NCBI GenBank assembly: GCA_905178155.1
Contig: CAJINV010000009.1
Coordinates: forward strand, 2,271,373-2,335,372
DNA from: Amoebophrya sp. A120
Taxonomy: Eukaryota > Protista > Dinoflagellata
Direction: 5' to 3'
DNA: 64,000 nucleotides
Part shown: positions 1 to 64,000 of the stretch, piece after piece
How positions within the stretch are numbered: the stretch's first letter is position 1
How the letters are laid out: each line of letters opens with the position of its first letter
Translations under genes and position numbers: made by a program
The notes under the pieces: model-generated
What the model saw: only the letters and a program-made list of their open reading frames with translations
The model's database searches: none
Told to the model about the DNA's origin: nothing

Positions 1-1130
1 TCTCAAGAACGGTAAACGACATCAAAATCATGGACATGGTGCAGCACGGACCACCGCCTCGGCAGACAAAAAGAGAACCATCGCTGGGAGCCTGCACCCC
101 AGTGGTAGATTCTACTGCCTGAACTCTTGTCTTCAATCCGAAAAAAATGGATGGTAGGAACTCATCTGCTTCATTTATCAAGATCAATAGGGCGCCAAAT
201 TATCAAAGCCAGACTTGCAGCGGGAGACTGGGACGTCCTGACTCTTTTACCCATCCAGTAGTCCCAGTTCTTGTTGTGGCGGCAGGCGGGAGAGTGTGAT
301 TTCGAGGCTGCGTGGAAAGATTTCGTTTCTGGACGACCGTCCTCCCGTACGATGGTCCATCTCGCACGAGAACAGGCGCTGCACAAAATTTCCGCCGGTC
401 CGACGACCCTCCGAGCAGTACGTGTCCCGGCCTTGTTGGTCAATCGCACGTCTTTGCTCTGCAGCCGACCTCTTTCTGAAAGCATCCCGCCCTACCAATC
501 GGCTCAAGATGTGGGAGTCGCTCAGTTCACTTGTCCCATACTCGCCGTCAACATAAGCAGGAGCGCCGGCCGCTTCCCCGCCGGCTGTGCTTTTCGATGT
601 TGATGACGATGAAAAGGGGAAAAGCACGGACGACACAGCAGTGCTGCTGGTAGCAGCAGACGATGTCGTGGACGTGCTGACTTTGGATGACGACCGATGT
701 GCTGTTTCGCCTATGCTGCGTCGAACCTCAAACAGCCCCCGTCCGGCGGAGGTGGACGGGCTACCCCTGGCGGGCGGCCGCATTACCGTCCTCGATTTAC
801 TCGCACCCAAAAAGTCCTCGTCAAAGTGGAAGAAGGTCGAGCCGCTCCATTTGGAAGCGGCTGGCCGCGGGTGAACGATCTCCACTTCCCCGCTGTCCAC
901 GATGCACTTGCGCTCGCATTGGTCGAAAAAAAAACAAGACATATTGTTCAAAGGCTTTTACTTCAAAGGCTTTTATTGCTGTTGCGCTTGTACTATCAAT
1001 ATCATATCAAGCATGCACTACCTCAGACTCTGCATTCAACATTTCCATTTTTTTCCGGCTCACCGGCCCGATGTGGACCATGGGCGTTCTGCTCGTCTTG
1101 TTGCGACCCGAGCTCGCGGCAATGGAAGCA
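1..1130 (-). CDS. Multi-exon hypothetical protein, probably running off the left end; exon structure unresolved
   Basis: ORF 247..951 is Ser/Thr-rich like neighbouring genes; a probable upstream exon ends ...MEMLNAESE|gtagt near 1021. Confidence 0.4.
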
Positions 1131-1602
1131 ATTATCTATCGGTCGCAATCAGCAAAGCAAGCCAACGTGTTGCTCTCTCCCGAAAATTTCAAAAACTCAA
1201 ACTCACAGCCACCTGTGCCTGTTGATCGATAAGTAGAAGCATCCTCACAGGTGACAAAACAACGTAACACTTTAGGTTTAGATGGGACGCTTTTCTACCC
1301 CTGAAATTGAACAAAGAACCATGTTGTCGGCTATGGTACCACACACAGGGTCTGCCAGCCCCTCACCTCCGGAGTGCTCAACGCGGCAAGTGCAACCAAC
1401 ACGACGAACAAAAACGAAGACGAGACAGAAGGACACAGTGGACTCTATTTCTAGCTTTTGCGATTTGTCCGCCCCGTGTAGGCAAAGAACCCTCCATATG
1501 AAATCAATAGAGCCCCTGCCCAGTGGGACTAGGTCTAGGACAGGAGTACTTACACGACTCGCCAAAAAAATAGAAGCGCTCTGGTCATTTTTTTTGCTGC
1601 CG

Positions 1603-3481
1603 TCACGCCCTTTCCAGCACTGCACAGAAGAAGCCGTCCAAACCCTTGGTTTGGGGCAGCGCATGTTTAGGTTCTTTAGACAAGTACAGCTGGTATTTCT
1701 CACAAAAGAATTCAATCTGTCTTGCGTTTTCCTCTGGCAAAATAGAATTAGTCATGTAAACAATCTTGCCTCCACCGCGGGTGGGAGTTTCAAGAGACGA
1801 CCCATTTGCGGCACTTCCATCCTTCCTCGGCACTCTCGCAGCTCCTCTAGTTGGGGACCTTACGTAAGGGAGGGCCTGGTCAAAGATTTCCCGCTGCCTC
1901 GCAATGTACTGCAAGAGCTTTTCCTCGCTAAAGGTGTACTTCATGTCTGGGTTTTTTCGCAGTGCGCCCGTCCCACTATTCGGCACGTCTAAGACGACCC
2001 AGTCGCACTTCCCCAAAAGTGTTTTGTTACTTGCCGCGAACGAAGACTTCGCTCGATTGAAGTGCAGCAGCGGATGGCCGGGCGGCAAAATTTGGTAGTT
2101 CTTGATTCCAGCCTTGCGAAGCCGCCGCCGCGCCTGCACGAGAGCCGTGTCTTTAACGTCGTGAAGAAACAATGCACCGGAATTTCGCATTTTTGGTCCA
2201 AACACCAGACTTTTGCCGCCCGCGCCCGCACAAAAATCGAGCACCTTTTGCCCGGGCTCGCAATCCACCTCGAGTCCCATCAGTTGCGAGCTCTCGTCCT
2301 GCAACTCGAAGTAGCCAGATCGTTTTTCCTCAAACAAAGCTTCCAGGATGGCCGCTTTCGTTTGAAAATGATGTAGTGTGATACCGAGCGGGCTGTGCTT
2401 CGCCATTTCGATCGTGTTGATCTCCTTCGCGAGAAGCAAATCATACACTTCCTGTCTCGACTTCTTCAGCGGGTTCACGCGCAGAAAGTACGTCGGCTTC
2501 TCGTTCAGAATGCGGCAAAGGTTCTGCGCTTTCTTCACGTGCGGGGCCGAAGCGCTGAGATTTGCCGGTGATGAAGGTGCCGATTGTGAGTAAACTGGCG
2601 TCGTGCGGCTTGATTTGGAGCTGGCAGATGGCCTGCTACTTTTCGTCGCCGCAAAAAGCGACTGTTGTGGAACTTCTTCGGAAGTGACGTCAGTAGCCTG
2701 CGTGGTTGCGCAGTAGTCGAACGGAGCCTCACTGCTCTCGTTATGGAGGCCGTTTCCAGGCCGACTTGATCTGTCATGGATGTTGCCTGGGGTGACGACA
2801 CGAACGTCATCCTCACGTTCTTCCACCTCGTCGCTTGTTTGTGCCGTGGGCGCTAGAGACAAGAAGCTGTTGGCTATGCACGAAAACAAGTAGTCTGGGA
2901 ACCCGCAAATTGCGGCGGGACTGAGTTTCCGCGACGCGAGCTGCTGGTCCTTCCACCGCTTGGACAGAAAGTAGGTTTTCATGCGATTGTGCCACAGGTT
3001 GTTGTTCATAAACTGTCCGCCGACCAGGTCCAGCATCCCCTTATCCAGGAAAAAACACCCATCTTCCCCATCCATTTTTTGCATGACAAATAGTGGAATT
3101 GATGCACGTAATTGGATGGGGATGGATGTTTTTTCCTGGATACCCCTTCCACCGAATCAGTTCATAAAAATGCTCGGAGATGAACCTCCGGTCCTCGCGC
3201 TTAATGCCCTTATGCGCCTTGAAATACCTCCGGAGAAACAAGTCTAGCGGGTAGGCGGAAACTGCTTGATGATGCGTGGTGGTTGATGCAGTCGACGAGG
3301 TTGAGGAGGACGAGCCGCCAGCGGTCAGATTTGGCATCGAAGATGGTGCTGTACGATTTTTATAACTACTGGCGCTTTGCACGTCTAGCATCTTCAGCGC
3401 ATTTTCCAAATGTCTTGCGCGGCTCGCGTTCAGGGAGCCTGTGATCAAACTTGTGGCCGCAGCTGGTGCGGAGGATGCCAT
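1603..3481 (-). CDS. RsmB/NOP2/Sun-family RNA m5C methyltransferase (2 exons, split by introner 3042-3142)
   Basis: Motifs LRVN, FELQDESSQL, VLDFCAGAGGKS, VLDVPNSGTGALRKNPD, IVYMTNSILPEEN, DGFFCAVL; ORFs 3041..3520 and 1603..3084 join as LIRWKG-MLDL after element removal. Confidence 0.9.
3042..3142. mobile_element. Introner / MITE-like non-canonical intron, 101 bp
   Basis: Ends TATCCAGGAAAAAACA / TGTTTTTTCCTGGATA; CCCCT duplicated at 3037-3041 and 3143-3147; removal restores the frame. Confidence 0.92.
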
Positions 3482-4218
3482 TTTGATTTTGATTTGGTCG
3501 CGAGGCGTCTCCTGTAGCAATCAAGTATTTACACTCAGAAAGCAGGATCTTAAATGGAAAGCAAGTTAAACAGTAAATTTTAATTTAAATGCTTAGAAAT
3601 AACAGACGAAAAAAACTTTTTAACGCTACACACGACGCAGCCATCGACCCGCCAGATCTTCACGCCTTCTTACTTATCGGCAGGGCAAAACCATGACAAA
3701 ACGAATGCAGCTGAGAAGCAGGACCTGCGATCTTGTTCTTGATCTTTGTCTTTCACTTCCATTCTGTATCTGTTCCTGCACCTGCTCCTGCTCTGTTCGG
3801 AAAATAAAAAACATCGGAGGAGAGGGCAAGGAACCAAGATCCCGCCAACCCTTTTGATGGAGCAAAACTTCTGTTTCTGTATCGATGTGGATCTCCGGAA
3901 TATTGCAGTCGGGCTTCTCCGATCTTGGTGACTTTCGAGAAAACTGTTCTTGCGGTCTGTCACAAAGGTGTAGCCCTGTTGTAGGTAGAGCGGCGACCTG
4001 TCCAGCTCAACTACATCAGGACGGGCAGGGCACGAAGCCAGAAACGCTCATTCTACGGCATTGCCAGTAACTCCAACACGCGTGATCCGCGATCGGGAAC
4101 GCAATCACCGCGTTGCAGCAAAATGTCTAGAATTGTTTTGAAAAAGTTGAAGAAGTGTGTGTCATGTCTAGCATTCCCCAAGCCGGTTTTTGTGGGCCTC
4201 CGCTGCGAGCTGCCTGTG

Positions 4219-5683
4219 CTACAGTTCGATATCCATGGTGAAGTCGTAATCAATAGTCGGGACGACAGAGGAGATGAACTTCAAGAAGACGAACAAAGCC
4301 AGATCGTGGCGCGGCTGTAGGCCCTGCTCCATCCAATCCCGAATAACCTTCTTCATCACTGCTGCGTGCTGTCATCGTTGAGATAAAAAACTTCCCGCAT
4401 TTATTGTATTTTCGAAGCATTTCGTGATCGGTGCATACAATCATTCGATTAGTACGCAAAAAAAGGTCTTTTGTAGTAAGTCTAAGTTATGTTCACTTCC
4501 TGTAGACTACCTTGCATGGATGTATGCTGCAGGTTGGCACGGCGGTGAGAGGATGTGGGTCAACCGTGACGGTTTTGCTATGGTACTCTGATAGCACATC
4601 CTGAAAAATCTCCCGGGACTCTAGTGGTCGGCCGTAGATGTCATACCTGCAGTACAAGAGTTGCAATGCGGCTGCGCAAAGGCAGTCGTGATTATATTGG
4701 TATCGCCTTGATTGAATTTATATCAAACCACGCAATTCAAAAGAAAAACGCAGGACTCGTCGATGCCTTACCCGAAGAGCCATAGCCTTGGTGTTTGGTA
4801 GTATTTGTCATATGTTATTGAGAGGTCGTAGGTGCGCAATTTGGTGGACTCCTTTCCGCTGTCCGGGAGTTCAAACCTAAAATCGATTTTGATTTTCGTT
4901 CATTTACAACTACTTAACTTATGCATCATGTGTGCTTTGGCGTATGGTTGGCATGAAATAAAGATCATGATCATGAGCCAAAAGGTGCGAATCAACACGC
5001 TTGTTACCCATCGTTTTCTATGTCGTCATCGTCATCCCCTGCCAGCATGTTATCCAAGTCTCCGAAATCCAGTTTCTCCGCCGCCTTCTGGCCCCCTTTG
5101 CTGCCGGTGGCCCCGGCGCCGCCCGGCTTGTCCTTGTCTTCCGTATCTGGCGGGAGGCACCAGTCTTCTGACATAGACAGTTTCTGCAGACTCGCATCTA
5201 AATCGCGTACCCTCTCGCGGCAACGGACGTTACCTAATATGAGGACGAAGATCTTCATGATGATCATGCCATCTGCACGATGCTACTAGCTGACGTAACG
5301 AGAGCAGGACTTGCTTCTGATTCTATTTCTAGAGGACATCATGATACAGTCCAAAATTTTTTCCCAGGTAAGCAGAACGACGAGGATTAGCACTTACAAG
5401 CAAAGAGATGAAAACCATCAATGCACAAAAATGTGAAATTCATACGCGTGATCAGGTATTGCTTCTCGTCTGGCAGATACCCCGCGCGATTTGCGGGCTT
5501 TCCCTTCTCCCACTGCCAGGACGGGAATTTGTAGCAGAGTTGGTCGCCAGCCTGTAGAAATTCCTGTGGTGTCAAAGTCCCCTCCTCGATGAACTTCGTT
5601 TCCGTCGGTACTGGGGTTACCGCTGCCACTCCGGCTCGCAGCGTGTCCCCGACTTTGTGTGCATACTCAAAGATCGAGTTCAT
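4219..5683 (-). CDS. ATG3: Autophagy E2-like enzyme Atg3, 5 exons with GT-AG introns
   Basis: Exons about 5683-5446, 5233-5008, 4876-4772, 4646-4511, 4368-4219 give [45 protein letters not shown], catalytic SIHPCKHA and [17 protein letters not shown]. Confidence 0.95.
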
Positions 5684-6921
5684 GTCGTATGCAGCACGAC
5701 GAAGATCTCGACGTCTTCTCACCGACTACTCGAACTACAACTACCGTTCTAGCACCAGCTGTAAGCAATTTTCCGTACCTCCTTGCTCGATGAATCAGAA
5801 TCTAATCGTAAAACAGAATGTTCTTGCCTGGCAAATGTCGCACCGTAGCGCGACACAGCTTGTTCTAATTTCAATGGGGTCGCCGGTTTGCTCCTCGCTC
5901 TTGTTGTAGGCGATTCCAAAGATTCACGACCGGGAGCTAGTGCACAACCTGCACTTCGGGAAGAGTGGCACTCGCACTCCTTGTCCGTGATTCGACGAGG
6001 AGTACGATCTTATTGCTTGTCGTCGTTGCAGGGTGTAGCTGTAGGCGGAGATCAACTCTGGCGGCCCTGGACTGCGACCACTGACGGTCAGAATACCACC
6101 TTCCCTTTTTCTTGTCACCCCGTAGTTCTCCTGTCTCCTGAAGTCAGCAGCTACGACGAGTCTCGAGTCCACTTCGCTTCCTCGGCTTTGCGCAACGCCT
6201 GTAACTTTCAACGACGACTTTAGTACTTTTCGTTCAACAGTTCCAGTTCCAGTTGTCCCACTTACGCGAGGCGTTAATAAATAAGTGGTGCTCGTTCAAT
6301 GCCAGGTTGGACGCGCCCGCCGCTTCTCCTTTTCCACAAGCAAAATCGTTTTCAAAGAACGCTGCGCAACGGCAACCGAAGAGGCAACACGGATCGCAAC
6401 ACCTTGGATCAACACTCACACTAGTTGTAGGTGTAGCATAGGCTGTCGTGATGAGAATGAGAATCTATCCGTCGGTTCTGTGTGAGGAAAGAGGCCAACA
6501 CGCTGCACACTAGATGGAGTAGAAACCAGATTTTTATCCTTCTACTTTCTGTACGTGAAAAAAGGCCGCTTTTTTGAAGAACTGAGGAACAAAATGAAAG
6601 ACGCGACCACACGGACGACCAATTCTTGTGCTCTGCGGTTGAGTGTAAGGTTACTTACACCAGGCATAGATGAGACAGGCGAACATGATGACGTGCCGTG
6701 AGCACGAGCTAAGTCGTCGAAAACCAGCAGCAGCTGCTTTACCTACTTGGCGTGGCCTGTGCGTTCTCGTACTTATGTCGCGATGATTGATATGATTTAA
6801 GCCTACATTGCATCAAAGCGTGCACAGAAGAAATCGGTCGGCTCAACCATGGTCGTAGTTCTTCCTGTTCGTGTGATAGTGATTTGAGAGCAGGTACAAG
6901 CTGCATATCAATTTCATTCAA

Positions 6922-8538
6922 CTACAAGAAGCTGCTCGAGATTTGCGAGCGTCCGAACTTGCCCTTGAGTGCGCCGTCGCCCTCCATCATTTTCGAGAAG
7001 GTTTTCGCGTCGATCTGCTTTTTGGTGTCCAAATCCGTGGTCGGGTCGAACAATTTTCGCGTCTTCACAACTACCTCGCCTTCCCTCGCATTGATCATCT
7101 CCTGCTCGTGCTTTCCCGCCCCCCAGAGGTCGCCGTCGCCCTTCATGCGCTTTTCCGCCAGCTCCCGTCCGCGCTTCAAACTGTCCGCGCCCGAGGTGCC
7201 GTCCCGAACCTGGTCGAAGAGCGACTTCTGCTGGCCGCTGTAGGCCTTCTCGAACGCGTCGAGCTCGCCCTGAGTTCGCTCGATCTCAAACGCGTCCTTC
7301 TTCTCCTGGCGACTGCCGCCAAATAATCCGGCGAGCGCGTCGGACATGTCCGCACCCGCAAGCCAGGCGGGCTGGTCGGGCTCGTTTTTGTTGTCCTCCT
7401 TCGGTTTCTTCCGAGAAATCACCATATCCGACGGCGGCCTCGCCGGCCCAATCCCGCTGGCCTTCGCCGCGGCGCTGCTCGCGGTGGCGTTCTGCTCAGC
7501 TTGAGCAGCTGTGTCATGCTCATGTTCTTGCAGTTGACCGTCACCAGCCACTGCACTGCCCGTTGAGGACGCCGCAGAAAGGAGCAACGCTTGCCCCGGA
7601 GGTGGGTTTGCGTTTGTGGGCGAACTTCTCGGACTCTTCACGATCTTCTTCAGTTCTTCGCGTTTCTTCTCCTCTTTCTCCTTGTATTGTTTCCTTAATC
7701 CGACCGCGATTTCCCCGACGCAGGGCCCGACCAGGTGGTCCCAGTACATGTACGTTTCTGCGATCAGATGCCGCTCCCAGCCGCCCTTCGTCCGGTTCGC
7801 ACCCTGGTGCGTCTGCATGCCCGGCTCGTCGTTGCCCTGCGTCATTTTCAGACCCTGGAAAAGATGGCGGAGCTTCTTCTTCTTTGCGGGATTCGTCAAC
7901 CCATCTAGGCTCACACTCTGCCCGTCGTCGATCGCTGTGAACAGAGACTTCAGGTCGGACACGATGCGGTCCAAGATCTTCGGCGTTTCCTTCTCGTAGC
8001 CCTGATCTTCCAACTCTTCCTGTCCGTTGGTAAGGAGGTAGTGGAGTAACCGCTTCATATTTGGAACATCCAAGTAGTACGTCGCCGCTGCGCGCACCAG
8101 CTTCTCGATCTTCTTCGGCGCCACGAGTTCCATCAGTGCGTCGTCGTGGTGGTGCTTTGGCTTTTCTTGATGTTCCTTTTTAGCTTTCTTCTTCTTTTTT
8201 TTCTTCTTTTTCTTTTTGTCCTCAGAACTGCTGCTGTCATTGTCGTCCGATGAGTTATTGGCCTTGGCGTCACTATCGGAATTATCGGAACTGTCGTCAT
8301 CCGACCCCTTCTGTCGCTGCTTGTGCTTGCGCGACTTCTTGTCTTTTTTCTTTGTTTTCTTGTCTTTTTTCTTCACCTTCTTGTCCTTCTTACTCTTCTT
8401 GGAAGATTTCTCCTCGCCATTTTCGTCGCTCTTATTCTTTTCCACGTCGGCACGGCTTTCATTCTCGTTGTCGCTCTGGCTGCCGTCCTCGTCAGAGGAA
8501 CTGTCGTCCTCCTTTCGCTTTTTCTTCCCGTCGCCCAT
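6922..8538 (-). CDS. Lys/Ser/Asp-rich protein, GPALPP1/DUF3752-like
   Basis: 538-aa intronless ORF; IGPARPP motif, KSLFDQ and C-terminal FDPTTDL...GKFG resemble DUF3752 proteins. Confidence 0.6.
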   Translation of the reverse strand: MGDGKKKRKEDDSSSDEDGSQSDNENESRADVEKNKSDENGEEKSSKKSKKDKKVKKKDKKTKKKDKKSRKHKQRQKGSDDDSSDNSDSDAKANNSSDDNDSSSSEDKKKKKKKKKKKAKKEHQEKPKHHHDDALMELVAPKKIEKLVRAAATYYLDVPNMKRLLHYLLTNGQEELEDQGYEKETPKILDRIVSDLKSLFTAIDDGQSVSLDGLTNPAKKKKLRHLFQGLKMTQGNDEPGMQTHQGANRTKGGWERHLIAETYMYWDHLVGPCVGEIAVGLRKQYKEKEEKKREELKKIVKSPRSSPTNANPPPGQALLLSAASSTGSAVAGDGQLQEHEHDTAAQAEQNATASSAAAKASGIGPARPPSDMVISRKKPKEDNKNEPDQPAWLAGADMSDALAGLFGGSRQEKKDAFEIERTQGELDAFEKAYSGQQKSLFDQVRDGTSGADSLKRGRELAEKRMKGDGDLWGAGKHEQEMINAREGEVVVKTRKLFDPTTDLDTKKQIDAKTFSKMMEGDGALKGKFGRSQISSSFL

Positions 8539-8827
8539 ATTGACAGCAATGTGGCTTAGTAAACTAGTATCGATCTGTATCTACTGATTTAGAGTTGCAG
8601 CTCCACCCAAAGTACGCAGTCGATACTTCTTCAAGTGCTCGCGTTCGTTCAAAAAGTGAGACAACGAGGTCAAGCTAGCGAAAGTAATGCTAATGGCCTG
8701 GCGTCAGAAGGTCTGGCTAGAAAACTTGTTGGAGTTGGAGGTGTTCCGCGCAAGGGCGTCTTTCTGCCCCGCAACGAAAACTCTGAAAACAAAACTTGAG
8801 CTTCGCAATGCAAAAAAAGTGAAAGCG

Positions 8828-9165
8828 TCTCAATGTTGGATGTAAAAAGTGATTGGTCTAAGACGCGGAGGCACGGGGGCACGTTTTAATTTGTGATTTC
8901 GTCTCTGGGTGTCAACGCGAGCTCTTCAACGTGCATGTGCGTGTGCGTCCTCTAGATGGACGGTGCTGGAACAACGCTGATCAGTGTGGAGCAAACATGA
9001 AAGTGGATGATCACTTCCGTCGCCCAGTCAATGTCGCAGTTTTTTGGACTCAAAAGGAGGTAGCAATACCCGAAGGTTGCTGCTTTTTTGATTTATTTGC
9101 ATCAATTAAGAGAATCATTTTTTGAGGCGTAGTTCGGGTGGGGTTTACAAGAATTTGCATTTTTA
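8828..9165. repeat. Dispersed intergenic repeat, copy 1
   Basis: Aligns with about 24240-24558; shared blocks aagacgcggaggcacggg, tcctctagatggacggtg, cacttccgtcgcccagtcaatgtcgca. Confidence 0.85.
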
Positions 9166-9203
9166 GCGATCACTCTTCACAAGGTTTTTTTCAGTTTGCT
9201 ACT

Positions 9204-11594
9204 TCTGCTGCTACGATTCTAGTATGATCCTTTCCCAGCTGGCGATGAAAAAAGTTTTCTTCTGCTCTTATGTTCTCAGACACCCACGGAGCAGCCTGCG
9301 CCCGCAGGATCCCTGAAATTCAATCACGGACGTGGGGCCAGCTTCTTTTGCGTGGTGTGCAAACTTGACGCAGAGCCTCCAGCTGAAGACTCGCGCTTTC
9401 GCGTGTTTGCTTTCAGTCGAGGTGTTACACATTTGGAAAAAAAAGCGGCAACCTCTTGCGCAAAATCACCCACATTTTGACCCTCCCTTGAGGGCTGGCC
9501 AAAGTTGCACTTTTTGGTGTGTAACACAGCAGTTTTTTTGCGAACCCCCACGGCCTTCTGCGACTTACTGTGTTACACATTTCAAAAAGTATCAAGGTTC
9601 CGCTCGGGGAGAAAAATATCGAAGTTGGTTTCCGCCCGGTGAAAAAAGTGTTACACATGGAAAAAAAAGTGATACAGTTGCTATTTTTTCTGGCCTTGCT
9701 TTGACCCCTCAAAAAAATACAGTGTGTATCACTTTTTTTTGCAATCCGGGTGGAAAGTTGGCATTCGGGACAGGGCGTCGATTTGGCCAGGAAAGGGCAA
9801 ATTACGTAGAGCCATCATGACCACGATGGGAAGGAAAAGGCTGGCACTGCAAACGCGCCCGCTCGTCGCGTCAAATGCCAGCGAGCGCTGTTCTGCACTT
9901 TTCGCTCCCGTGCGTGTCGCCGTTGCGCAAGTCGGCCTGGAGGCGTCAAAAACGGTCGCTGCGGTTCATCAGATTTGCAACTAAGTGAAACAGCAGGCAT
10001 TGTCCATCACAAGGTCGAAAGCATCGCTTTGACCTTGGCCCGCTCTATTGTTTCGCTGAGACATTCTGCCGCCGCCCGGTCTATCAGTCACTGTAGTTCT
10101 CAATCAGGTCCGCGACATGTAGCAGCTTGCCTTCTTAGCTATTCCAGTGAACTGAAGCAGCCGCAGCTACGTGGAGGCCTCCTTTTTGCCTGACACGAAA
10201 ATGAAAACGCAATAGGCATGACAGGTAGCCGCGGCTCGAAAAAAGTTCTAGCCTGCCCTTGAAAAAATACGCTATTTTCGATGTCGTGTGTAACTGTAAC
10301 ACTTTTTTCCTTCGATATCTGCTGCTACGATTCTAGTATGATCCTTTCCCAGCTCGCGATGAAAAAAGTTTTCTTCTAGAAACTGAGTTCCTAGAAGAAA
10401 ACGCAGCTTCTTCTTCTAGAAGAAGCTGCGTCCTCTTCTAGAAGAAAACGCGAAGTTTTGTCTTCTTCTATGAGGCTGGTCTTCCTGTAGAAGACACAGC
10501 TTTTTTTCTTCTAGAAGACGCAGCTTCTAGAAGAAGCTGCTTCTTCTTCTAGAAGAAGCTGTGTCTTCTCCCTAGAAGACAAAGCAGATCGCTCTGCAGA
10601 TGTGTTCAGAAGCACACTTCTAGAAGGCCAGGAGGAAAAAGCTGCTGCGCGAGTTTTCTTTACCTAAGAGCACAGCAGAACTCGCGCTCCTACAGCTTCG
10701 GCTTTCGTGTCTCAAAGAAATGCGCTCCTGGGATTTGCGTACTGCGTCTACATGTGAGGAGTTCTCGGATGTGAGCTCGCATCTGAGGAATTCTCGGACT
10801 TGAGTTCGATGTCAGCAAATCTTAGGAGCACAGTTCTGCAAGCCAGAGCACGAGAGTGCTACTCGAGTTTGTGTTCTGACCTTGAAACACAGAAAATCCC
10901 GCGCAGCATCATCTTACGAGGGGGCTTTGCAGAACTATGATCCCAGGTCTCGACGCGGCGAAAATCCCAGGGGCGCACTTCTTTATCTCCCCGACGTCGG
11001 ATGATTTTGCGCGAGGTCTTCAGACCTACTGCCGGCCAGAGCACAAAGCCGACGTGGGGGCCTTGCCGAAATATGCTCCCAGGATTTCCGGCAAACCTTG
11101 GGAACGCATTTCCGAAAGGCTAGAGTGTGGCAGCTGCTGGGCGACCCCTGACATTGAAGGCGCATTGCTTTCAACGACCTGGCGCTGAACACGAATTGCT
11201 TGCAATATACTAGCACAACAAAGAAAATACTTCCTATGCTAAGGCAATGCAAATACTTAATTCATTTCCAATAGCAGGGCACTTGAAAGCCACGCGCTTT
11301 CAACGAGCAGGAGCGTAAGGCCCACTCCTGGCAGCCCGGCAGGAGAAGCGCGGCAGCCCCCCCGAAGACGGCTGCCCGTTCTCCCCCAAGCTCGCGCGCT
11401 GGCTGCTTCCCAGCCACGCCCTTCATGGCCTTCGGCCATTCCAAGCGACTGCGAAGATGTGCAAGCTAAACCCCCCTCGCGGTTTATTTCCATTTTTTTC
11501 AAACCTAAGTTTTCGGGAACAAGGGTAGGAACTAATTTCTGTAAGCCTTAAATGATCCTTTCCCAGCTCGCGATGAAAAAAGTTTTCTTCTGCT
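9204..11594. repeat. Three direct copies of a 43-60 bp segment (9204-9266, 10318-10377, 11552-11594) separated by two ~1.1-kb inserts
   Basis: atgatcctttcccagct(c/g)gcgatgaaaaaagttttcttct occurs three times; on the minus strand it encodes KKTFFIASWERI, the end of ORF 11548..12402. Confidence 0.9.
10372..10626. repeat. Degenerate minisatellite of palindromic CTTCTAGAAG units
   Basis: Recurrent ttctagaaga and gcagcttc...gaagctgc. Confidence 0.85.
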
Positions 11595-14500
11595 TTTCGG
11601 CGGTTGCTGCCACTGCGCCAGAACTTGTCGTGCTCCCGCTACCACAATCTGGAATGAGGCCTCGCTCCTCTTTCAACCTTCCCCGCAGCGCTTCTTTGTT
11701 CGTGAAAGCAAACCCCCTGTCCGACAGCAGTTTCGGCCACCGTCCCGTCCCGCAAAACACCTCAGCCGCGTTTCCCGTCGTCAGTCGGAGCAGAATACGA
11801 GGAGGAAACCATTTTGGCTTCGCGAAGATATTGTCCGCACTGCCGCTGCTAACTGACAAATTTAAAAAATCCAAATCACTCTCACTGGACACTGTCAGGG
11901 ATTTTGGTCGCTTCGGCAGTGAGTCGAGCAGGCGACTAAGCGGCAGCGTCGGGACGAAAGCGGGCTTGTGTGAATCGAGACCTACACTGCTAGAAGAGGA
12001 GCTTCTCTGCCAAAGCGTTCGCACCCCTGGAATCCCAGGAGCCATCAGCGCGCACACTACGTACCGCTTCATCGGCTGCTTAGAAGTCGTATCTCCAGAA
12101 ACCCCATCCTTCGTGCCCTCCTTTGCAGAGGCTCCGCGATCGTGCAGGTCCCTGCAGCGCGACAACACAGGCTCAGTTATTATCCGTGCGGCCACTGTAG
12201 CTCGTGCTGTGCCAGAAGTTGAAGTGCTGGAAGTCGTCATGGCTTTCTCGTCCAACGAGTCCTCCGCCGGGTCCGTCGCACCCCCCAGCTGGACGTGTAG
12301 TTCTGTTTCCTGAATGTCACGCAAAACCTCTACTGAGGATGGAGGATTCGAAACTGCGTCCAGGGCGACGAGGTCCTTTGCAGCTGAGGGGGCTGCTGAC
12401 ACATCTGGTGAAGTCGCAGAGGTCCTGTTCGTGGAGTGTTTCTTGATTTACACTGAAAGTGAGCGGTAGGAAACAAATCCCGCTGAGATTAGCAAACTTT
12501 TACTGGATCTATTTGCCCAGGCGCGTCGTACTGAAGTGCTGGCACAAACTATATACATTCCAGAGAACGAGAATAGCAGAGTAAAAGCATAAATTTAAGT
12601 ACCCAGGTCGCTTGATAAATTTCCAGTCTGCGTCCCCTTCGGAGAAGCTCCCGGAGATCCCTGTCCCTCCACTTCGTCCCTTGGAGCCGGTAAACAGTCC
12701 CAACAGCTTTCCAAATAACCCTCCCCTGTTTGTCCCAACGCCTCCGGCTCGCAATTCCGTCCGACATTTCTCCAGCTTTTCCAGAAAGACTTTCAGCCCA
12801 GAAGCCGTCGATATATCCCCTACCACCTCGACCGTACCGGTTTCGGACTCGAAGTATTCGTACTCCATCGAGGTCTTACTCTGAACTGCCTCTGCTCTTG
12901 CTGTTGCCGCTGGTAAAGAAGGAGATACCCGAAAGAGCTCCGGGCACTTCTTCAGTTCTGTCTTTGCGCAGCCGGTTGCGCCAGATAGTGTGTAACCTTC
13001 GGACAGCATTAAAGGGATGAAGTCCCTCAGCAAGTCGTTTTTGGCGCCAACATACGTTGCAGCGCCTTGGCAGTACACCTCGGTACGTAAGGAAGGCAGG
13101 CGGGGGCCCAAGAGATGCTGGCTTTCAGGACTCCGAGTCCGACTTTTCCTTGCAGCGGAAGATGTCATGGATTTCACGGTTTCAAAGTCGAACCCCTGCA
13201 TGTCTGTTTTTACCCACTTTACCGCTACCGTCTCCGGGATAGCCGCGAACAAACTTGCAATACCCAGAAGTGGCACGACTGCCAAGCTCCCCCCTTTCAT
13301 CGTTCGTTTATTCCACTCTGCGTTTTTATCCGCTGGCGCCGCCAGACTACTACTCGCGCCGAGATCGTTACGCACCTTGAAGCCCCGGAAACCCCCGCCA
13401 CTACTCGCAAAGCAACCGGGGAGGACGAAGAGACGGTCCAAACACTTCTGCCCGGTTGAAGTTGCGTCCTCTTTCGCACACGGGAACGAGAAAGAAGCTG
13501 ACAATCTCTTCTTGGCGTATGGAATGATCTCGCTGGCGACTGCGACGATTGGCTCCACCGCAATCACGGCCTCGGATCCATCCTTCGCGTCCGGCTGCGG
13601 CGGATCGATATTGCTGCCCACGTTTACTATTACCGATTTAATCTCCGGAGGGAAAACGAGTTTGCCCTCGGCGAGGGATTGTGCGGAGGCTGGGGAGGAG
13701 GCAGAAAACGCCTGTGCAGGATCCAGGTACAGAGCCGAGTCGGCGGCTGGGGCTACTTCACCAGAAATAGACATCGGAAGCGAGACCACGTATCCGGAGA
13801 AAGTGTTGGAAACCAGCCGGAAGACTGGAGCTGCCGCACTCCCAGTTGTAGCTGATGAATCTACTGCGTTACTTCTCGAGGGTGTCGCCGTCGGCGCGCC
13901 GAGTTTATTATTTGGGGCAGCGACAGCATCTGCGGGACAAATCCACTCTCGTCTGTGGTCGATTCGACTCAACGAAGGGAAAGTAGGCGGCAACACATAG
14001 TTCGTTTTTCCGGTGGAAGGCAATGCAGCGTTCCGCACGTAGAGGTCGTCGATACCAAAGAAAACCTGCAAAAATAAAGTAAAAAGCATGCTTGCTTATC
14101 CTATTCCTAATTCCACTTCGCAATACGAGTTACAAAATCAAAAACAGGGTGGAACAAAACCAACTTACTACGAACGAAGTAGTAGTAAAAAAGTGTAAAT
14201 CAGAATCATTACAAACGCTTTCGAGAACCCCCTTTCCAGGAAAAACGCGTCCACTAAATCCCTGTTCTGTTTGTTGGTCTCGATCACCACCGCTTGTACT
14301 TTCAACGCTTCCAGGTCTATACAGCGCAGCACTACGTTCTCGTACGATTCAATATCAATCGACAGCACGTCTATCTGCCGTCCTTCGAGACTCTGCCGCT
14401 TCAGCTCCTCTCGCAGTCCCACGCACCTGCGCTCGGTTTTTGCGGTGAGCGCTGCCGATCCGCTGCTGGAGGAACCACTCTGTTGCACAGTCATCACTAC

Positions 14501-16141
14501 ATCGCCCCCACTTGTGGCGACCACCTCATCTTTCGCGGAAACACAATGCGGCACCAATCTGCAGCCTCGCTTCTCCCGAATTCTGCTATGGTACCGCTGT
14601 TGCGGCTCGAAGCAAACCCCCTCCCAACCGAGGCATTTGTCGAAAAATACCGTGTTGGAAATCGTTATGGCGTCGTTCGTCCCGACGTCGACGTACAAGA
14701 ATCCTTTTCCCGTCTTTCCTGCGAAGAAGTTCCGATACAGCATCCAGTCCTGCCAAAACTGGGCGAAACCGCTTTCCGACTTTCCCTCCATTATGTTCAT
14801 GCAAAACTCCTTGTATTCGGGCTTTATTGTTACGGGGAGGAGTTTGGCAGCATTTCCCTTCTCGACCAACCACTTCGAGGGGGAAACCAAAGGCGTGGAG
14901 TAGGAAAACGTCGCGGCAGCCGCTTCGGAAGTCTTAGAAGGCAAAATCTGCGTGTCCTCAGAGAGATAGGGGGCGCCCGCCGCGAAGGCCGTTTTACTTT
15001 TACTTCCATCGATGCTCCACGACGGCGCTTTCAAACTCGTCGCCCCTTTTCGAAATTCCTCTGTGCCAACCAGCCTCTCGAAGTGCGCAATCGTTTCCAG
15101 GTTCTCGTTGTTCGGAATCGGCGCGCAGTACGGATTCTGCAGAGTCACCGATGCTTTCCCGCACAATTTCGGATCGTCTGGTCCCGGTACCGGCATCCGC
15201 CAACCGCGCTTCTTGAACAGCCGGTACGCGAAACCGAGTGTGTACACGTGCACATACCCCATGCGCTCGAACCACAAATCCATACTGCCGCGGTTCTGCT
15301 TGTCGAATCGAATCAGCACGAATTCGATCTTGGTTTTTGATAAATCGAAATTGTGGATAGCGTTTTCGTGGGAGCCGGACAGGTCAAGAAAGAGTAAGTC
15401 GATTTCACTGGCAGATGAAGTAGATGTGGAGATGACTTTGGAAATGCATTCGCTCAACATGTGATTGTTCTCCACTCGGAGCTTGGAGGGTGCGCACTCA
15501 GGAATGGACGGCGCGGAACAGGACGGGCTGGAGCTTCCATCGCCACCTGAGGTATCGGTATTGCTTGAGCCACTAGCTTCCCTTCGGTTTCCGTGCGTAT
15601 CGATAACTCGGCATGTGTCACTCCACCCGGCGCAGTCACTGAAAAACTGCAGCCTCTTCGTAGCGTTATCCACAATCTGTAGCCCAAAACGTTTTGACGA
15701 GACCGGTGGTCTATCCGAAGATTTCTTGAAGAAATTTTCGTACAGAAAAATATCGATTCCCCATGGGTGCAGACCTGTTCTTTCCGCAGTTGCTTTCTCG
15801 CATACTTCTTTTGGTGTCCCTGTGGGTTCACCTGCGCCTGCTGCTGGAGCAGGTGGAAGGACGAGTTTCGGCTCCTCGAATTCGGACCCGAGGTGCAGGA
15901 CGCCGCGGAGCAAATCATCTACGTCACTGTGGAATGTGGCTTCTTTCAGTGACGTACAGGGACATTTTTGGTTGCCTCTTCTGCTCGCTATGGTGTTTGC
16001 AATCCAACATTCCGTCTTCCGACTTCCACTTGGGTTGCAGGTCTCAAGGCGGAAGACCAAGGCGCGCCAACCGAGGAGAAGAAAGCAAAACACCGGAAGT
16101 GACGACAAGAAAGGGAAGGAAAACGCCTGAGAGACTGCCAT
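11548..16141 (-). CDS. Membrane-anchored protein with several FkbM (Methyltransf_21)-like domains; probably 3 exons
   Basis: N-terminal hydrophobic anchor; YVDVGTNDAITISNTVFFDKCLGWEGVCFEP, IDVLSIDIESYE, IVNVGSNIDP..IAVEP, WVKTDMQGFD; GT-AG junction 14066-~14213; join to the last exon is inferred. Confidence 0.7.
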
Positions 16142-16880
16142 CGTCGCACGACAACGTGGACGTCGAGCAGCAGCTCGTTATTATAGCAGTTCTTCCAGTT
16201 CGGGCATATTTCTGCTTTTCCCAAAAGCAAAGCTGCGGCTGCCTTTGGTTTGTTACAATAAACAGCCTTGCTTTAGCATTGCCATTTGCATTAGCTCCTT
16301 TTCTATATTTTTTTCTAATATTCATAAAACAGAATCTTAACCGCAAAACTACATACATAGATCGCAAGGGCAACATCAGATCGGTGAACTGTGACCGATG
16401 ATCAGAGTTCGCTGCCGTTTTTGTCCCTCCTTGATTATATATGATTCTGGGTCACGTCAGGTTCTGTAGGTGCTTTCAACTACAAGCTGTATTTGGCGGG
16501 TGGTTCTAATCGTTTTCTCCCAAGAACAGCAACGCCGTAACCGTCCATGTCACGTAAGACCCGCACGCACACAGCAACGAGTTGCTTCCTTCAACATCGT
16601 ACAGATGTAAGCTACGAAAGAGCAAACAATTGCGAGAAGAGCGAGACGTTCAAGTTGCAATCGCAAGAAGAACGAGTGGCTGTAATTCTTTTAAGCGCAG
16701 CAGCAAGAGTTTTCTCAGTCCTCGCACGACAGACGCCCACGCCAGTTTCCGACCGGCGGGGAGGGCGTCACAGAGTCCTTGCTCGAGGAGGAAGAGGAGG
16801 ACGCGGCAGCGCCCTCATTTATCATGTTTCCGAGAGACTTTTTCCTTGTAGCCATGGTATAGATGTTCTACTTCCTCGTC

Positions 16881-19800
16881 TCAGTTCTCTTTTACTTCCG
16901 GCTTACAGTCCGAGCTCGACCACGCTCCTTCGTCCACCTTCCTTTTCCGGCAGCAGGGTAGGAGCCGTGTCCCCGTCGGCGATCTCATGTTCAGCGCCAG
17001 CGACAGTCGACTGTACCCGGAATAAAAAGCCGCAAATTCGTCGCACTGGTTACAGGTAAAAAATACGCACCTCTACTTTACATCTTTATCACTCTCTTCA
17101 GGTTAACAAATTCACACAAGTGTCCGAACCTGCGCAATGCATCATCTCTCGACGCTCGCGTCCGGTATGGAGAGCGAATGTCATCCTCATCCGGTCAGAC
17201 ATAAAGATGTGCCTAAGAGTGTATTTTTTCAGGTTGTAAACTGTGTCAGAAACGCCAGATCCAACCACGCGCCTTGTTGCGCTATCAGCGAGATCCGATT
17301 TCGTTTCTTCTCGTGGTTATTCGCTGGGTCCGTGTGCTTTTTCACCGCTGTCGTTTCGGTGACGTTCAGATACTTTTGTCGAGCGGTTTTATGGAGGCGC
17401 CAGGATCGAAATCGGCGTCGAAGATTAGACAGAGCTCGCCAAAGTAACACGACAAAAGCAGTCTTCTCTCCTGCCCAGCCAGCGTCTCAGATTGGAGCTC
17501 GCTGCTGCCGAAATTGGTCAGGCACCACTTGAGGACTGGGCTCCCAGCACTGGCATCCATTATCATTTTACCCACTGCAAACTCTTTCAACTTTGTCAAT
17601 TGCGATCCTGTCTCTTCCATAGGCTTGCTCTTTCACGTATTCGTACGCGGCCGGAGAGTCGCTAAACACAAACCACTTCGGTTATGAGGCGGCCAGCTGC
17701 TAAGTGGGCAATTAGAGTCACTAAATAAGGAGCGCTGGGGCCCATAGGGCGACGAAGTACAGTGAGCACGCGCTCTGATCGGCCGGTGCAAAATCAGCTG
17801 GGGAGGCGGGTAGTTTGTTTCAGTAATTGCTAAAATAAAAGGACAAGAATTAATCGTGGCCATTTCATCATGCAAGGAGCCTTCAGGTCTACAAGAGCCA
17901 GGAGGATCACGACAGGGCCACAGCTGTCAGGGCTGCAGCGCCCGCAAATTGCGACTGTCTGACTGCTGCTTCGTGACACTCCTGCCTTCTTACCCTGCTA
18001 AATGAGACAGAGACTCCAGATTTTACTTAGCACTTCCTCACTTAGCAGGCGCTTGTCCTCCCCATATCGGTTTCTCTGCGGATGGTGCAGTCGGAGAAGA
18101 AGAGCCGGGTTTTGCAGGAGGGATTTCGGCTAGACTCGCCGCGCACCGCTCCGCCTCATCCAGCGGCTTCCGCCACGCGTTCCACTTTCGTTCAAATTCG
18201 TTCGAGTCACCCCCCGCCGCTCGTCCTCGTCCAAACCTCCTCTTCAAACTTTCCTGGAAGTCGTTCAGGCCTAACTTAAAAATGTCCTCCTCCGATTGGT
18301 AAATGCGGTTTTTGCCGAGGTTATTCGACGGCCAAAGTCTCGGATCGAGGTCCCCCCCGATTTTCCGGTCTTCCCCAATTTTCCCGGCAAATTTCTTCGC
18401 CAGAGCCGCGACTTCCTCGGCTGCGATGTGCTGGAACAAATGCAGGTTGGTGCCTAGGCGGAAATGCGAGCAAACCGTCTTACCTGGAGTGCCCCGCTGC
18501 AAGGTGGACGTCGACGACGCCGCAAACCCATACGCCTCGGCGTCTTTGTTCGCTTTCTCAACCAAAAACTCCCTTGGCCGAAAGAGAAAGTCGAATAGGC
18601 ACCGCACCAAGCATGTTCCATAGAGTTGAGAGGCAAGTTTTTCGTTCTCGAACAGGAGTAAGGAATTCGTCTGGATCTCGACCCAAGGGACGGAGGCGCG
18701 TGGATATTCCTTTTCGAAGGCGTCGAAATCGAGAAACTTGCCGATCGAGTCGACGAAGAAGGGACGGGTGGTGCGCGAAGTTGAAAACAGTCTTTCCGCG
18801 TCCACTGTCCAGTCGATGGCAGCCGGATTGAAGAATCGCTTAAACGTGTGCTGCCGGTCCCGAAGGAGAAACACCCGCCGAAGTTTGACAGCGGTGAGAA
18901 AGGCGGCGAGCCAGTATGGAGCAGGAGAGGAGCGCCCTATTGAAGATTATGATTCAAGTTCCCACCTTGAATAAAACATCTTCATCTTCACGACCACTGG
19001 GATTGTCTAATTTCAGTTGCACGCAAGACAAGAAAATGATAATTCCGAAAGCGCAACGTGACCCAGACCCGACCTGCCCTCTGTAGCTCACGATCGTCTT
19101 CAGACAAAAAGTACAGGGCGGGTAGTTCACAAGTTGTTCAATAAGGCATATAATATTCCCGCCCTTAACAGCCCCCTTGCGCGGTCGCCCAAGCCCCCAC
19201 CTCCGTATTCCGGTTCGCGCCAAACCAAGACTGGTGGCGCATCAACTTCTACTGTCTTGTCGTTTCGCGTCTCCCTCTGGCTCGCTCGGAGGTGTCGGAG
19301 TGCTGCTCCGTGCCACTGTGCATACTGGGCCAGAAATCGTCCTTCGTCCCTGCGGAAGAACTCGTCGCAGACACGGCATGTTGAAGATTTGTCCCCAAGG
19401 ACGGCGGAAGCGCTAATTTGCGATTGCCGCGGAAACGCTGCGTGCGTACGAAAAAAGGGGCAAAAGTCTTAGAATTGAACCTCCGTGTTAAGATAGAAGC
19501 AAGTTCGGACAGTTGGAAAGCTAGAGGAAAGCTAGTTCCGTTCGAGATGGAATCGACGTGGAAGCAACATCTAGCAAGGGCTTTCGCTCTTGGGCCATTG
19601 CGCGCAAGAGCTCTGGTTTGCGTCTGCCTCGTGAAAGAAAAGAACTAGCATCAACAGACCTAGCAGAAAGCGGCGGAAGGCTTCCGTCATACCCACCCCA
19701 CCGCATATTCATCAAATATCTTCGTTGATCACGATTTATTGGCTGCAACTGCATTTCAACTGTTTTCTATCCACTCCGTAGCTGTCACTCAACTGCAGTC

Positions 19801-20206
19801 TAACGCGGAGGCCCAATGCTTAAAAGTCCACTGCGTTACCGCCTCTACCTGCAGCTGTTGCGCTGGAAGATGATGGTGCTGCTTTTTGTTCATTCTCATG
19901 CAGCCGACAGTTTGGGCTCGCGGCGAGCCGGTCCCGAAACACCTTGCTGGACACGTTCCAGGGAAAAGCAGCCGGGCCGGATTTCTTGAACGACTCCAGT
20001 AACAAGAGAGCTTCAGCGCGACTATCTCCTGCTCCCGCGTTGGCGGTCGAGTGTACCGTCGTCCGATCGAAATCAAAGATAACTGTCCGCACCACGTCCG
20101 CTGCGCCTTTGCGACGTTTTTCTTGCCGCAATCGAGATACATTTTGTACGGTGTGAAAAATCCAAATTAGCCCTAATTCGCAAGCAACCAGGCGAACCGA
20201 CCACAT
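16881..20206 (-). CDS. Putative fucosyltransferase-like (GT-B; GT23/GT37-like) protein, multi-exon
   Basis: GGGLGDRARG (~19170-19200), CLFDFLFRP, CSHFRLG, AWLDLAFLTQ-CDEFAAFYSGYSRLSLAL; several junctions and the start are unresolved. Confidence 0.6.
17050..17239. mobile_element. Older, degenerate introner-like non-canonical intron with TTA...TAA ends, 190 bp
   Basis: ttacaggtaaaaaatac versus gtattttttcaggttgtaa (imperfect IR); flanks actgg/actgt; removal joins LTQ to CDEF in frame. Confidence 0.65.
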
Positions 20207-20553
20207 TTGTTTTGCTGCTTGTGCGAGGAGTTCTTATCTTGTCATCTCCTTGCACGAGGGGGCTGCTCTTCCGGATCGAGATAGATGCGCATCCTGAGCG
20301 ACGCCGCCAAATAACCATAGGCTCAGGCATGCGCATGCTCGTCTACCAAGATGAAGCTAGCAAGAGTCTCTACAGGTCGACGAGAGAGAGATGTAAACAA
20401 AAACGAAGAAATGCGGAGGGAACAACTGGCGCGAGCAAGTGCAAAAGGCTCGCCGTAAATTCTGTCAAATTCACATGCTCAGAGGTGGGCGATGCCTCGC
20501 TCTAGTAAAAAACCAAAACAGCGCTTGTGCTTGCTTCCGTCTTCTTGTTCTAT

Positions 20554-23500
20554 TCAGGGCGGCTTAACAACCTGCGCCAGCACTCCCGCAAAATTCACTT
20601 GAAGCAAGTATCGCAGCTCCTCTGCTATTCTCCAAGGACAAAGTGGGTTTCTCCGAAAATGCGTCTGTACGCGGTGGAGCAGTTCCGACCACACCGCGTA
20701 CGCCCTTGCTGTGGACCGCAGCAACACCGCAAATTCAGTGATTCTGACTTCTGACGCGCTATTTGCAGTTTGTTCCAGTACAGCAGCGTCAAAAATAAAT
20801 TTCTTTTCTTTAACTTCATCTTCTCCTCGAACTACAACTTGCGCTCCACTACTAGATCCTGGGCTCGGTGCGGAGTTCGCGTTTACCACACTTTTTTTGT
20901 TGTGAGCGTCAACGTCGTCGTGCAGCACACCAGCGCTGAGTCGTGCAATAGTTTCAGAGCTCGCCTTATTTGTTCCTGCTGATGAATGAAACCAAACTAC
21001 GACGGGTCGCCCGTCCTTCAACGCAGACGTAACGACCTGCAGCTTCGTCTTGATATCGCCGTTCTTACCTTCCATTTCATCAGTTTTCTTCAACTCGACG
21101 TCGACCACTTGCACTACCACGCGCCCATCTCCTGCTGCAGCTGTTGTTCGACTTACTTCGCCGCCTGAGGAAATTCTACTTTTTTCGCTTTCCTTAACCT
21201 TTTTCATCGGTTTCCCGTCCCAATCAAGTCTGGGTATTTTCCGCGGAAACAGGGATAGATCGAAATCTCCGCCGTGATCAGTTACTAGACTTGTCGCGTT
21301 GTTCAACGGCCACTGCATGACACCCACTCCCACGTTGGTGGACGATCCATAGTGTGTTCCCTTTTCGCGCCAGTGGGTGACCAACCCGGACTCGTCAAAC
21401 AGATCGAGGTAGAGGAAAAAGAGGTCGCGATCGGCGACAAAGTAGGAAACATGTTGCTCCCACATGTTGTAGCCGCTATCGGCCCACCACCCCGATGTCA
21501 CCAAACCGATCTTCTTCCCGTCGATTGTCGGAATGTTTGGCGGCTTCTCTAGTGTCACTTTCGGCCCACTGCCAAAAAGCAACAAGAACATTCGCACCGG
21601 CCAAAACCACCACTTCAATGGGTAGTGATTACGGTACAACAACCCGTCCCAAAAAGATTCAGTTCGGGAATGTGGAATTAAAGGCGGAAGCTCCTCGTGC
21701 ATCCAGTGCAAAAACACTTTCCACCATACAGGATGAGGCGAGAAGCCCTGCGTCCCTAGCTGGCGGTAGAGGAAGGGGAGCCCGCCCCTCGGATGCTTTC
21801 TCATCATTGCGCGGAGGGTGGTGATGGCGTCATTTGAAGGGCGTCGCTCAGCTTCAGAGTCCTGCTCGGAGTCCGCTCTTACTACGGAAGCCTCCGCTCC
21901 GCCGACGCCAACTTCTTCATCATATATCAAATCTGCATCGTCCAGTGCCACGTCGCCCTTTCGCACATCCCTCAGTACTATCAAATGTAAAAATGTCTGG
22001 GTCTGGAAACTTGTGATGCTGGGTGGCATCTCATGATGAGGCCACAAGTGCTGGCTCAGCATGACAAATTTCTGAGCTTGTAGGTGTTGCCTATTCTGCG
22101 TGACAATAAACTGCGTCTCCGCATGACAGAAAAATGCGGCTCTTGGGCAACGTGCATGACAGATTTAAGAGTCATGCCAGACAAGCATGACAAACATGCA
22201 TTCTTCCAGACCCAGACATTTTTACATTTGATAAGTACACCTCCAGTGCCATTTATTCCCACAAAGTTCGCGTTTTTCCGCACCGTTTTGTCCGTCGACA
22301 GAGGGACCATTCCCTGCTTGTTCAGGCAGATGCCAAACAGTCGGGCGAAGCCGTTTGCTGTGTCACCGTACACTTTCCACGCTTTCTTCAGCCACAGGTA
22401 AAACATCGGCGCAACCTCAAGGTCGTCCTCGAGAATTAAGACGTGCAGATTTTTGTCTCGCGGGTACCAGGCTCCGTACCAGCTGCGGGACGGTTTATCG
22501 TTCTGGCGGGCTTCGAAGTAGATCACTTTGCCCGAGCGCTAGACGCTCCGAGAGGCTCCGCGCGAGTCGGAGACCTGTTCCGGCAATGTGCGGAGAACAC
22601 AGGAATGCACGACCCCTCGCGCGAGCGAGAAGAGAGGAACCGCTGGGAACCGTCAAGGCGACGCTCCAGGAATTGACACCTAGAAGAAAAGACGGATAGC
22701 TGACGAAAGACAGCCACGCTGGCTTGAGCAGATGAACACCTTACCCCTTGGAGACGTCCGCCAGGGAGCTGTGGGTGGGATTTTTTTGAGAATATGAGGA
22801 TGAAGACGCTCCAGGACTGGAACCAGTGCTCGCGACTAAATATCGCTAGACAGCACCGTCGCGCTTTATGCGGTATGCGCGGCCCACCACGGACGAAAGC
22901 TTACTAGATCATAACGACACCAACGACGAGGCCGAAACCGAATCAGAGCGCTTCAATTCCTGGAACTCTAAACTGGCGCTACCAAACTACTTCGTACTTC
23001 TCAGAGCATAAAACCCACGCTGGGCGTAGTTCGGAACGACGCGCTTGGCAGACGTCGGACTCGGGGGCGACGGAGAAGATGTAGGGCTCGAGGTTGCAGC
23101 AGCTGCTGTCGCGGCTCTGCTCGTCGATCTGCTGGGTGGCCACGTCCATTTGTGAAAGACCTCAAGGATTTTCTCGTTCGGCTCTTCTCCCTCGCAGTGT
23201 AAAACCACGTCCACTCGGTCGGCCTTCGCATAAACCGCACGCGACAAACTGTGCAACAAACGCTGCAGTGGTTTCGCCCGGTTGTACGCGAGAATGTGGA
23301 CCTCAAAATCCGGCGGAAACTGTTTTTCTTGGTTCACGACCGTCTCGCGCAACCGAAACCGGTCTGGCTCTTCCACAAGAACGCTGCCGATGCTGGCGTC
23401 GCCGTCCTCGATGCGCCGCGCCGTCGTTCGGCCGGCGCCCTTGTGCGCAGCGTTGTCCCCCAATGCACTGATGTAAACGTTCTTCGTGGAACTTAAAGGG

Positions 23501-24102
23501 GAAGTGCTGGGAGATGATTCGGATGTCGTTGAAGACGCCATTATCGGTGAAGGCCCCTTCTTGTAGTTGTACCACTGCAGATGCGTCTGTAGGAACTCGG
23601 CATTTCGACGCACTAAGGCACCGTCGAGGTTGTTGAAGATAACGTCAACAGCAACGTAGTATGAGGGGGGGGCTTTTCGAGTTTCGCTTTAGACGAGGAA
23701 GCGTTCCTCTTTCAACTTCGACCAAGTCACTCTATGCATAGATCAGTAGAAGTTCTGCAATTATGCGCCATCGGATTTATACGAGTGCAATACTCTTGCA
23801 CAGGATAGCATCAGCCTAAGAAAGTAGGCCTAGCAAAAGACTGCAAACTTCGACCTTCTAGCAGATGAAGACCAGGTAGATCTAACGAAGAGGAAGGGCA
23901 CACGACTAGGTCAGTCTAGGTCCAATTGCCGGAGCCCCCATGAACAAAACTCGATCAGTCCGACATCCCGGCATATGTGCGAGCGGATCACCAGGAGTTC
24001 CAGCAGGACGAGGGAAGCAAAACCCGCCAGTGCCGCAGTTCGTTTCGTGCACACAGGCAACACTTTCCGTAAAACTCTGAGAAATGGAATAAAGCGCCGC
24101 AT
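20554..24102 (-). CDS. GT-A fold (GT2-like) glycosyltransferase, multi-exon
   Basis: ILAYNRAKPLQRLLHSLSRAVY, SWYGAWYP, LILEDDLEVAPMFYLWLKKA, FLYRQLGTQGFSPHPVWWKVF, HWREKGTHY; ORF 23911..24102 is a probable signal-anchor exon (inferred). Confidence 0.7.
21979..22233. mobile_element. Introner family A, 255 bp
   Basis: 30-bp TIR TATCAAATGTAAAAATGTCTGGGTCTGGAA; AGTAC duplicated at 21974-21978 and 22234-22238; removal gives GTGGVL-RDVRK. Confidence 0.95.
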
Positions 24103-24239
24103 CTTATTTTCACAGAGTCTGCCTCGTCACATATAGGCACCTATTTGGCGGCACGCCGCGGGTAAATGCAACTCGCGCGGAAACCCGGCTTGGGGTCGAC
24201 TTTTCCTTGGAAAAAACCGAAGTAGTGGAAGACGATGTG

Positions 24240-24558
24240 TCAATGTTGCGTGTACAAAATGACCGGTTGAAGACGCGGAGGCACGGGCCCACGACCAGCT
24301 TTTGATTTGTGATTTTGTCTCTGGATGTTCTTAGCGCAAGCTCTTTAACGTGCTTGTGCGAGTGCATCCTCTAGATGGACGGTGGGACACCGCTGATCAG
24401 TGTGGAGCAAGAATGGAAGTGGATGAACACTTCCGTCGCCCAGTCAATGTCGCACTTTTTTGGCCTCGGAAGGTTGCTGCCTTCCTGATTTCTATTCATC
24501 AATTAACAGAATTTTTGAGGCGTTCGGGAGAGCCCCATCCACATCAATTGCATTTTAA
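24240..24558. repeat. Dispersed intergenic repeat, copy 2
   Basis: Homologous to 8828-9165 in the same orientation. Confidence 0.85.
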
Positions 24559-25043
24559 TTTTTTTCTTTCGAGCTTTTTCTTCAGCCCGACGGAGCGGGA
24601 CCCTTGCGGGCGAATTCGCCTATAGTACCCGGCGACAGAGAGTGCGGCTCCCGGGTACCCCAGAAACAGGACACCTGCTGTCAGTGCGTGCTCTCGTTTG
24701 ACTTGACAACTTGTTTTTGAGTAATACTTGCAATTAAATCACAAATGATCAATCACTGAGAGGGAGTTGGTCTCGTGAGCACTGTGTACTCGTTGACATT
24801 GTTATTCGAATTCGTTGCGTTGAAATAGACTACTTGGTCGTTGCAAAGTTGAATGAATTTTACACGAAGAAAGTGATAAAAATTCGTAAATAGGCACGGG
24901 AGCATAAACGCAAAAGTCAAAATTGTGTTACGAAAAAATCGTGCACAGATACAGTCGAATTATACATCAGGTATATGAAAAAATCTTTGAGCAGAGCAAG
25001 AACTTCAACTTCGAACCGTGCGATAGAAAAAGAAAAACCGTAA

Positions 25044-28000
25044 CTACGTATACATGTAGCGGTAGCTTTCATTTGATTGCTGTTTTTGCGGCAAGAGCCA
25101 CTCTACATTTTTCCGCGTCAGCTTCACCGGCAGTGTGAGTTTGCGCTCCTTCTTCTTCTTTGATACACGACGGGATGAAGCAGAGGCGCTATGTCCGGCT
25201 TCGGTTGCAGGTGAAATAAAGGTCCCTGTTTTTGTATCAGCATGATCACCTTGCTCCTCGCTACTGCCAGCTGTTTCGTATTGCGTCCGACCGCTTCGGC
25301 TTTCCACAGTAAAAACCGCATCACCATCCTGGATTTCGTTGTCAGAAGATTGTTGGCCGTCCTCCGGATCCTCATCTTCATCTTCTTGCGTTGTGGTCGT
25401 CGCGACGCCACCCGCCTCGTCTCTCGACACACAACAAGATGCCGCTCCCGCTCCGCCTCCGGTGCCGTTCTGAAGACCCGCACAAGTTCTAGAAGAACTA
25501 CAGTGCTGAATCAGCCTCAACTTGTTCACTTTCAAGACGATGGCTTCCAGGGCTTGCTTTAACCCCCGAACCCCGCCGTCCTTGGAGCCGTGGTCCTGCG
25601 CAAGCCCATGCCGAAACGTGACGAAGCGCAGCTGGTCGAGATCTTCCAACAGTACGTCACCAGCATTCATGCCGACGTTCTTCAGCAAATCGGGCAACAG
25701 AAACTGCTGCGCGATTCGCAGCTGCTCTTTGGGATTGAACCCCTTAGTATTGATCACCGTCAACCGGTCGCGGAGCACCGGGTTCAGCTTGGTTTCATCG
25801 TTGAAGCTGAAAATGAACAGCGCGTTACTGAAGTCCAGCGGAACGCCGTCAAAGTAGCGGTCGGTAAAGCTCGCGTTCTGGCTGTGATCGGTCAAGTGCG
25901 TCAGCACCCCAACAATCTCCTCCCCACGGGGCGTATCAGAAACCTTGTCCAGCTCATCAAAAAAAATTATCGGGTCCATGCATTTGGTTTCCATCAGCAT
26001 ACCTGTTTTATTTCAGGGAAAAGTTCAAGATAAAAAAACAAAAAGTAGAAGTGGAAGAACATGATCAAATTTATAAAATTGAAATTAGAAAATATTCAAA
26101 TTAATTCACGAGGGCGAGCCGAGGGGCATACAGAGCTTGCATCAGATTCCCAGGGCAGACAAGCACCCACTACGTATGAGATTGTAAAGTGAAGACTCAG
26201 TACCAGCCAGGCGGCCCCAGGTGCTCCCCACGTAGGTGAAATGGTGTCCCTCGAGCAAAGCTGCGTCCGTGGCGCCTCCGAGCGAGATTTGTACAAAAGG
26301 TCGGGACAAGGCCTTAGCGATGCCTTTCCGACACAGTGTCGTCTTCCCATTCCCGGGCGGACCCTGGATTCCCAAGTTCAGGCACTGCGATTGCGGGTTG
26401 GCGATCCACTGGCATATCAGCTGCAGAATTTTCTCCTTCGCCTCGTCATGCCCGAACACAGCGGAGTCCAGCACGCTCTGTGTTTTTTGCAAGTACCTTC
26501 TGGTCTCGGCCTTTCCATTCGGGTGAAAAAGAACCGGAGGCGGCGTGAACTTTCCGAAGGGCAAAGCCAGTAAACCGTCGAGCCACTTCTTGGTCTTTTG
26601 TGCTTCGCCGGAGTTTGCGTCCACCTGCAGCGACTCCCACTTTTGTAGCGCGACCTGCTTCGCGCTGTCGGGCAAGCCATCCAAAAGAAGGATCCGAAAA
26701 CGGTTCGGAATGTTCTTCATGTTCTCCTGGAGCTCTGCGACACGCTGCACCTTATTTGCTGGCACAACACTGGAGCTGTTACTGCTACTCGAGCTACTTG
26801 AGCGCCCACCTATTCTGCACTTTCTCCTGCAGCTGTGTTTCTGATGAAGATCCGCCACCCCTTCATTGGAAGCGGAAGACGCACTGGCTGCCGTCCCATT
26901 ATTTGTCGAATGATCGGCGGAGCCTGAACAAAGACGATGTGGGTCTTCAACATCCTCGTCATCTGTCATCTCCTCACACACTTCATCTTCGTCTCCGAAG
27001 AAACTTCCTGTGTTTAAGAAACACGACGAGGTTGTCATTCTCTGCAGCTCTTTCAGCAAATGCTTCCTCCGGTCCGGATTTCTCAGGTTTTTCAAAAAAT
27101 TATCTTCCGTCTGGCTGAGACGATAGTCCAGCTTGCGCGTCTCCAAAATCTCCACCGCGATTGTAACGCGAGAGTTCCTGCTATCTTCGGTGAACGCTTT
27201 CGAAAGCCAGGATGCGCAGGAACTGTTCGTACTACTTGTGCCACGGCTACCAGGTCTTTTGAGGTTTGACAACTGATGCGACGTACTGGTAGCGGACGAC
27301 ATTTCGTCTTCAACCTTTGCGGCGGAGACGAACCCCCAGCTGTTTGACTTGTCGTGGAACTTTTCCAAGCGCTCGAAGCTGAGCTTTTTCCCCGAATTGC
27401 GGAAGTGGAACCTGCACTTCAGCTCCGAAAACTTCGGGGCTTCCAGGTAGAGCGAACACCATCCGTCTGCGGCGTCCGGCTTTCCGTTCAGATACAGCTT
27501 GAACCGCAAATCGTCGATCCCACCGAGCTATCAAATGTAAAAATGTCTGGGTCTGGAAGAATGCAACTTGTCATGCTGATTTTGGATTGTAAAAAAATCT
27601 GTATTGCATGAGCAGCAAAGAGAGTCCAAGTTTTGCTACACGGAAAGAGCATTTGTCATGCGGTATAGGCATCAGGTAGCCCTCACAACATCTGTGATGC
27701 TAGGGTATGCATCACAGACATCAGGAGTCATGCAAAACGTGCATGACAAACCTGGCAACCTTCCAGACCCAGACATTTTTACATTTGATACGAGCGAAAA
27801 ACGGTCGGAGAACATTGGCGTGTTCTATCAAAATGAAAAATCCCCCCTCCCCATATCAAACCGGAAACTTGTGATGCTGATTTGTGGCCACAAATCATCT
27901 TTGTCTTGCATATAGGGCCATAGGAGCCATCTGACGCATTCCAGAGCAAGTCTGTCATGCGCTTTCGACTACTGCAAACCTGTTTGCCATGCGCAGTTGC

Positions 28001-31000
28001 TAGCCTTCTGCATACCCAAACAGGCCCAGAAAATACCGCCAAGCACTTTCTACAAGACAAATCTGATTTGTGTACGCAAATCCAGCATCAGAGACTTCGC
28101 TTCGATATGGGGAGGGGGGATTTTTCCTCTCAATATGTTCTTCCCGAACTTTGCAAGTTTGTGACGCACGTTCCAAATGCTCCAGGTCGCCTGCAACTGC
28201 GGAAAGTATTCGTACTGCTGGTGACCTCCGCCGCCTCCGCTACTAGCCGCGGCCGCCTCGTGACTCTGTACCGTACTCACCTTCAGCTCCTCGTGTTCAT
28301 CGATTACGTCGAGAATCTCCACCGAAATCTCGACTTTGTCAGCGAATGCCGTCTCGCAATCCCGCTTGATTTTTCGCTGGATCGTCTTGGCCGCCTGTCT
28401 CGCCGCGAAACTCAGGTCGCTGCTGACAAACCGTGTGCGTGGTTTACTGGCCGCGTGCCTGGCCGTTGGGGGCGCCGAAGGCTCGGGTTGCGGTTGGTCG
28501 ACCACTGAAGTCGAGTCGTCCGGCGTGCTCATGCCACTATTGCCGCCGTCGTGGTTCTTGTTTTCGGCCGTCAAGCTCGCACACGTGGAGTTCGATGCAA
28601 GAGTCGTGCTTGCTTCCAAAACATCCTTCTCAAAACCTATTTTCGTTGCAACGTCAAGGTCGTGTACGCTGGCGACACTATCATGTTGTGTACCTCCAGT
28701 CCTGTGTTTTTCTCTACTTCTCGATCGGCTACTTGCTCGCTCAACTACATCTTGCTCTTTGTCCACACTGCGCCGACGTTTCGGTTTCTTTGTATTCGCG
28801 TATACAACGTACATGCGCTGGCCGCCGGCAGTCGGATCGTCTTCCATAACGACGACGGGTTTAATCGCAGGAGGCGATGCGGGTAAGTCCGAGTCGAAGG
28901 TGGACTGTCCTGTGGTGTCACATTCTTGCTCCCGAACGAAACTTGTCGAATTTGAGGAGCGAGTGGAACTTGGGCCAGAGGCTGTTGTTGAGGACACACA
29001 ACTCGTGACGTGCTCAGTCGTTTCTACTAGAGAACCTCGCAAATCGTCAGTCGTTGCGCTGACGTCGTTGCCACCTCCACCAGCTCCAGTGGCCGTCCAA
29101 AAGCGTTCCTGCTCCGTTCCTGCCCGCTCGCAATCGGTTGGCTGGATCTCATCTTGGAGCTCAACTCCCATACTGCTTTCCAACGTCTCCTGAAGTGCGT
29201 CGAGAGAATGCAAAACTTTCTCCGTTTTGCCTACCCGCAACTTCACTCGGAGCCGCGGTCTGTGACATCCCCTGGTCTTGCTTCGTATTAATCCTTTGGT
29301 TATCGCACTGTTATCGGAGGACGAGGTGGACGATGAGAAGTTGTGGACGAGGTCTTCTTGGTCGCAGAGCGCTGGAACTTCCAAAGCGACTCTGCACAGG
29401 CCGTGACCTTGTTGGCTCCGGTGACACCATGTAGAAGTGTCCGTCGCGTGCTTCCGACTGGAAGAGCTCGACGACGCACTGGATCTATTGGCATTGCTCC
29501 CTCCACACGTTTGACCTTGTAGTGTACCACCAACATGCAGCGATGGAGACGTCGCACTACCATCCGGACCTCTAGAACATCCCGGATTCAGCACCAATCG
29601 CAACCCTTTCATGCCGAACAAGGTGAAAGGCGGCGAGACCAGTTTCAGTTGGTCTTGGCTTGTTGTGACCACTTTGGGTTCTCTTGCGTCGCAATTGTTG
29701 ATGCCGCCATGAGTACCAGTTGCACCCGAGAAATCACTTTGCAGCTTGTCCTTCATGCCGTAAATGGTCCAGATGGCTTTTTGCTCCTGCACTATTTCGA
29801 CATACTGGTCAGGCGGAGAACAAGCAGTGGTGAATGCGTCTTCGTATGGCAGTTCGTGTGTGCGGCCACTGCAATTCGAGGGACCACGTGCGCGCTCCAC
29901 TTCTCTCTCGTCACAGCTTGAACTCTCGTTCTGCCGCACCGCTTCTGCAGCTCCAGAAACCCCACACGACGTTTGTGCACCTGCTGTTGTATCAGCAAGC
30001 GAGCTCTTTGAGTACCCGACCAATTGGTAGGGGCGTAACGACTGAGACTGCAGGCCCGGCGCTGCTCCGACCGTCTGTTGACCTGCAACATCTACTCTAC
30101 CTGAGGAAGCAACAGGACATGATGCAGACGACGAACTGCTGGATGACACACCAGCGGACAACGTACCGACCGCGCTGCCTGGAGGCACCCCCGCCCGGTG
30201 ATTCCCGGCGTTTTCTCCAATTCCGCTGGCTGAATGCGGCGGTGCGATATGCACATCGGAGCTTGAGGTAATTCGAACGCCAGGAGGCCTGGTGTCGTGA
30301 TGAACCACCTGCTGCGTCGTCCCCGCCTTTGCATCCGAAAAACCAGCACAGTCGTCCTCATCTTCGTGATCGGGCGTTGGCTTAGAGTACGTGCTGTTCC
30401 TTCCTATCTCCGGAACGTCCGTGCAGTTGTACGTGTTGTAATACTGATCGTAGTGTTCGTCATTTTGCTGGTGGTACGCGTAATCGCTCCACGCGAATTG
30501 GTGATGCTGCCCGTACTCGTTCTTGTAATCGTGCTCGTGGTACAGCTCCATGTGCGTATGATCGTTGTGTCGATCCTCCATTCCTCCACTGTATTTGCGC
30601 TCCACTACGGAAGTAGGCTCCTGCTGGAAGAACCTGCTCGTGTTGTACTGCTCATCGTGATGATAGCCAGAGCGAAAAAAGTTTTCTTTACTTTCAACAC
30701 TGGCAGCATCACGATCCGCGGCACAACTACTGCTCCCCGCGCGTGCCTGCATGGTAGGATCGTAAGCGGCACTCTTCGAAGATGTCGACGTCCCCACAGG
30801 CTGGTCTTCAATTATGGGCACGACGTCACTAGCCGACCCGCAGCGACTCCTGGCCCCCGGTACGAACGCCAGTGCGTCGGAGCTCATCAGGTGGGAGGAC
30901 GAGGACGCCGTCGCGGCCGCGGCCCTTTTGATAGAGGAGTTTCGCGATGTGGTGCTCAACGGACGGTCCTGCAAACTGCTTGCCTCCAGTAACATCTGCC

Positions 31001-31902
31001 GTGAGTGCTCGTGGTCGTGCAAGTGCCAGTACCAGGTGGGCGACGAACCATTCTCATCTTGCACTTGCAGCTCGAACTCACTGATTTCTTCCAGATTCTT
31101 GGATGGACCTGCGAGCAGCCCTGAGGTAGAGGTATCGTGTTGATGTTGGACCCATTCTTGAAATTTTGCTCATTCTTCTTAGAAGAAGTGGCAAAAACAC
31201 ACCCGTGCTAGTTGCGGAATGTCAGTAAGCGCACTGCAGCAAGAACAGACGAGCTGCTCGTGCTCGTGATGCAGATGCAAAAGCTATTCTTATATAGTAA
31301 GCAAATTCGTCCGTTGCAGTCAATCGAAAAAAGAACTAAAAGCTACCTCCAGCTTCGAGGTGGTCTCCTCTCGGACTAGGGAACGGCGACGTCGCACTTC
31401 GTACATGCAGCTCTAGCTCCACTGGAGAAGACTGAAAGAGATCTTCCAAGATGTCGTCGGGAAACAACCTGGCACCCTCGTGTGTCAGGTAGTAGTTTTT
31501 CCTGCCCTGGTTGTCGATGCATCCTGGCATTGCAGTCGAGGAGCTTGTGCTACTCGTTCTCGATGGGATGCCCTCGCGATTTGCTCCCGCACCAGAGCCA
31601 CTCCATATCGGCGCGGCGCCGCTATCAAGAAAGTCAACATCGTGAGCAAAAGCCGAAGGTAGCTCGTCTACGCAGCTCGCTGCCCGCTTCTTCACCTCGG
31701 ATAAGAGCGTTGCCACCGTGGTGCTTGTCGCGTCGCGGATTGGAACTGCGAGAATCAGTGGATTGCCAATAGCAATATCTTCACTTTCGGATCCCTTGCT
31801 TGCGCAGCCGGAAGGCAGCTGCGGAGAAGACGCCGTATGATTTGCCGTGTCATCATTATCTGTACGGGCTCCCACTACCCGAACACGGCATAAGAGGCGC
31901 AT
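25044..31902 (-). CDS. Large multi-exon protein: possible N-terminal ubiquitin-like domain, low-complexity region, two MATH-like domains, Lon-type AAA+ ATPase without protease domain
   Basis: VFGHDEAKEKILQ, Walker A GPPGNGKT, ISLGGATD..LEGHHFTYVGSTWG, Walker B IIFFDELDKV, LRDRL, GGVRGLK; GT-AG intron 26003-26203; two introners; linkage of exon 31902-~31347 is inferred. Confidence 0.8.
27529..27790. mobile_element. Introner family A, 262 bp
   Basis: Same TIR as 21979; CGAGC duplicated at 27524-27528 and 27791-27795; removal gives FSL-GGIDDLRF. Confidence 0.95.
27826..28135. mobile_element. Introner family B, 310 bp
   Basis: TAT...ATA ends; perfect 23-bp IR gaaaaatcccccctccccatatc (27835-27857 / 28104-28126); TGTTC duplicated; removal gives KFGKN-TPMFSD. 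Confidence 0.9.
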
Positions 31903-32710
31903 CGTGCTTCGCCTTGAGAGCAGCTGCAGCTCGTGCTATTGCCAAACTAGGGCGGGTTGGATTTTCAAATGGATGCAACAAAGGACAACGAGAATACTCG
32001 TCCTGTGAAGACAGTCCGAAATAAAACGACTCGCACTCCTTCCTTGTTGTAGTACGCACGGGATCGGGAACGAGGACGAGAACAAGGAAAATAACAGACA
32101 ACGAGCAACCCGATTAAAACACACTCAGACTGCGATGAACTCGACTCAGCAGGTACGATCTAAGCAACGAAAACTGGCTTCATCATGTTGTGAAGTCATC
32201 GAATCGATGAAAAAAAACATGCGCACTTGCACCACACACAGACACAATCGAAGACGAAGTCACAAATTACCAGGGAGAAGCATGAAGACTACGAAGAGAA
32301 GTCTTCTTGATGATGACACTGCTCAGCTGTCAAGAAAGAAAAATTCAAACCACGAACGCCATGTTTTTGAGTATCTTCTTTCAAAGCCAAATGCTGTGCA
32401 ATGAAGAGAAGCATGGTACTAGGAGTATGACTTGCCCTTGCGCAGCATATGTCCTTACGCTATGCCTGTGAGAACGCGATGACGATGACGACACCGTGGT
32501 TGCGTAATGTCGACGGTTAACCACATTGCTGTATGTTCCTGAAGAGCAAGAGGACCGGACAAAAGTTCTCACTTGAGGCGCGCATCTTTGCATGTTGTCT
32601 GTACCCACAATGAAAATGACTCACATTTGAAGAGTGAAAGAGCAAGAGCTCGTCAATCATCTTTTTGTTTCACTTGTTCTGTATTTGCACGACTCGTCGC
32701 GATGTCTATG

Positions 32711-35700
32711 TCACAGCGTATGGTATGTGTTCGCGAAAGACTCATCTAAACTTGCATTTGTTCTGAGTGATTCCGCTGATGTCACCGGCACGGGTCCGCT
32801 TGATAAAACGAAAGCAGTGTTTGCCGCAGCGACCGCGGAGCTAAAGTTCCCCCCCATCGCAGTAGTTGCCGCTCCGCTGGTTGTACTCGACGAACCGGTG
32901 CCCGATCTAAAAACGAATCCTGCATTGCTACTCTTTCCTGTGCCTGCTCCCTCGACGCCCAGCTTCGGAGGCACGTAGGAACCACCGGTTTGCTGTTGAC
33001 CGCTGCCATTTCGCCTCCTGGCTTGGGCCTGGTCCTGCTCCAAAACCATAGGTAGATGGTAGGCGTCCGGCGAAGCATTTCCATCTAGCGTGGTTTCGTC
33101 CAAAAACAGGTCGTCGTCCACGGACGAACGACCACGCCGTCCGCACACCGCTACGGAAACGCGGTCCCAAAAGTAAAACAGCCGTCTGTAAACGTAGTTC
33201 TTCCGCCAGTTGGAGATTCCGAGGCAACGCCCCAGGAAAAAAACCACCAGGAGGTAGATGCAAAAAATCTTGAACAGCCCCACGATTACCGTCATGGAGA
33301 ACGACCTCGGTGCGCCGACATCTGCCTCCGAAGAAGAAACGCCCACTCCCGTGAGCAAGTCGCTGGCGGGGAACCGCAGGGGCTTGCTTAGCGCTTTCGT
33401 CTTTGTGTTCATCACAACGGCGGCGACACTCGCCCAAGACTTCAGATTCGATGCCACTTGTGGCTGCTGCAGTAGATCCTGCAACGGGATGGTCGTTGCA
33501 CTACCATCCTTAGAACTCGACTCCCCGCTCTGCTCCAACGGCGGCTGCAGCACCAGCAGCGACCCTCTGGAGAAGAAGACCTGTGCAGCGGTGTCGCGCC
33601 GCGCAAGAAGATTGTTTTGCGATCGGAGGAGTGGCCGTGGATTAGCGTCCCACCGCTTTTCTTCCAGCACTGCAGCGAGTAGTGTCTCAAAGCCGCACCG
33701 CGTTTCCGGTCGAAGGTTGGTGGTCTGGGCGTTGTCAGGGTCCAACAGTACCAGCATGTCGTATTGTGGTGAATCCGCTGCGGACGACTGGTATTGAAAA
33801 GCCCCGTACTTGTCGAGCTGCAGGTCGAATCTACTGCCTGAACTAGAAGACTGCTCTGCTCCGGACAATTTCAACGAAATTTCGTAACTTGGTTGCAGGG
33901 TTTGAGACAACACGCTGTCCGAAAAGATCGTGGACGAACTCGTTGCTTCAGCATCCGACGAAGAGGACGACGCAGAATTTGTATTTGAGGCGGACGCGGA
34001 CGCGGAGGGCTGCATGACTCCACCAGCTCCAGTGTCGTCCCCTTCTTGCCTAGCTTCCCGCACGGCGACGTACTCCGTCTTGCCGCCCAGTACTGTGCTC
34101 CAAGAGAAGGAACCTCTCGTCGCTGACGCAGCGTCGTCGTGCTCCACGTTCAGATTCTCCACTGTCGCTCCCGTCGCTACCACTACTCGACCATAACACA
34201 CGTCGACTCGCAAGACCCGGTCGTTGTCCGTCGACAGCGAAAAGGGTTTTATTACACTCACCGGAGCCAGCTGCATCACCTTGTTGGCTGTCATTTTCGC
34301 AGCGTCCTCGACTTTGTTCTTCGCGTTTTGCACCGAATCCTCAACACTTGTCTTCAAGTCGTCCACTTTCGTTTCCACCGCCTCCTTCGCAGCTTCAAGG
34401 TTGTCCGCGACGGTTTCAACCGCTTTCGCGGCAGCTGCACCGAGGCTACTTTTTCCCTCACCCGAGTTGACATCAGCGCTTTTTTGCATCGCCAGCGCTG
34501 TTTTCATGTCCTCCTCTTCCTTCTTCTTCAACTCCGGCGACATGGTTTCCGCCGGGGCCTTGTTTGCTGGTAGGTCTACGTGATAGAAGTCCGGCGATGC
34601 GAGCCCGAAATCGTCATCGCGGTCGTCAAATGTGACCAGCTGCGGCGGTGCGTCAAGCACCAGCTTCACGGGCTTCACGTCTTTTGTGGTAGAGGAAAAG
34701 CTGTCAAAGAAGTTTTTACTTTTCACTTGAACCGTGTATTGCAGGCTCTTCAAATTAGCCTGCTGCGCACTGCAGCGGTTCTCGACCCGGATGCGCAGCC
34801 ATCGCTGTCTGTACTGGAAAACGAGGTAGGCTGGCAGCGTGGCGGTGAGCGATTTTGTCGCCGACGTCTTTGGCGACTCTTTTATTCGAATTTGCTCGGC
34901 TAGTTGCAGGTTTTGATCGGCCGCGGCTTGCGCTGCTGCGCCTCTCTCGTTGGCCGGCTCCTCGTCCTCATCGTCGGTCGGAAGTACGGAGAACCCCATA
35001 GAGACACAGGACAGCGTGCTTGCTAGAGCCGAAGCAGTTGCGGCGGTCGAGTCGTCCAGTGTCAGCTCGATTTGCAGAGCCTTCAGCAGAAAATTCGCCG
35101 TCGGGAAAAGGAAGAAACGGTAGTAGGTGGTCCCCGGCAGAAAGTCGTTTTTGTTCGTGTACTCCGACGCAACTACAGTGCCAACGTTCGCAGACGCGAG
35201 GGCAAAAATCCGGTCCATGACCTGCTGCCCATCGCGCAAGACCACGTCGTTGCTCCTCTGTGAAAACAGTACCACGCTCGCGGACGTTGCCTCGGACCCT
35301 GACGTGCTAGTACTGTCCGCGAGGCTGACGTGCACGCGAAGGTCCTGAATTACGTCCAGTAAATCCGGAGGCGGCTTCATCACGTCAACGGCTGCGAACC
35401 GTGTCACGGTTCTGTTGGGAAGACACACGAGCGGAGTAAAGAGTTTTTTCTCCGGCGTGTCAACATCCCCTGGGGTCGAAGATGATCCCATGATACCTCC
35501 TACTGCAAGGCTCTTCAACGACGACAGGATTGCACCACTGGTGGTCTGCGAGGACGAACTAGATTGGCCGTCTCCACTCAAGGCGGCCTTGAGCTTGTCG
35601 CTGTCAGCGTCCTCTCCTGTGGTGCTCGGAGCAGCTGTTGTTCCTACTGCGTCCGAATTGTCGCCGACAGTAGCGCCAGCTGATCTACCCCAATCATAGA

Positions 35701-38700
35701 CTATTGCAGCGCTACTGGCATCACCTGACAAATCCGAATGATCCGCAGCTAGGCCGGCGGTCCCAGCAATTTGAATTTGAGGCACCAGTGTGATTCCGTT
35801 TTTAGCGTTACTGCCGAAGGAATCATCGCGGAGGTAAGCTTGAAAGCACACCTGTACTGGACCGCCATTACTCACCCGCAATCGGAAGCGCGTTCGGGTA
35901 CTTGATAGTCCCTCCGCGATTTTGAACGTCTTTTTCACCAAGGCACTGCTGCTAGTCGAAGAAGAAGTAGCCGCTGCATCTTCTGCTGACAGAAAGATCT
36001 CCGTCGGCGCACCATCCAGAAGTGTCGCGACCGTGTTCTTGGCCGATGCTGTGAGGGAATACGCACTCGGCGTGTCCTCCCTTGCGAAAACGATCACGCG
36101 TGCCTTTTTCGTTTGCTCTGGGCCTATCGATGTTGGTGTCCCAGGTAGAACAGACGTGATAGCGTTCTCCACTGCTGCCGCAGCTGTGGAGAGCGAGGAG
36201 GGTGCGACTGCAAACAGCCGCAAGGCGCTCCGGCCGGACACAGTATCGGTCCGAAGGTCACAATGATGAGCTGCGATTGAATCCATTTCGTTCTGGCTTG
36301 CATCTGCAGCATCCTTGTTCTCAGCTGCAGAAGATCCGTACTTCACACAGAGATCCACTCCGCCAGCTAAGACGTTAAGTTGCAGGTCGATGCCATTCGC
36401 ACCGCTGTTACGGAAATCAAGCGGATCTACGGAAAAAAAGTTCAAAAACTGCGGCCGCACTGCCCCCGAGACCGTAGCACCGTCTTGCAAAGGACTGACA
36501 AATCGGGTCCCCCGCGCCGTCAGGCGACAATGGGCCGAAGGTGAGGCCTTTGTTGACGTTTCACCCGCATCCATCTGCTTTTCCGCGCTGGCAGCCTTTA
36601 CGCTGATGAAAAGCTTCATGGGAACGACTGGCACGCCACTCTTCGAGGCAGGTGCTGCTGCTGTTCCTGTTGATGCGTCTGCTGCTGAGCCGGCGTCCAA
36701 GACCCCGGAGGCCACATTTGTCTCTGCCGCGGCGATGTTCGCTGCCTCGGTCAAAACCGGCGACCCGGGCGTCAGTAGAACCGCATCATCTGCATAGGGT
36801 GTCGCTGCCACGCCATCGGCCGTTGGATCGCTGGCAACATCATCGAAGGCCGAAATCTTGACGCGGCACCGGCCTTCCAAGTGCTCCAACCCGACCACTA
36901 TTCCCTCGTCGCGCTTGTCGACTTCAAATTTGAAAACACTCGCAGTGTCTGCTGATGACGTGACAACATCTTGCGAAACACCTTCTCGCAAAACGAGATG
37001 CTTCTGCAGCGCGTTGCTCGTCGCAGTGATGTCTCCTGCATCGACGGGAAGATTTGATCCGTCGTCGCCGTCTTTCGGAGAAAACGCCGCCCCTTTCGCC
37101 GGTGACACATCCGTCCCCGCGCTGTTTGGAGAGTTGAATGTTGCGGAAATCGTAAACTCTGCCGCCTGGTCTTTCAGAGGATTATCGCTCTTGCCGCGTT
37201 CTCCGTCTTCGGGAAACCAAGCGAACGTCGACACGTACACAAAACACAGCTTGCGGTGGACCATGCCCCCGTACTTGCACACGCGGTGCAGGGGCGAGAG
37301 CACGATGGTTTCGTCCACCCCGGCGTCCTCCTGAGCCCCGCTCTTCCAGCGGTACGCCCGCGGGTCGCGCGCGAAGTGTCGGACGTCCGCGACCAGGTAA
37401 GTCCGGGCGTGGTTCTCGCCGTGCGTGGAGAGTGTCAAAGCGTAGTTCGGGTTTTGCGTAGCAACGCTAGTCGGCGGGGGCACGAAGATGCGGAAGTCCT
37501 GCCAGTGGTTCGACTGAATCGTGGCGGTGACCGGCTTGCCAGGCTCCAGTGTGATCATTTCGGACGCTGACACGACCAGCAGCTCGAAAAAGTAGATGGT
37601 GCCGGGCGTTTTGGATTCGTCTCCCGTCGGATTTTTCTTTGCAACACCACCGAGCAGGTTTTCATCCGCCGCCACGGTCGTCGACGACTCACTACTGGAG
37701 GTTTTGTCCAGTTTTGCTCCTCCCTCCAGGCACACATCGATCTCCAACTGATTGCTCATCTGCACCGGGCCGCTTTCGGTCATGGAAGCGCTGGTGGTCG
37801 AACCGCTCAAAGCGGCCAGTTCAGTGCGCGAGATGTCCAGTTTCGCGCCCAGATAGCTGCCGGCGGGGATCTGGTCAGCAGAGGTTTCCGACGTCTTGGA
37901 GGCGGAGGACGAGGAAGTGCCACTGCCAAAGACCGAAGACCACGATTTCTTGATGGTTGACGAAACAGCTGACATTACGCTTTCTCCTTCCGCAATGGCA
38001 GCGGAGGCAGCGGCGCCAACGGCACTGGTTTTGGTGGATGACAGAGCAGTAGACAAGGAGGGTGAAGAATCTGCTGACCACAAATCGGGCGCCGCTTTTG
38101 CTCTGAGATGCCAAGTGGTGGCTACTTTCGAAGATGCAACCGCGGAACTTCCAGCTGTGCTGCTTGCAAAGTCGTTGCTGTCGTCTGTCACGAGCGAAAT
38201 CGTCAGATCCGTCGCTGCGTGGAAAAGCGTGGAGTACCGAATGGGCGCACAGACTTTCGCCGTCGGTGCAACATCCGCGGGAACTTCGATATATCCCCTG
38301 GCAGGAACGCCGTGCGGAACCAATCGCGCAGCGATTGGCGCCGCTTCGGCTTGGTTCTGTCCGTCTGATACCTTGTTTTCACTGTTTGCTGCAGCCAAAG
38401 CGAGCGCAGCGCTCTCCGGGTTAGCAGTGACGGTGAGCACCATTGCGGGAGTGTACTGCATATCGCTATCACCGTCGACTGGTGCAACGTTTCCTGCGAT
38501 TTTCGATGATGGAGCAGCAGCTCCTGTAATCATATCGCTGTTGACTAACTGGTCCTCTATCGACAACAGCAGCTCCTCCCGTCGTGAGGAGGTTACTCCG
38601 TCCTTCGATTCAGACTTCTCGTGGTCCGCCACTGACGTCGGTAGAGTCAACTTCCAGACCCGATTGCCCTGAAAATCCAGCGGATAAGACGCAAGCGGAT

Positions 38701-39547
38701 CCCTAAGTTCCTGCGAAGTAGATGAAGTTGTGCTGGAGCTGGACGTCTTATCGATGCGGTAGACGTTCAGAACGCGTGCAGGGGCGAAATCTTGTTCCAT
38801 GAGGGCCATCTCCGCATTCAAGATCTCCGGCGCCGCAAACTGCAGCAGCTCTATCTGGACTGCCGTTTCCAGCGAATGCGCAGGCCTGCCGTACTCAAAC
38901 TTGAACCAGCGAAGGTTCTTTACGCCAGTTGTCGCGTCAGCGTTCTTCTTTCGTCCGCTCGCGTAGTAATCAGGCCACGAGACCACACTTGGCAAACCGT
39001 TTTGCAGGCGCGTGATACTGCTTGTCGGTACCACACCCAGCGGGACGGCTGCATTGACGCCGGTAGCCACGACGAGAAAGCTACACCCAGGCTCTGATAG
39101 TGTTGCGACGCAAATGTCAGTTGCTGCGCTGCTTGCGAGGTCAACCATCGTTGCGTCAAAACTGCCGTAGCGCAAAGGGTCCGGAGTTCGTGCTTTCTTT
39201 GCGGCGGCGGCGCCCTCTGCGGAGGTTGCTTGGAGAGTCGTTTCGTCAGCAGCATTCTCCAGCATCAGGCTAGGGTTTCCAACGAGGCCGAGGACAGAAA
39301 GTTCTGTCCGCTCAACATTTGGATCTCTTGCCGCGGTCTGTGCAGCGTCTTCGTCTGAGAAAAAGTCGCTCCTCTTGAAGCATTTTTTTTGGTACTGGGG
39401 CACGTAGTGAAAAATAAGACGACTCGTCGCAGCTGCAGGCGTCGCGGCACTGGTAACACTGCCGGCGGTCACCAGAATGCTGCAACAGAGAAGCCACATT
39501 CTTGTGCGGCTTCGCATTGTAGACTGGTTTCCCAATACGCCGGTCAA
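32711..39547 (-). CDS. Very large (~2270 aa) type I membrane/secreted protein of unknown function
   Basis: Uninterrupted ORF; signal peptide (MWLLCCSILVTAGSVTSA); hydrophobic segment VIVGLFKIFCIYLLVVFFLG near the C-terminus; Ser/Ala-rich linkers. Confidence 0.8.
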   Translation of the reverse strand: MTGVLGNQSTMRSRTRMWLLCCSILVTAGSVTSAATPAAATSRLIFHYVPQYQKKCFKRSDFFSDEDAAQTAARDPNVERTELSVLGLVGNPSLMLENAADETTLQATSAEGAAAAKKARTPDPLRYGSFDATMVDLASSAATDICVATLSEPGCSFLVVATGVNAAVPLGVVPTSSITRLQNGLPSVVSWPDYYASGRKKNADATTGVKNLRWFKFEYGRPAHSLETAVQIELLQFAAPEILNAEMALMEQDFAPARVLNVYRIDKTSSSSTTSSTSQELRDPLASYPLDFQGNRVWKLTLPTSVADHEKSESKDGVTSSRREELLLSIEDQLVNSDMITGAAAPSSKIAGNVAPVDGDSDMQYTPAMVLTVTANPESAALALAAANSENKVSDGQNQAEAAPIAARLVPHGVPARGYIEVPADVAPTAKVCAPIRYSTLFHAATDLTISLVTDDSNDFASSTAGSSAVASSKVATTWHLRAKAAPDLWSADSSPSLSTALSSTKTSAVGAAASAAIAEGESVMSAVSSTIKKSWSSVFGSGTSSSSASKTSETSADQIPAGSYLGAKLDISRTELAALSGSTTSASMTESGPVQMSNQLEIDVCLEGGAKLDKTSSSESSTTVAADENLLGGVAKKNPTGDESKTPGTIYFFELLVVSASEMITLEPGKPVTATIQSNHWQDFRIFVPPPTSVATQNPNYALTLSTHGENHARTYLVADVRHFARDPRAYRWKSGAQEDAGVDETIVLSPLHRVCKYGGMVHRKLCFVYVSTFAWFPEDGERGKSDNPLKDQAAEFTISATFNSPNSAGTDVSPAKGAAFSPKDGDDGSNLPVDAGDITATSNALQKHLVLREGVSQDVVTSSADTASVFKFEVDKRDEGIVVGLEHLEGRCRVKISAFDDVASDPTADGVAATPYADDAVLLTPGSPVLTEAANIAAAETNVASGVLDAGSAADASTGTAAAPASKSGVPVVPMKLFISVKAASAEKQMDAGETSTKASPSAHCRLTARGTRFVSPLQDGATVSGAVRPQFLNFFSVDPLDFRNSGANGIDLQLNVLAGGVDLCVKYGSSAAENKDAADASQNEMDSIAAHHCDLRTDTVSGRSALRLFAVAPSSLSTAAAAVENAITSVLPGTPTSIGPEQTKKARVIVFAREDTPSAYSLTASAKNTVATLLDGAPTEIFLSAEDAAATSSSTSSSALVKKTFKIAEGLSSTRTRFRLRVSNGGPVQVCFQAYLRDDSFGSNAKNGITLVPQIQIAGTAGLAADHSDLSGDASSAAIVYDWGRSAGATVGDNSDAVGTTAAPSTTGEDADSDKLKAALSGDGQSSSSSQTTSGAILSSLKSLAVGGIMGSSSTPGDVDTPEKKLFTPLVCLPNRTVTRFAAVDVMKPPPDLLDVIQDLRVHVSLADSTSTSGSEATSASVVLFSQRSNDVVLRDGQQVMDRIFALASANVGTVVASEYTNKNDFLPGTTYYRFFLFPTANFLLKALQIELTLDDSTAATASALASTLSCVSMGFSVLPTDDEDEEPANERGAAAQAAADQNLQLAEQIRIKESPKTSATKSLTATLPAYLVFQYRQRWLRIRVENRCSAQQANLKSLQYTVQVKSKNFFDSFSSTTKDVKPVKLVLDAPPQLVTFDDRDDDFGLASPDFYHVDLPANKAPAETMSPELKKKEEEDMKTALAMQKSADVNSGEGKSSLGAAAAKAVETVADNLEAAKEAVETKVDDLKTSVEDSVQNAKNKVEDAAKMTANKVMQLAPVSVIKPFSLSTDNDRVLRVDVCYGRVVVATGATVENLNVEHDDAASATRGSFSWSTVLGGKTEYVAVREARQEGDDTGAGGVMQPSASASASNTNSASSSSSDAEATSSSTIFSDSVLSQTLQPSYEISLKLSGAEQSSSSGSRFDLQLDKYGAFQYQSSAADSPQYDMLVLLDPDNAQTTNLRPETRCGFETLLAAVLEEKRWDANPRPLLRSQNNLLARRDTAAQVFFSRGSLLVLQPPLEQSGESSSKDGSATTIPLQDLLQQPQVASNLKSWASVAAVVMNTKTKALSKPLRFPASDLLTGVGVSSSEADVGAPRSFSMTVIVGLFKIFCIYLLVVFFLGRCLGISNWRKNYVYRRLFYFWDRVSVAVCGRRGRSSVDDDLFLDETTLDGNASPDAYHLPMVLEQDQAQARRRNGSGQQQTGGSYVPPKLGVEGAGTGKSSNAGFVFRSGTGSSSTTSGAATTAMGGNFSSAVAAANTAFVLSSGPVPVTSAESLRTNASLDESFANTYHTL

Positions 39548-41610
39548 ACCAAACTAACTGGTCATCGGTCTACTTGCCGGTCGAAGGCTTCACCTGCTTT
39601 GGCGAAACTTCATGTCATGACTTCTGCGAGGGAGACATGAGGCAGACAGAAAATTTTCCCGTCATCACTATGTTGTGAAAGAAATCTGATAGTGCGTTGT
39701 CATAGGTATCGTAGAAAAAAAAACACGGAGACGATTATAGCAGATGCTCACACACGAAAGTATATTCAATGCGGTACACCTCGAACAAAAACTTGAAAAT
39801 TCTATGTGCTGTTTCGATGATCATCTTCCGCTTTGTGTCTGGTTCTGTCGGTGAATCAACCTAGCAAAGAAAAAACGCTCTAAGTTGGCCATCTGACACT
39901 GAAATTTATCGGAGATTCGCTTTCAGAAAAAAATGCTCGTCGAAGAGGTAAACGTGGAATCATGATCCGATACTGCCAAATCAAATAGCGCTGCGCAAAA
40001 ATTGGAGAAGATAAACACTCGTTTTTACCTTATCATCTTGCTTCGATCGAGCGACCTTCTCCTGTCAATAAAGTTGCATCAAGAAAGACTCCGCTGCTTC
40101 TACGTTTTCCATGAATGCCAGCTATATTATGCCGGCAGTGCGCATGTTGCGCAAAACTTTATTTGAACACGAACACCATTGAAATTGCGGCAGCGAAAAG
40201 CGAAAGACTTCTGAGGCTCGTTGTAGTGGCACTTTTTTTGTACTTGTTCCAAAATAATCGCGTATGTCCAGGGAGAATCTTGCGAAATGAATAAGGATGA
40301 CTAGTAGCGGCGATTCTTCCCGGGTGGAATACTTTTCCTTTTGCATCAGCGTCGGCGTCGCATTCTCCGGGTAGAAATAGATTTTCATAAGTGCATGCGA
40401 GTACTCAAATGACTCGTCCTAATCATCGATCCTCATTCTCACCTATCAAGCCTCGTAGGTGAATCTGCAGCTCGTAAAACTATCACAAGAATTGTAATTC
40501 CGTGTAAGTTTTACAAGTATAAATTCGCAATTCTACGCTTGTACCATGCAAATGAAGTGCCGATGTAGCATCATAGAGGTCAGGATAGTTTTGGCGCGAT
40601 GCTGAGAGCTGATACCTGACTGCGTATCTAGCTCCTTTTCGGTTTTCGATTTGAGGCGCTTCATTAGACGGAGATCCGGACAATAAGTACTGTGTTTTGA
40701 TGTGAAGCACTGAAAGAGAAGGGGTCGTTACTCGTTAGTTTGCAATGGGGGTCGTTACGTTTGTAGTGGAAAAAGTACGTCATGAGTAGAGAAAACAAAG
40801 TTAATATATGAAGTTACTCTAAAAGCAAAACAAGAACGATGTAAAGATAAAGCAGAAAAAAAAGCCTTCAATTTTTGCACACGATGGATAGCATGCTCAC
40901 TTTTAGCGCACACCCGCGCGCGAAACGGGACGGCGATAAGGATTCCCCTACTCATGAGTAGACTCATCCTCCTCGCCACCTCGCTCCGCAACAACGATTG
41001 CATTTTTCACTTTCCACTTTTATAGCGTTTTCTCCTTTTTACTCCGTCCGAGTTGTCACGTGGATCCACCTAGGCTGCAGGTGCGTGGCACCTAGGCTGG
41101 AGTCGAATCCACAACCCTGGCTCAGCAGCAGCGAGCTTTTTAAACAAGATTTTTTTGTCACAGAAAATTGAATAAATTGCTTGGTACCACAGAAGTATTA
41201 ACTCGCGTATAAAAGACAACCCGAATATCAGAAGCAGATTTCCCACAATCAATGGAACGAGGTACTATGCTAAGAATATTCAGAGAGTTTTTATCCACAA
41301 GGAGAGCTTGTAATCGAAAGCCACTTGGACGGCGACGATTTTGAATCTTTACCTGATTTTGAATGATGAAAACCACTGTGCCAGCTTGACACTGCAGTCT
41401 TCATCACTTCGATACAGACACATCACATACGCAGTGTTCTTAGGCTTCATCTGATCGATTCAATAGTAAATTGGAATCGATAAAGCCGTGTAGTAGTTAT
41501 AATTTTCTAGTCGATTTTCACAATTAGAAAACAAAGTTTCAACTTGGAAAGAGAAGAGAACTCGATAAAAGTTTGATCCTCTCAACTTGAATGAGTTTCC
41601 TTCCTCTCTC

Positions 41611-42976
41611 TCAATTGTATCTGCTCAGGTAGATTTCCTCCTCCTCCGTGCTGGTCGCAGGTTCTTCGTCGTTGTTGAAGTTGGAGGCTTCAGGGTCGTC
41701 GTACTCGTCAGAGCTGTCGCTCTCTTTCATGCGGTACCCGCTGCTGCTGCTGTAGCCGACCATTTGCGCGGGGCTGCCCAACCCGATCGGCGGCGTTTTC
41801 GGATCGTTGCTTGGTTCCACACCACCGCCCGTCGCTGCAAACGCCCGCTTGAACGCGGACACGTAGAATGCGGGGTTGGTGTAGGTGGATTTTTTGCTCG
41901 CATCGGACGAACCAGCATCGTTTTCCGTGCTTGTCGTTTGCTCTCCGTGCGGGCGCTCGTCCTGGGCGGAGTAGTAGTCGCTGTAGCAGCCACTCTCCAC
42001 CACCGGTTGCTCATCATGACCACGCGCAGCTGCTGCAACCTTGACGCTGCCAGGCTGCGCGGACGTCGCGGTCGTGGAAAAAACCGAAGCAATCCGGATC
42101 TTCGACGAGGAGTGCACGGAAGAGTCCACCCCCGAGGAGCGCGCGGAGCTGTCGCTGGCCCAACCCGAGGCCGAGCTGCTCCCTCCCGAAGCGCTGGAGG
42201 GCGGCGGGGACCGGTTGTGCGCGCCGTCGACGCCGGACTTCCCACGGTTGGGCGACCCGTGCAGGCTCTTGGAGTACTGCTGGAAGTGCTCATCCGCGTC
42301 ACTGTCGCGCGCAACCGTGTCCACGAGGACGCCAGCACCCTCGATCTGCTCCTCCCAATCCGGCGCCACCGTGCTTTGGTCCTGATATCAATTTCATCGA
42401 AAAACATAGATACTAACGTGATATCATGTTGCTTGCATCAGAATGAGTCACATCGTCCAGTTCATAATCCTTGATGACTCAGCCTCTGACTCAGAGCAGA
42501 AGCTACCACGACGAATGAGAGGACGTGCACGTGGTGAGACAAGAAACTACGTATACATTTCTACTTTTGTTTCGTCGATTTTGACTCTTCGGCCACTGAA
42601 AGCGCGAAATCACTGAAGAAACAAGAAGACGCAATCGACGACCATACAACGAGCTGCGTATTTTAGCATGTGCTTGTAGTTTCTATCTCTGCAAGTTGTT
42701 GTAGCACGAGCACGAACTGCAAAGCCGAACAAGAAGAATAAAGCAATCAGCGCAATCAAAATCATGTCATACCCGGCCCGAGTCTTCCGCGGCGCCGAAG
42801 AAGTAGTCGTAATTCGTTTGCTCGGGGTCCACCGCCTCACCCGTAGCGGCGTTGATCAGGTTTTCCATCACGTCATCGTCGACTGCATCTCCCGCGTGCA
42901 CCCGTTTCACCCGATCCCGTTCTGCCTTTGGCACCCGGTGGCAGCAACAGGGGCACAATTTGCGGCAGAACCCCAT
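41611..42976 (-). CDS. Hypothetical protein, 2 exons, possible N-terminal acylation motif
   Basis: MGFCRKLCPCCC start; donor CGG|gtatga near 42772 and acceptor atcag|GAC near 42383 join in frame. Confidence 0.6.
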
Positions 42977-44410
42977 CTTCGTACTGGTGAGGAGCGGTGC
43001 CGGCTTTCACAAGGTTGATGTGCAGCTGCGGGGTTGTAGTCGTACAGAAACGAGCAGTGGCCCGAATGCTACTCTCTCGACGGTTTTTTCGTTTCTGTTT
43101 TCAGATGAAAACCTGTTTATCTTGCTTGCTCGACGTTATTTCTCCTAGCACGGTCCTCCGGACACAGGAATTGCGTCAGAAGCGCTGCTGCAAGAAGGTT
43201 GCTCACAAGAAACGAGGCTGTCAAGAACCACGCTCTATCTTGCTACACATCCGTCAACATGCAAACTACAATCGCCGTCATGTCTGTTTGCTGTTGGACG
43301 CTTGTCAAGAAGTGATATTAAGGTTTTGGTTTTTCGTTGGTCGTGTTCAAAACGGTAAAAAGAAGAATTTTCAAACAGAAGGAAGTAAGTGAAAAAAGCA
43401 CCGTTGTTCAATAATTTGCTCAACAAGGGACGTTGGTGATAGAGAAAATAAAGTCAAGACCAGCAATGAACGGGGAGTCCAAAGCCGAATACAAGACCAC
43501 CTGCAATCGGTTTTGCGAAGAGATTTTAAAGCGAAACAAGAAAAATGCTGCACAGTAACTTAAACTTTTTCACGAAAATGCAAACACTACAGTTACAAGT
43601 TGTGACTTAGAGTCACTACCGATGAAGCGTAAAGCAGTATTGAACGCCAAGGAATCATCATCTTGTACGAAGGTTACCGAGTCGGAAGCTGCACAAGCCA
43701 AGGACGATGACAGCGAAGCAAAGCGAAGCATGATTACGCACGTACGACCGATGTTGATGGCGCACCACCCGGTCCCGTGGACGAGCAAAAAAACCGAGCA
43801 CCGCTGCATGAAGAGGACGTGTAGAAACAGCAAGCTGTACGAATATGAAAAGGCATGAAGAGACGAACTAACTGGCGCAAGTTTTTGTACGAGCTCACAC
43901 CACACCGACGACTTTACTGGGCGCACGAGCAACCGACCTGTGCTTGTCGAACTTGTCTTTTAGAGCAAACGAGATTCAGGTACCGTTATGTATTCTCACC
44001 GAGCATTTTGATTTTCAAGTTCCAGTATGTCTTTATAAAACAGTGACAAACTGTCTGAGAAAACAAGATATCAGAATCACGGGGTGGTTGCATGACACGA
44101 CTCTGTACAGGCACCACACTCAGCGCGATCGAATCAAAGCTACTTTTGGTTCTTTAGCATGATCGACCTCCTTAATGCAGGCGACAAAACAATGCTTGCG
44201 GTGCAGTGGTCCTTCCTTCATTTATGGTTATGGTAACGGTTATGCACAACGTCAGCATGGAAAAGAAAATGCAACGCACACAACTTCGCAATCGATCGCC
44301 CGCGACCCGGTATGAACCCCCAGTGAAGGCCGCTATGCCAGTTCTGTCATTCTTTGTGAAAGACGGCCTTTGCGCTTTGTTGTGGAGCTTCGTATCGCAG
44401 TGTCTTCTAC

Positions 44411-45814
44411 TCACGGCTTTGGTTCATTTGGCAGGACACCCATAAATCCAGTTCCAGGTGCAGGCACTCCTGGGATCCCGGGCGGCGCAGGACCCCACAT
44501 TGGTGCCACCTCATGCGGAAGTCCAGTCGAGTTCTCCGGCGGACCTCCCCACACCATCACCGGAGTCTGGAGTAGATATGGATTGTCGCTTATGGTTATC
44601 GACGAAAAAAACAAGGCATATACTCCGCTACAGCTGCCAGCCGAAGCAAACACTAAAAACGAGCGAAAATCAATGACGAGACGTGGTAGAAATGGTGGGC
44701 AGGAAAAAAGTAACTGAACACATAAAGGCAAAGCTCAAAAAGGCTCTAGCTCTCGAGTATGTACCTCTGGCGGCAGCTTTGTGTCCGGGTACCACCCCGC
44801 GGCCTTTGCGGCGGCCTTCGATGCAGCAGCGAATTCTGCGGCTCCGAAGGGAGCGGGGACCTGCGCTGCAAAGTACTCCGGAGCGCCTTCTTCGGCCTGG
44901 ACTTTGTAGGCGTCCACACCCGTCACCGCGATTTCGTCTGGCGGCGCCGGCGTGACAAAACACGGCGTGACGGCCGGCACACCACCCCCGCACGGGATCC
45001 CGTACTCGGAAGTCTGCTCGTCGCACTTCGACACGCAGTCCAGCACCTTGGATCCGGCTTCCGGACCCGGGTTCCCCGCGCCATAGCAGGACACGGTGCC
45101 GACACCGCCCACCTCGCAGGGCCCACACGTGGACTCGGTTTGGCCGTTCAGGTCGTACTGGATCCACATGCACTTCGTTTCGGACGCGTCCCCCTTGCTC
45201 ATACACTGGTTCTTCGTGATCTGCTTATCCAGCACGTCCGTGCAGGGACTCACCTTCGTCAGTACCTCCTGGTGGCCGCACGCCATGTCGCACTTTACTA
45301 CTTTCTGCATCGCGAAGACGCTCTGCTCCGCCGGACACGGCACACTTGTTTCCCCGAAGGTGCAGGGAAGACACAGCGACGGCGCGTTCTCGAGCTGCAA
45401 GAACATGCAGTGTTGTGCGTTACCCACGTCCAAGCTATGGCGATGTCAACTATCTCAGCAGAAACGTTCTCAAAAATTTTTGGACCAGCACTTTTCTGGC
45501 CATACCATCGGGAATTAACAACGTTCTCAAACCATAAAAATTTTGAGAATCTTTTTGTTGAGATAGTTGACGTCGCCATACAAGCAGCGCTTCTCATCTC
45601 CATGAAACTGTGTGCATGGCGAGTCCGGTTCGGTCAGCTGCAACAGGTTGAGAACGGGAGCAAGATGGGCGTGGCTCGGGCTTCTTGCTGGAAGATGCAC
45701 CTCCTTAAAGAGTCGAAGTCCCAGGGCACCAACCACATGTTGAAGCAAATAGCTCAGCACAAAAGAAAGCGACTGAAAAAGTAGTCGCTTTTTCCGTAAT
45801 CCCACAAACGACAT
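44411..45814 (-). CDS. Cys-rich secreted protein with Pro/Gly-rich tail, copy 1 (complete 3' end, contains introner)
   Basis: ORFs 45527..45862, 44735..45433 and 44411..44731 are collinear with uninterrupted paralogue ORF 51888..52865. Confidence 0.75.
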
Positions 45815-46099
45815 CTCCTCGACTGCACGCAGCACCGCAGGCAGCGGAAACTGCAAAGACACGACCTGAGTAATCCCTTACATTTTTCGTTTCTTGTTTC
45901 TACAGAACATCTCCATCTACCAGTGCCCTGCGCGGCTGCTACCCTGAAGGAACACGCACAGAAGCAAATTTCGCTCGAGAGTTTAATACCACATTCTCAA
46001 TGCCGTGACGTCTACGGACTTGAAGACGGTGAACAAAAGCGCGCCGAAGATATCATATCTTTCGCGGAGTGGTAGTGTGCGAAGTCAATCCGCGGGGTC
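44495..46099. repeat. ~1.5-kb direct repeat, copy 1
   Basis: Near-identical to 51639-53109 apart from SNPs, small indels and the 150-bp insertion. Confidence 0.95.
45436..45580. mobile_element. Introner family C, 145 bp; empty site in paralogue
   Basis: ~45-bp imperfect TIR TATGGCGA(T/C)GTCAACTATCTCA...; CAAGC duplicated at 45431-45435 and 45581-45585; paralogue has a single CAAGC at ~52584. Confidence 0.97.
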
Positions 46100-46127
46100 G
46101 TGAATCGAACTCCTCCAATCTCATAAT

Positions 46128-46272
46128 TAATATCAAGCCACGCAATTCAAAAGAAAAACGCAGGACTCGTCGAAGTCTTAATACCCGAAGAGCCATAGCC
46201 TTGGTGAGTTTGGTAGTATTTGTCATATGTTATTGAGATGTCGTAGGTCCGCAATTTGGTGGACTCCTTTCC
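46128..46272 (-). pseudogene. ATG3: Atg3 exon-3/intron-3 fragment, frameshifted
   Basis: Matches about 4719-4857; 2-nt insertion (ggtgagttt versus ggtgttt) and an altered donor. Confidence 0.9.
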
Positions 46273-46280
46273 TCAAAAAC

Positions 46281-47769
46281 TCACATCTTTCTTCCTACGC
46301 ATCTCGTTTCGACGGAGCCGTTGCCGAACCAATCACTCCACCACGACTGCACGGCCAGCCATGCCCACTCCGGAAGCGCGTTAAACCTTTGTTTTGATTC
46401 AATATCAGTGGGAAATGACTGAAGAAGTTGCTCTAGTATGGCTGTGCTTTGTTTCCCCAACGTGGACGAGATGAGCAAAGTGAATTGTAGGATGAGTTTC
46501 ATCTTCCAGGAGGCTCCAACAGTGTAAGAACCAACAAGAATACCAGAATTGGTAATTGCTTGGCCACTCCCGGTGGTAGGAGTGGCATTCCTCCCCCGAC
46601 ACGGAAAACCCTGCTTTTGTCATCAAATTTCCTAGCTCTTGTGCGCCAAATCCCGCCAGATGTTGATTGATGTCTTTTCCGTCGTAGGTTTCCGCCAACT
46701 CCGTGTACCATGGCACCACCGCCACAAACACCCCGGTCCTCGGTTTCACCTTCTTGTAAATCTTTCGCAGTTCGCACAACGCGCACTCCAAGTGCTCCAA
46801 GACGTGGTGGGTCAGGATCAAATCATACGTGTCGTCCGGGAGTTTCTCCACGTTGTCGACGGTCGCGTTGATGCCGAACTTCGGTCTGAGAACCGTGTCT
46901 GCGTGATCCCGGGCGGCCGGGTTGACTTCGACGCCGATAGCCTCGAGAGAACAGCCGATTTGAGGCGCGGACTTACCTGTTTTCATTAAGACACCAAGAT
47001 TAATACAGCAGGATTGGCGAGCTTACCGAACATAACGGCATCATGGGTCGTGCAACAGATGTCAGAGTACTTGTACTTCTTCGTGCCGTCCTTTCCAGTT
47101 CCAGTACAACGTCAACGTGAAGAACGTAGAATTATTTCCGTCAACGTGAAGAACGAAGATACCGTCCTTTGCCGGAAACTTGAAGACTTCTTGATTTCGC
47201 AGCGACGATATGATGTGCCCCGAGCTGGATCCGAACTCTGCGCATCTCGTATCAGGGCGCACGAACTCCCTCCAGTAGTGCGCCTGTGCGCGCGAGCCAA
47301 ACTCGTTCATGCTTAGCTGCCACTGTTGGTACTTACTGTCGTAGTGGGACGTCACCTCCTTCGAGCCGCCACTTGCGGTTGCCGCGGCATTTGCTTGCTC
47401 TATTGCTGTAGAGGAGGACGAGGCCGAAGCGCTGCTCGATGAACTGCTCTCGCTGGTTACAGCTGCCGTCGCCGTCGGTGCTGCAGTCGCTTTCTGCTCC
47501 GCTTCTGTGGATGTCGTACGGTCACCAGATGACGTGCTGCTCGTCCCACCTCCTCGCGCTAGCATTGGAACAGGAGGAGCTGAAGACCCTGTTCTTGCTG
47601 CACCTCCGCCCGGTCCAATGTTGTACATGCTCACTCTGCAAGCCGTGCTGCCGGATGTTGCACTAGACGACGCCGTCGCGCGGTCACGGAGACAGACCAA
47701 TCCCATCGTGCTCGCTCCAAGCAGAAGCCCGCTCCAGAACTTCCCGTCAGAACCGTACGACAGAGCCAT
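46281..47769 (-). CDS. Class I SAM-dependent methyltransferase (Methyltransf_11/23-like) with N-terminal anchor, multi-exon
   Basis: AEFGSSSGHII, IGVEVNP, YDLILTHHVLEHLE, GVFVAVVP, HLAGF; middle junctions unresolved. Confidence 0.75.
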
Positions 47770-47825
47770 CCTTGATTTTCTCGTCTCTGCAATACCTGCT
47801 GTGCCTAGCGAAAAGTTGTAAGTGG

Positions 47826-48648
47826 CTTACTTATCGGCAGGGCAAAACCATGACAAAACGAATGCAGCTGAGCTGCAGGACCTGCGATCTTGTTGTTGAT
47901 CTTCTTCTTCATCTTGATCTTTGTCTTTCACTTCCTCTGTTCGGAAAAATAAAAAAACATCGGAGTAGAGGGCAAGAACAAACCAAGATCCCGCCAACCC
48001 TCTTCCTGGGGAAAAGCTTCTGTTTCTGCATCGATGTGGATCTCCGGAATAGTGTAGTCGGGCTTCTCCGACTATGGTGGTTTTCGAGTAAACTGTTCTT
48101 GCGGTCTGTCAAAAAGGTGTAGCCCTGTTGTAAGTAGAGCTGTGACCTGTCCAGCTCAACATCAGGACGTGCAGGGCACGAAGCCAGAAACGCTCACTCT
48201 ACGGCATTGCCAGCAACAACTCCAACTACACGCGGGATCCGCAATCGGGAACGCAATCACCGTGTTGCAGCAACATGTCTGAATTGTTTTGAAAAAGTTG
48301 AAGAAGTGTGTGTCATTGCAAGCATTCCCCAGACCGGTTTTTGGGGGCCTCCGCTGCGGGCTGCCTGCGCTAAAGTTCGATATCCATGGTGAAGTCGTAA
48401 TCAATAGTCGGGACGACAGAGGAGATAAACTTCAAGAAGACGAACAAAGCCAGATCGTGGCGCGGCTGCAGGCCCTGCTCCATCCAATCCCGGATAACCT
48501 TCTTCATCACTGCTGCGTGCTGTTATCATTTGGATTACCTTCCAAGAAAAACTTCCCGCATTTGTATTTTCGAAGTAGCATTTCGTGATCGGTGCATACA
48601 GCCATTCGATTAATAGCAAAAAAAGGTCTTTTTGTTGTTTGAAGTTAG
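47826..48648 (-). pseudogene. ATG3: Duplicated Atg3 last exon (48370-48519) plus downstream non-coding region
   Basis: Diverged copy of 3669-~4489; no upstream Atg3 exons adjacent. Confidence 0.9.
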
Positions 48649-48659
48649 GGTGTCCAGGA

Positions 48660-49345
48660 GCGGCAGCCGGCAGGCAGAGGCCAGGCAGGGGCGGTAGCCG
48701 GCAGGCAGAGGCCAGGGGCGGCAGCCGGCAGGCAGAGGCTAGCGGCGGCCGGCCGGCCGAGGCTAGCGGGAGCCGGCGGGCCGGGGCGAGCGGCAGCCGG
48801 CAGGCCGGGGCGAGCGGCAGCCGGCAGGCCGGGGCTAGCGGCAGCCGGCAGGCCGGGGCTAGCGGCAGCCGGCAGGCCGGCGCTAGCGGCAGCCGGCAGG
48901 CCGCAGGCAGCGGCAAAAAGGGGCCAGCGGCAGGCTGGGGCAAGCGGCAGGAAGAGGCTAGCGGCACGCAGGGAGAGGCCAGCGGCAGGAAGGGGCCAGC
49001 GGCAAGCGGGGGCCAGCGGCAGGGAGGCCAGCGGCAGGCAGAGGCCAGCATGCGAGCGGCAGGAAGGGGCCAACATCAGGTAGAGGCCAGCGGCAGGCAG
49101 CCGGAAGGCCGAGGCTAGCGGCGGCCAGCCGGCGGGCCGAGGCTACCTTGCGGCAGGCAGCGGCGGGCAGAAGCCAGCGGTAGGACTAGCGGTAGCCGGC
49201 AGGCAGGGGCTGGGGGGCGGCAGCCGGCGGGCAGAGGCTGGCGGCAGCCGGCAGGCAGAGGCCAGCGGCAGCCGGCAGGGGCTAGCGCGCGGCAGTCGGC
49301 GGGCTAGCGGCAGCCGGTCGGCAGACAGGCCGACAGAGAGTCGCC
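48660..49345. repeat. Very GC-rich degenerate tandem repeat, ~24-nt unit GGCAGCCGGCAGGCCGGGGCTAGC
   Basis: Directly visible; strongly T-poor on the plus strand. Confidence 0.92.
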
Positions 49346-49579
49346 CTGGCAAGCCGGAGCGGGGCAAGCAGCTGGCGCGGGTTTGTCACGAGCCGGCGCG
49401 CGAACGCGCACAACGCCCCCACTGACATCGGGCCCCCTGTCCCTGTCTCCTTGGAGTTTATTCCGCCACCGACTTACCGGTCGCAACCGACAACCCCAAG
49501 ACCAGGCGAGCCCAGCAGGGCTCGCCCCGAGGCTTGTTACAAATTATTTCCACTTTCAGGATTTCCATTCTGAGGCTGT

Positions 49580-51628
49580 CGCATCGGCTCCCAGATGAAG
49601 TTCGCCAGGGTGTCCTTCACGCCGTTCTCGATTATCAAATGCAAAAGTGTCTGGGTCTGGAAGAATGCAACTTGTGATGCTGCATTTGGATTCCAAAAAA
49701 ATCTGTATTGCATGAGTACCAAAGGGAATGCAATTTTTGCTACGCTGAGAAGGCATTTGTCATGCATACCCGACTGCACCTCATCAAAAACCTTTGCACC
49801 GTCGCCGCAAGCAGCTTCGGACGCAGGAGAGGCGTTTGTCATGCGGAATATGCATCAAGAAGCCCTCAAAAAATCTGTATTGCTAGGGTAGGCATCACAG
49901 ACATCATAGCTCACGCAAAACGTGCATGACAAGTGTCAGAATCTTCCAGACCCAGACACTTTTACATTTGATATCGATGCAGTCCACGCCAAACCACCGG
50001 GACTCCGTGCTGGAAGCGCCCGTGTGCTTCTGTCGGAGCTTGTTCATCACCGCGGTGTTCTTTGTCGCTCGCGCTCTTCACGATCATAAATGAGTCGTGG
50101 ATAGATCGTTCGGCCTCGTCGACAAACTGCTGAGCGCCTCCACGGATAATCAATGTTGCGGCCTTTGTGTTCTCGCAGTCTTTGAAGAGGTTCCACCTGT
50201 GATGTTGTATCAAGATCAACATGCTCAATCAATCAATAGAGCATGTTCTTGTTGACAAATAAAGTTGTGCTATGAAGATGTTGTGCTATGAAGATGTTGT
50301 GCGAAGACGATTTGCACGATGTGCAGCCGATTTTTTTAGCAGAAGACTTGGGAAAAAACCAAGACGATGCTGGAAAAGAATCATGACCATGAGCCTGTCA
50401 AACAAAACCATGTATCAAATCCTACCTCTCCGCTCCGATCTGCACCTCTTCAAACTTTCCACAGGATCCCAAGACGCTCGGGTCCAGCCCCACGGTAACT
50501 GTCGTCTGGACCGCCGCCCCAGTGGCGCGTCTCGTCCTGTCCAAATCGGCGTGCTCGACCCGGCCGGCGCAGAAAATGTCGCGGTCGGCGAAGTACTGGG
50601 TGGCGAGGTCGCCGATAGCGAGCTTGGAGAGGACGACGTTGGCACCGGATTCAGCGATGTTGTCCAGTTTCTCGTAGATGATATCTGTCGTGGGGATATT
50701 GTAATGCTTTAGTCGGAGAAGTAGACGACGATAGCGATACAGGAAGTGGGCAGTTGTCATCTTACATTATGCTTGCATCATAGAAGCCATAGGCTCTGGC
50801 TCTTCATTTTGTGCTGATCGATAATTGTAGAAGTACATCTGTTGAACAACAAACAAAAAGCTGCAGATCAATACTCCATTCCGCATCGACAATGGCCTGG
50901 AACTTGCTGGGGTCGGCGATTCTGATTTCTGCGTTGTCCTTTTCGCTCTTCAGTTCCAGCTCCAAGTTCAAAAGTAAGAATTTTGGCTTCACAGAGCTCC
51001 TGGGCTGCTGCTCGAAGCCAGCGTAGGAGAAGGTTTTCTTGAAGGCAACGCCATTGATCAGCGTGGAATCCATCACACTGCCGCCCGTGACCTGATGTTG
51101 AGTAGATGAAAGTTTTTCATTTTCTCTGGTGTTTTCAGTTATGCTCTCTTTCTTCTATCTTCGTGTTCTTCGTGCCACAGTTTATTACAGGGCCTGCGTA
51201 AAAGGCAACATCTGGTGCAACACAAATTCAACATTATAGATACCTTTTTGATTCCGATTCCTCGGTAGTCCAAGTCGTCGCCTAGAATCTGGATCGCGCG
51301 AACGACCATTTCGGAAAAGAATTCCTTGTAGTCAGCCACCAATTTTGAGTTCAGGGTCGTCTCCGCTGTTGTGTATTTAGAAAAGCAGGATGGAGATTCT
51401 GTTAACAGGCTGCAGAACGAGCGCCAAAACGCTACATGTAACGCCAGTGTAACAAAACCTTTGCACCAGATGGAGATTTGAAGCGACACGAAAAAAGAGA
51501 AATCCATGCAAAAAATCATACCGCATTTCCGCAGCATGTTTGTCTTCTCTGCCGGGTCTTTTGTGGACAAATCGATGCTGATGTCCTTCAATTTCTGCAG
51601 CGCCAGCTCTGCCGCTTTGCGGTAGAGC
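49580..51628 (-). pseudogene. CCT7: T-complex protein 1 subunit eta, truncated at both ends, with frameshift and internal deletion
   Basis: [106 protein letters not shown]; 4-nt insertion near 50072; VAGGG..FDA segment absent. Confidence 0.9.
49633..49973. mobile_element. Introner family A, 341 bp
   Basis: TIR TATCAAATG(C/T)AAAAGTGTCTGGGTCTGGAAGA; TCGAT duplicated at 49628-49632 and 49974-49978; removal gives VDCI-ENGVK. Confidence 0.95.
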
Positions 51629-51638
51629 TGTGAAAGTT

Positions 51639-52817
51639 CCACATTGGTGCCACCTCATGCGGAAGTCCAGTCGAGTTCTCCGGCGGACCGCCCCACACCA
51701 TCACCGGAGTCTGGAGTAGATATGGATTGTTACTTATCGTTATCGACGAAAAAATCTAGGCATATGAATGTCGACGAATATTCCGCTACAGCTGCCAGCC
51801 GAAGCAAACACTAAAAACGAGCGAAAATCAATGACGTGGTAGAAATGGTGGGCAGGAAAATAGTAACTCAACACATAAAGGCAAAGCTCAAAAAGGCTCT
51901 AGCTCTCGAGTATGTACCTCGGGCGGCAGCTTTGTGTCCGGGTACCACCCCGCGGCCTTTGCGGCGGCCTTCGACGCAGCAGCGAATTCTGCGGCTCCGA
52001 AGGGAGCGGGGACCTGCGCTGCGAAGTACTCCGGAGCCCCTTCTTCGGCCTGGACTTTGTAGGCGTCCACACCCGTCACCGCGATTTCGTCTGGCGGCGC
52101 CGGCGTGACAAAACACGGCGTGACGGCCGGCACACCACCCCCGCACGGGATCCCGTACTCGGAAGTCTGCTCGTCGCACTTCGACACGCAGTCCAGCACC
52201 TTGGATCCGGCTTCCGGACCCGGGTTTCCCGCGCCATAGCAGGACACGGTGCCGACACCGCCCACCTCGCAGGGCCCACACGTGGACTCGGTTTGGCCGT
52301 TCAGGTCGTACTGGATCCACATGCACTTCGTTTCGGACGCGTCCCCCTTGCTCATACACTGGTTCTTCGTGATCTGCTTATCCAGCACGTCCGTGCAGGG
52401 ACTCACCTTCGTCCGCACCTCCTGGTGGCCGCACGCCATGTCGCACTTTACTACTTTCTGCATCGCGAAGACGCTCTGCTCCGCCGGACACGGCACACTT
52501 GTTTCCCCGAAGGTGCAGGGAAGACACAGCGACGGCGCGTTCTCGAGCTGCAAGAACATGCAGTGTTGTGCGTTACTCACGTCCAAGCAGCGCTTTTCAT
52601 CTCCATGAAACTGTGTGCATGGCGAGTCCGGTTCGGTCAGCTGCAACAGGTCGAGAACGGGAGCAAGATGGGCGTGACTCGGGCTTCTTGCTGGAAGATG
52701 CACCTCCTTAAAGAGTCGAAATCCCAGGGCACCAACCACATGTTGAAGCAAATAGCTCAGCACAAAAGAAAGCGACTGAAAAAGTAGTCGCTTTTTCCGT
52801 AATCCCACAAACGACAT
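51639..52817 (-). CDS. Cys-rich secreted protein, copy 2 (no introner, last exon truncated; possibly a pseudogene)
   Basis: ORF 51888..52865; lacks the equivalent of 44411-44494. Confidence 0.65.
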
Positions 52818-53109
52818 CTCCTCGACTGCACGCAGCACCGCAGGCAGCGGCAACTGCAAAGACACGACCTGAGTAATCCCTTACATTTTTCGTTTCTTGT
52901 TTCTACAGAACATCTCCATCTACCAGTGCCCTGCGCGGCTGCTACCCTGAAGGAACACGCACAGAAGCAAATTTCGCTCGAGAGTTTAATACCACATGCA
53001 CATTCTCAATGCCGTGACGTCTACGGACTTGAAGACGGTGAACAAAAGCGCGCCGAAGATATCATATCTTTCGCTGAGTGGTAGTGTGCGAAGTCAATCC
53101 GCGGGGTCG
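51639..53109. repeat. ~1.5-kb direct repeat, copy 2
   Basis: Begins ccacattggtgccacc and ends ccgcggggtcg, as copy 1 does. Confidence 0.95.
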
Positions 53110-55222
53110 GTTATTGCTTGATGAGGATGAAGTATGCCGCTTCAGTAAAACTTCTGTAGCTCCGGGATTGTATGGGTTTGGCAGTTTACCCATCAGGAAA
53201 TACCCACTGTCTCGTGCGTAGCGAAAAAATCTAGTCAGTGCAATTGTTTCGTTGCCCGGTACCTTGTAGATTAACGAAGAGGTAGCAGGGATGCCTTGAG
53301 CGGCATCTCCATCTGTGTCGTCTCCGTGTCCTTCTTCACCGTTTCTTGTTTTATAGCGAATACGCTTCGGATCGACAAACGCGTTTCTTTCTGCAGGAAA
53401 GAAATCGGTCAGCACCCCGGCTTGCACCGGGACCCAAAGGTGCAGCTCCATAGCGATTTGAGTTGGTTGTAGCTCTGCTGCAATCGAAGATGCACTCTCG
53501 GTCCCGTGTTGTCCAAACGAAAAGAGTTCCTTTGCGACCGCCCATTCCCAGCCGTCGACGTCAATTTTTAGCAGAGGCACGCGACACTGGTATGTCGTGT
53601 CACAACCCTCTTCCTCGAACAGGTTCTCCAATAGCCGTCGCCATGTTGTAAGCTTGTGTAGCACTGTACTGCTGGAACCGGGGTCTTGCGAGTCGTGTTC
53701 GTTTTCAAATAGCGGGATGATCTCCGAAGCTTCGCCTGCGTCTCGGTTTAGTTGTTGGCGCGAACGACTTTCATAGCGTTCGAACTCCTTTTCTCCTACA
53801 ATGCACACTGGATGGAAGCGAATAAAACTCGGCCGAGTCGAATTCTCCGGCTTACTTGTTGTTTCTGTCGTGCAGTCAAACGTATGGATGATGAGCTGCT
53901 CTGCGTCGTGAGCTTCAGGTCGCGGTGTTGTGTGGTACATTGCGGCCCTTGTCGTATTCTGCACGTTCTTTCTCACCCAGAGATGAATCGCTTCCTCGAA
54001 CGTCCAATCTTCGTTGCTACCAATACTGATGACAAGCATTTTTTTCGGTCGCACACCAACACTTTCGATTGCGGCCTTCAAGTGGCCAAGGAGACTATTC
54101 ATCGCACCAGCAGCGCCAGTTCGTGCACTGCTTGCCACACCAGCGCTCGTCACACGAAGAAAGTCACTGACACACACCAGCTTTGCCGGATCTGCTGCCT
54201 GGCCGCCAAAGCTTCCGATCCCGTGCGGGCATAATTGAGTGATGTTACTGGCAACGAATTGCCCCAAACCCGCGAAGAGATGCTTCGCCAGCGGAATACG
54301 GTGCATGATGTCAGAAATGCAGCACGTTTGAAAGAACTGACTATCGGTCTCGATGCGAAATCGCTTTCCTTCAAGCAGTTGGCGGACGAGCATCCCACGA
54401 GTCACAGTCGTTCGCTTCGCGGAGCCTGCATCATCAAAAACCGTCACCGATTGGCCTTCGGGTGGTGTCGACATTATCGCTTGTATTGCCTTCACAACAC
54501 TCGGATCTGACGGACCATACTGCTCCATGACACGATTCATGATCTGTGCAATGGATAGCTGCTCTTCGACGAAGTCCGTCCAGGCGTTCGGAACTGCGCA
54601 CTTTCCTCGTTTACGCCGCATGGGGAACGCGTACTCCTGCCACGGCTTATTCCGCGAAACATGTTGTAAAAGCGGATGCTGGGGATACGAAAACTCTGGA
54701 GCTTGCATGTCATGAGTGAATTCGGAGCTGACTGCAGTACTTTTTGAACTTTCTCGCTTGCGCATGATAGCAAGGTCTTGCTTTGGACTGTGCGTGTACG
54801 TCAACACCGGAAACTGGTTCGTGGTTGGATCTCTCCGGTACACTTGCATCATGTTGTAGATCAGCGCGCCTGGCCAGCTGATTTTGTACCTTAACAAGGA
54901 CTGGATTGGTTTCGTCGTCGACGCAACACGCATCATAATTCTTGAACGTCTCCACCTTGCCATCTTTCCAACAGGAAGTTGCGCTCGAACGATCCGCCCA
55001 CAGATCCGCATAGTCATCGAAGAGTTTGAGCTGGTCCGCGGCGTCGTACTCTTCCTCGGAATGGACACTGCGGTCATCGGCGACTCGGTACTTCGCCACG
55101 TAGTCGTGGGGTTGATCAATGCGCTCCGATAATCCGGCGCATCGGACTGAGCACTGAAGAAACAAATGGGTATAGAACCTGTACATGCTGGTCAACGACG
55201 CAATGGTCAGCAATGTTTGCAC
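53062..55222 (-). CDS. Methyltransf_22 (METTL24-like) domain protein, with apparent frame break near 54890
   Basis: ISIGSNEDWTFEEAI, IHTFDCT, LLKIDVDGWEW, QIAMELH; signal-peptide-like N-terminus lies in overlapping ORF 54710..55222. Confidence 0.75.
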
Positions 55223-55884
55223 AAATGCAAATCTACGTCGTCGTCGTAACGTTCACATTATTTTGCTATCAATATCAGCTCAAAGTCCACGGTATTATTA
55301 ACCACAGCAGGGGCACTCCGAGGTGATAGTATTGTACTTAAACAGCTCAACTCGTACAGCACGTATCTGCGGTCAGATCAGAATATTACCGTTTGGTATA
55401 AGTTACTTTTCCTACTTAACTTACAGCACACCACATCAGCGTGCGTGGTTTGGGCGATCCAGTAGGCAGTGCAGCTCATTGAGCTCTCAACATACGATCT
55501 GGAAACCGATCACAGCTACAGCCAAAGCTCTTTACGCAGATGGTATGAGCACTGCTGGGAATTATGCGCAGCACAGGCAGCGACAAAAGTTCTTGCGTAC
55601 GACCGATCATCGCTGCTTAACACAGTGGACATGCTTAACACAATGAACAGGACCAATCTTCCGGTATCATAGTGAGCAGTTTGCTCTACGGACGTTGCCG
55701 CTGGCTGCAGGAGCGCTGGGATATCAAGTAGGCTTACAAGCGTAGCATACTACGACAAAAGCTTACACTACTTGGAAGTCTGGCCTTAGCTACAACCGTC
55801 GTGGAATTATACCAACGACAGGAGCGCCAGAATGTCCTCAATCTCAGATTGTCATCATGAAAGAATAGAGGTGCTTGAAGCAAT

Positions 55885-55977
55885 TTACTTCTTCTTCATG
55901 GCCATCATCTTCTTCATGGACATCTTCTTCATGACCGGGGCCGGGGCGGCAGCCATCATCTTCATCATCTTGGCCAT
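55885..55977 (-). CDS. 30-aa Met/Lys-rich micropeptide MAKMMKMMAAAPAPVMKKMSMKKMMAMKKK
   Basis: ATG..TAA; A-rich context ctcaatcaagATG; all Lys codons are AAG; conserved with the tandem copy while the flanks diverge. Confidence 0.8.
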   Translation of the reverse strand: MAKMMKMMAAAPAPVMKKMSMKKMMAMKKK

Positions 55978-56520
55978 CTTGATTGAGTTTTTTTGTTGTC
56001 AGACAACACAGTTTCCCTACGGTTTTTGATTGAAGGTTAAAGATTGTTGAGCAGTGCAGTCATTGATTGTCATGTAACGATGTACGCATAGACTCCTCCC
56101 GCAAAACATCACTTTGTCGTCTCCTCTCTCCCACGTCTGCTTTGCGTTTTCGAGGTTTACCACCCTCTCTTTCTGTTTTCTACGAGTATTTGCTTTAGTG
56201 ATGTTCGGTTGTGCTTATCATAGTTGTAGCTCAATCAATTGATGAAACTGACACTCATCCTTTATGCACTCTCCTCATCAATCGCTGAAAACGAAAACCA
56301 ATTCCAATGCTGCACGCAGAAATTGCTGCGCCTTTCGCAGTGTAGTTCCTATAGTAGCACGTAGCGCGTAGACTACTACGACGCGTCGATAAACTACTAA
56401 CACATCATGCGCCAGCTTTAGCTACGACCGCCATAGATAACACTACGAGCAGGAGCGCTGGGCTGTTCCTAGGAGAACATTCTCAAAAGATTGTCATCTG
56501 AAGAGAGGCCGAGAAGAAAT

Positions 56521-56610
56521 TTACTTCTTCTTCATGGCCATCATCTTCTTCATGGACATCTTCTTCATGACCGGGGCCGGGGCCGCCATCATCTTCATCA
56601 TCTTGGCCAT
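56521..56610 (-). CDS. 29-aa Met/Lys-rich micropeptide MAKMMKMMAAPAPVMKKMSMKKMMAMKKK
   Basis: Tandem paralogue differing by one Ala codon indel plus a synonymous change. Confidence 0.8.
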   Translation of the reverse strand: MAKMMKMMAAPAPVMKKMSMKKMMAMKKK

Positions 56611-57759
56611 TGTGATTGAGTTTTTTGTTGTAAACAACACTTGTTCCCCTACGGTTTTTGGTTGAGGTAAAAATCAATATGTTGAATGAAGACGCACACT
56701 TTTTGTTCTCGCATTCGTCGCTCACTCTGTCTCTCCAGGATCAGAGCAGAAAAGCTCAACATCAATAGCTCCACATTCATCTCATTCGGTTCCAGTGCTG
56801 CAATTCAGTTCCGTTCTCTGCTTATGATACACACGCACAAACATCTACAGCATACGCTTGCCGCTCACGAGAAGGCGAAACACGGATCCTCACCTTCCGC
56901 GATTCCGCTTCCGTAATGAGTCATGTGTAAAGTTATTTTCCCACGTCGCAATGCATGTAAAGCAGATGTGTGCGCTTTGAAAAGATTCATTGGCACGGAC
57001 TGCACAAGTTCGTCAAAAGTGGTCCACATTTCTGTGACCACTTTCGAAAAGAAAAGTCAAGGCAGAGCAAAACATGCCTCGAAAGGTATTTGGAGTGTCG
57101 CATGCGAGCCAACAGGGCAACAAACTAAACCTGTGCTGATAAGACAGACATGTTATTGCGCCAGGGCTGTGTGACGTGCGACAAGAGTAAATAGACCTGG
57201 TCTGACGGAATGAAAGCACCTACGGTCTATAGCAGGCTCTTGCTACGGAAACAGCAACTGTAACAAACGCACTTATATATCATGTACTTCGCCTGGCAAA
57301 TATGCATGATCGCCATTGATTTTGCATCAAAGCAACATGCATGCCCGCAAGCTGAGATAATGCCATGGATGACTCAGACCGGTACTAAGATGTACGTTGT
57401 TATTATCGTCATCATTTAGTTTTAACTTACATCCTACTTTTTTGATGATGAAACAGAAAGTTTTCTTGTGATAGGTCTGGTACATGCGCGAGTGGCGCAT
57501 CCGCTGTCTCTGCTGCTTTTTGCAAACAACAATCTCAGCAGCGCTTGCGACAAAAATGCGAAGCTTTCAGCATGTCGCTTACTCGCGACCCATTCTGTGA
57601 CAAGGCTTCAATGCACCTTACGCTAGTCGGAAGGGCAGGGGCTTCTACCATATGTGTTTCAAACTACGTAAACGACGAAACAAAAACTGAAGAAACGACA
57701 AGAAGAAGAAGAACTACGCTAAACTAAGTGATAAATAAAGCATCCAGTCCTCCACGCAC

Positions 57760-60476
57760 TTACAAGAAGGCAATGGCGGCGACGACCGCGAACAACGAGG
57801 CGAAGCCGGTGGCCAAGGCGGAGGCGCTGCTTGTCGCACCACCACCAACGGAGACGACGGTTGTGGTAGTGGGGACCGTCAACGTGGACACCGTGGTGGT
57901 GAAGTTGTGCGAGGCCAGGGACGTTCCCGCAACGGCGGTGTTGATACCGGAGGTCACGGCAGTGGCGATGGCGGCAGTGGTCAAAGTCGGGGACCCACCG
58001 GATGTGGCCGCGACCATGTCATTCTTGGCGTTGGTGATCTTGGTGGCGTCGGTGGACGACAACTCGAAGTTACCAGTGACCGGAACGGCAGCCAACATAC
58101 GACGCTGACGGGTGGCTAAGATGCCCGACCAAGACATTGCCACGGCACTAGTGACGCCGCCCTCTCCAGCGGTGGACTTGCAGGCCGTCAAGGTGGAGAA
58201 CGGCTTGCCGGAGCCAACGACGGGTCCGCAGCAGGAGTCGTGCAAGGCCGTCTCAATGGCGGTCTTCAAAGTGGTCTTCTCCGTAGCGGTCAGGGTGGTG
58301 GGCAAGTCAACTGACAACGCAACGGCCGTGGTGTGCTTGGTGACCTGAGTGGGGGCGGAGCTGTCGGCCACGACAGTCGTGGTGGTGGTCGTAGTGGTGG
58401 GGTCCAGGCAAAAGTCCGTGGAGGTGCTGATGTTAGGTTTTGCAATTAGGCAACATATCCGCAGTGCAAGATCTAACAATGTAGAGATCGAGTCGCATCG
58501 ACAAAATCCACTCCAGTTGAGTTTCAATTGACTCCCAAACGCGACAGCGTAAATATAAATTGCATTTGTGCACACCACATGAAATATTGAAACGGCAAAA
58601 TCATAACGAAAAGGATGAGGACATTGAAAATCCGTGAAGGTGAGTATATTCTTGCATCAATACCCATTCGTGCCCAAGTAGCCCTTCAGTGCCACGGAGA
58701 TCAAGTGGGTGTCCGTGTCAACGAAAGTACGGAGTGCCGCCAATTGCGATCCTTGCGCCCCGCACATGAGAGTTCGAGATGTCGCGACAGCAGCGGCGGT
58801 TGGTGTGACTCCATCAGAACCGCATCCCGGGTTCCCGCTGCTCCACGCGACGGTCTTATCCGGCATAACGCCCTGAGCAACCCAGCAGTCCGTGGCGCCG
58901 ACGTCGGCCATGACGGCGGCGGAGGTCGAGTTGGCCTGCAGCGCAACGACCGCCAGGACCTGGGCAGCCATGCACGCCGAGTAATGCAACACGCCGACGT
59001 TCAAATTGGCAATGATGCAGGGCGTGCTGGGGGCGGCGGGGTAGTACAGCAGATTGCAGACATTCTCCAGTGCAATCGCGTTTGCGATTACGCCACCATT
59101 TCCTGCATGCGAAGCAAAGTTCGCCCCCATTTCGCCGTATGCCATTCGCGGGCACGCCATACCGTTCTTGCACAGCTCGGCAACACCGGCGGTAAACGTC
59201 GCTTGCGACGGCAGGTTACCTTGCGAATGGGAAGTCGAAATCTGGATCGAGTACGGAAAAACTGCTGCGAGAGATCGAGTACGGAAAAACTGCTGCGAGA
59301 TCGAGTACGGAAAAACTGCTGCGAGATCTATTCGAACTGAAGCTGTCTACTGCGGTGCTACTATTATGCAACAACTAGCTGCTTCAACACAGAAAGACCT
59401 CGACCTGGTGCCGATCAAATGACTTTGATCACGTTGAAAAAGCACAAATACCGTATGCTTCCCATGGAATCGTCATGTTGGAAGCGTTTCCGACGCTGTG
59501 ACCAGCGCCCCAGAAGGACGTCGGAGCAAGACCATAGAAATACGGCGCGGGCCCGGACATCGTGGAGTTCTCGTTGACACAGTTTCCATCGCGGGTGCGG
59601 CACGTCGAGTTGACCGTTCCGGAAGCGAATCCAGAGGCAAGCGTTCCCATGCTGAACGCAGCAACGCTTGAAACATCCTGGATTGCCTGGCAGCAATTGC
59701 CCGACCCGAAGATCTGCGTTTTCGGACCGTATTGTCCCGCCGTAGCCAGGCCGCCATTCGAGTAGTACATGCACGTGGCGCAGTAATTGCTCGCCGAGAG
59801 CGTGGTTGAACTTGGTCCCAACTTTGTTGAGACCAAGGTCTTCACAGCACCAGACGCAACAGAGTTAAGAGCGGTACGGACACTGTTAATGCACGCATCG
59901 TTGGTGTTGCAAAGGGCAGTCTTCTGAGCCGCGGCAGTGTCCTGCGCCGGAATCAAATCTGATCAGATGTTTTTCAATTGAACGTCACTACCAGTATAGT
60001 GTGAAACTGCAACATTCGTAGGTAGATCACATTCACATTAAGTACGCAGGATGCAGTACCAGTCGTCATACACTCTTAAGTCGTGATGTACTCTTAACAG
60101 AGCGGGAAAGCCAATGACACCGAGCACTCAAAATCTTTCACTTTCATACACCAAACAAAGAAAAAGTACTAGCAAGGGGCCCGTAGGTAATGCACTGGTT
60201 GGCAACCGGACAGGCGGTGATTCCGTGGCTGGCGAAGGTGGAAGCGGAGTACCCAGCCTCGGCCATGACTTCCACGGTAACCAACTTGGCGGCATCGCAG
60301 CATGCACTGGTCAACCCGGACAGGCACACGTTGTTCGCCAAGAAACAGTTGTTCCCGCACATGGTGGCATTGGCTGCCAAAGAACGCACCATGACGCTCT
60401 CTTCGAAATCATTCTCGAAGTCGCTCTGCGCCACCGCAGTTGCCGCAAGCGCGGCTTTCCACATCCAAAAAGCCAT
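57760..60476 (-). CDS. Cys/Ala/Thr-rich surface protein, signal peptide plus probable GPI-anchor signal, 4 exons
   Basis: In-frame GT-AG joins at about 60170/59959, 59452/59219 and 58664/58427; Thr-rich stalk; hydrophobic end FASLFAVVAAIAFL; GC3-biased codons. Confidence 0.8.
59245..59328. repeat. Intronic tandem repeat, 3 x 26 bp GATCGAGTACGGAAAAACTGCTGCGA
   Basis: Three identical units with a 2-nt spacer between the first two. Confidence 0.95.
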
Positions 60477-61265
60477 ACTTTTCCCTGGTTGGGATATATC
60501 AGAGGTTATCTGATAAAAAATCCCAGAAATTCTATGGTAATAAGCACACGTTGCGTGTAAAAGAATTTTTGGTGATCCACCTCCATTGTTTTGAAATTTA
60601 TGTAAAATGAGAAAGAATTTTGGATCTTTGCAGATGGCTCGATGGCAACGCTCAATGCACTGCTCGATGCAGCGCCAGGACGAGCAGTGCATAACTTTCC
60701 CTCGGATGAAGAATCCCAATCATCAAAATACATATTGATATTGTCTTGGCCCCGCTGGATCAAAAAAAAAGCGTCGGGAACATCACCCTTCGCAAAAGAA
60801 TCTGTCGTGACATCAAATCAAATCAAATTGTTTTCACGCCACTTAGTGCAGCCTGCATCGTCAGCGCCAGCACCACTGCGAAACGTAAAATGCATTCCGA
60901 AACCGTGTCGACTTGACGTTCATGTACATAGTTGCTACGTCATGCGCCTCGTCTAGTATGAGATTCTCGTAAGTGCTTTGTCCTTCTTTATTGGCGATGA
61001 AACACGGTATGTCGTGCGCGAGAAACAAGCTATCCATTCTGACACAGGGAGTATGCTAGACATGAGGTTCGTTCCGAGGTAGAAAGATCCTCGCGCAGAA
61101 CCCTTGAACTCGTGCTCCTACCGGCAACAAGACGCAACTTGGCATCAAGTCGGTGTGGTATATCAGTTCACAAAGCTACGCTTTGTCACCTTGTCAATCC
61201 GCTGCCGTTTGTCCTTGCGCCTCACAAGAAGCATCAAAATGTTCATCGCGAAAGGTTGTACCTGA

Positions 61266-64000
61266 TCACGCGAAAAAGCCCATGAATGCGCTGTTGATGT
61301 GTTCTTCCTCGATCTGCTTCTTCACAAGGGCTTCGGCTTCTACAATCCGCTTGAAAGCCGTCTCCGCATCGCCGCGGTCTCCGGGTGGAAACTTGTCCGG
61401 GTGACACAAAACACGTAATCTTTTTACCGCTTTGCGGAGTTCGCTTTCTTGGTGGCCTCGAGACGAGAAGCACATCGACCCGGAATCCGACAGCATATCC
61501 AAGACTTCCCAGCCCCACCTGCCATGCGAAAGCAGAACTCAAATCGTCAGTCTCGTCCTACCAAGAAGCATCATTAAAGACCCGACCCCGAGCGAGTAAA
61601 CCATAACACAAAGACAAACCACTGATAGAAGTTAAAAATAAACTAACCGAAAAATCATGGATGTAAAATTGATCGTACTAAAGTAAGTCTAAATACCTAT
61701 GCTGTGATGTGCCTATCGCCAGGATGCGCTGCACTTCGCTGGTTCTCTGGTACTGAGAAGCCGGCTGCGAACCACAAAGTGGTCCTTCGAACGTGAACTG
61801 TTGTGAGCAAGGGTTTGAGGCTTGTGACGCGGGCGGCAACAAGGCGGAAGTTGGTGTTGATGATCGATGTCCACCTGCGCACTGATCCAAGGCTCCAACA
61901 AAAGCTCCTGTCGCTTGAGAATCTGGTCCGTGCGTCGCTGCAACAGACCGTCTTGTGGCGACGGAGCATTCTCCCTTTTCTATCATGCGCAACAGATCGC
62001 TTTTTTCGGTGCCGCGCGGTGCTTCCACGCCACGAGTTGAGAGGAGTATGTCCTTCAGCTCTCTGATGCTCAAGGACGCGAGCTTCTTTTCGGACTGTGG
62101 CTCATGCTGCCGTCCGGGGGACGTCGAATCCCTGGGTGTGCGAAGCGGAGACGGTGTCCGCGTGCCGGCATTATCTCCGGTGGCGCCGCGCGCTCTACTA
62201 GAGGAGGAGTCGCCTGTCATTACTGCGCCCGCGCGGCGCTCGCGTTCCACCGTCTGGTGCGTCACCGGAGGCATGCGGCTACGCGAGGTGCTTCTGCTGG
62301 TCCCAGCAGATGACGACGAAGCGCTAGTTGAAGATGCACTAAACCCGCCTGGCGCGACGAACCCACTGTGGCCTGTCCGTCGCGAACGGCTGAGCGGATG
62401 CGTATGCGCGCACGGTATCCCTACTTTTCCTCGTTTCTCGGCCTCTTCTCTTCCTAATAACATAAGCATTGTTATAGCGTTTGTGTATTCCACAAAACTG
62501 CTCGATGTCGCTCACAACTACCTGTGATCCACGTCATGCAGACATAACGTAGCAACTTATCATCCAAACTACGCTGACACGAGATCATGCGTGCCTGATT
62601 ACACAAAGCAGATAAATAGATACCCGTCGCGCCGGTTGCAGCTCCCGCTCCATTCGCTTGGAGCACACGCTGCAGATGTGCTTTTATGAATTGGTGTTGC
62701 TTTCGCACACCCCGCCTCTTCACAGGAACGCTGCTCGCGCCTAGCCGATTTCCCGTGCGCTGGTCCTCTCGTGCTGCTGCACGAGGTGGGGTTCTTGTCA
62801 TCTCTGTATCATCATCTTGCTGTGTATGCAGAAACCCGGGTGCTGCACCGTTCTCGTCACGATTCCAAGATGTTCGCCCCGGAAATGACCCGACCTTCGA
62901 GAACATGCCCTCCTCGCAATGTCGAACCGGGCTAAGTTTCCGTTTCTTCAACCCCTCCCTGCCTTTGCTGCAGCTTCTCCCTGCTTCGTGATCCTTCCGC
63001 CCGTAGTTCTCGATCTCGTCCGCGTCCTCGTCAATGCCGAATGAGTCGTCAAGATCGTTCCTGGGTGTAAACATGACAGCATCCTCATCATGTACGTTGT
63101 CTCTGGCAGCTTGGTGATTTTGATTACCTTTGCGTGCGGGGCTTCGAGACTCCGACCACGCGCCTCCCTCATAATTGTCATTAGAGAAAAAGCTGTCGTC
63201 TTGCTGTGCGATAGCGCTGAACAGGTCCGCGTCGGTCATTCCTTCCGAAGTGCCACCGGTGTACATCGCCCCGCGCCAGGTGGAAGAAGACGATGAGGAC
63301 TTAGTATCTCCTGCGAATGGCAGAAACCGGCTTTCCGCGTCCTTCTGCCGCGTTGCTGTTGTTCAAAACATATTTATACACAGTACACCACTTTGCTAAT
63401 ACTAAACTCCTTAAGTACCCTGCAACACTAGCATTCGTACTGCAGCTGCAAGTGGTTGATTCGTAGCTCCATCATGAATACGGCCAGGCAACTGAAAACG
63501 TCGAAACAATGATGTGTACAATGTATACCAACGCCCGTGAAATTCGACTGTCCGTTTCCGTCTTTCAGCGGCGACAACCGTTCCGAGGACGCGGACGGTG
63601 TCTGCGCCGTTGAGCGTGCATCCTCCATTTCAATGTCCTCCGAGTCCGCTCCTTTCTCCTCCGAATTTTTCGGAAACGAAGTGAAGCAGGTACGAAAGCT
63701 GCACAAACTTCCACTTGCGTTGCTAAACAAACTCGCTGTGGAGCGACGGACGTTCCGCTTTTTCAACGGCGGCAACGTTTGCATTTGCTGCGCTCCTGCT
63801 CCTGCACAACTTTCATCCCTGCCGTTCATCTTTGCTGTCCCATCCTCGCCCGGACCTTGTTGGCTTCTTTGCGGCAAAGCCGATGACACGGATGTCGCTT
63901 CACGGCCTTGGGGATGTTGGACCAACGCCGGTGCTGCAGTTTTGGCTTTGGGCGAAACCAAAGCATTCCCCGTCGAAGAGCCGACATCTTTATTGCGCGC
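61266..64000 (-). CDS. C-terminal J-domain protein with SAP-like motif, multi-exon, 5' end outside the window
   Basis: WEVL...ELRKAVKRLRVLCHPDKF...AETAFKRIVEA; SLSIRELKDILL.RGV...EKSDLL; GT-AG intron 62454-62623 joins the ORFs in frame. Confidence 0.8.

What the first reader, a model, noticed from the sequence alone, without database searches (positions are those of the whole stretch)
3037..49978. Exon-invading TIR elements (TAT...ATA, exact 5-bp TSD) that act as non-GT-AG introns
Seen: six elements (3042-3142, 21979-22233, 27529-27790, 27826-28135, 45436-45580, 49633-49973) from four TIR families start TAT, end ATA, have a perfect 5-bp duplication and lie in coding exons. Removing the element plus one TSD restores the frame each time. 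Sliding the junction through the sense-strand TSDs (AGGGG, GTACT, GCTCG, GAACA, GCTTG, ATCGA) never gives GT-AG. Known: IR/DR-flanked introner elements are described in Amoebophrya; to my knowledge their splicing mechanism is unresolved. Inference: non-autonomous DNA transposons removed from RNA by a hairpin-guided route.
Basis: partly seen in the sequence, partly recalled or inferred. Interest (0 to 1): 0.85.

Follow-up and report, generated by a model that had tools for sequence, protein, structure and literature searches.

The report
Amoebophrya transposon introns with offset cut
These are the already published hairpin-ended transposon introns of the marine parasite Amoebophrya A120: the three tested copies are missing from spliced transcript assemblies together with exactly five extra bases and without GT-AG ends, and older copies point to a likely fixed cut one base before and four bases after the element, likely made by a loosened spliceosome.

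Summary
All six elements are real: TAT...ATA inverted ends, exact 5-bp duplications, four families. The genome is Amoebophrya sp. A120 (99% and 97% protein hits), whose introner elements are published (Farhat 2021). Spliced contigs of four runs (one sample) lack the three tested elements plus exactly one duplication copy; nearby in-frame GT-AG alternatives are not used. Two more are supported by homology or an empty paralog; the sixth lies in a truncated, frameshifted CCT7 copy. Seven further non-GT-AG introns showed up in the RNA. The four informative ones with drifted duplications share one cut register: intron = N-TAT...ATA-NNNN, putting U-A at +2/+3 like this genome's GTA donors (one junction fixes it exactly; chance of a common register about 0.1). 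In a related assembly, families lie in both orientations with unbiased target sites, so the signal is in the inverted ends; a G-U wobble test found no RNA-level selection on the hairpin (88 vs 94). No transposase was found. The class is already known; the fixed 1+4 cut is not in the papers read, but this scan noted it before on other pieces of this genome. The catalyst is untested.

The parts
3042..3142 (-). 101-bp TIR element, 5-bp duplication (sense AGGGG), in an RsmB/NOP-type methyltransferase gene
   Evidence: net-zero removal aligns best to 5 homologs; junction not among the 15 of 75 joints shown, so not RNA-tested
21979..22233 (-). 255-bp family-1 TIR element (sense GTACT)
   Evidence: joint 21973-22234, skip 260, 4 of 4 runs
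27529..27790 (-). 262-bp family-1 TIR element (sense GCTCG) in an AAA-domain gene
   Evidence: joint 27523-27791, skip 267, 4 of 4 runs; in-frame GT-AG option (skip 264) not seen
27826..28135 (-). 310-bp TIR element (sense GAACA); leaves a 30-nt exon between it and 27529
   Evidence: joint 27820-28136, skip 315, 4 of 4 runs
45436..45580 (-). 145-bp TIR element (sense GCTTG); filled site of a duplicated gene
52584..52588 (-). Empty site: single copy of the 5-bp target in the paralog 51639-53109 (96-98% identical to 44495-46100)
   Evidence: joined copy and paralog differ at 2 of 65 bases, none at the junction
49633..49973 (-). 341-bp family-1 TIR element (sense ATCGA) in a truncated, frameshifted CCT7 (TCP-1 eta) duplicate
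49580..51624 (-). CCT7 fragment: residues 129-504 of the 573-aa A120 paralog P0122, about 406-462 missing, four GT-AG introns
17390..17621 (-). Additional TAT...ATA element, duplication with one mismatch; cut 0-2 nt before TAT
   Evidence: joint 17384-17622, 4 of 4 runs
17683..18066 (-). Additional TAT...ATA element, exact duplication
   Evidence: joint 17677-18067, skip 389, 4 of 4 runs
18911..19168 (-). Decayed non-canonical intron, TAA...ATA ends; cut 1-2 nt before the end motif
   Evidence: joint 18910-19169, 4 of 4 runs
22492..23011 (-). Decayed 520-nt non-canonical intron with no repeat left: begins T-TAT, ends ATA + 4 nt; fixes the 1+4 register; partly retained in one contig
   Evidence: joint 22491-23012, both=0, 3 of 4 runs; X4 contig covers 22858-23655
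23656..23976 (-). Decayed TAT...ATA intron; cut 1-3 nt before TAT
   Evidence: joint 23655-23977, 2 of 4 runs
17045..17239 (-). Non-canonical intron with TTA...TAA ends (register not fixed: 5 placements)
   Evidence: joint 17044-17240, 4 of 4 runs
19462..19821 (-). Non-canonical intron with TTA...TAA ends and intact 5-bp repeat (8 placements)
   Evidence: joint 19461-19822, 4 of 4 runs

Best explanation
These are small TIR elements of Amoebophrya A120 that sit in exons between two copies of a 5-bp target and, where tested, are absent from spliced transcripts together with exactly five more bases; they were likely inserted as non-autonomous DNA transposons and are likely cut out by a loosened spliceosome at a likely fixed register, one base before the opening TAT and four bases after the closing ATA. 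Steps. Shown: anatomy; exact removal of element + 5 nt in RNA-type contigs while the DNA run is continuous; no GT-AG use; empty paralogous site. Inferred (about 0.95): insertion by a cut-and-paste-type transposase or integrase with a 5-bp staggered cut; the enzyme was not found. Inferred (about 0.7): the register 1+4; because 1+4 equals the duplication length, the mRNA keeps bases 1-4 of the upstream copy and base 5 of the downstream copy, so any insertion site and either orientation is repaired to the base. Inferred (about 0.6): the 5' end N-U-A is read like this genome's GUA donors with +1 relaxed, and the 3' end is measured from the closing A-U-A or stem base instead of an AG; end-to-end pairing likely helps bring the ends together but is not shown to be under RNA-level selection.
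For: RNA joints at exactly element+5 for 5 of 5 intact-type TAT...ATA elements in the laid stretch, 4 of 4 runs each; the same runs splice 7 GT-AG introns, and DNA run X1 is one unbroken piece over 11552-22002. All four informative drifted junctions keep a+b=5 and allow a=1 (sets 0-2, 1-2, exactly 1, 1-3); simulated chance of a common register 0.096, of a common register at a=1 0.017. 10 of 10 RNA-seen non-canonical introns allow N-T-A at the start, and 11 of 11 canonical donors examined are GTA (7 RNA-seen; 4 by homology). Farhat Table S4: all 9 predominant A120 non-canonical ends are NT-NN, all 9 in A25 TT-NN. Nearly all spliceosomal proteins and U2, U4, U5, U6 are reported in A120, U1 not detected. 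In a related assembly: both orientations in 8 of 8 families, target-site composition like the flanks, lengths spread over all three frames (41/39/34), GT-AG at the 1+4 register in only 4 of 114.
Against: Only one junction fixes the register exactly, and it is the intron with the weakest stem (z -0.8); 0.096 is not strong. All RNA is Logan contigs of one sample, labelled 'RNA?'; no raw reads of this organism were available (X9, X10 gave no test). The two TTA...TAA introns fit either N-T-A (0+5) or a pure stem ruler (1+4), so donor mimicry is not separated from a ruler. Published NT-NN ends may partly reflect how the aligner places an ambiguous junction (3' AG/AC are over-represented in the family table). 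No AG, no conserved branch motif was found at the 3' ends (inspection only). Nothing here tests the catalyst. Farhat describes the sites as variable relative to the hairpin.
Confidence: 0.55

Rival explanations
1. A separate, non-spliceosomal machine (endonuclease plus ligase, or a euglenid-like route) recognises the base of the TIR stem and cuts with a 1-nt 5' and 4-nt 3' overhang, releasing a linear or circular RNA.
For: No AG or fixed 3' dinucleotide; orientation-blind; the outermost T at +2 and A at -5 fit 10 of 10 RNA-seen introns in one register; 9 of 10 keep an end-to-end duplex, 0 of 7 canonical; the weakest-stem intron is the one with partial retention; Euglena uses an analogous spacer code N3-CDG / CHG-N5-6 (PMC12501133 abstract and discussion); U1 not detected in A120.
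Against: No G-U excess on the sense strand (88 vs 94; 41 vs 44 elements; duplex more stable on sense 60, less 60); stem pairs 4-7 are Watson-Crick in only 71-99 of 134; the register lands U-A where canonical donors have it.
Confidence: 0.3
2. No fixed register: the machinery cuts anywhere inside the direct repeat (or at variable distance from the stem) and joins by repeat alignment, as the published description allows.
For: Intact duplications make 6 placements indistinguishable; Farhat reports variable sites; chance of a common register among four is about 0.1.
Against: 22492-23011 has no repeat at all yet is cut at the 1+4 geometry; 18911-19168 has 1 shared base and 23656-23976 has 2, so the repeat is not needed.
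Confidence: 0.1
3. The joints are artefacts (template switching of reverse transcriptase across the hairpin at the direct repeat, or empty-site DNA alleles), and the elements are not spliced.
For: Strong hairpins flanked by direct repeats are known substrates for template switching (own knowledge); runs are 'RNA?' by guess; no direct RNA reads.
Against: Joints without repeats show the same geometry; depth over the 17390/17683 and 19461 introns equals what flanking exon alone gives (table 2); removal is needed for frames of 637, 823 and 1780 codons; DNA run X1 shows no fork at these sites.
Confidence: 0.04

Closest known systems
Introner elements / non-canonical introns of Amoebophrya sp. A120 (Farhat et al. 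2021, PMC7789003; sections 10, 11, 16 and supplement part 3 read)
   Same: Same organism; inverted repeats starting TAT + 7 nt + A-run, 3-5-nt direct repeats over the borders, about 240-nt mean length, non-GT-AG ends, no transposase inside.
   Different: Nothing in kind. The paper leaves the splice position variable or unknown; here it likely reduces to 1 nt before and 4 nt after the element, the repeat is dispensable in old copies, and both orientations occur.
A120 introner families in Gozashti et al. 2025 (PMC12130899; passages and 22 of 58 A120 rows of Dataset file 8 seen)
   Same: Mostly classed 'TIR DNA, superfamily unknown', many 150-320 bp, mixed GT/AT/NC ends.
   Different: No family was matched by sequence here; no cut rule is given in the rows seen.
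Euglenid nonconventional introns (Nomura et al. 2025, PMC12501133, abstract and discussion; review PMC11282704 section 6)
   Same: Paired terminal motifs at fixed spacers from both splice sites, longer 3' spacer, TSD-like repeats, suspected MITE origin, unknown machinery.
   Different: Motif CDG/CHG at +4 and -6 to -8 versus TAT/ATA at +2 and -5 to -7; purine needed after the 3' site in Euglena, no such bias seen here; circles reported in Euglena, untested here; unrelated lineage.
Fritillaria borealis non-canonical introns and canonical TIR introners of Aureococcus/Micromonas (as described in PMC11282704, PMC9860276 passages, PMC7789003 section 16)
   Same: MITE-derived introns with TIR and TSD; Fritillaria ones are removed by an adapted spliceosome.
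   Different: Those have preferred ends (AG-AC/AG-AT, or GT-AG partly recruited from the TSD); here the target site carries no signal.

Membership tests
Amoebophrya A120 introner elements | Host is Amoebophrya A120 | tested here: met
   P0121 99%, P0122 97%, both named A120; best RsmB hit A25 46%
Amoebophrya A120 introner elements | Inverted repeat starting TAT, 7 variable nt, then an A-run | tested here: met
   Met by 5 of the 6 elements; 45436 has TAT but only two A at positions 13-14; consensus A at 11-15 over 134 related elements; definition
Amoebophrya A120 introner elements | 3-5-nt direct repeat over the exon/intron border | tested here: met
   exact 5 bp in 6 of 6
Amoebophrya A120 introner elements | Removed from RNA at non-GT-AG ends | tested here: met
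   3 of 3 tested; 3042, 45436, 49633 not RNA-tested
Amoebophrya A120 introner elements | Repeated in the genome | tested here: met
   3 family-1 copies in the window; summed DNA contig depth above 160,000 on its ends versus about 28 on unique DNA, and raised at 3042 (not a copy number); 45436 has no second copy in the window
MITE / non-autonomous class II TIR transposon | TIRs, fixed-length TSD, no coding capacity, empty site, both orientations | tested here: met
   (222 exact 5-bp duplications)
MITE / non-autonomous class II TIR transposon | Cognate autonomous element or transposase with the same TIRs | tested here: inconclusive
   No whole genome held; 8 long TIR pairs in window + 131 loci, a 2.9-kb one without Pfam hit in 6 ORFs; 0 hits in viral contigs
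U2 spliceosomal intron | GT (GC) ... AG ends | tested here: not met
   0 of 6 by sliding; RNA joints
U2 spliceosomal intron | Lariat intermediate, dependence on U2/U5/U6 | not testable with these tools
   needs lariat sequencing or depletion
Euglenid nonconventional intron | N3-CDG ... CHG-N5-6 | purine signature | tested here: not met
   ends are N-TAT ... ATA-N4
Euglenid nonconventional intron | Excised as full-length circle | not testable with these tools
   no raw reads of this organism

The most novel reading that the evidence does not exclude
Amoebophrya A120 runs a second splicing code, N-TA...TA-NNNN, whose 1+4 spacing equals the 5-bp stagger of its resident transposase, so that any insertion, in either orientation and at any site, is erased from mRNA to the base; and the cut is made by a dedicated machine other than the standard spliceosome that measures from the element's ends, convergent with Euglena.
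Probability: 0.28. Interest if true: 0.85.

Novelty: already known. Interest (0 to 1): 0.42.

Why it matters
The elements themselves are published. What would matter is the cut rule: more than 60% of A120 introns are non-canonical and their borders were left as unknown. A fixed 1+4 register turns an unexplained mass of splice-site pairs into one code, explains why thousands of insertions in exons are harmless, allows correct gene annotation, and gives exact positions to mutate or to probe for lariats or circles, which makes the open question of the machinery directly testable. No statement of this register was found in 4 literature searches or in the parts of 6 papers read; figures, Roy et al. 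2023 (seen only as a reference) and subscription journals were not seen.

Tried and rejected
Whole-genome search: no genome held, so no search for a transposase or snRNAs. No RNA holder is listed on record; X9 and X10 (raw RNA, same species label) did not show this organism's genes and are no test; X9 held only 92 reads on one TIR. Including the DNA run flooded the joint table (15 of 75 shown), so 3042 stayed untested. A purine at sense TSD position 1 in the window's elements looked like a signal but vanished in the larger set (61 of 114). Enrichment of target sites that would create GT-AG at the 1+4 register: none (4 of 114). G-U versus A-C asymmetry: none at 10, 15, 20 or 30 pairs; singleton substitutions TIR 30:20 versus interior 104:125, p=0.085. 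Reading the register from the 20 one-mismatch duplications of the related assembly by DNA alone: mismatches spread evenly (4,4,3,5,4) and could not be polarised. For 3042 the top homology score (1149 vs 1139) was a net-zero cut one base outside the duplication, a single L-for-M difference, not taken as evidence. Autonomous element: L068:7257-10196 (2.9 kb, 3042-family ends, inside an exon) has ORFs up to 219 aa, 0 Pfam hits in 6 scanned; the 871-aa ORF in the L034 pair gave only a weak PH hit; ORFs in the other long pairs were not scanned and several look like pairings across two short elements. Viral contigs: 0. Rfam on the window: 0. A 31-aa CCT7 piece was too short for the PDB search. A stem-energy scan for more decayed introns gave many chance candidates, some inside RNA-confirmed exons, and was dropped.
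Full report
Observation. All six elements are at the stated coordinates with TAT...ATA ends and exact 5-bp direct repeats; 16-20 of the first 20 bases pair with the other end. A blind scan for inverted ends with a flanking repeat found five of them (27826 fails the strict limit), while four shuffled windows gave 16 hits in all and none with a 5-bp repeat. A relaxed scan added 17390-17621 and 17683-18066. All host frames are on the minus strand. Removing element plus one repeat joins long frames at five of six; sliding through the repeat never gives GT-AG. In-frame GT-AG pairs do exist just outside the repeat at 21979, 27529, 45436 and 49633, which made the RNA test necessary.

Organism. A CCT7 exon hits two proteins named Amoebophrya sp. 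A120 at 99% and 97%; the methyltransferase gene's best hit is Amoebophrya A25 at 46%. Farhat et al. 2021 (PMC7789003; sections 10, 11, 16, passages and supplement part 3 read, figures not seen) describe A120 introner elements whose inverted repeats start with TAT, seven variable bases and an A-run, with 3-5-nt direct repeats; 65% of introns are non-canonical, U1 was not detected, and the splice position relative to the hairpin is called variable or unknown. The finding is that class.

RNA test. No run on record as RNA holds the stretch; four runs guessed to be RNA (X3-X6, one sample, contigs only) do. They splice ordinary GT-AG introns, so they behave as RNA. Over 16700-28400 all 14 joints were shown: three are low-depth joints inside elements from other copies, one is canonical, ten are non-canonical. 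The three reader elements are skipped by 260, 267 and 315 bases, exactly element + 5, in 4 of 4 runs; the GT-AG alternatives (263, 264) are absent, though contigs drop rare forms. The joined transcripts have open frames of 637, 823 and 1780 codons. DNA run X1 is one unbroken piece over 11552-22002. The other three elements were not RNA-tested: at 3042 a net-zero removal aligns best to five homologs (1139-1149 versus at most 1096); at 45436 a 96-98% identical paralog has the empty site with one copy of the repeat; at 49633 exact removal matches the full CCT7 paralog one-to-one (1265 versus at most 1196), but this copy lacks residues 1-128, about 406-462 and the C-terminus and is frameshifted before the element, so it is probably a pseudogene.

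Where the cut falls. With an intact repeat six placements give the same mRNA. Introns whose repeat has drifted narrow this. Let a be the intron bases before the opening motif and b those after ATA. All four informative TAT- or TAA-type junctions have a+b=5; allowed a is 0-2 (17390), 1-2 (18911), 1-3 (23656) and exactly 1 (22492-23011, no shared base, joined directly in two long contigs). The common solution is N-TAT...ATA-NNNN. If each intron chose its register independently, a common one would arise in 0.096 of trials and one at a=1 in 0.017, so this is moderate evidence resting on one exact junction. It puts U at +2 and A at +3, as in 11 of 11 canonical donors examined, and agrees with the published predominance of NT-NN ends in A120 and TT-NN in A25, which may partly be an aligner effect. 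Two TTA...TAA introns fit either reading. The repeat is therefore a by-product of insertion, not the splicing signal.

Larger sample. Their relation to this genome beyond shared element families is not established and they have no RNA test. 222 TAT...ATA pairs of 578 with at least 16 of 20 matches have an exact 5-bp repeat. Of 334 non-overlapping elements, 134 allowed a host strand call from a frame of 200 or more codons across the junction; 200 were dropped. Among the 114 with exact repeats the target site resembles its flanks, lengths cover all frames (41/39/34), and only 4 would be GT-AG at 1+4. All 8 families of 4 or more members (104 of 134 elements) occur in both orientations relative to the host (13:24, 10:8, 12:5, 1:8, 4:3, 2:4, 3:3, 2:2). 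Signals must thus lie in the symmetric ends, and spread by DNA insertion fits better than reverse splicing.

Is the hairpin the guide? For: end-to-end duplexes are significant in 9 of 10 non-canonical introns (z -2.2 to -12.4) and in 0 of 7 canonical ones, and the one weak case (z -0.8) is partly retained in an X4 contig. Against: mismatches that give G-U on the sense strand are no commoner than those giving A-C (88 vs 94), sense and antisense duplexes are equally stable (60:60), and pairs 4-7 next to the cut are often broken. Residual pairing in old copies may simply be left-over TIR.

Mobiliser. Gozashti et al. 2025 class most A120 families seen (22 of 58 rows) as TIR DNA of unknown superfamily and mention one family with LTR-integrase-like homology.

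Mechanism. Most likely (0.55): a 5-bp-stagger DNA transposon whose ends give a loosened spliceosome a donor-like N-U-A and a 3' site measured four bases past the closing ATA. Rival (0.3): a separate stem-measuring machine like that suspected in Euglena. Variable cutting inside the repeat (0.1) and artefact (0.04) fit poorly. The catalyst cannot be tested with these tools.

Verdict. Real, already published as a class. It was not found in print in the searches made; figures S19-S25 of Farhat and Roy et al. 2023 could bear on it and were not seen. Interest 0.42.

Noticed in passing
window 5234-5445 (-): A canonical GT-AG intron that begins G-TAT and has ATA at -7 to -5, i.e. the 1+4 geometry; may be an old element turned canonical or chance (duplex z -1.0, no repeat).
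   Followed up: partly
window 44495-53109: Patchwork of duplications: 44495-46100 repeated at 51639-53109, 3669-4472 at 47826-48632 (87%), 4715-4857 at 46125-46272, a GC-rich tandem array at about 48650-49330, and a truncated CCT7 copy between them.
   Followed up: partly
window 50057-50070 (-): The CCT7 copy has a deletion of about 57 codons with a frameshift at a short repeated stretch; the public gene model P0121 reads through it in the shifted frame and also removes the 49633 element.
   Followed up: partly
window 10369-10585: Nested palindromic array built on a short XbaI-site-containing unit, with raised DNA contig depth; unexplained repeat in an intergenic region.
   Followed up: no
window 25044-27527 (-): AAA-domain gene resembling (from memory) Lon-type proteases of large DNA viruses, at the 3' end of a 1780-codon frame that carries two elements; only weak Pfam AAA hits were obtained.
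   Followed up: no
run X9 on window 22202-22233: A 2026 RNA run that shows none of this window's genes has 92 reads with the family-1 TIR and one foreign flank, so the same TIR exists in that sample.
   Followed up: no
L068:7257-10196: 2.9-kb element with perfect 3042-family ends and exact 5-bp repeat inside an exon, filled with nested repeats and no long ORF; if spliced, the system handles kilobase cargo.
   Followed up: partly
window 21979-22233, 27529-27790, 49633-49973: Family-1 interiors carry several copies of a CATGAC/GTCATG hexamer in both directions (5, 4 and 3 copies), possible transposase binding sites.
   Followed up: partly
whole window: Nearly all long frames and all RNA-seen introns are on the minus strand, as in the unidirectional gene clusters reported for Amoebophrya.
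   Followed up: no
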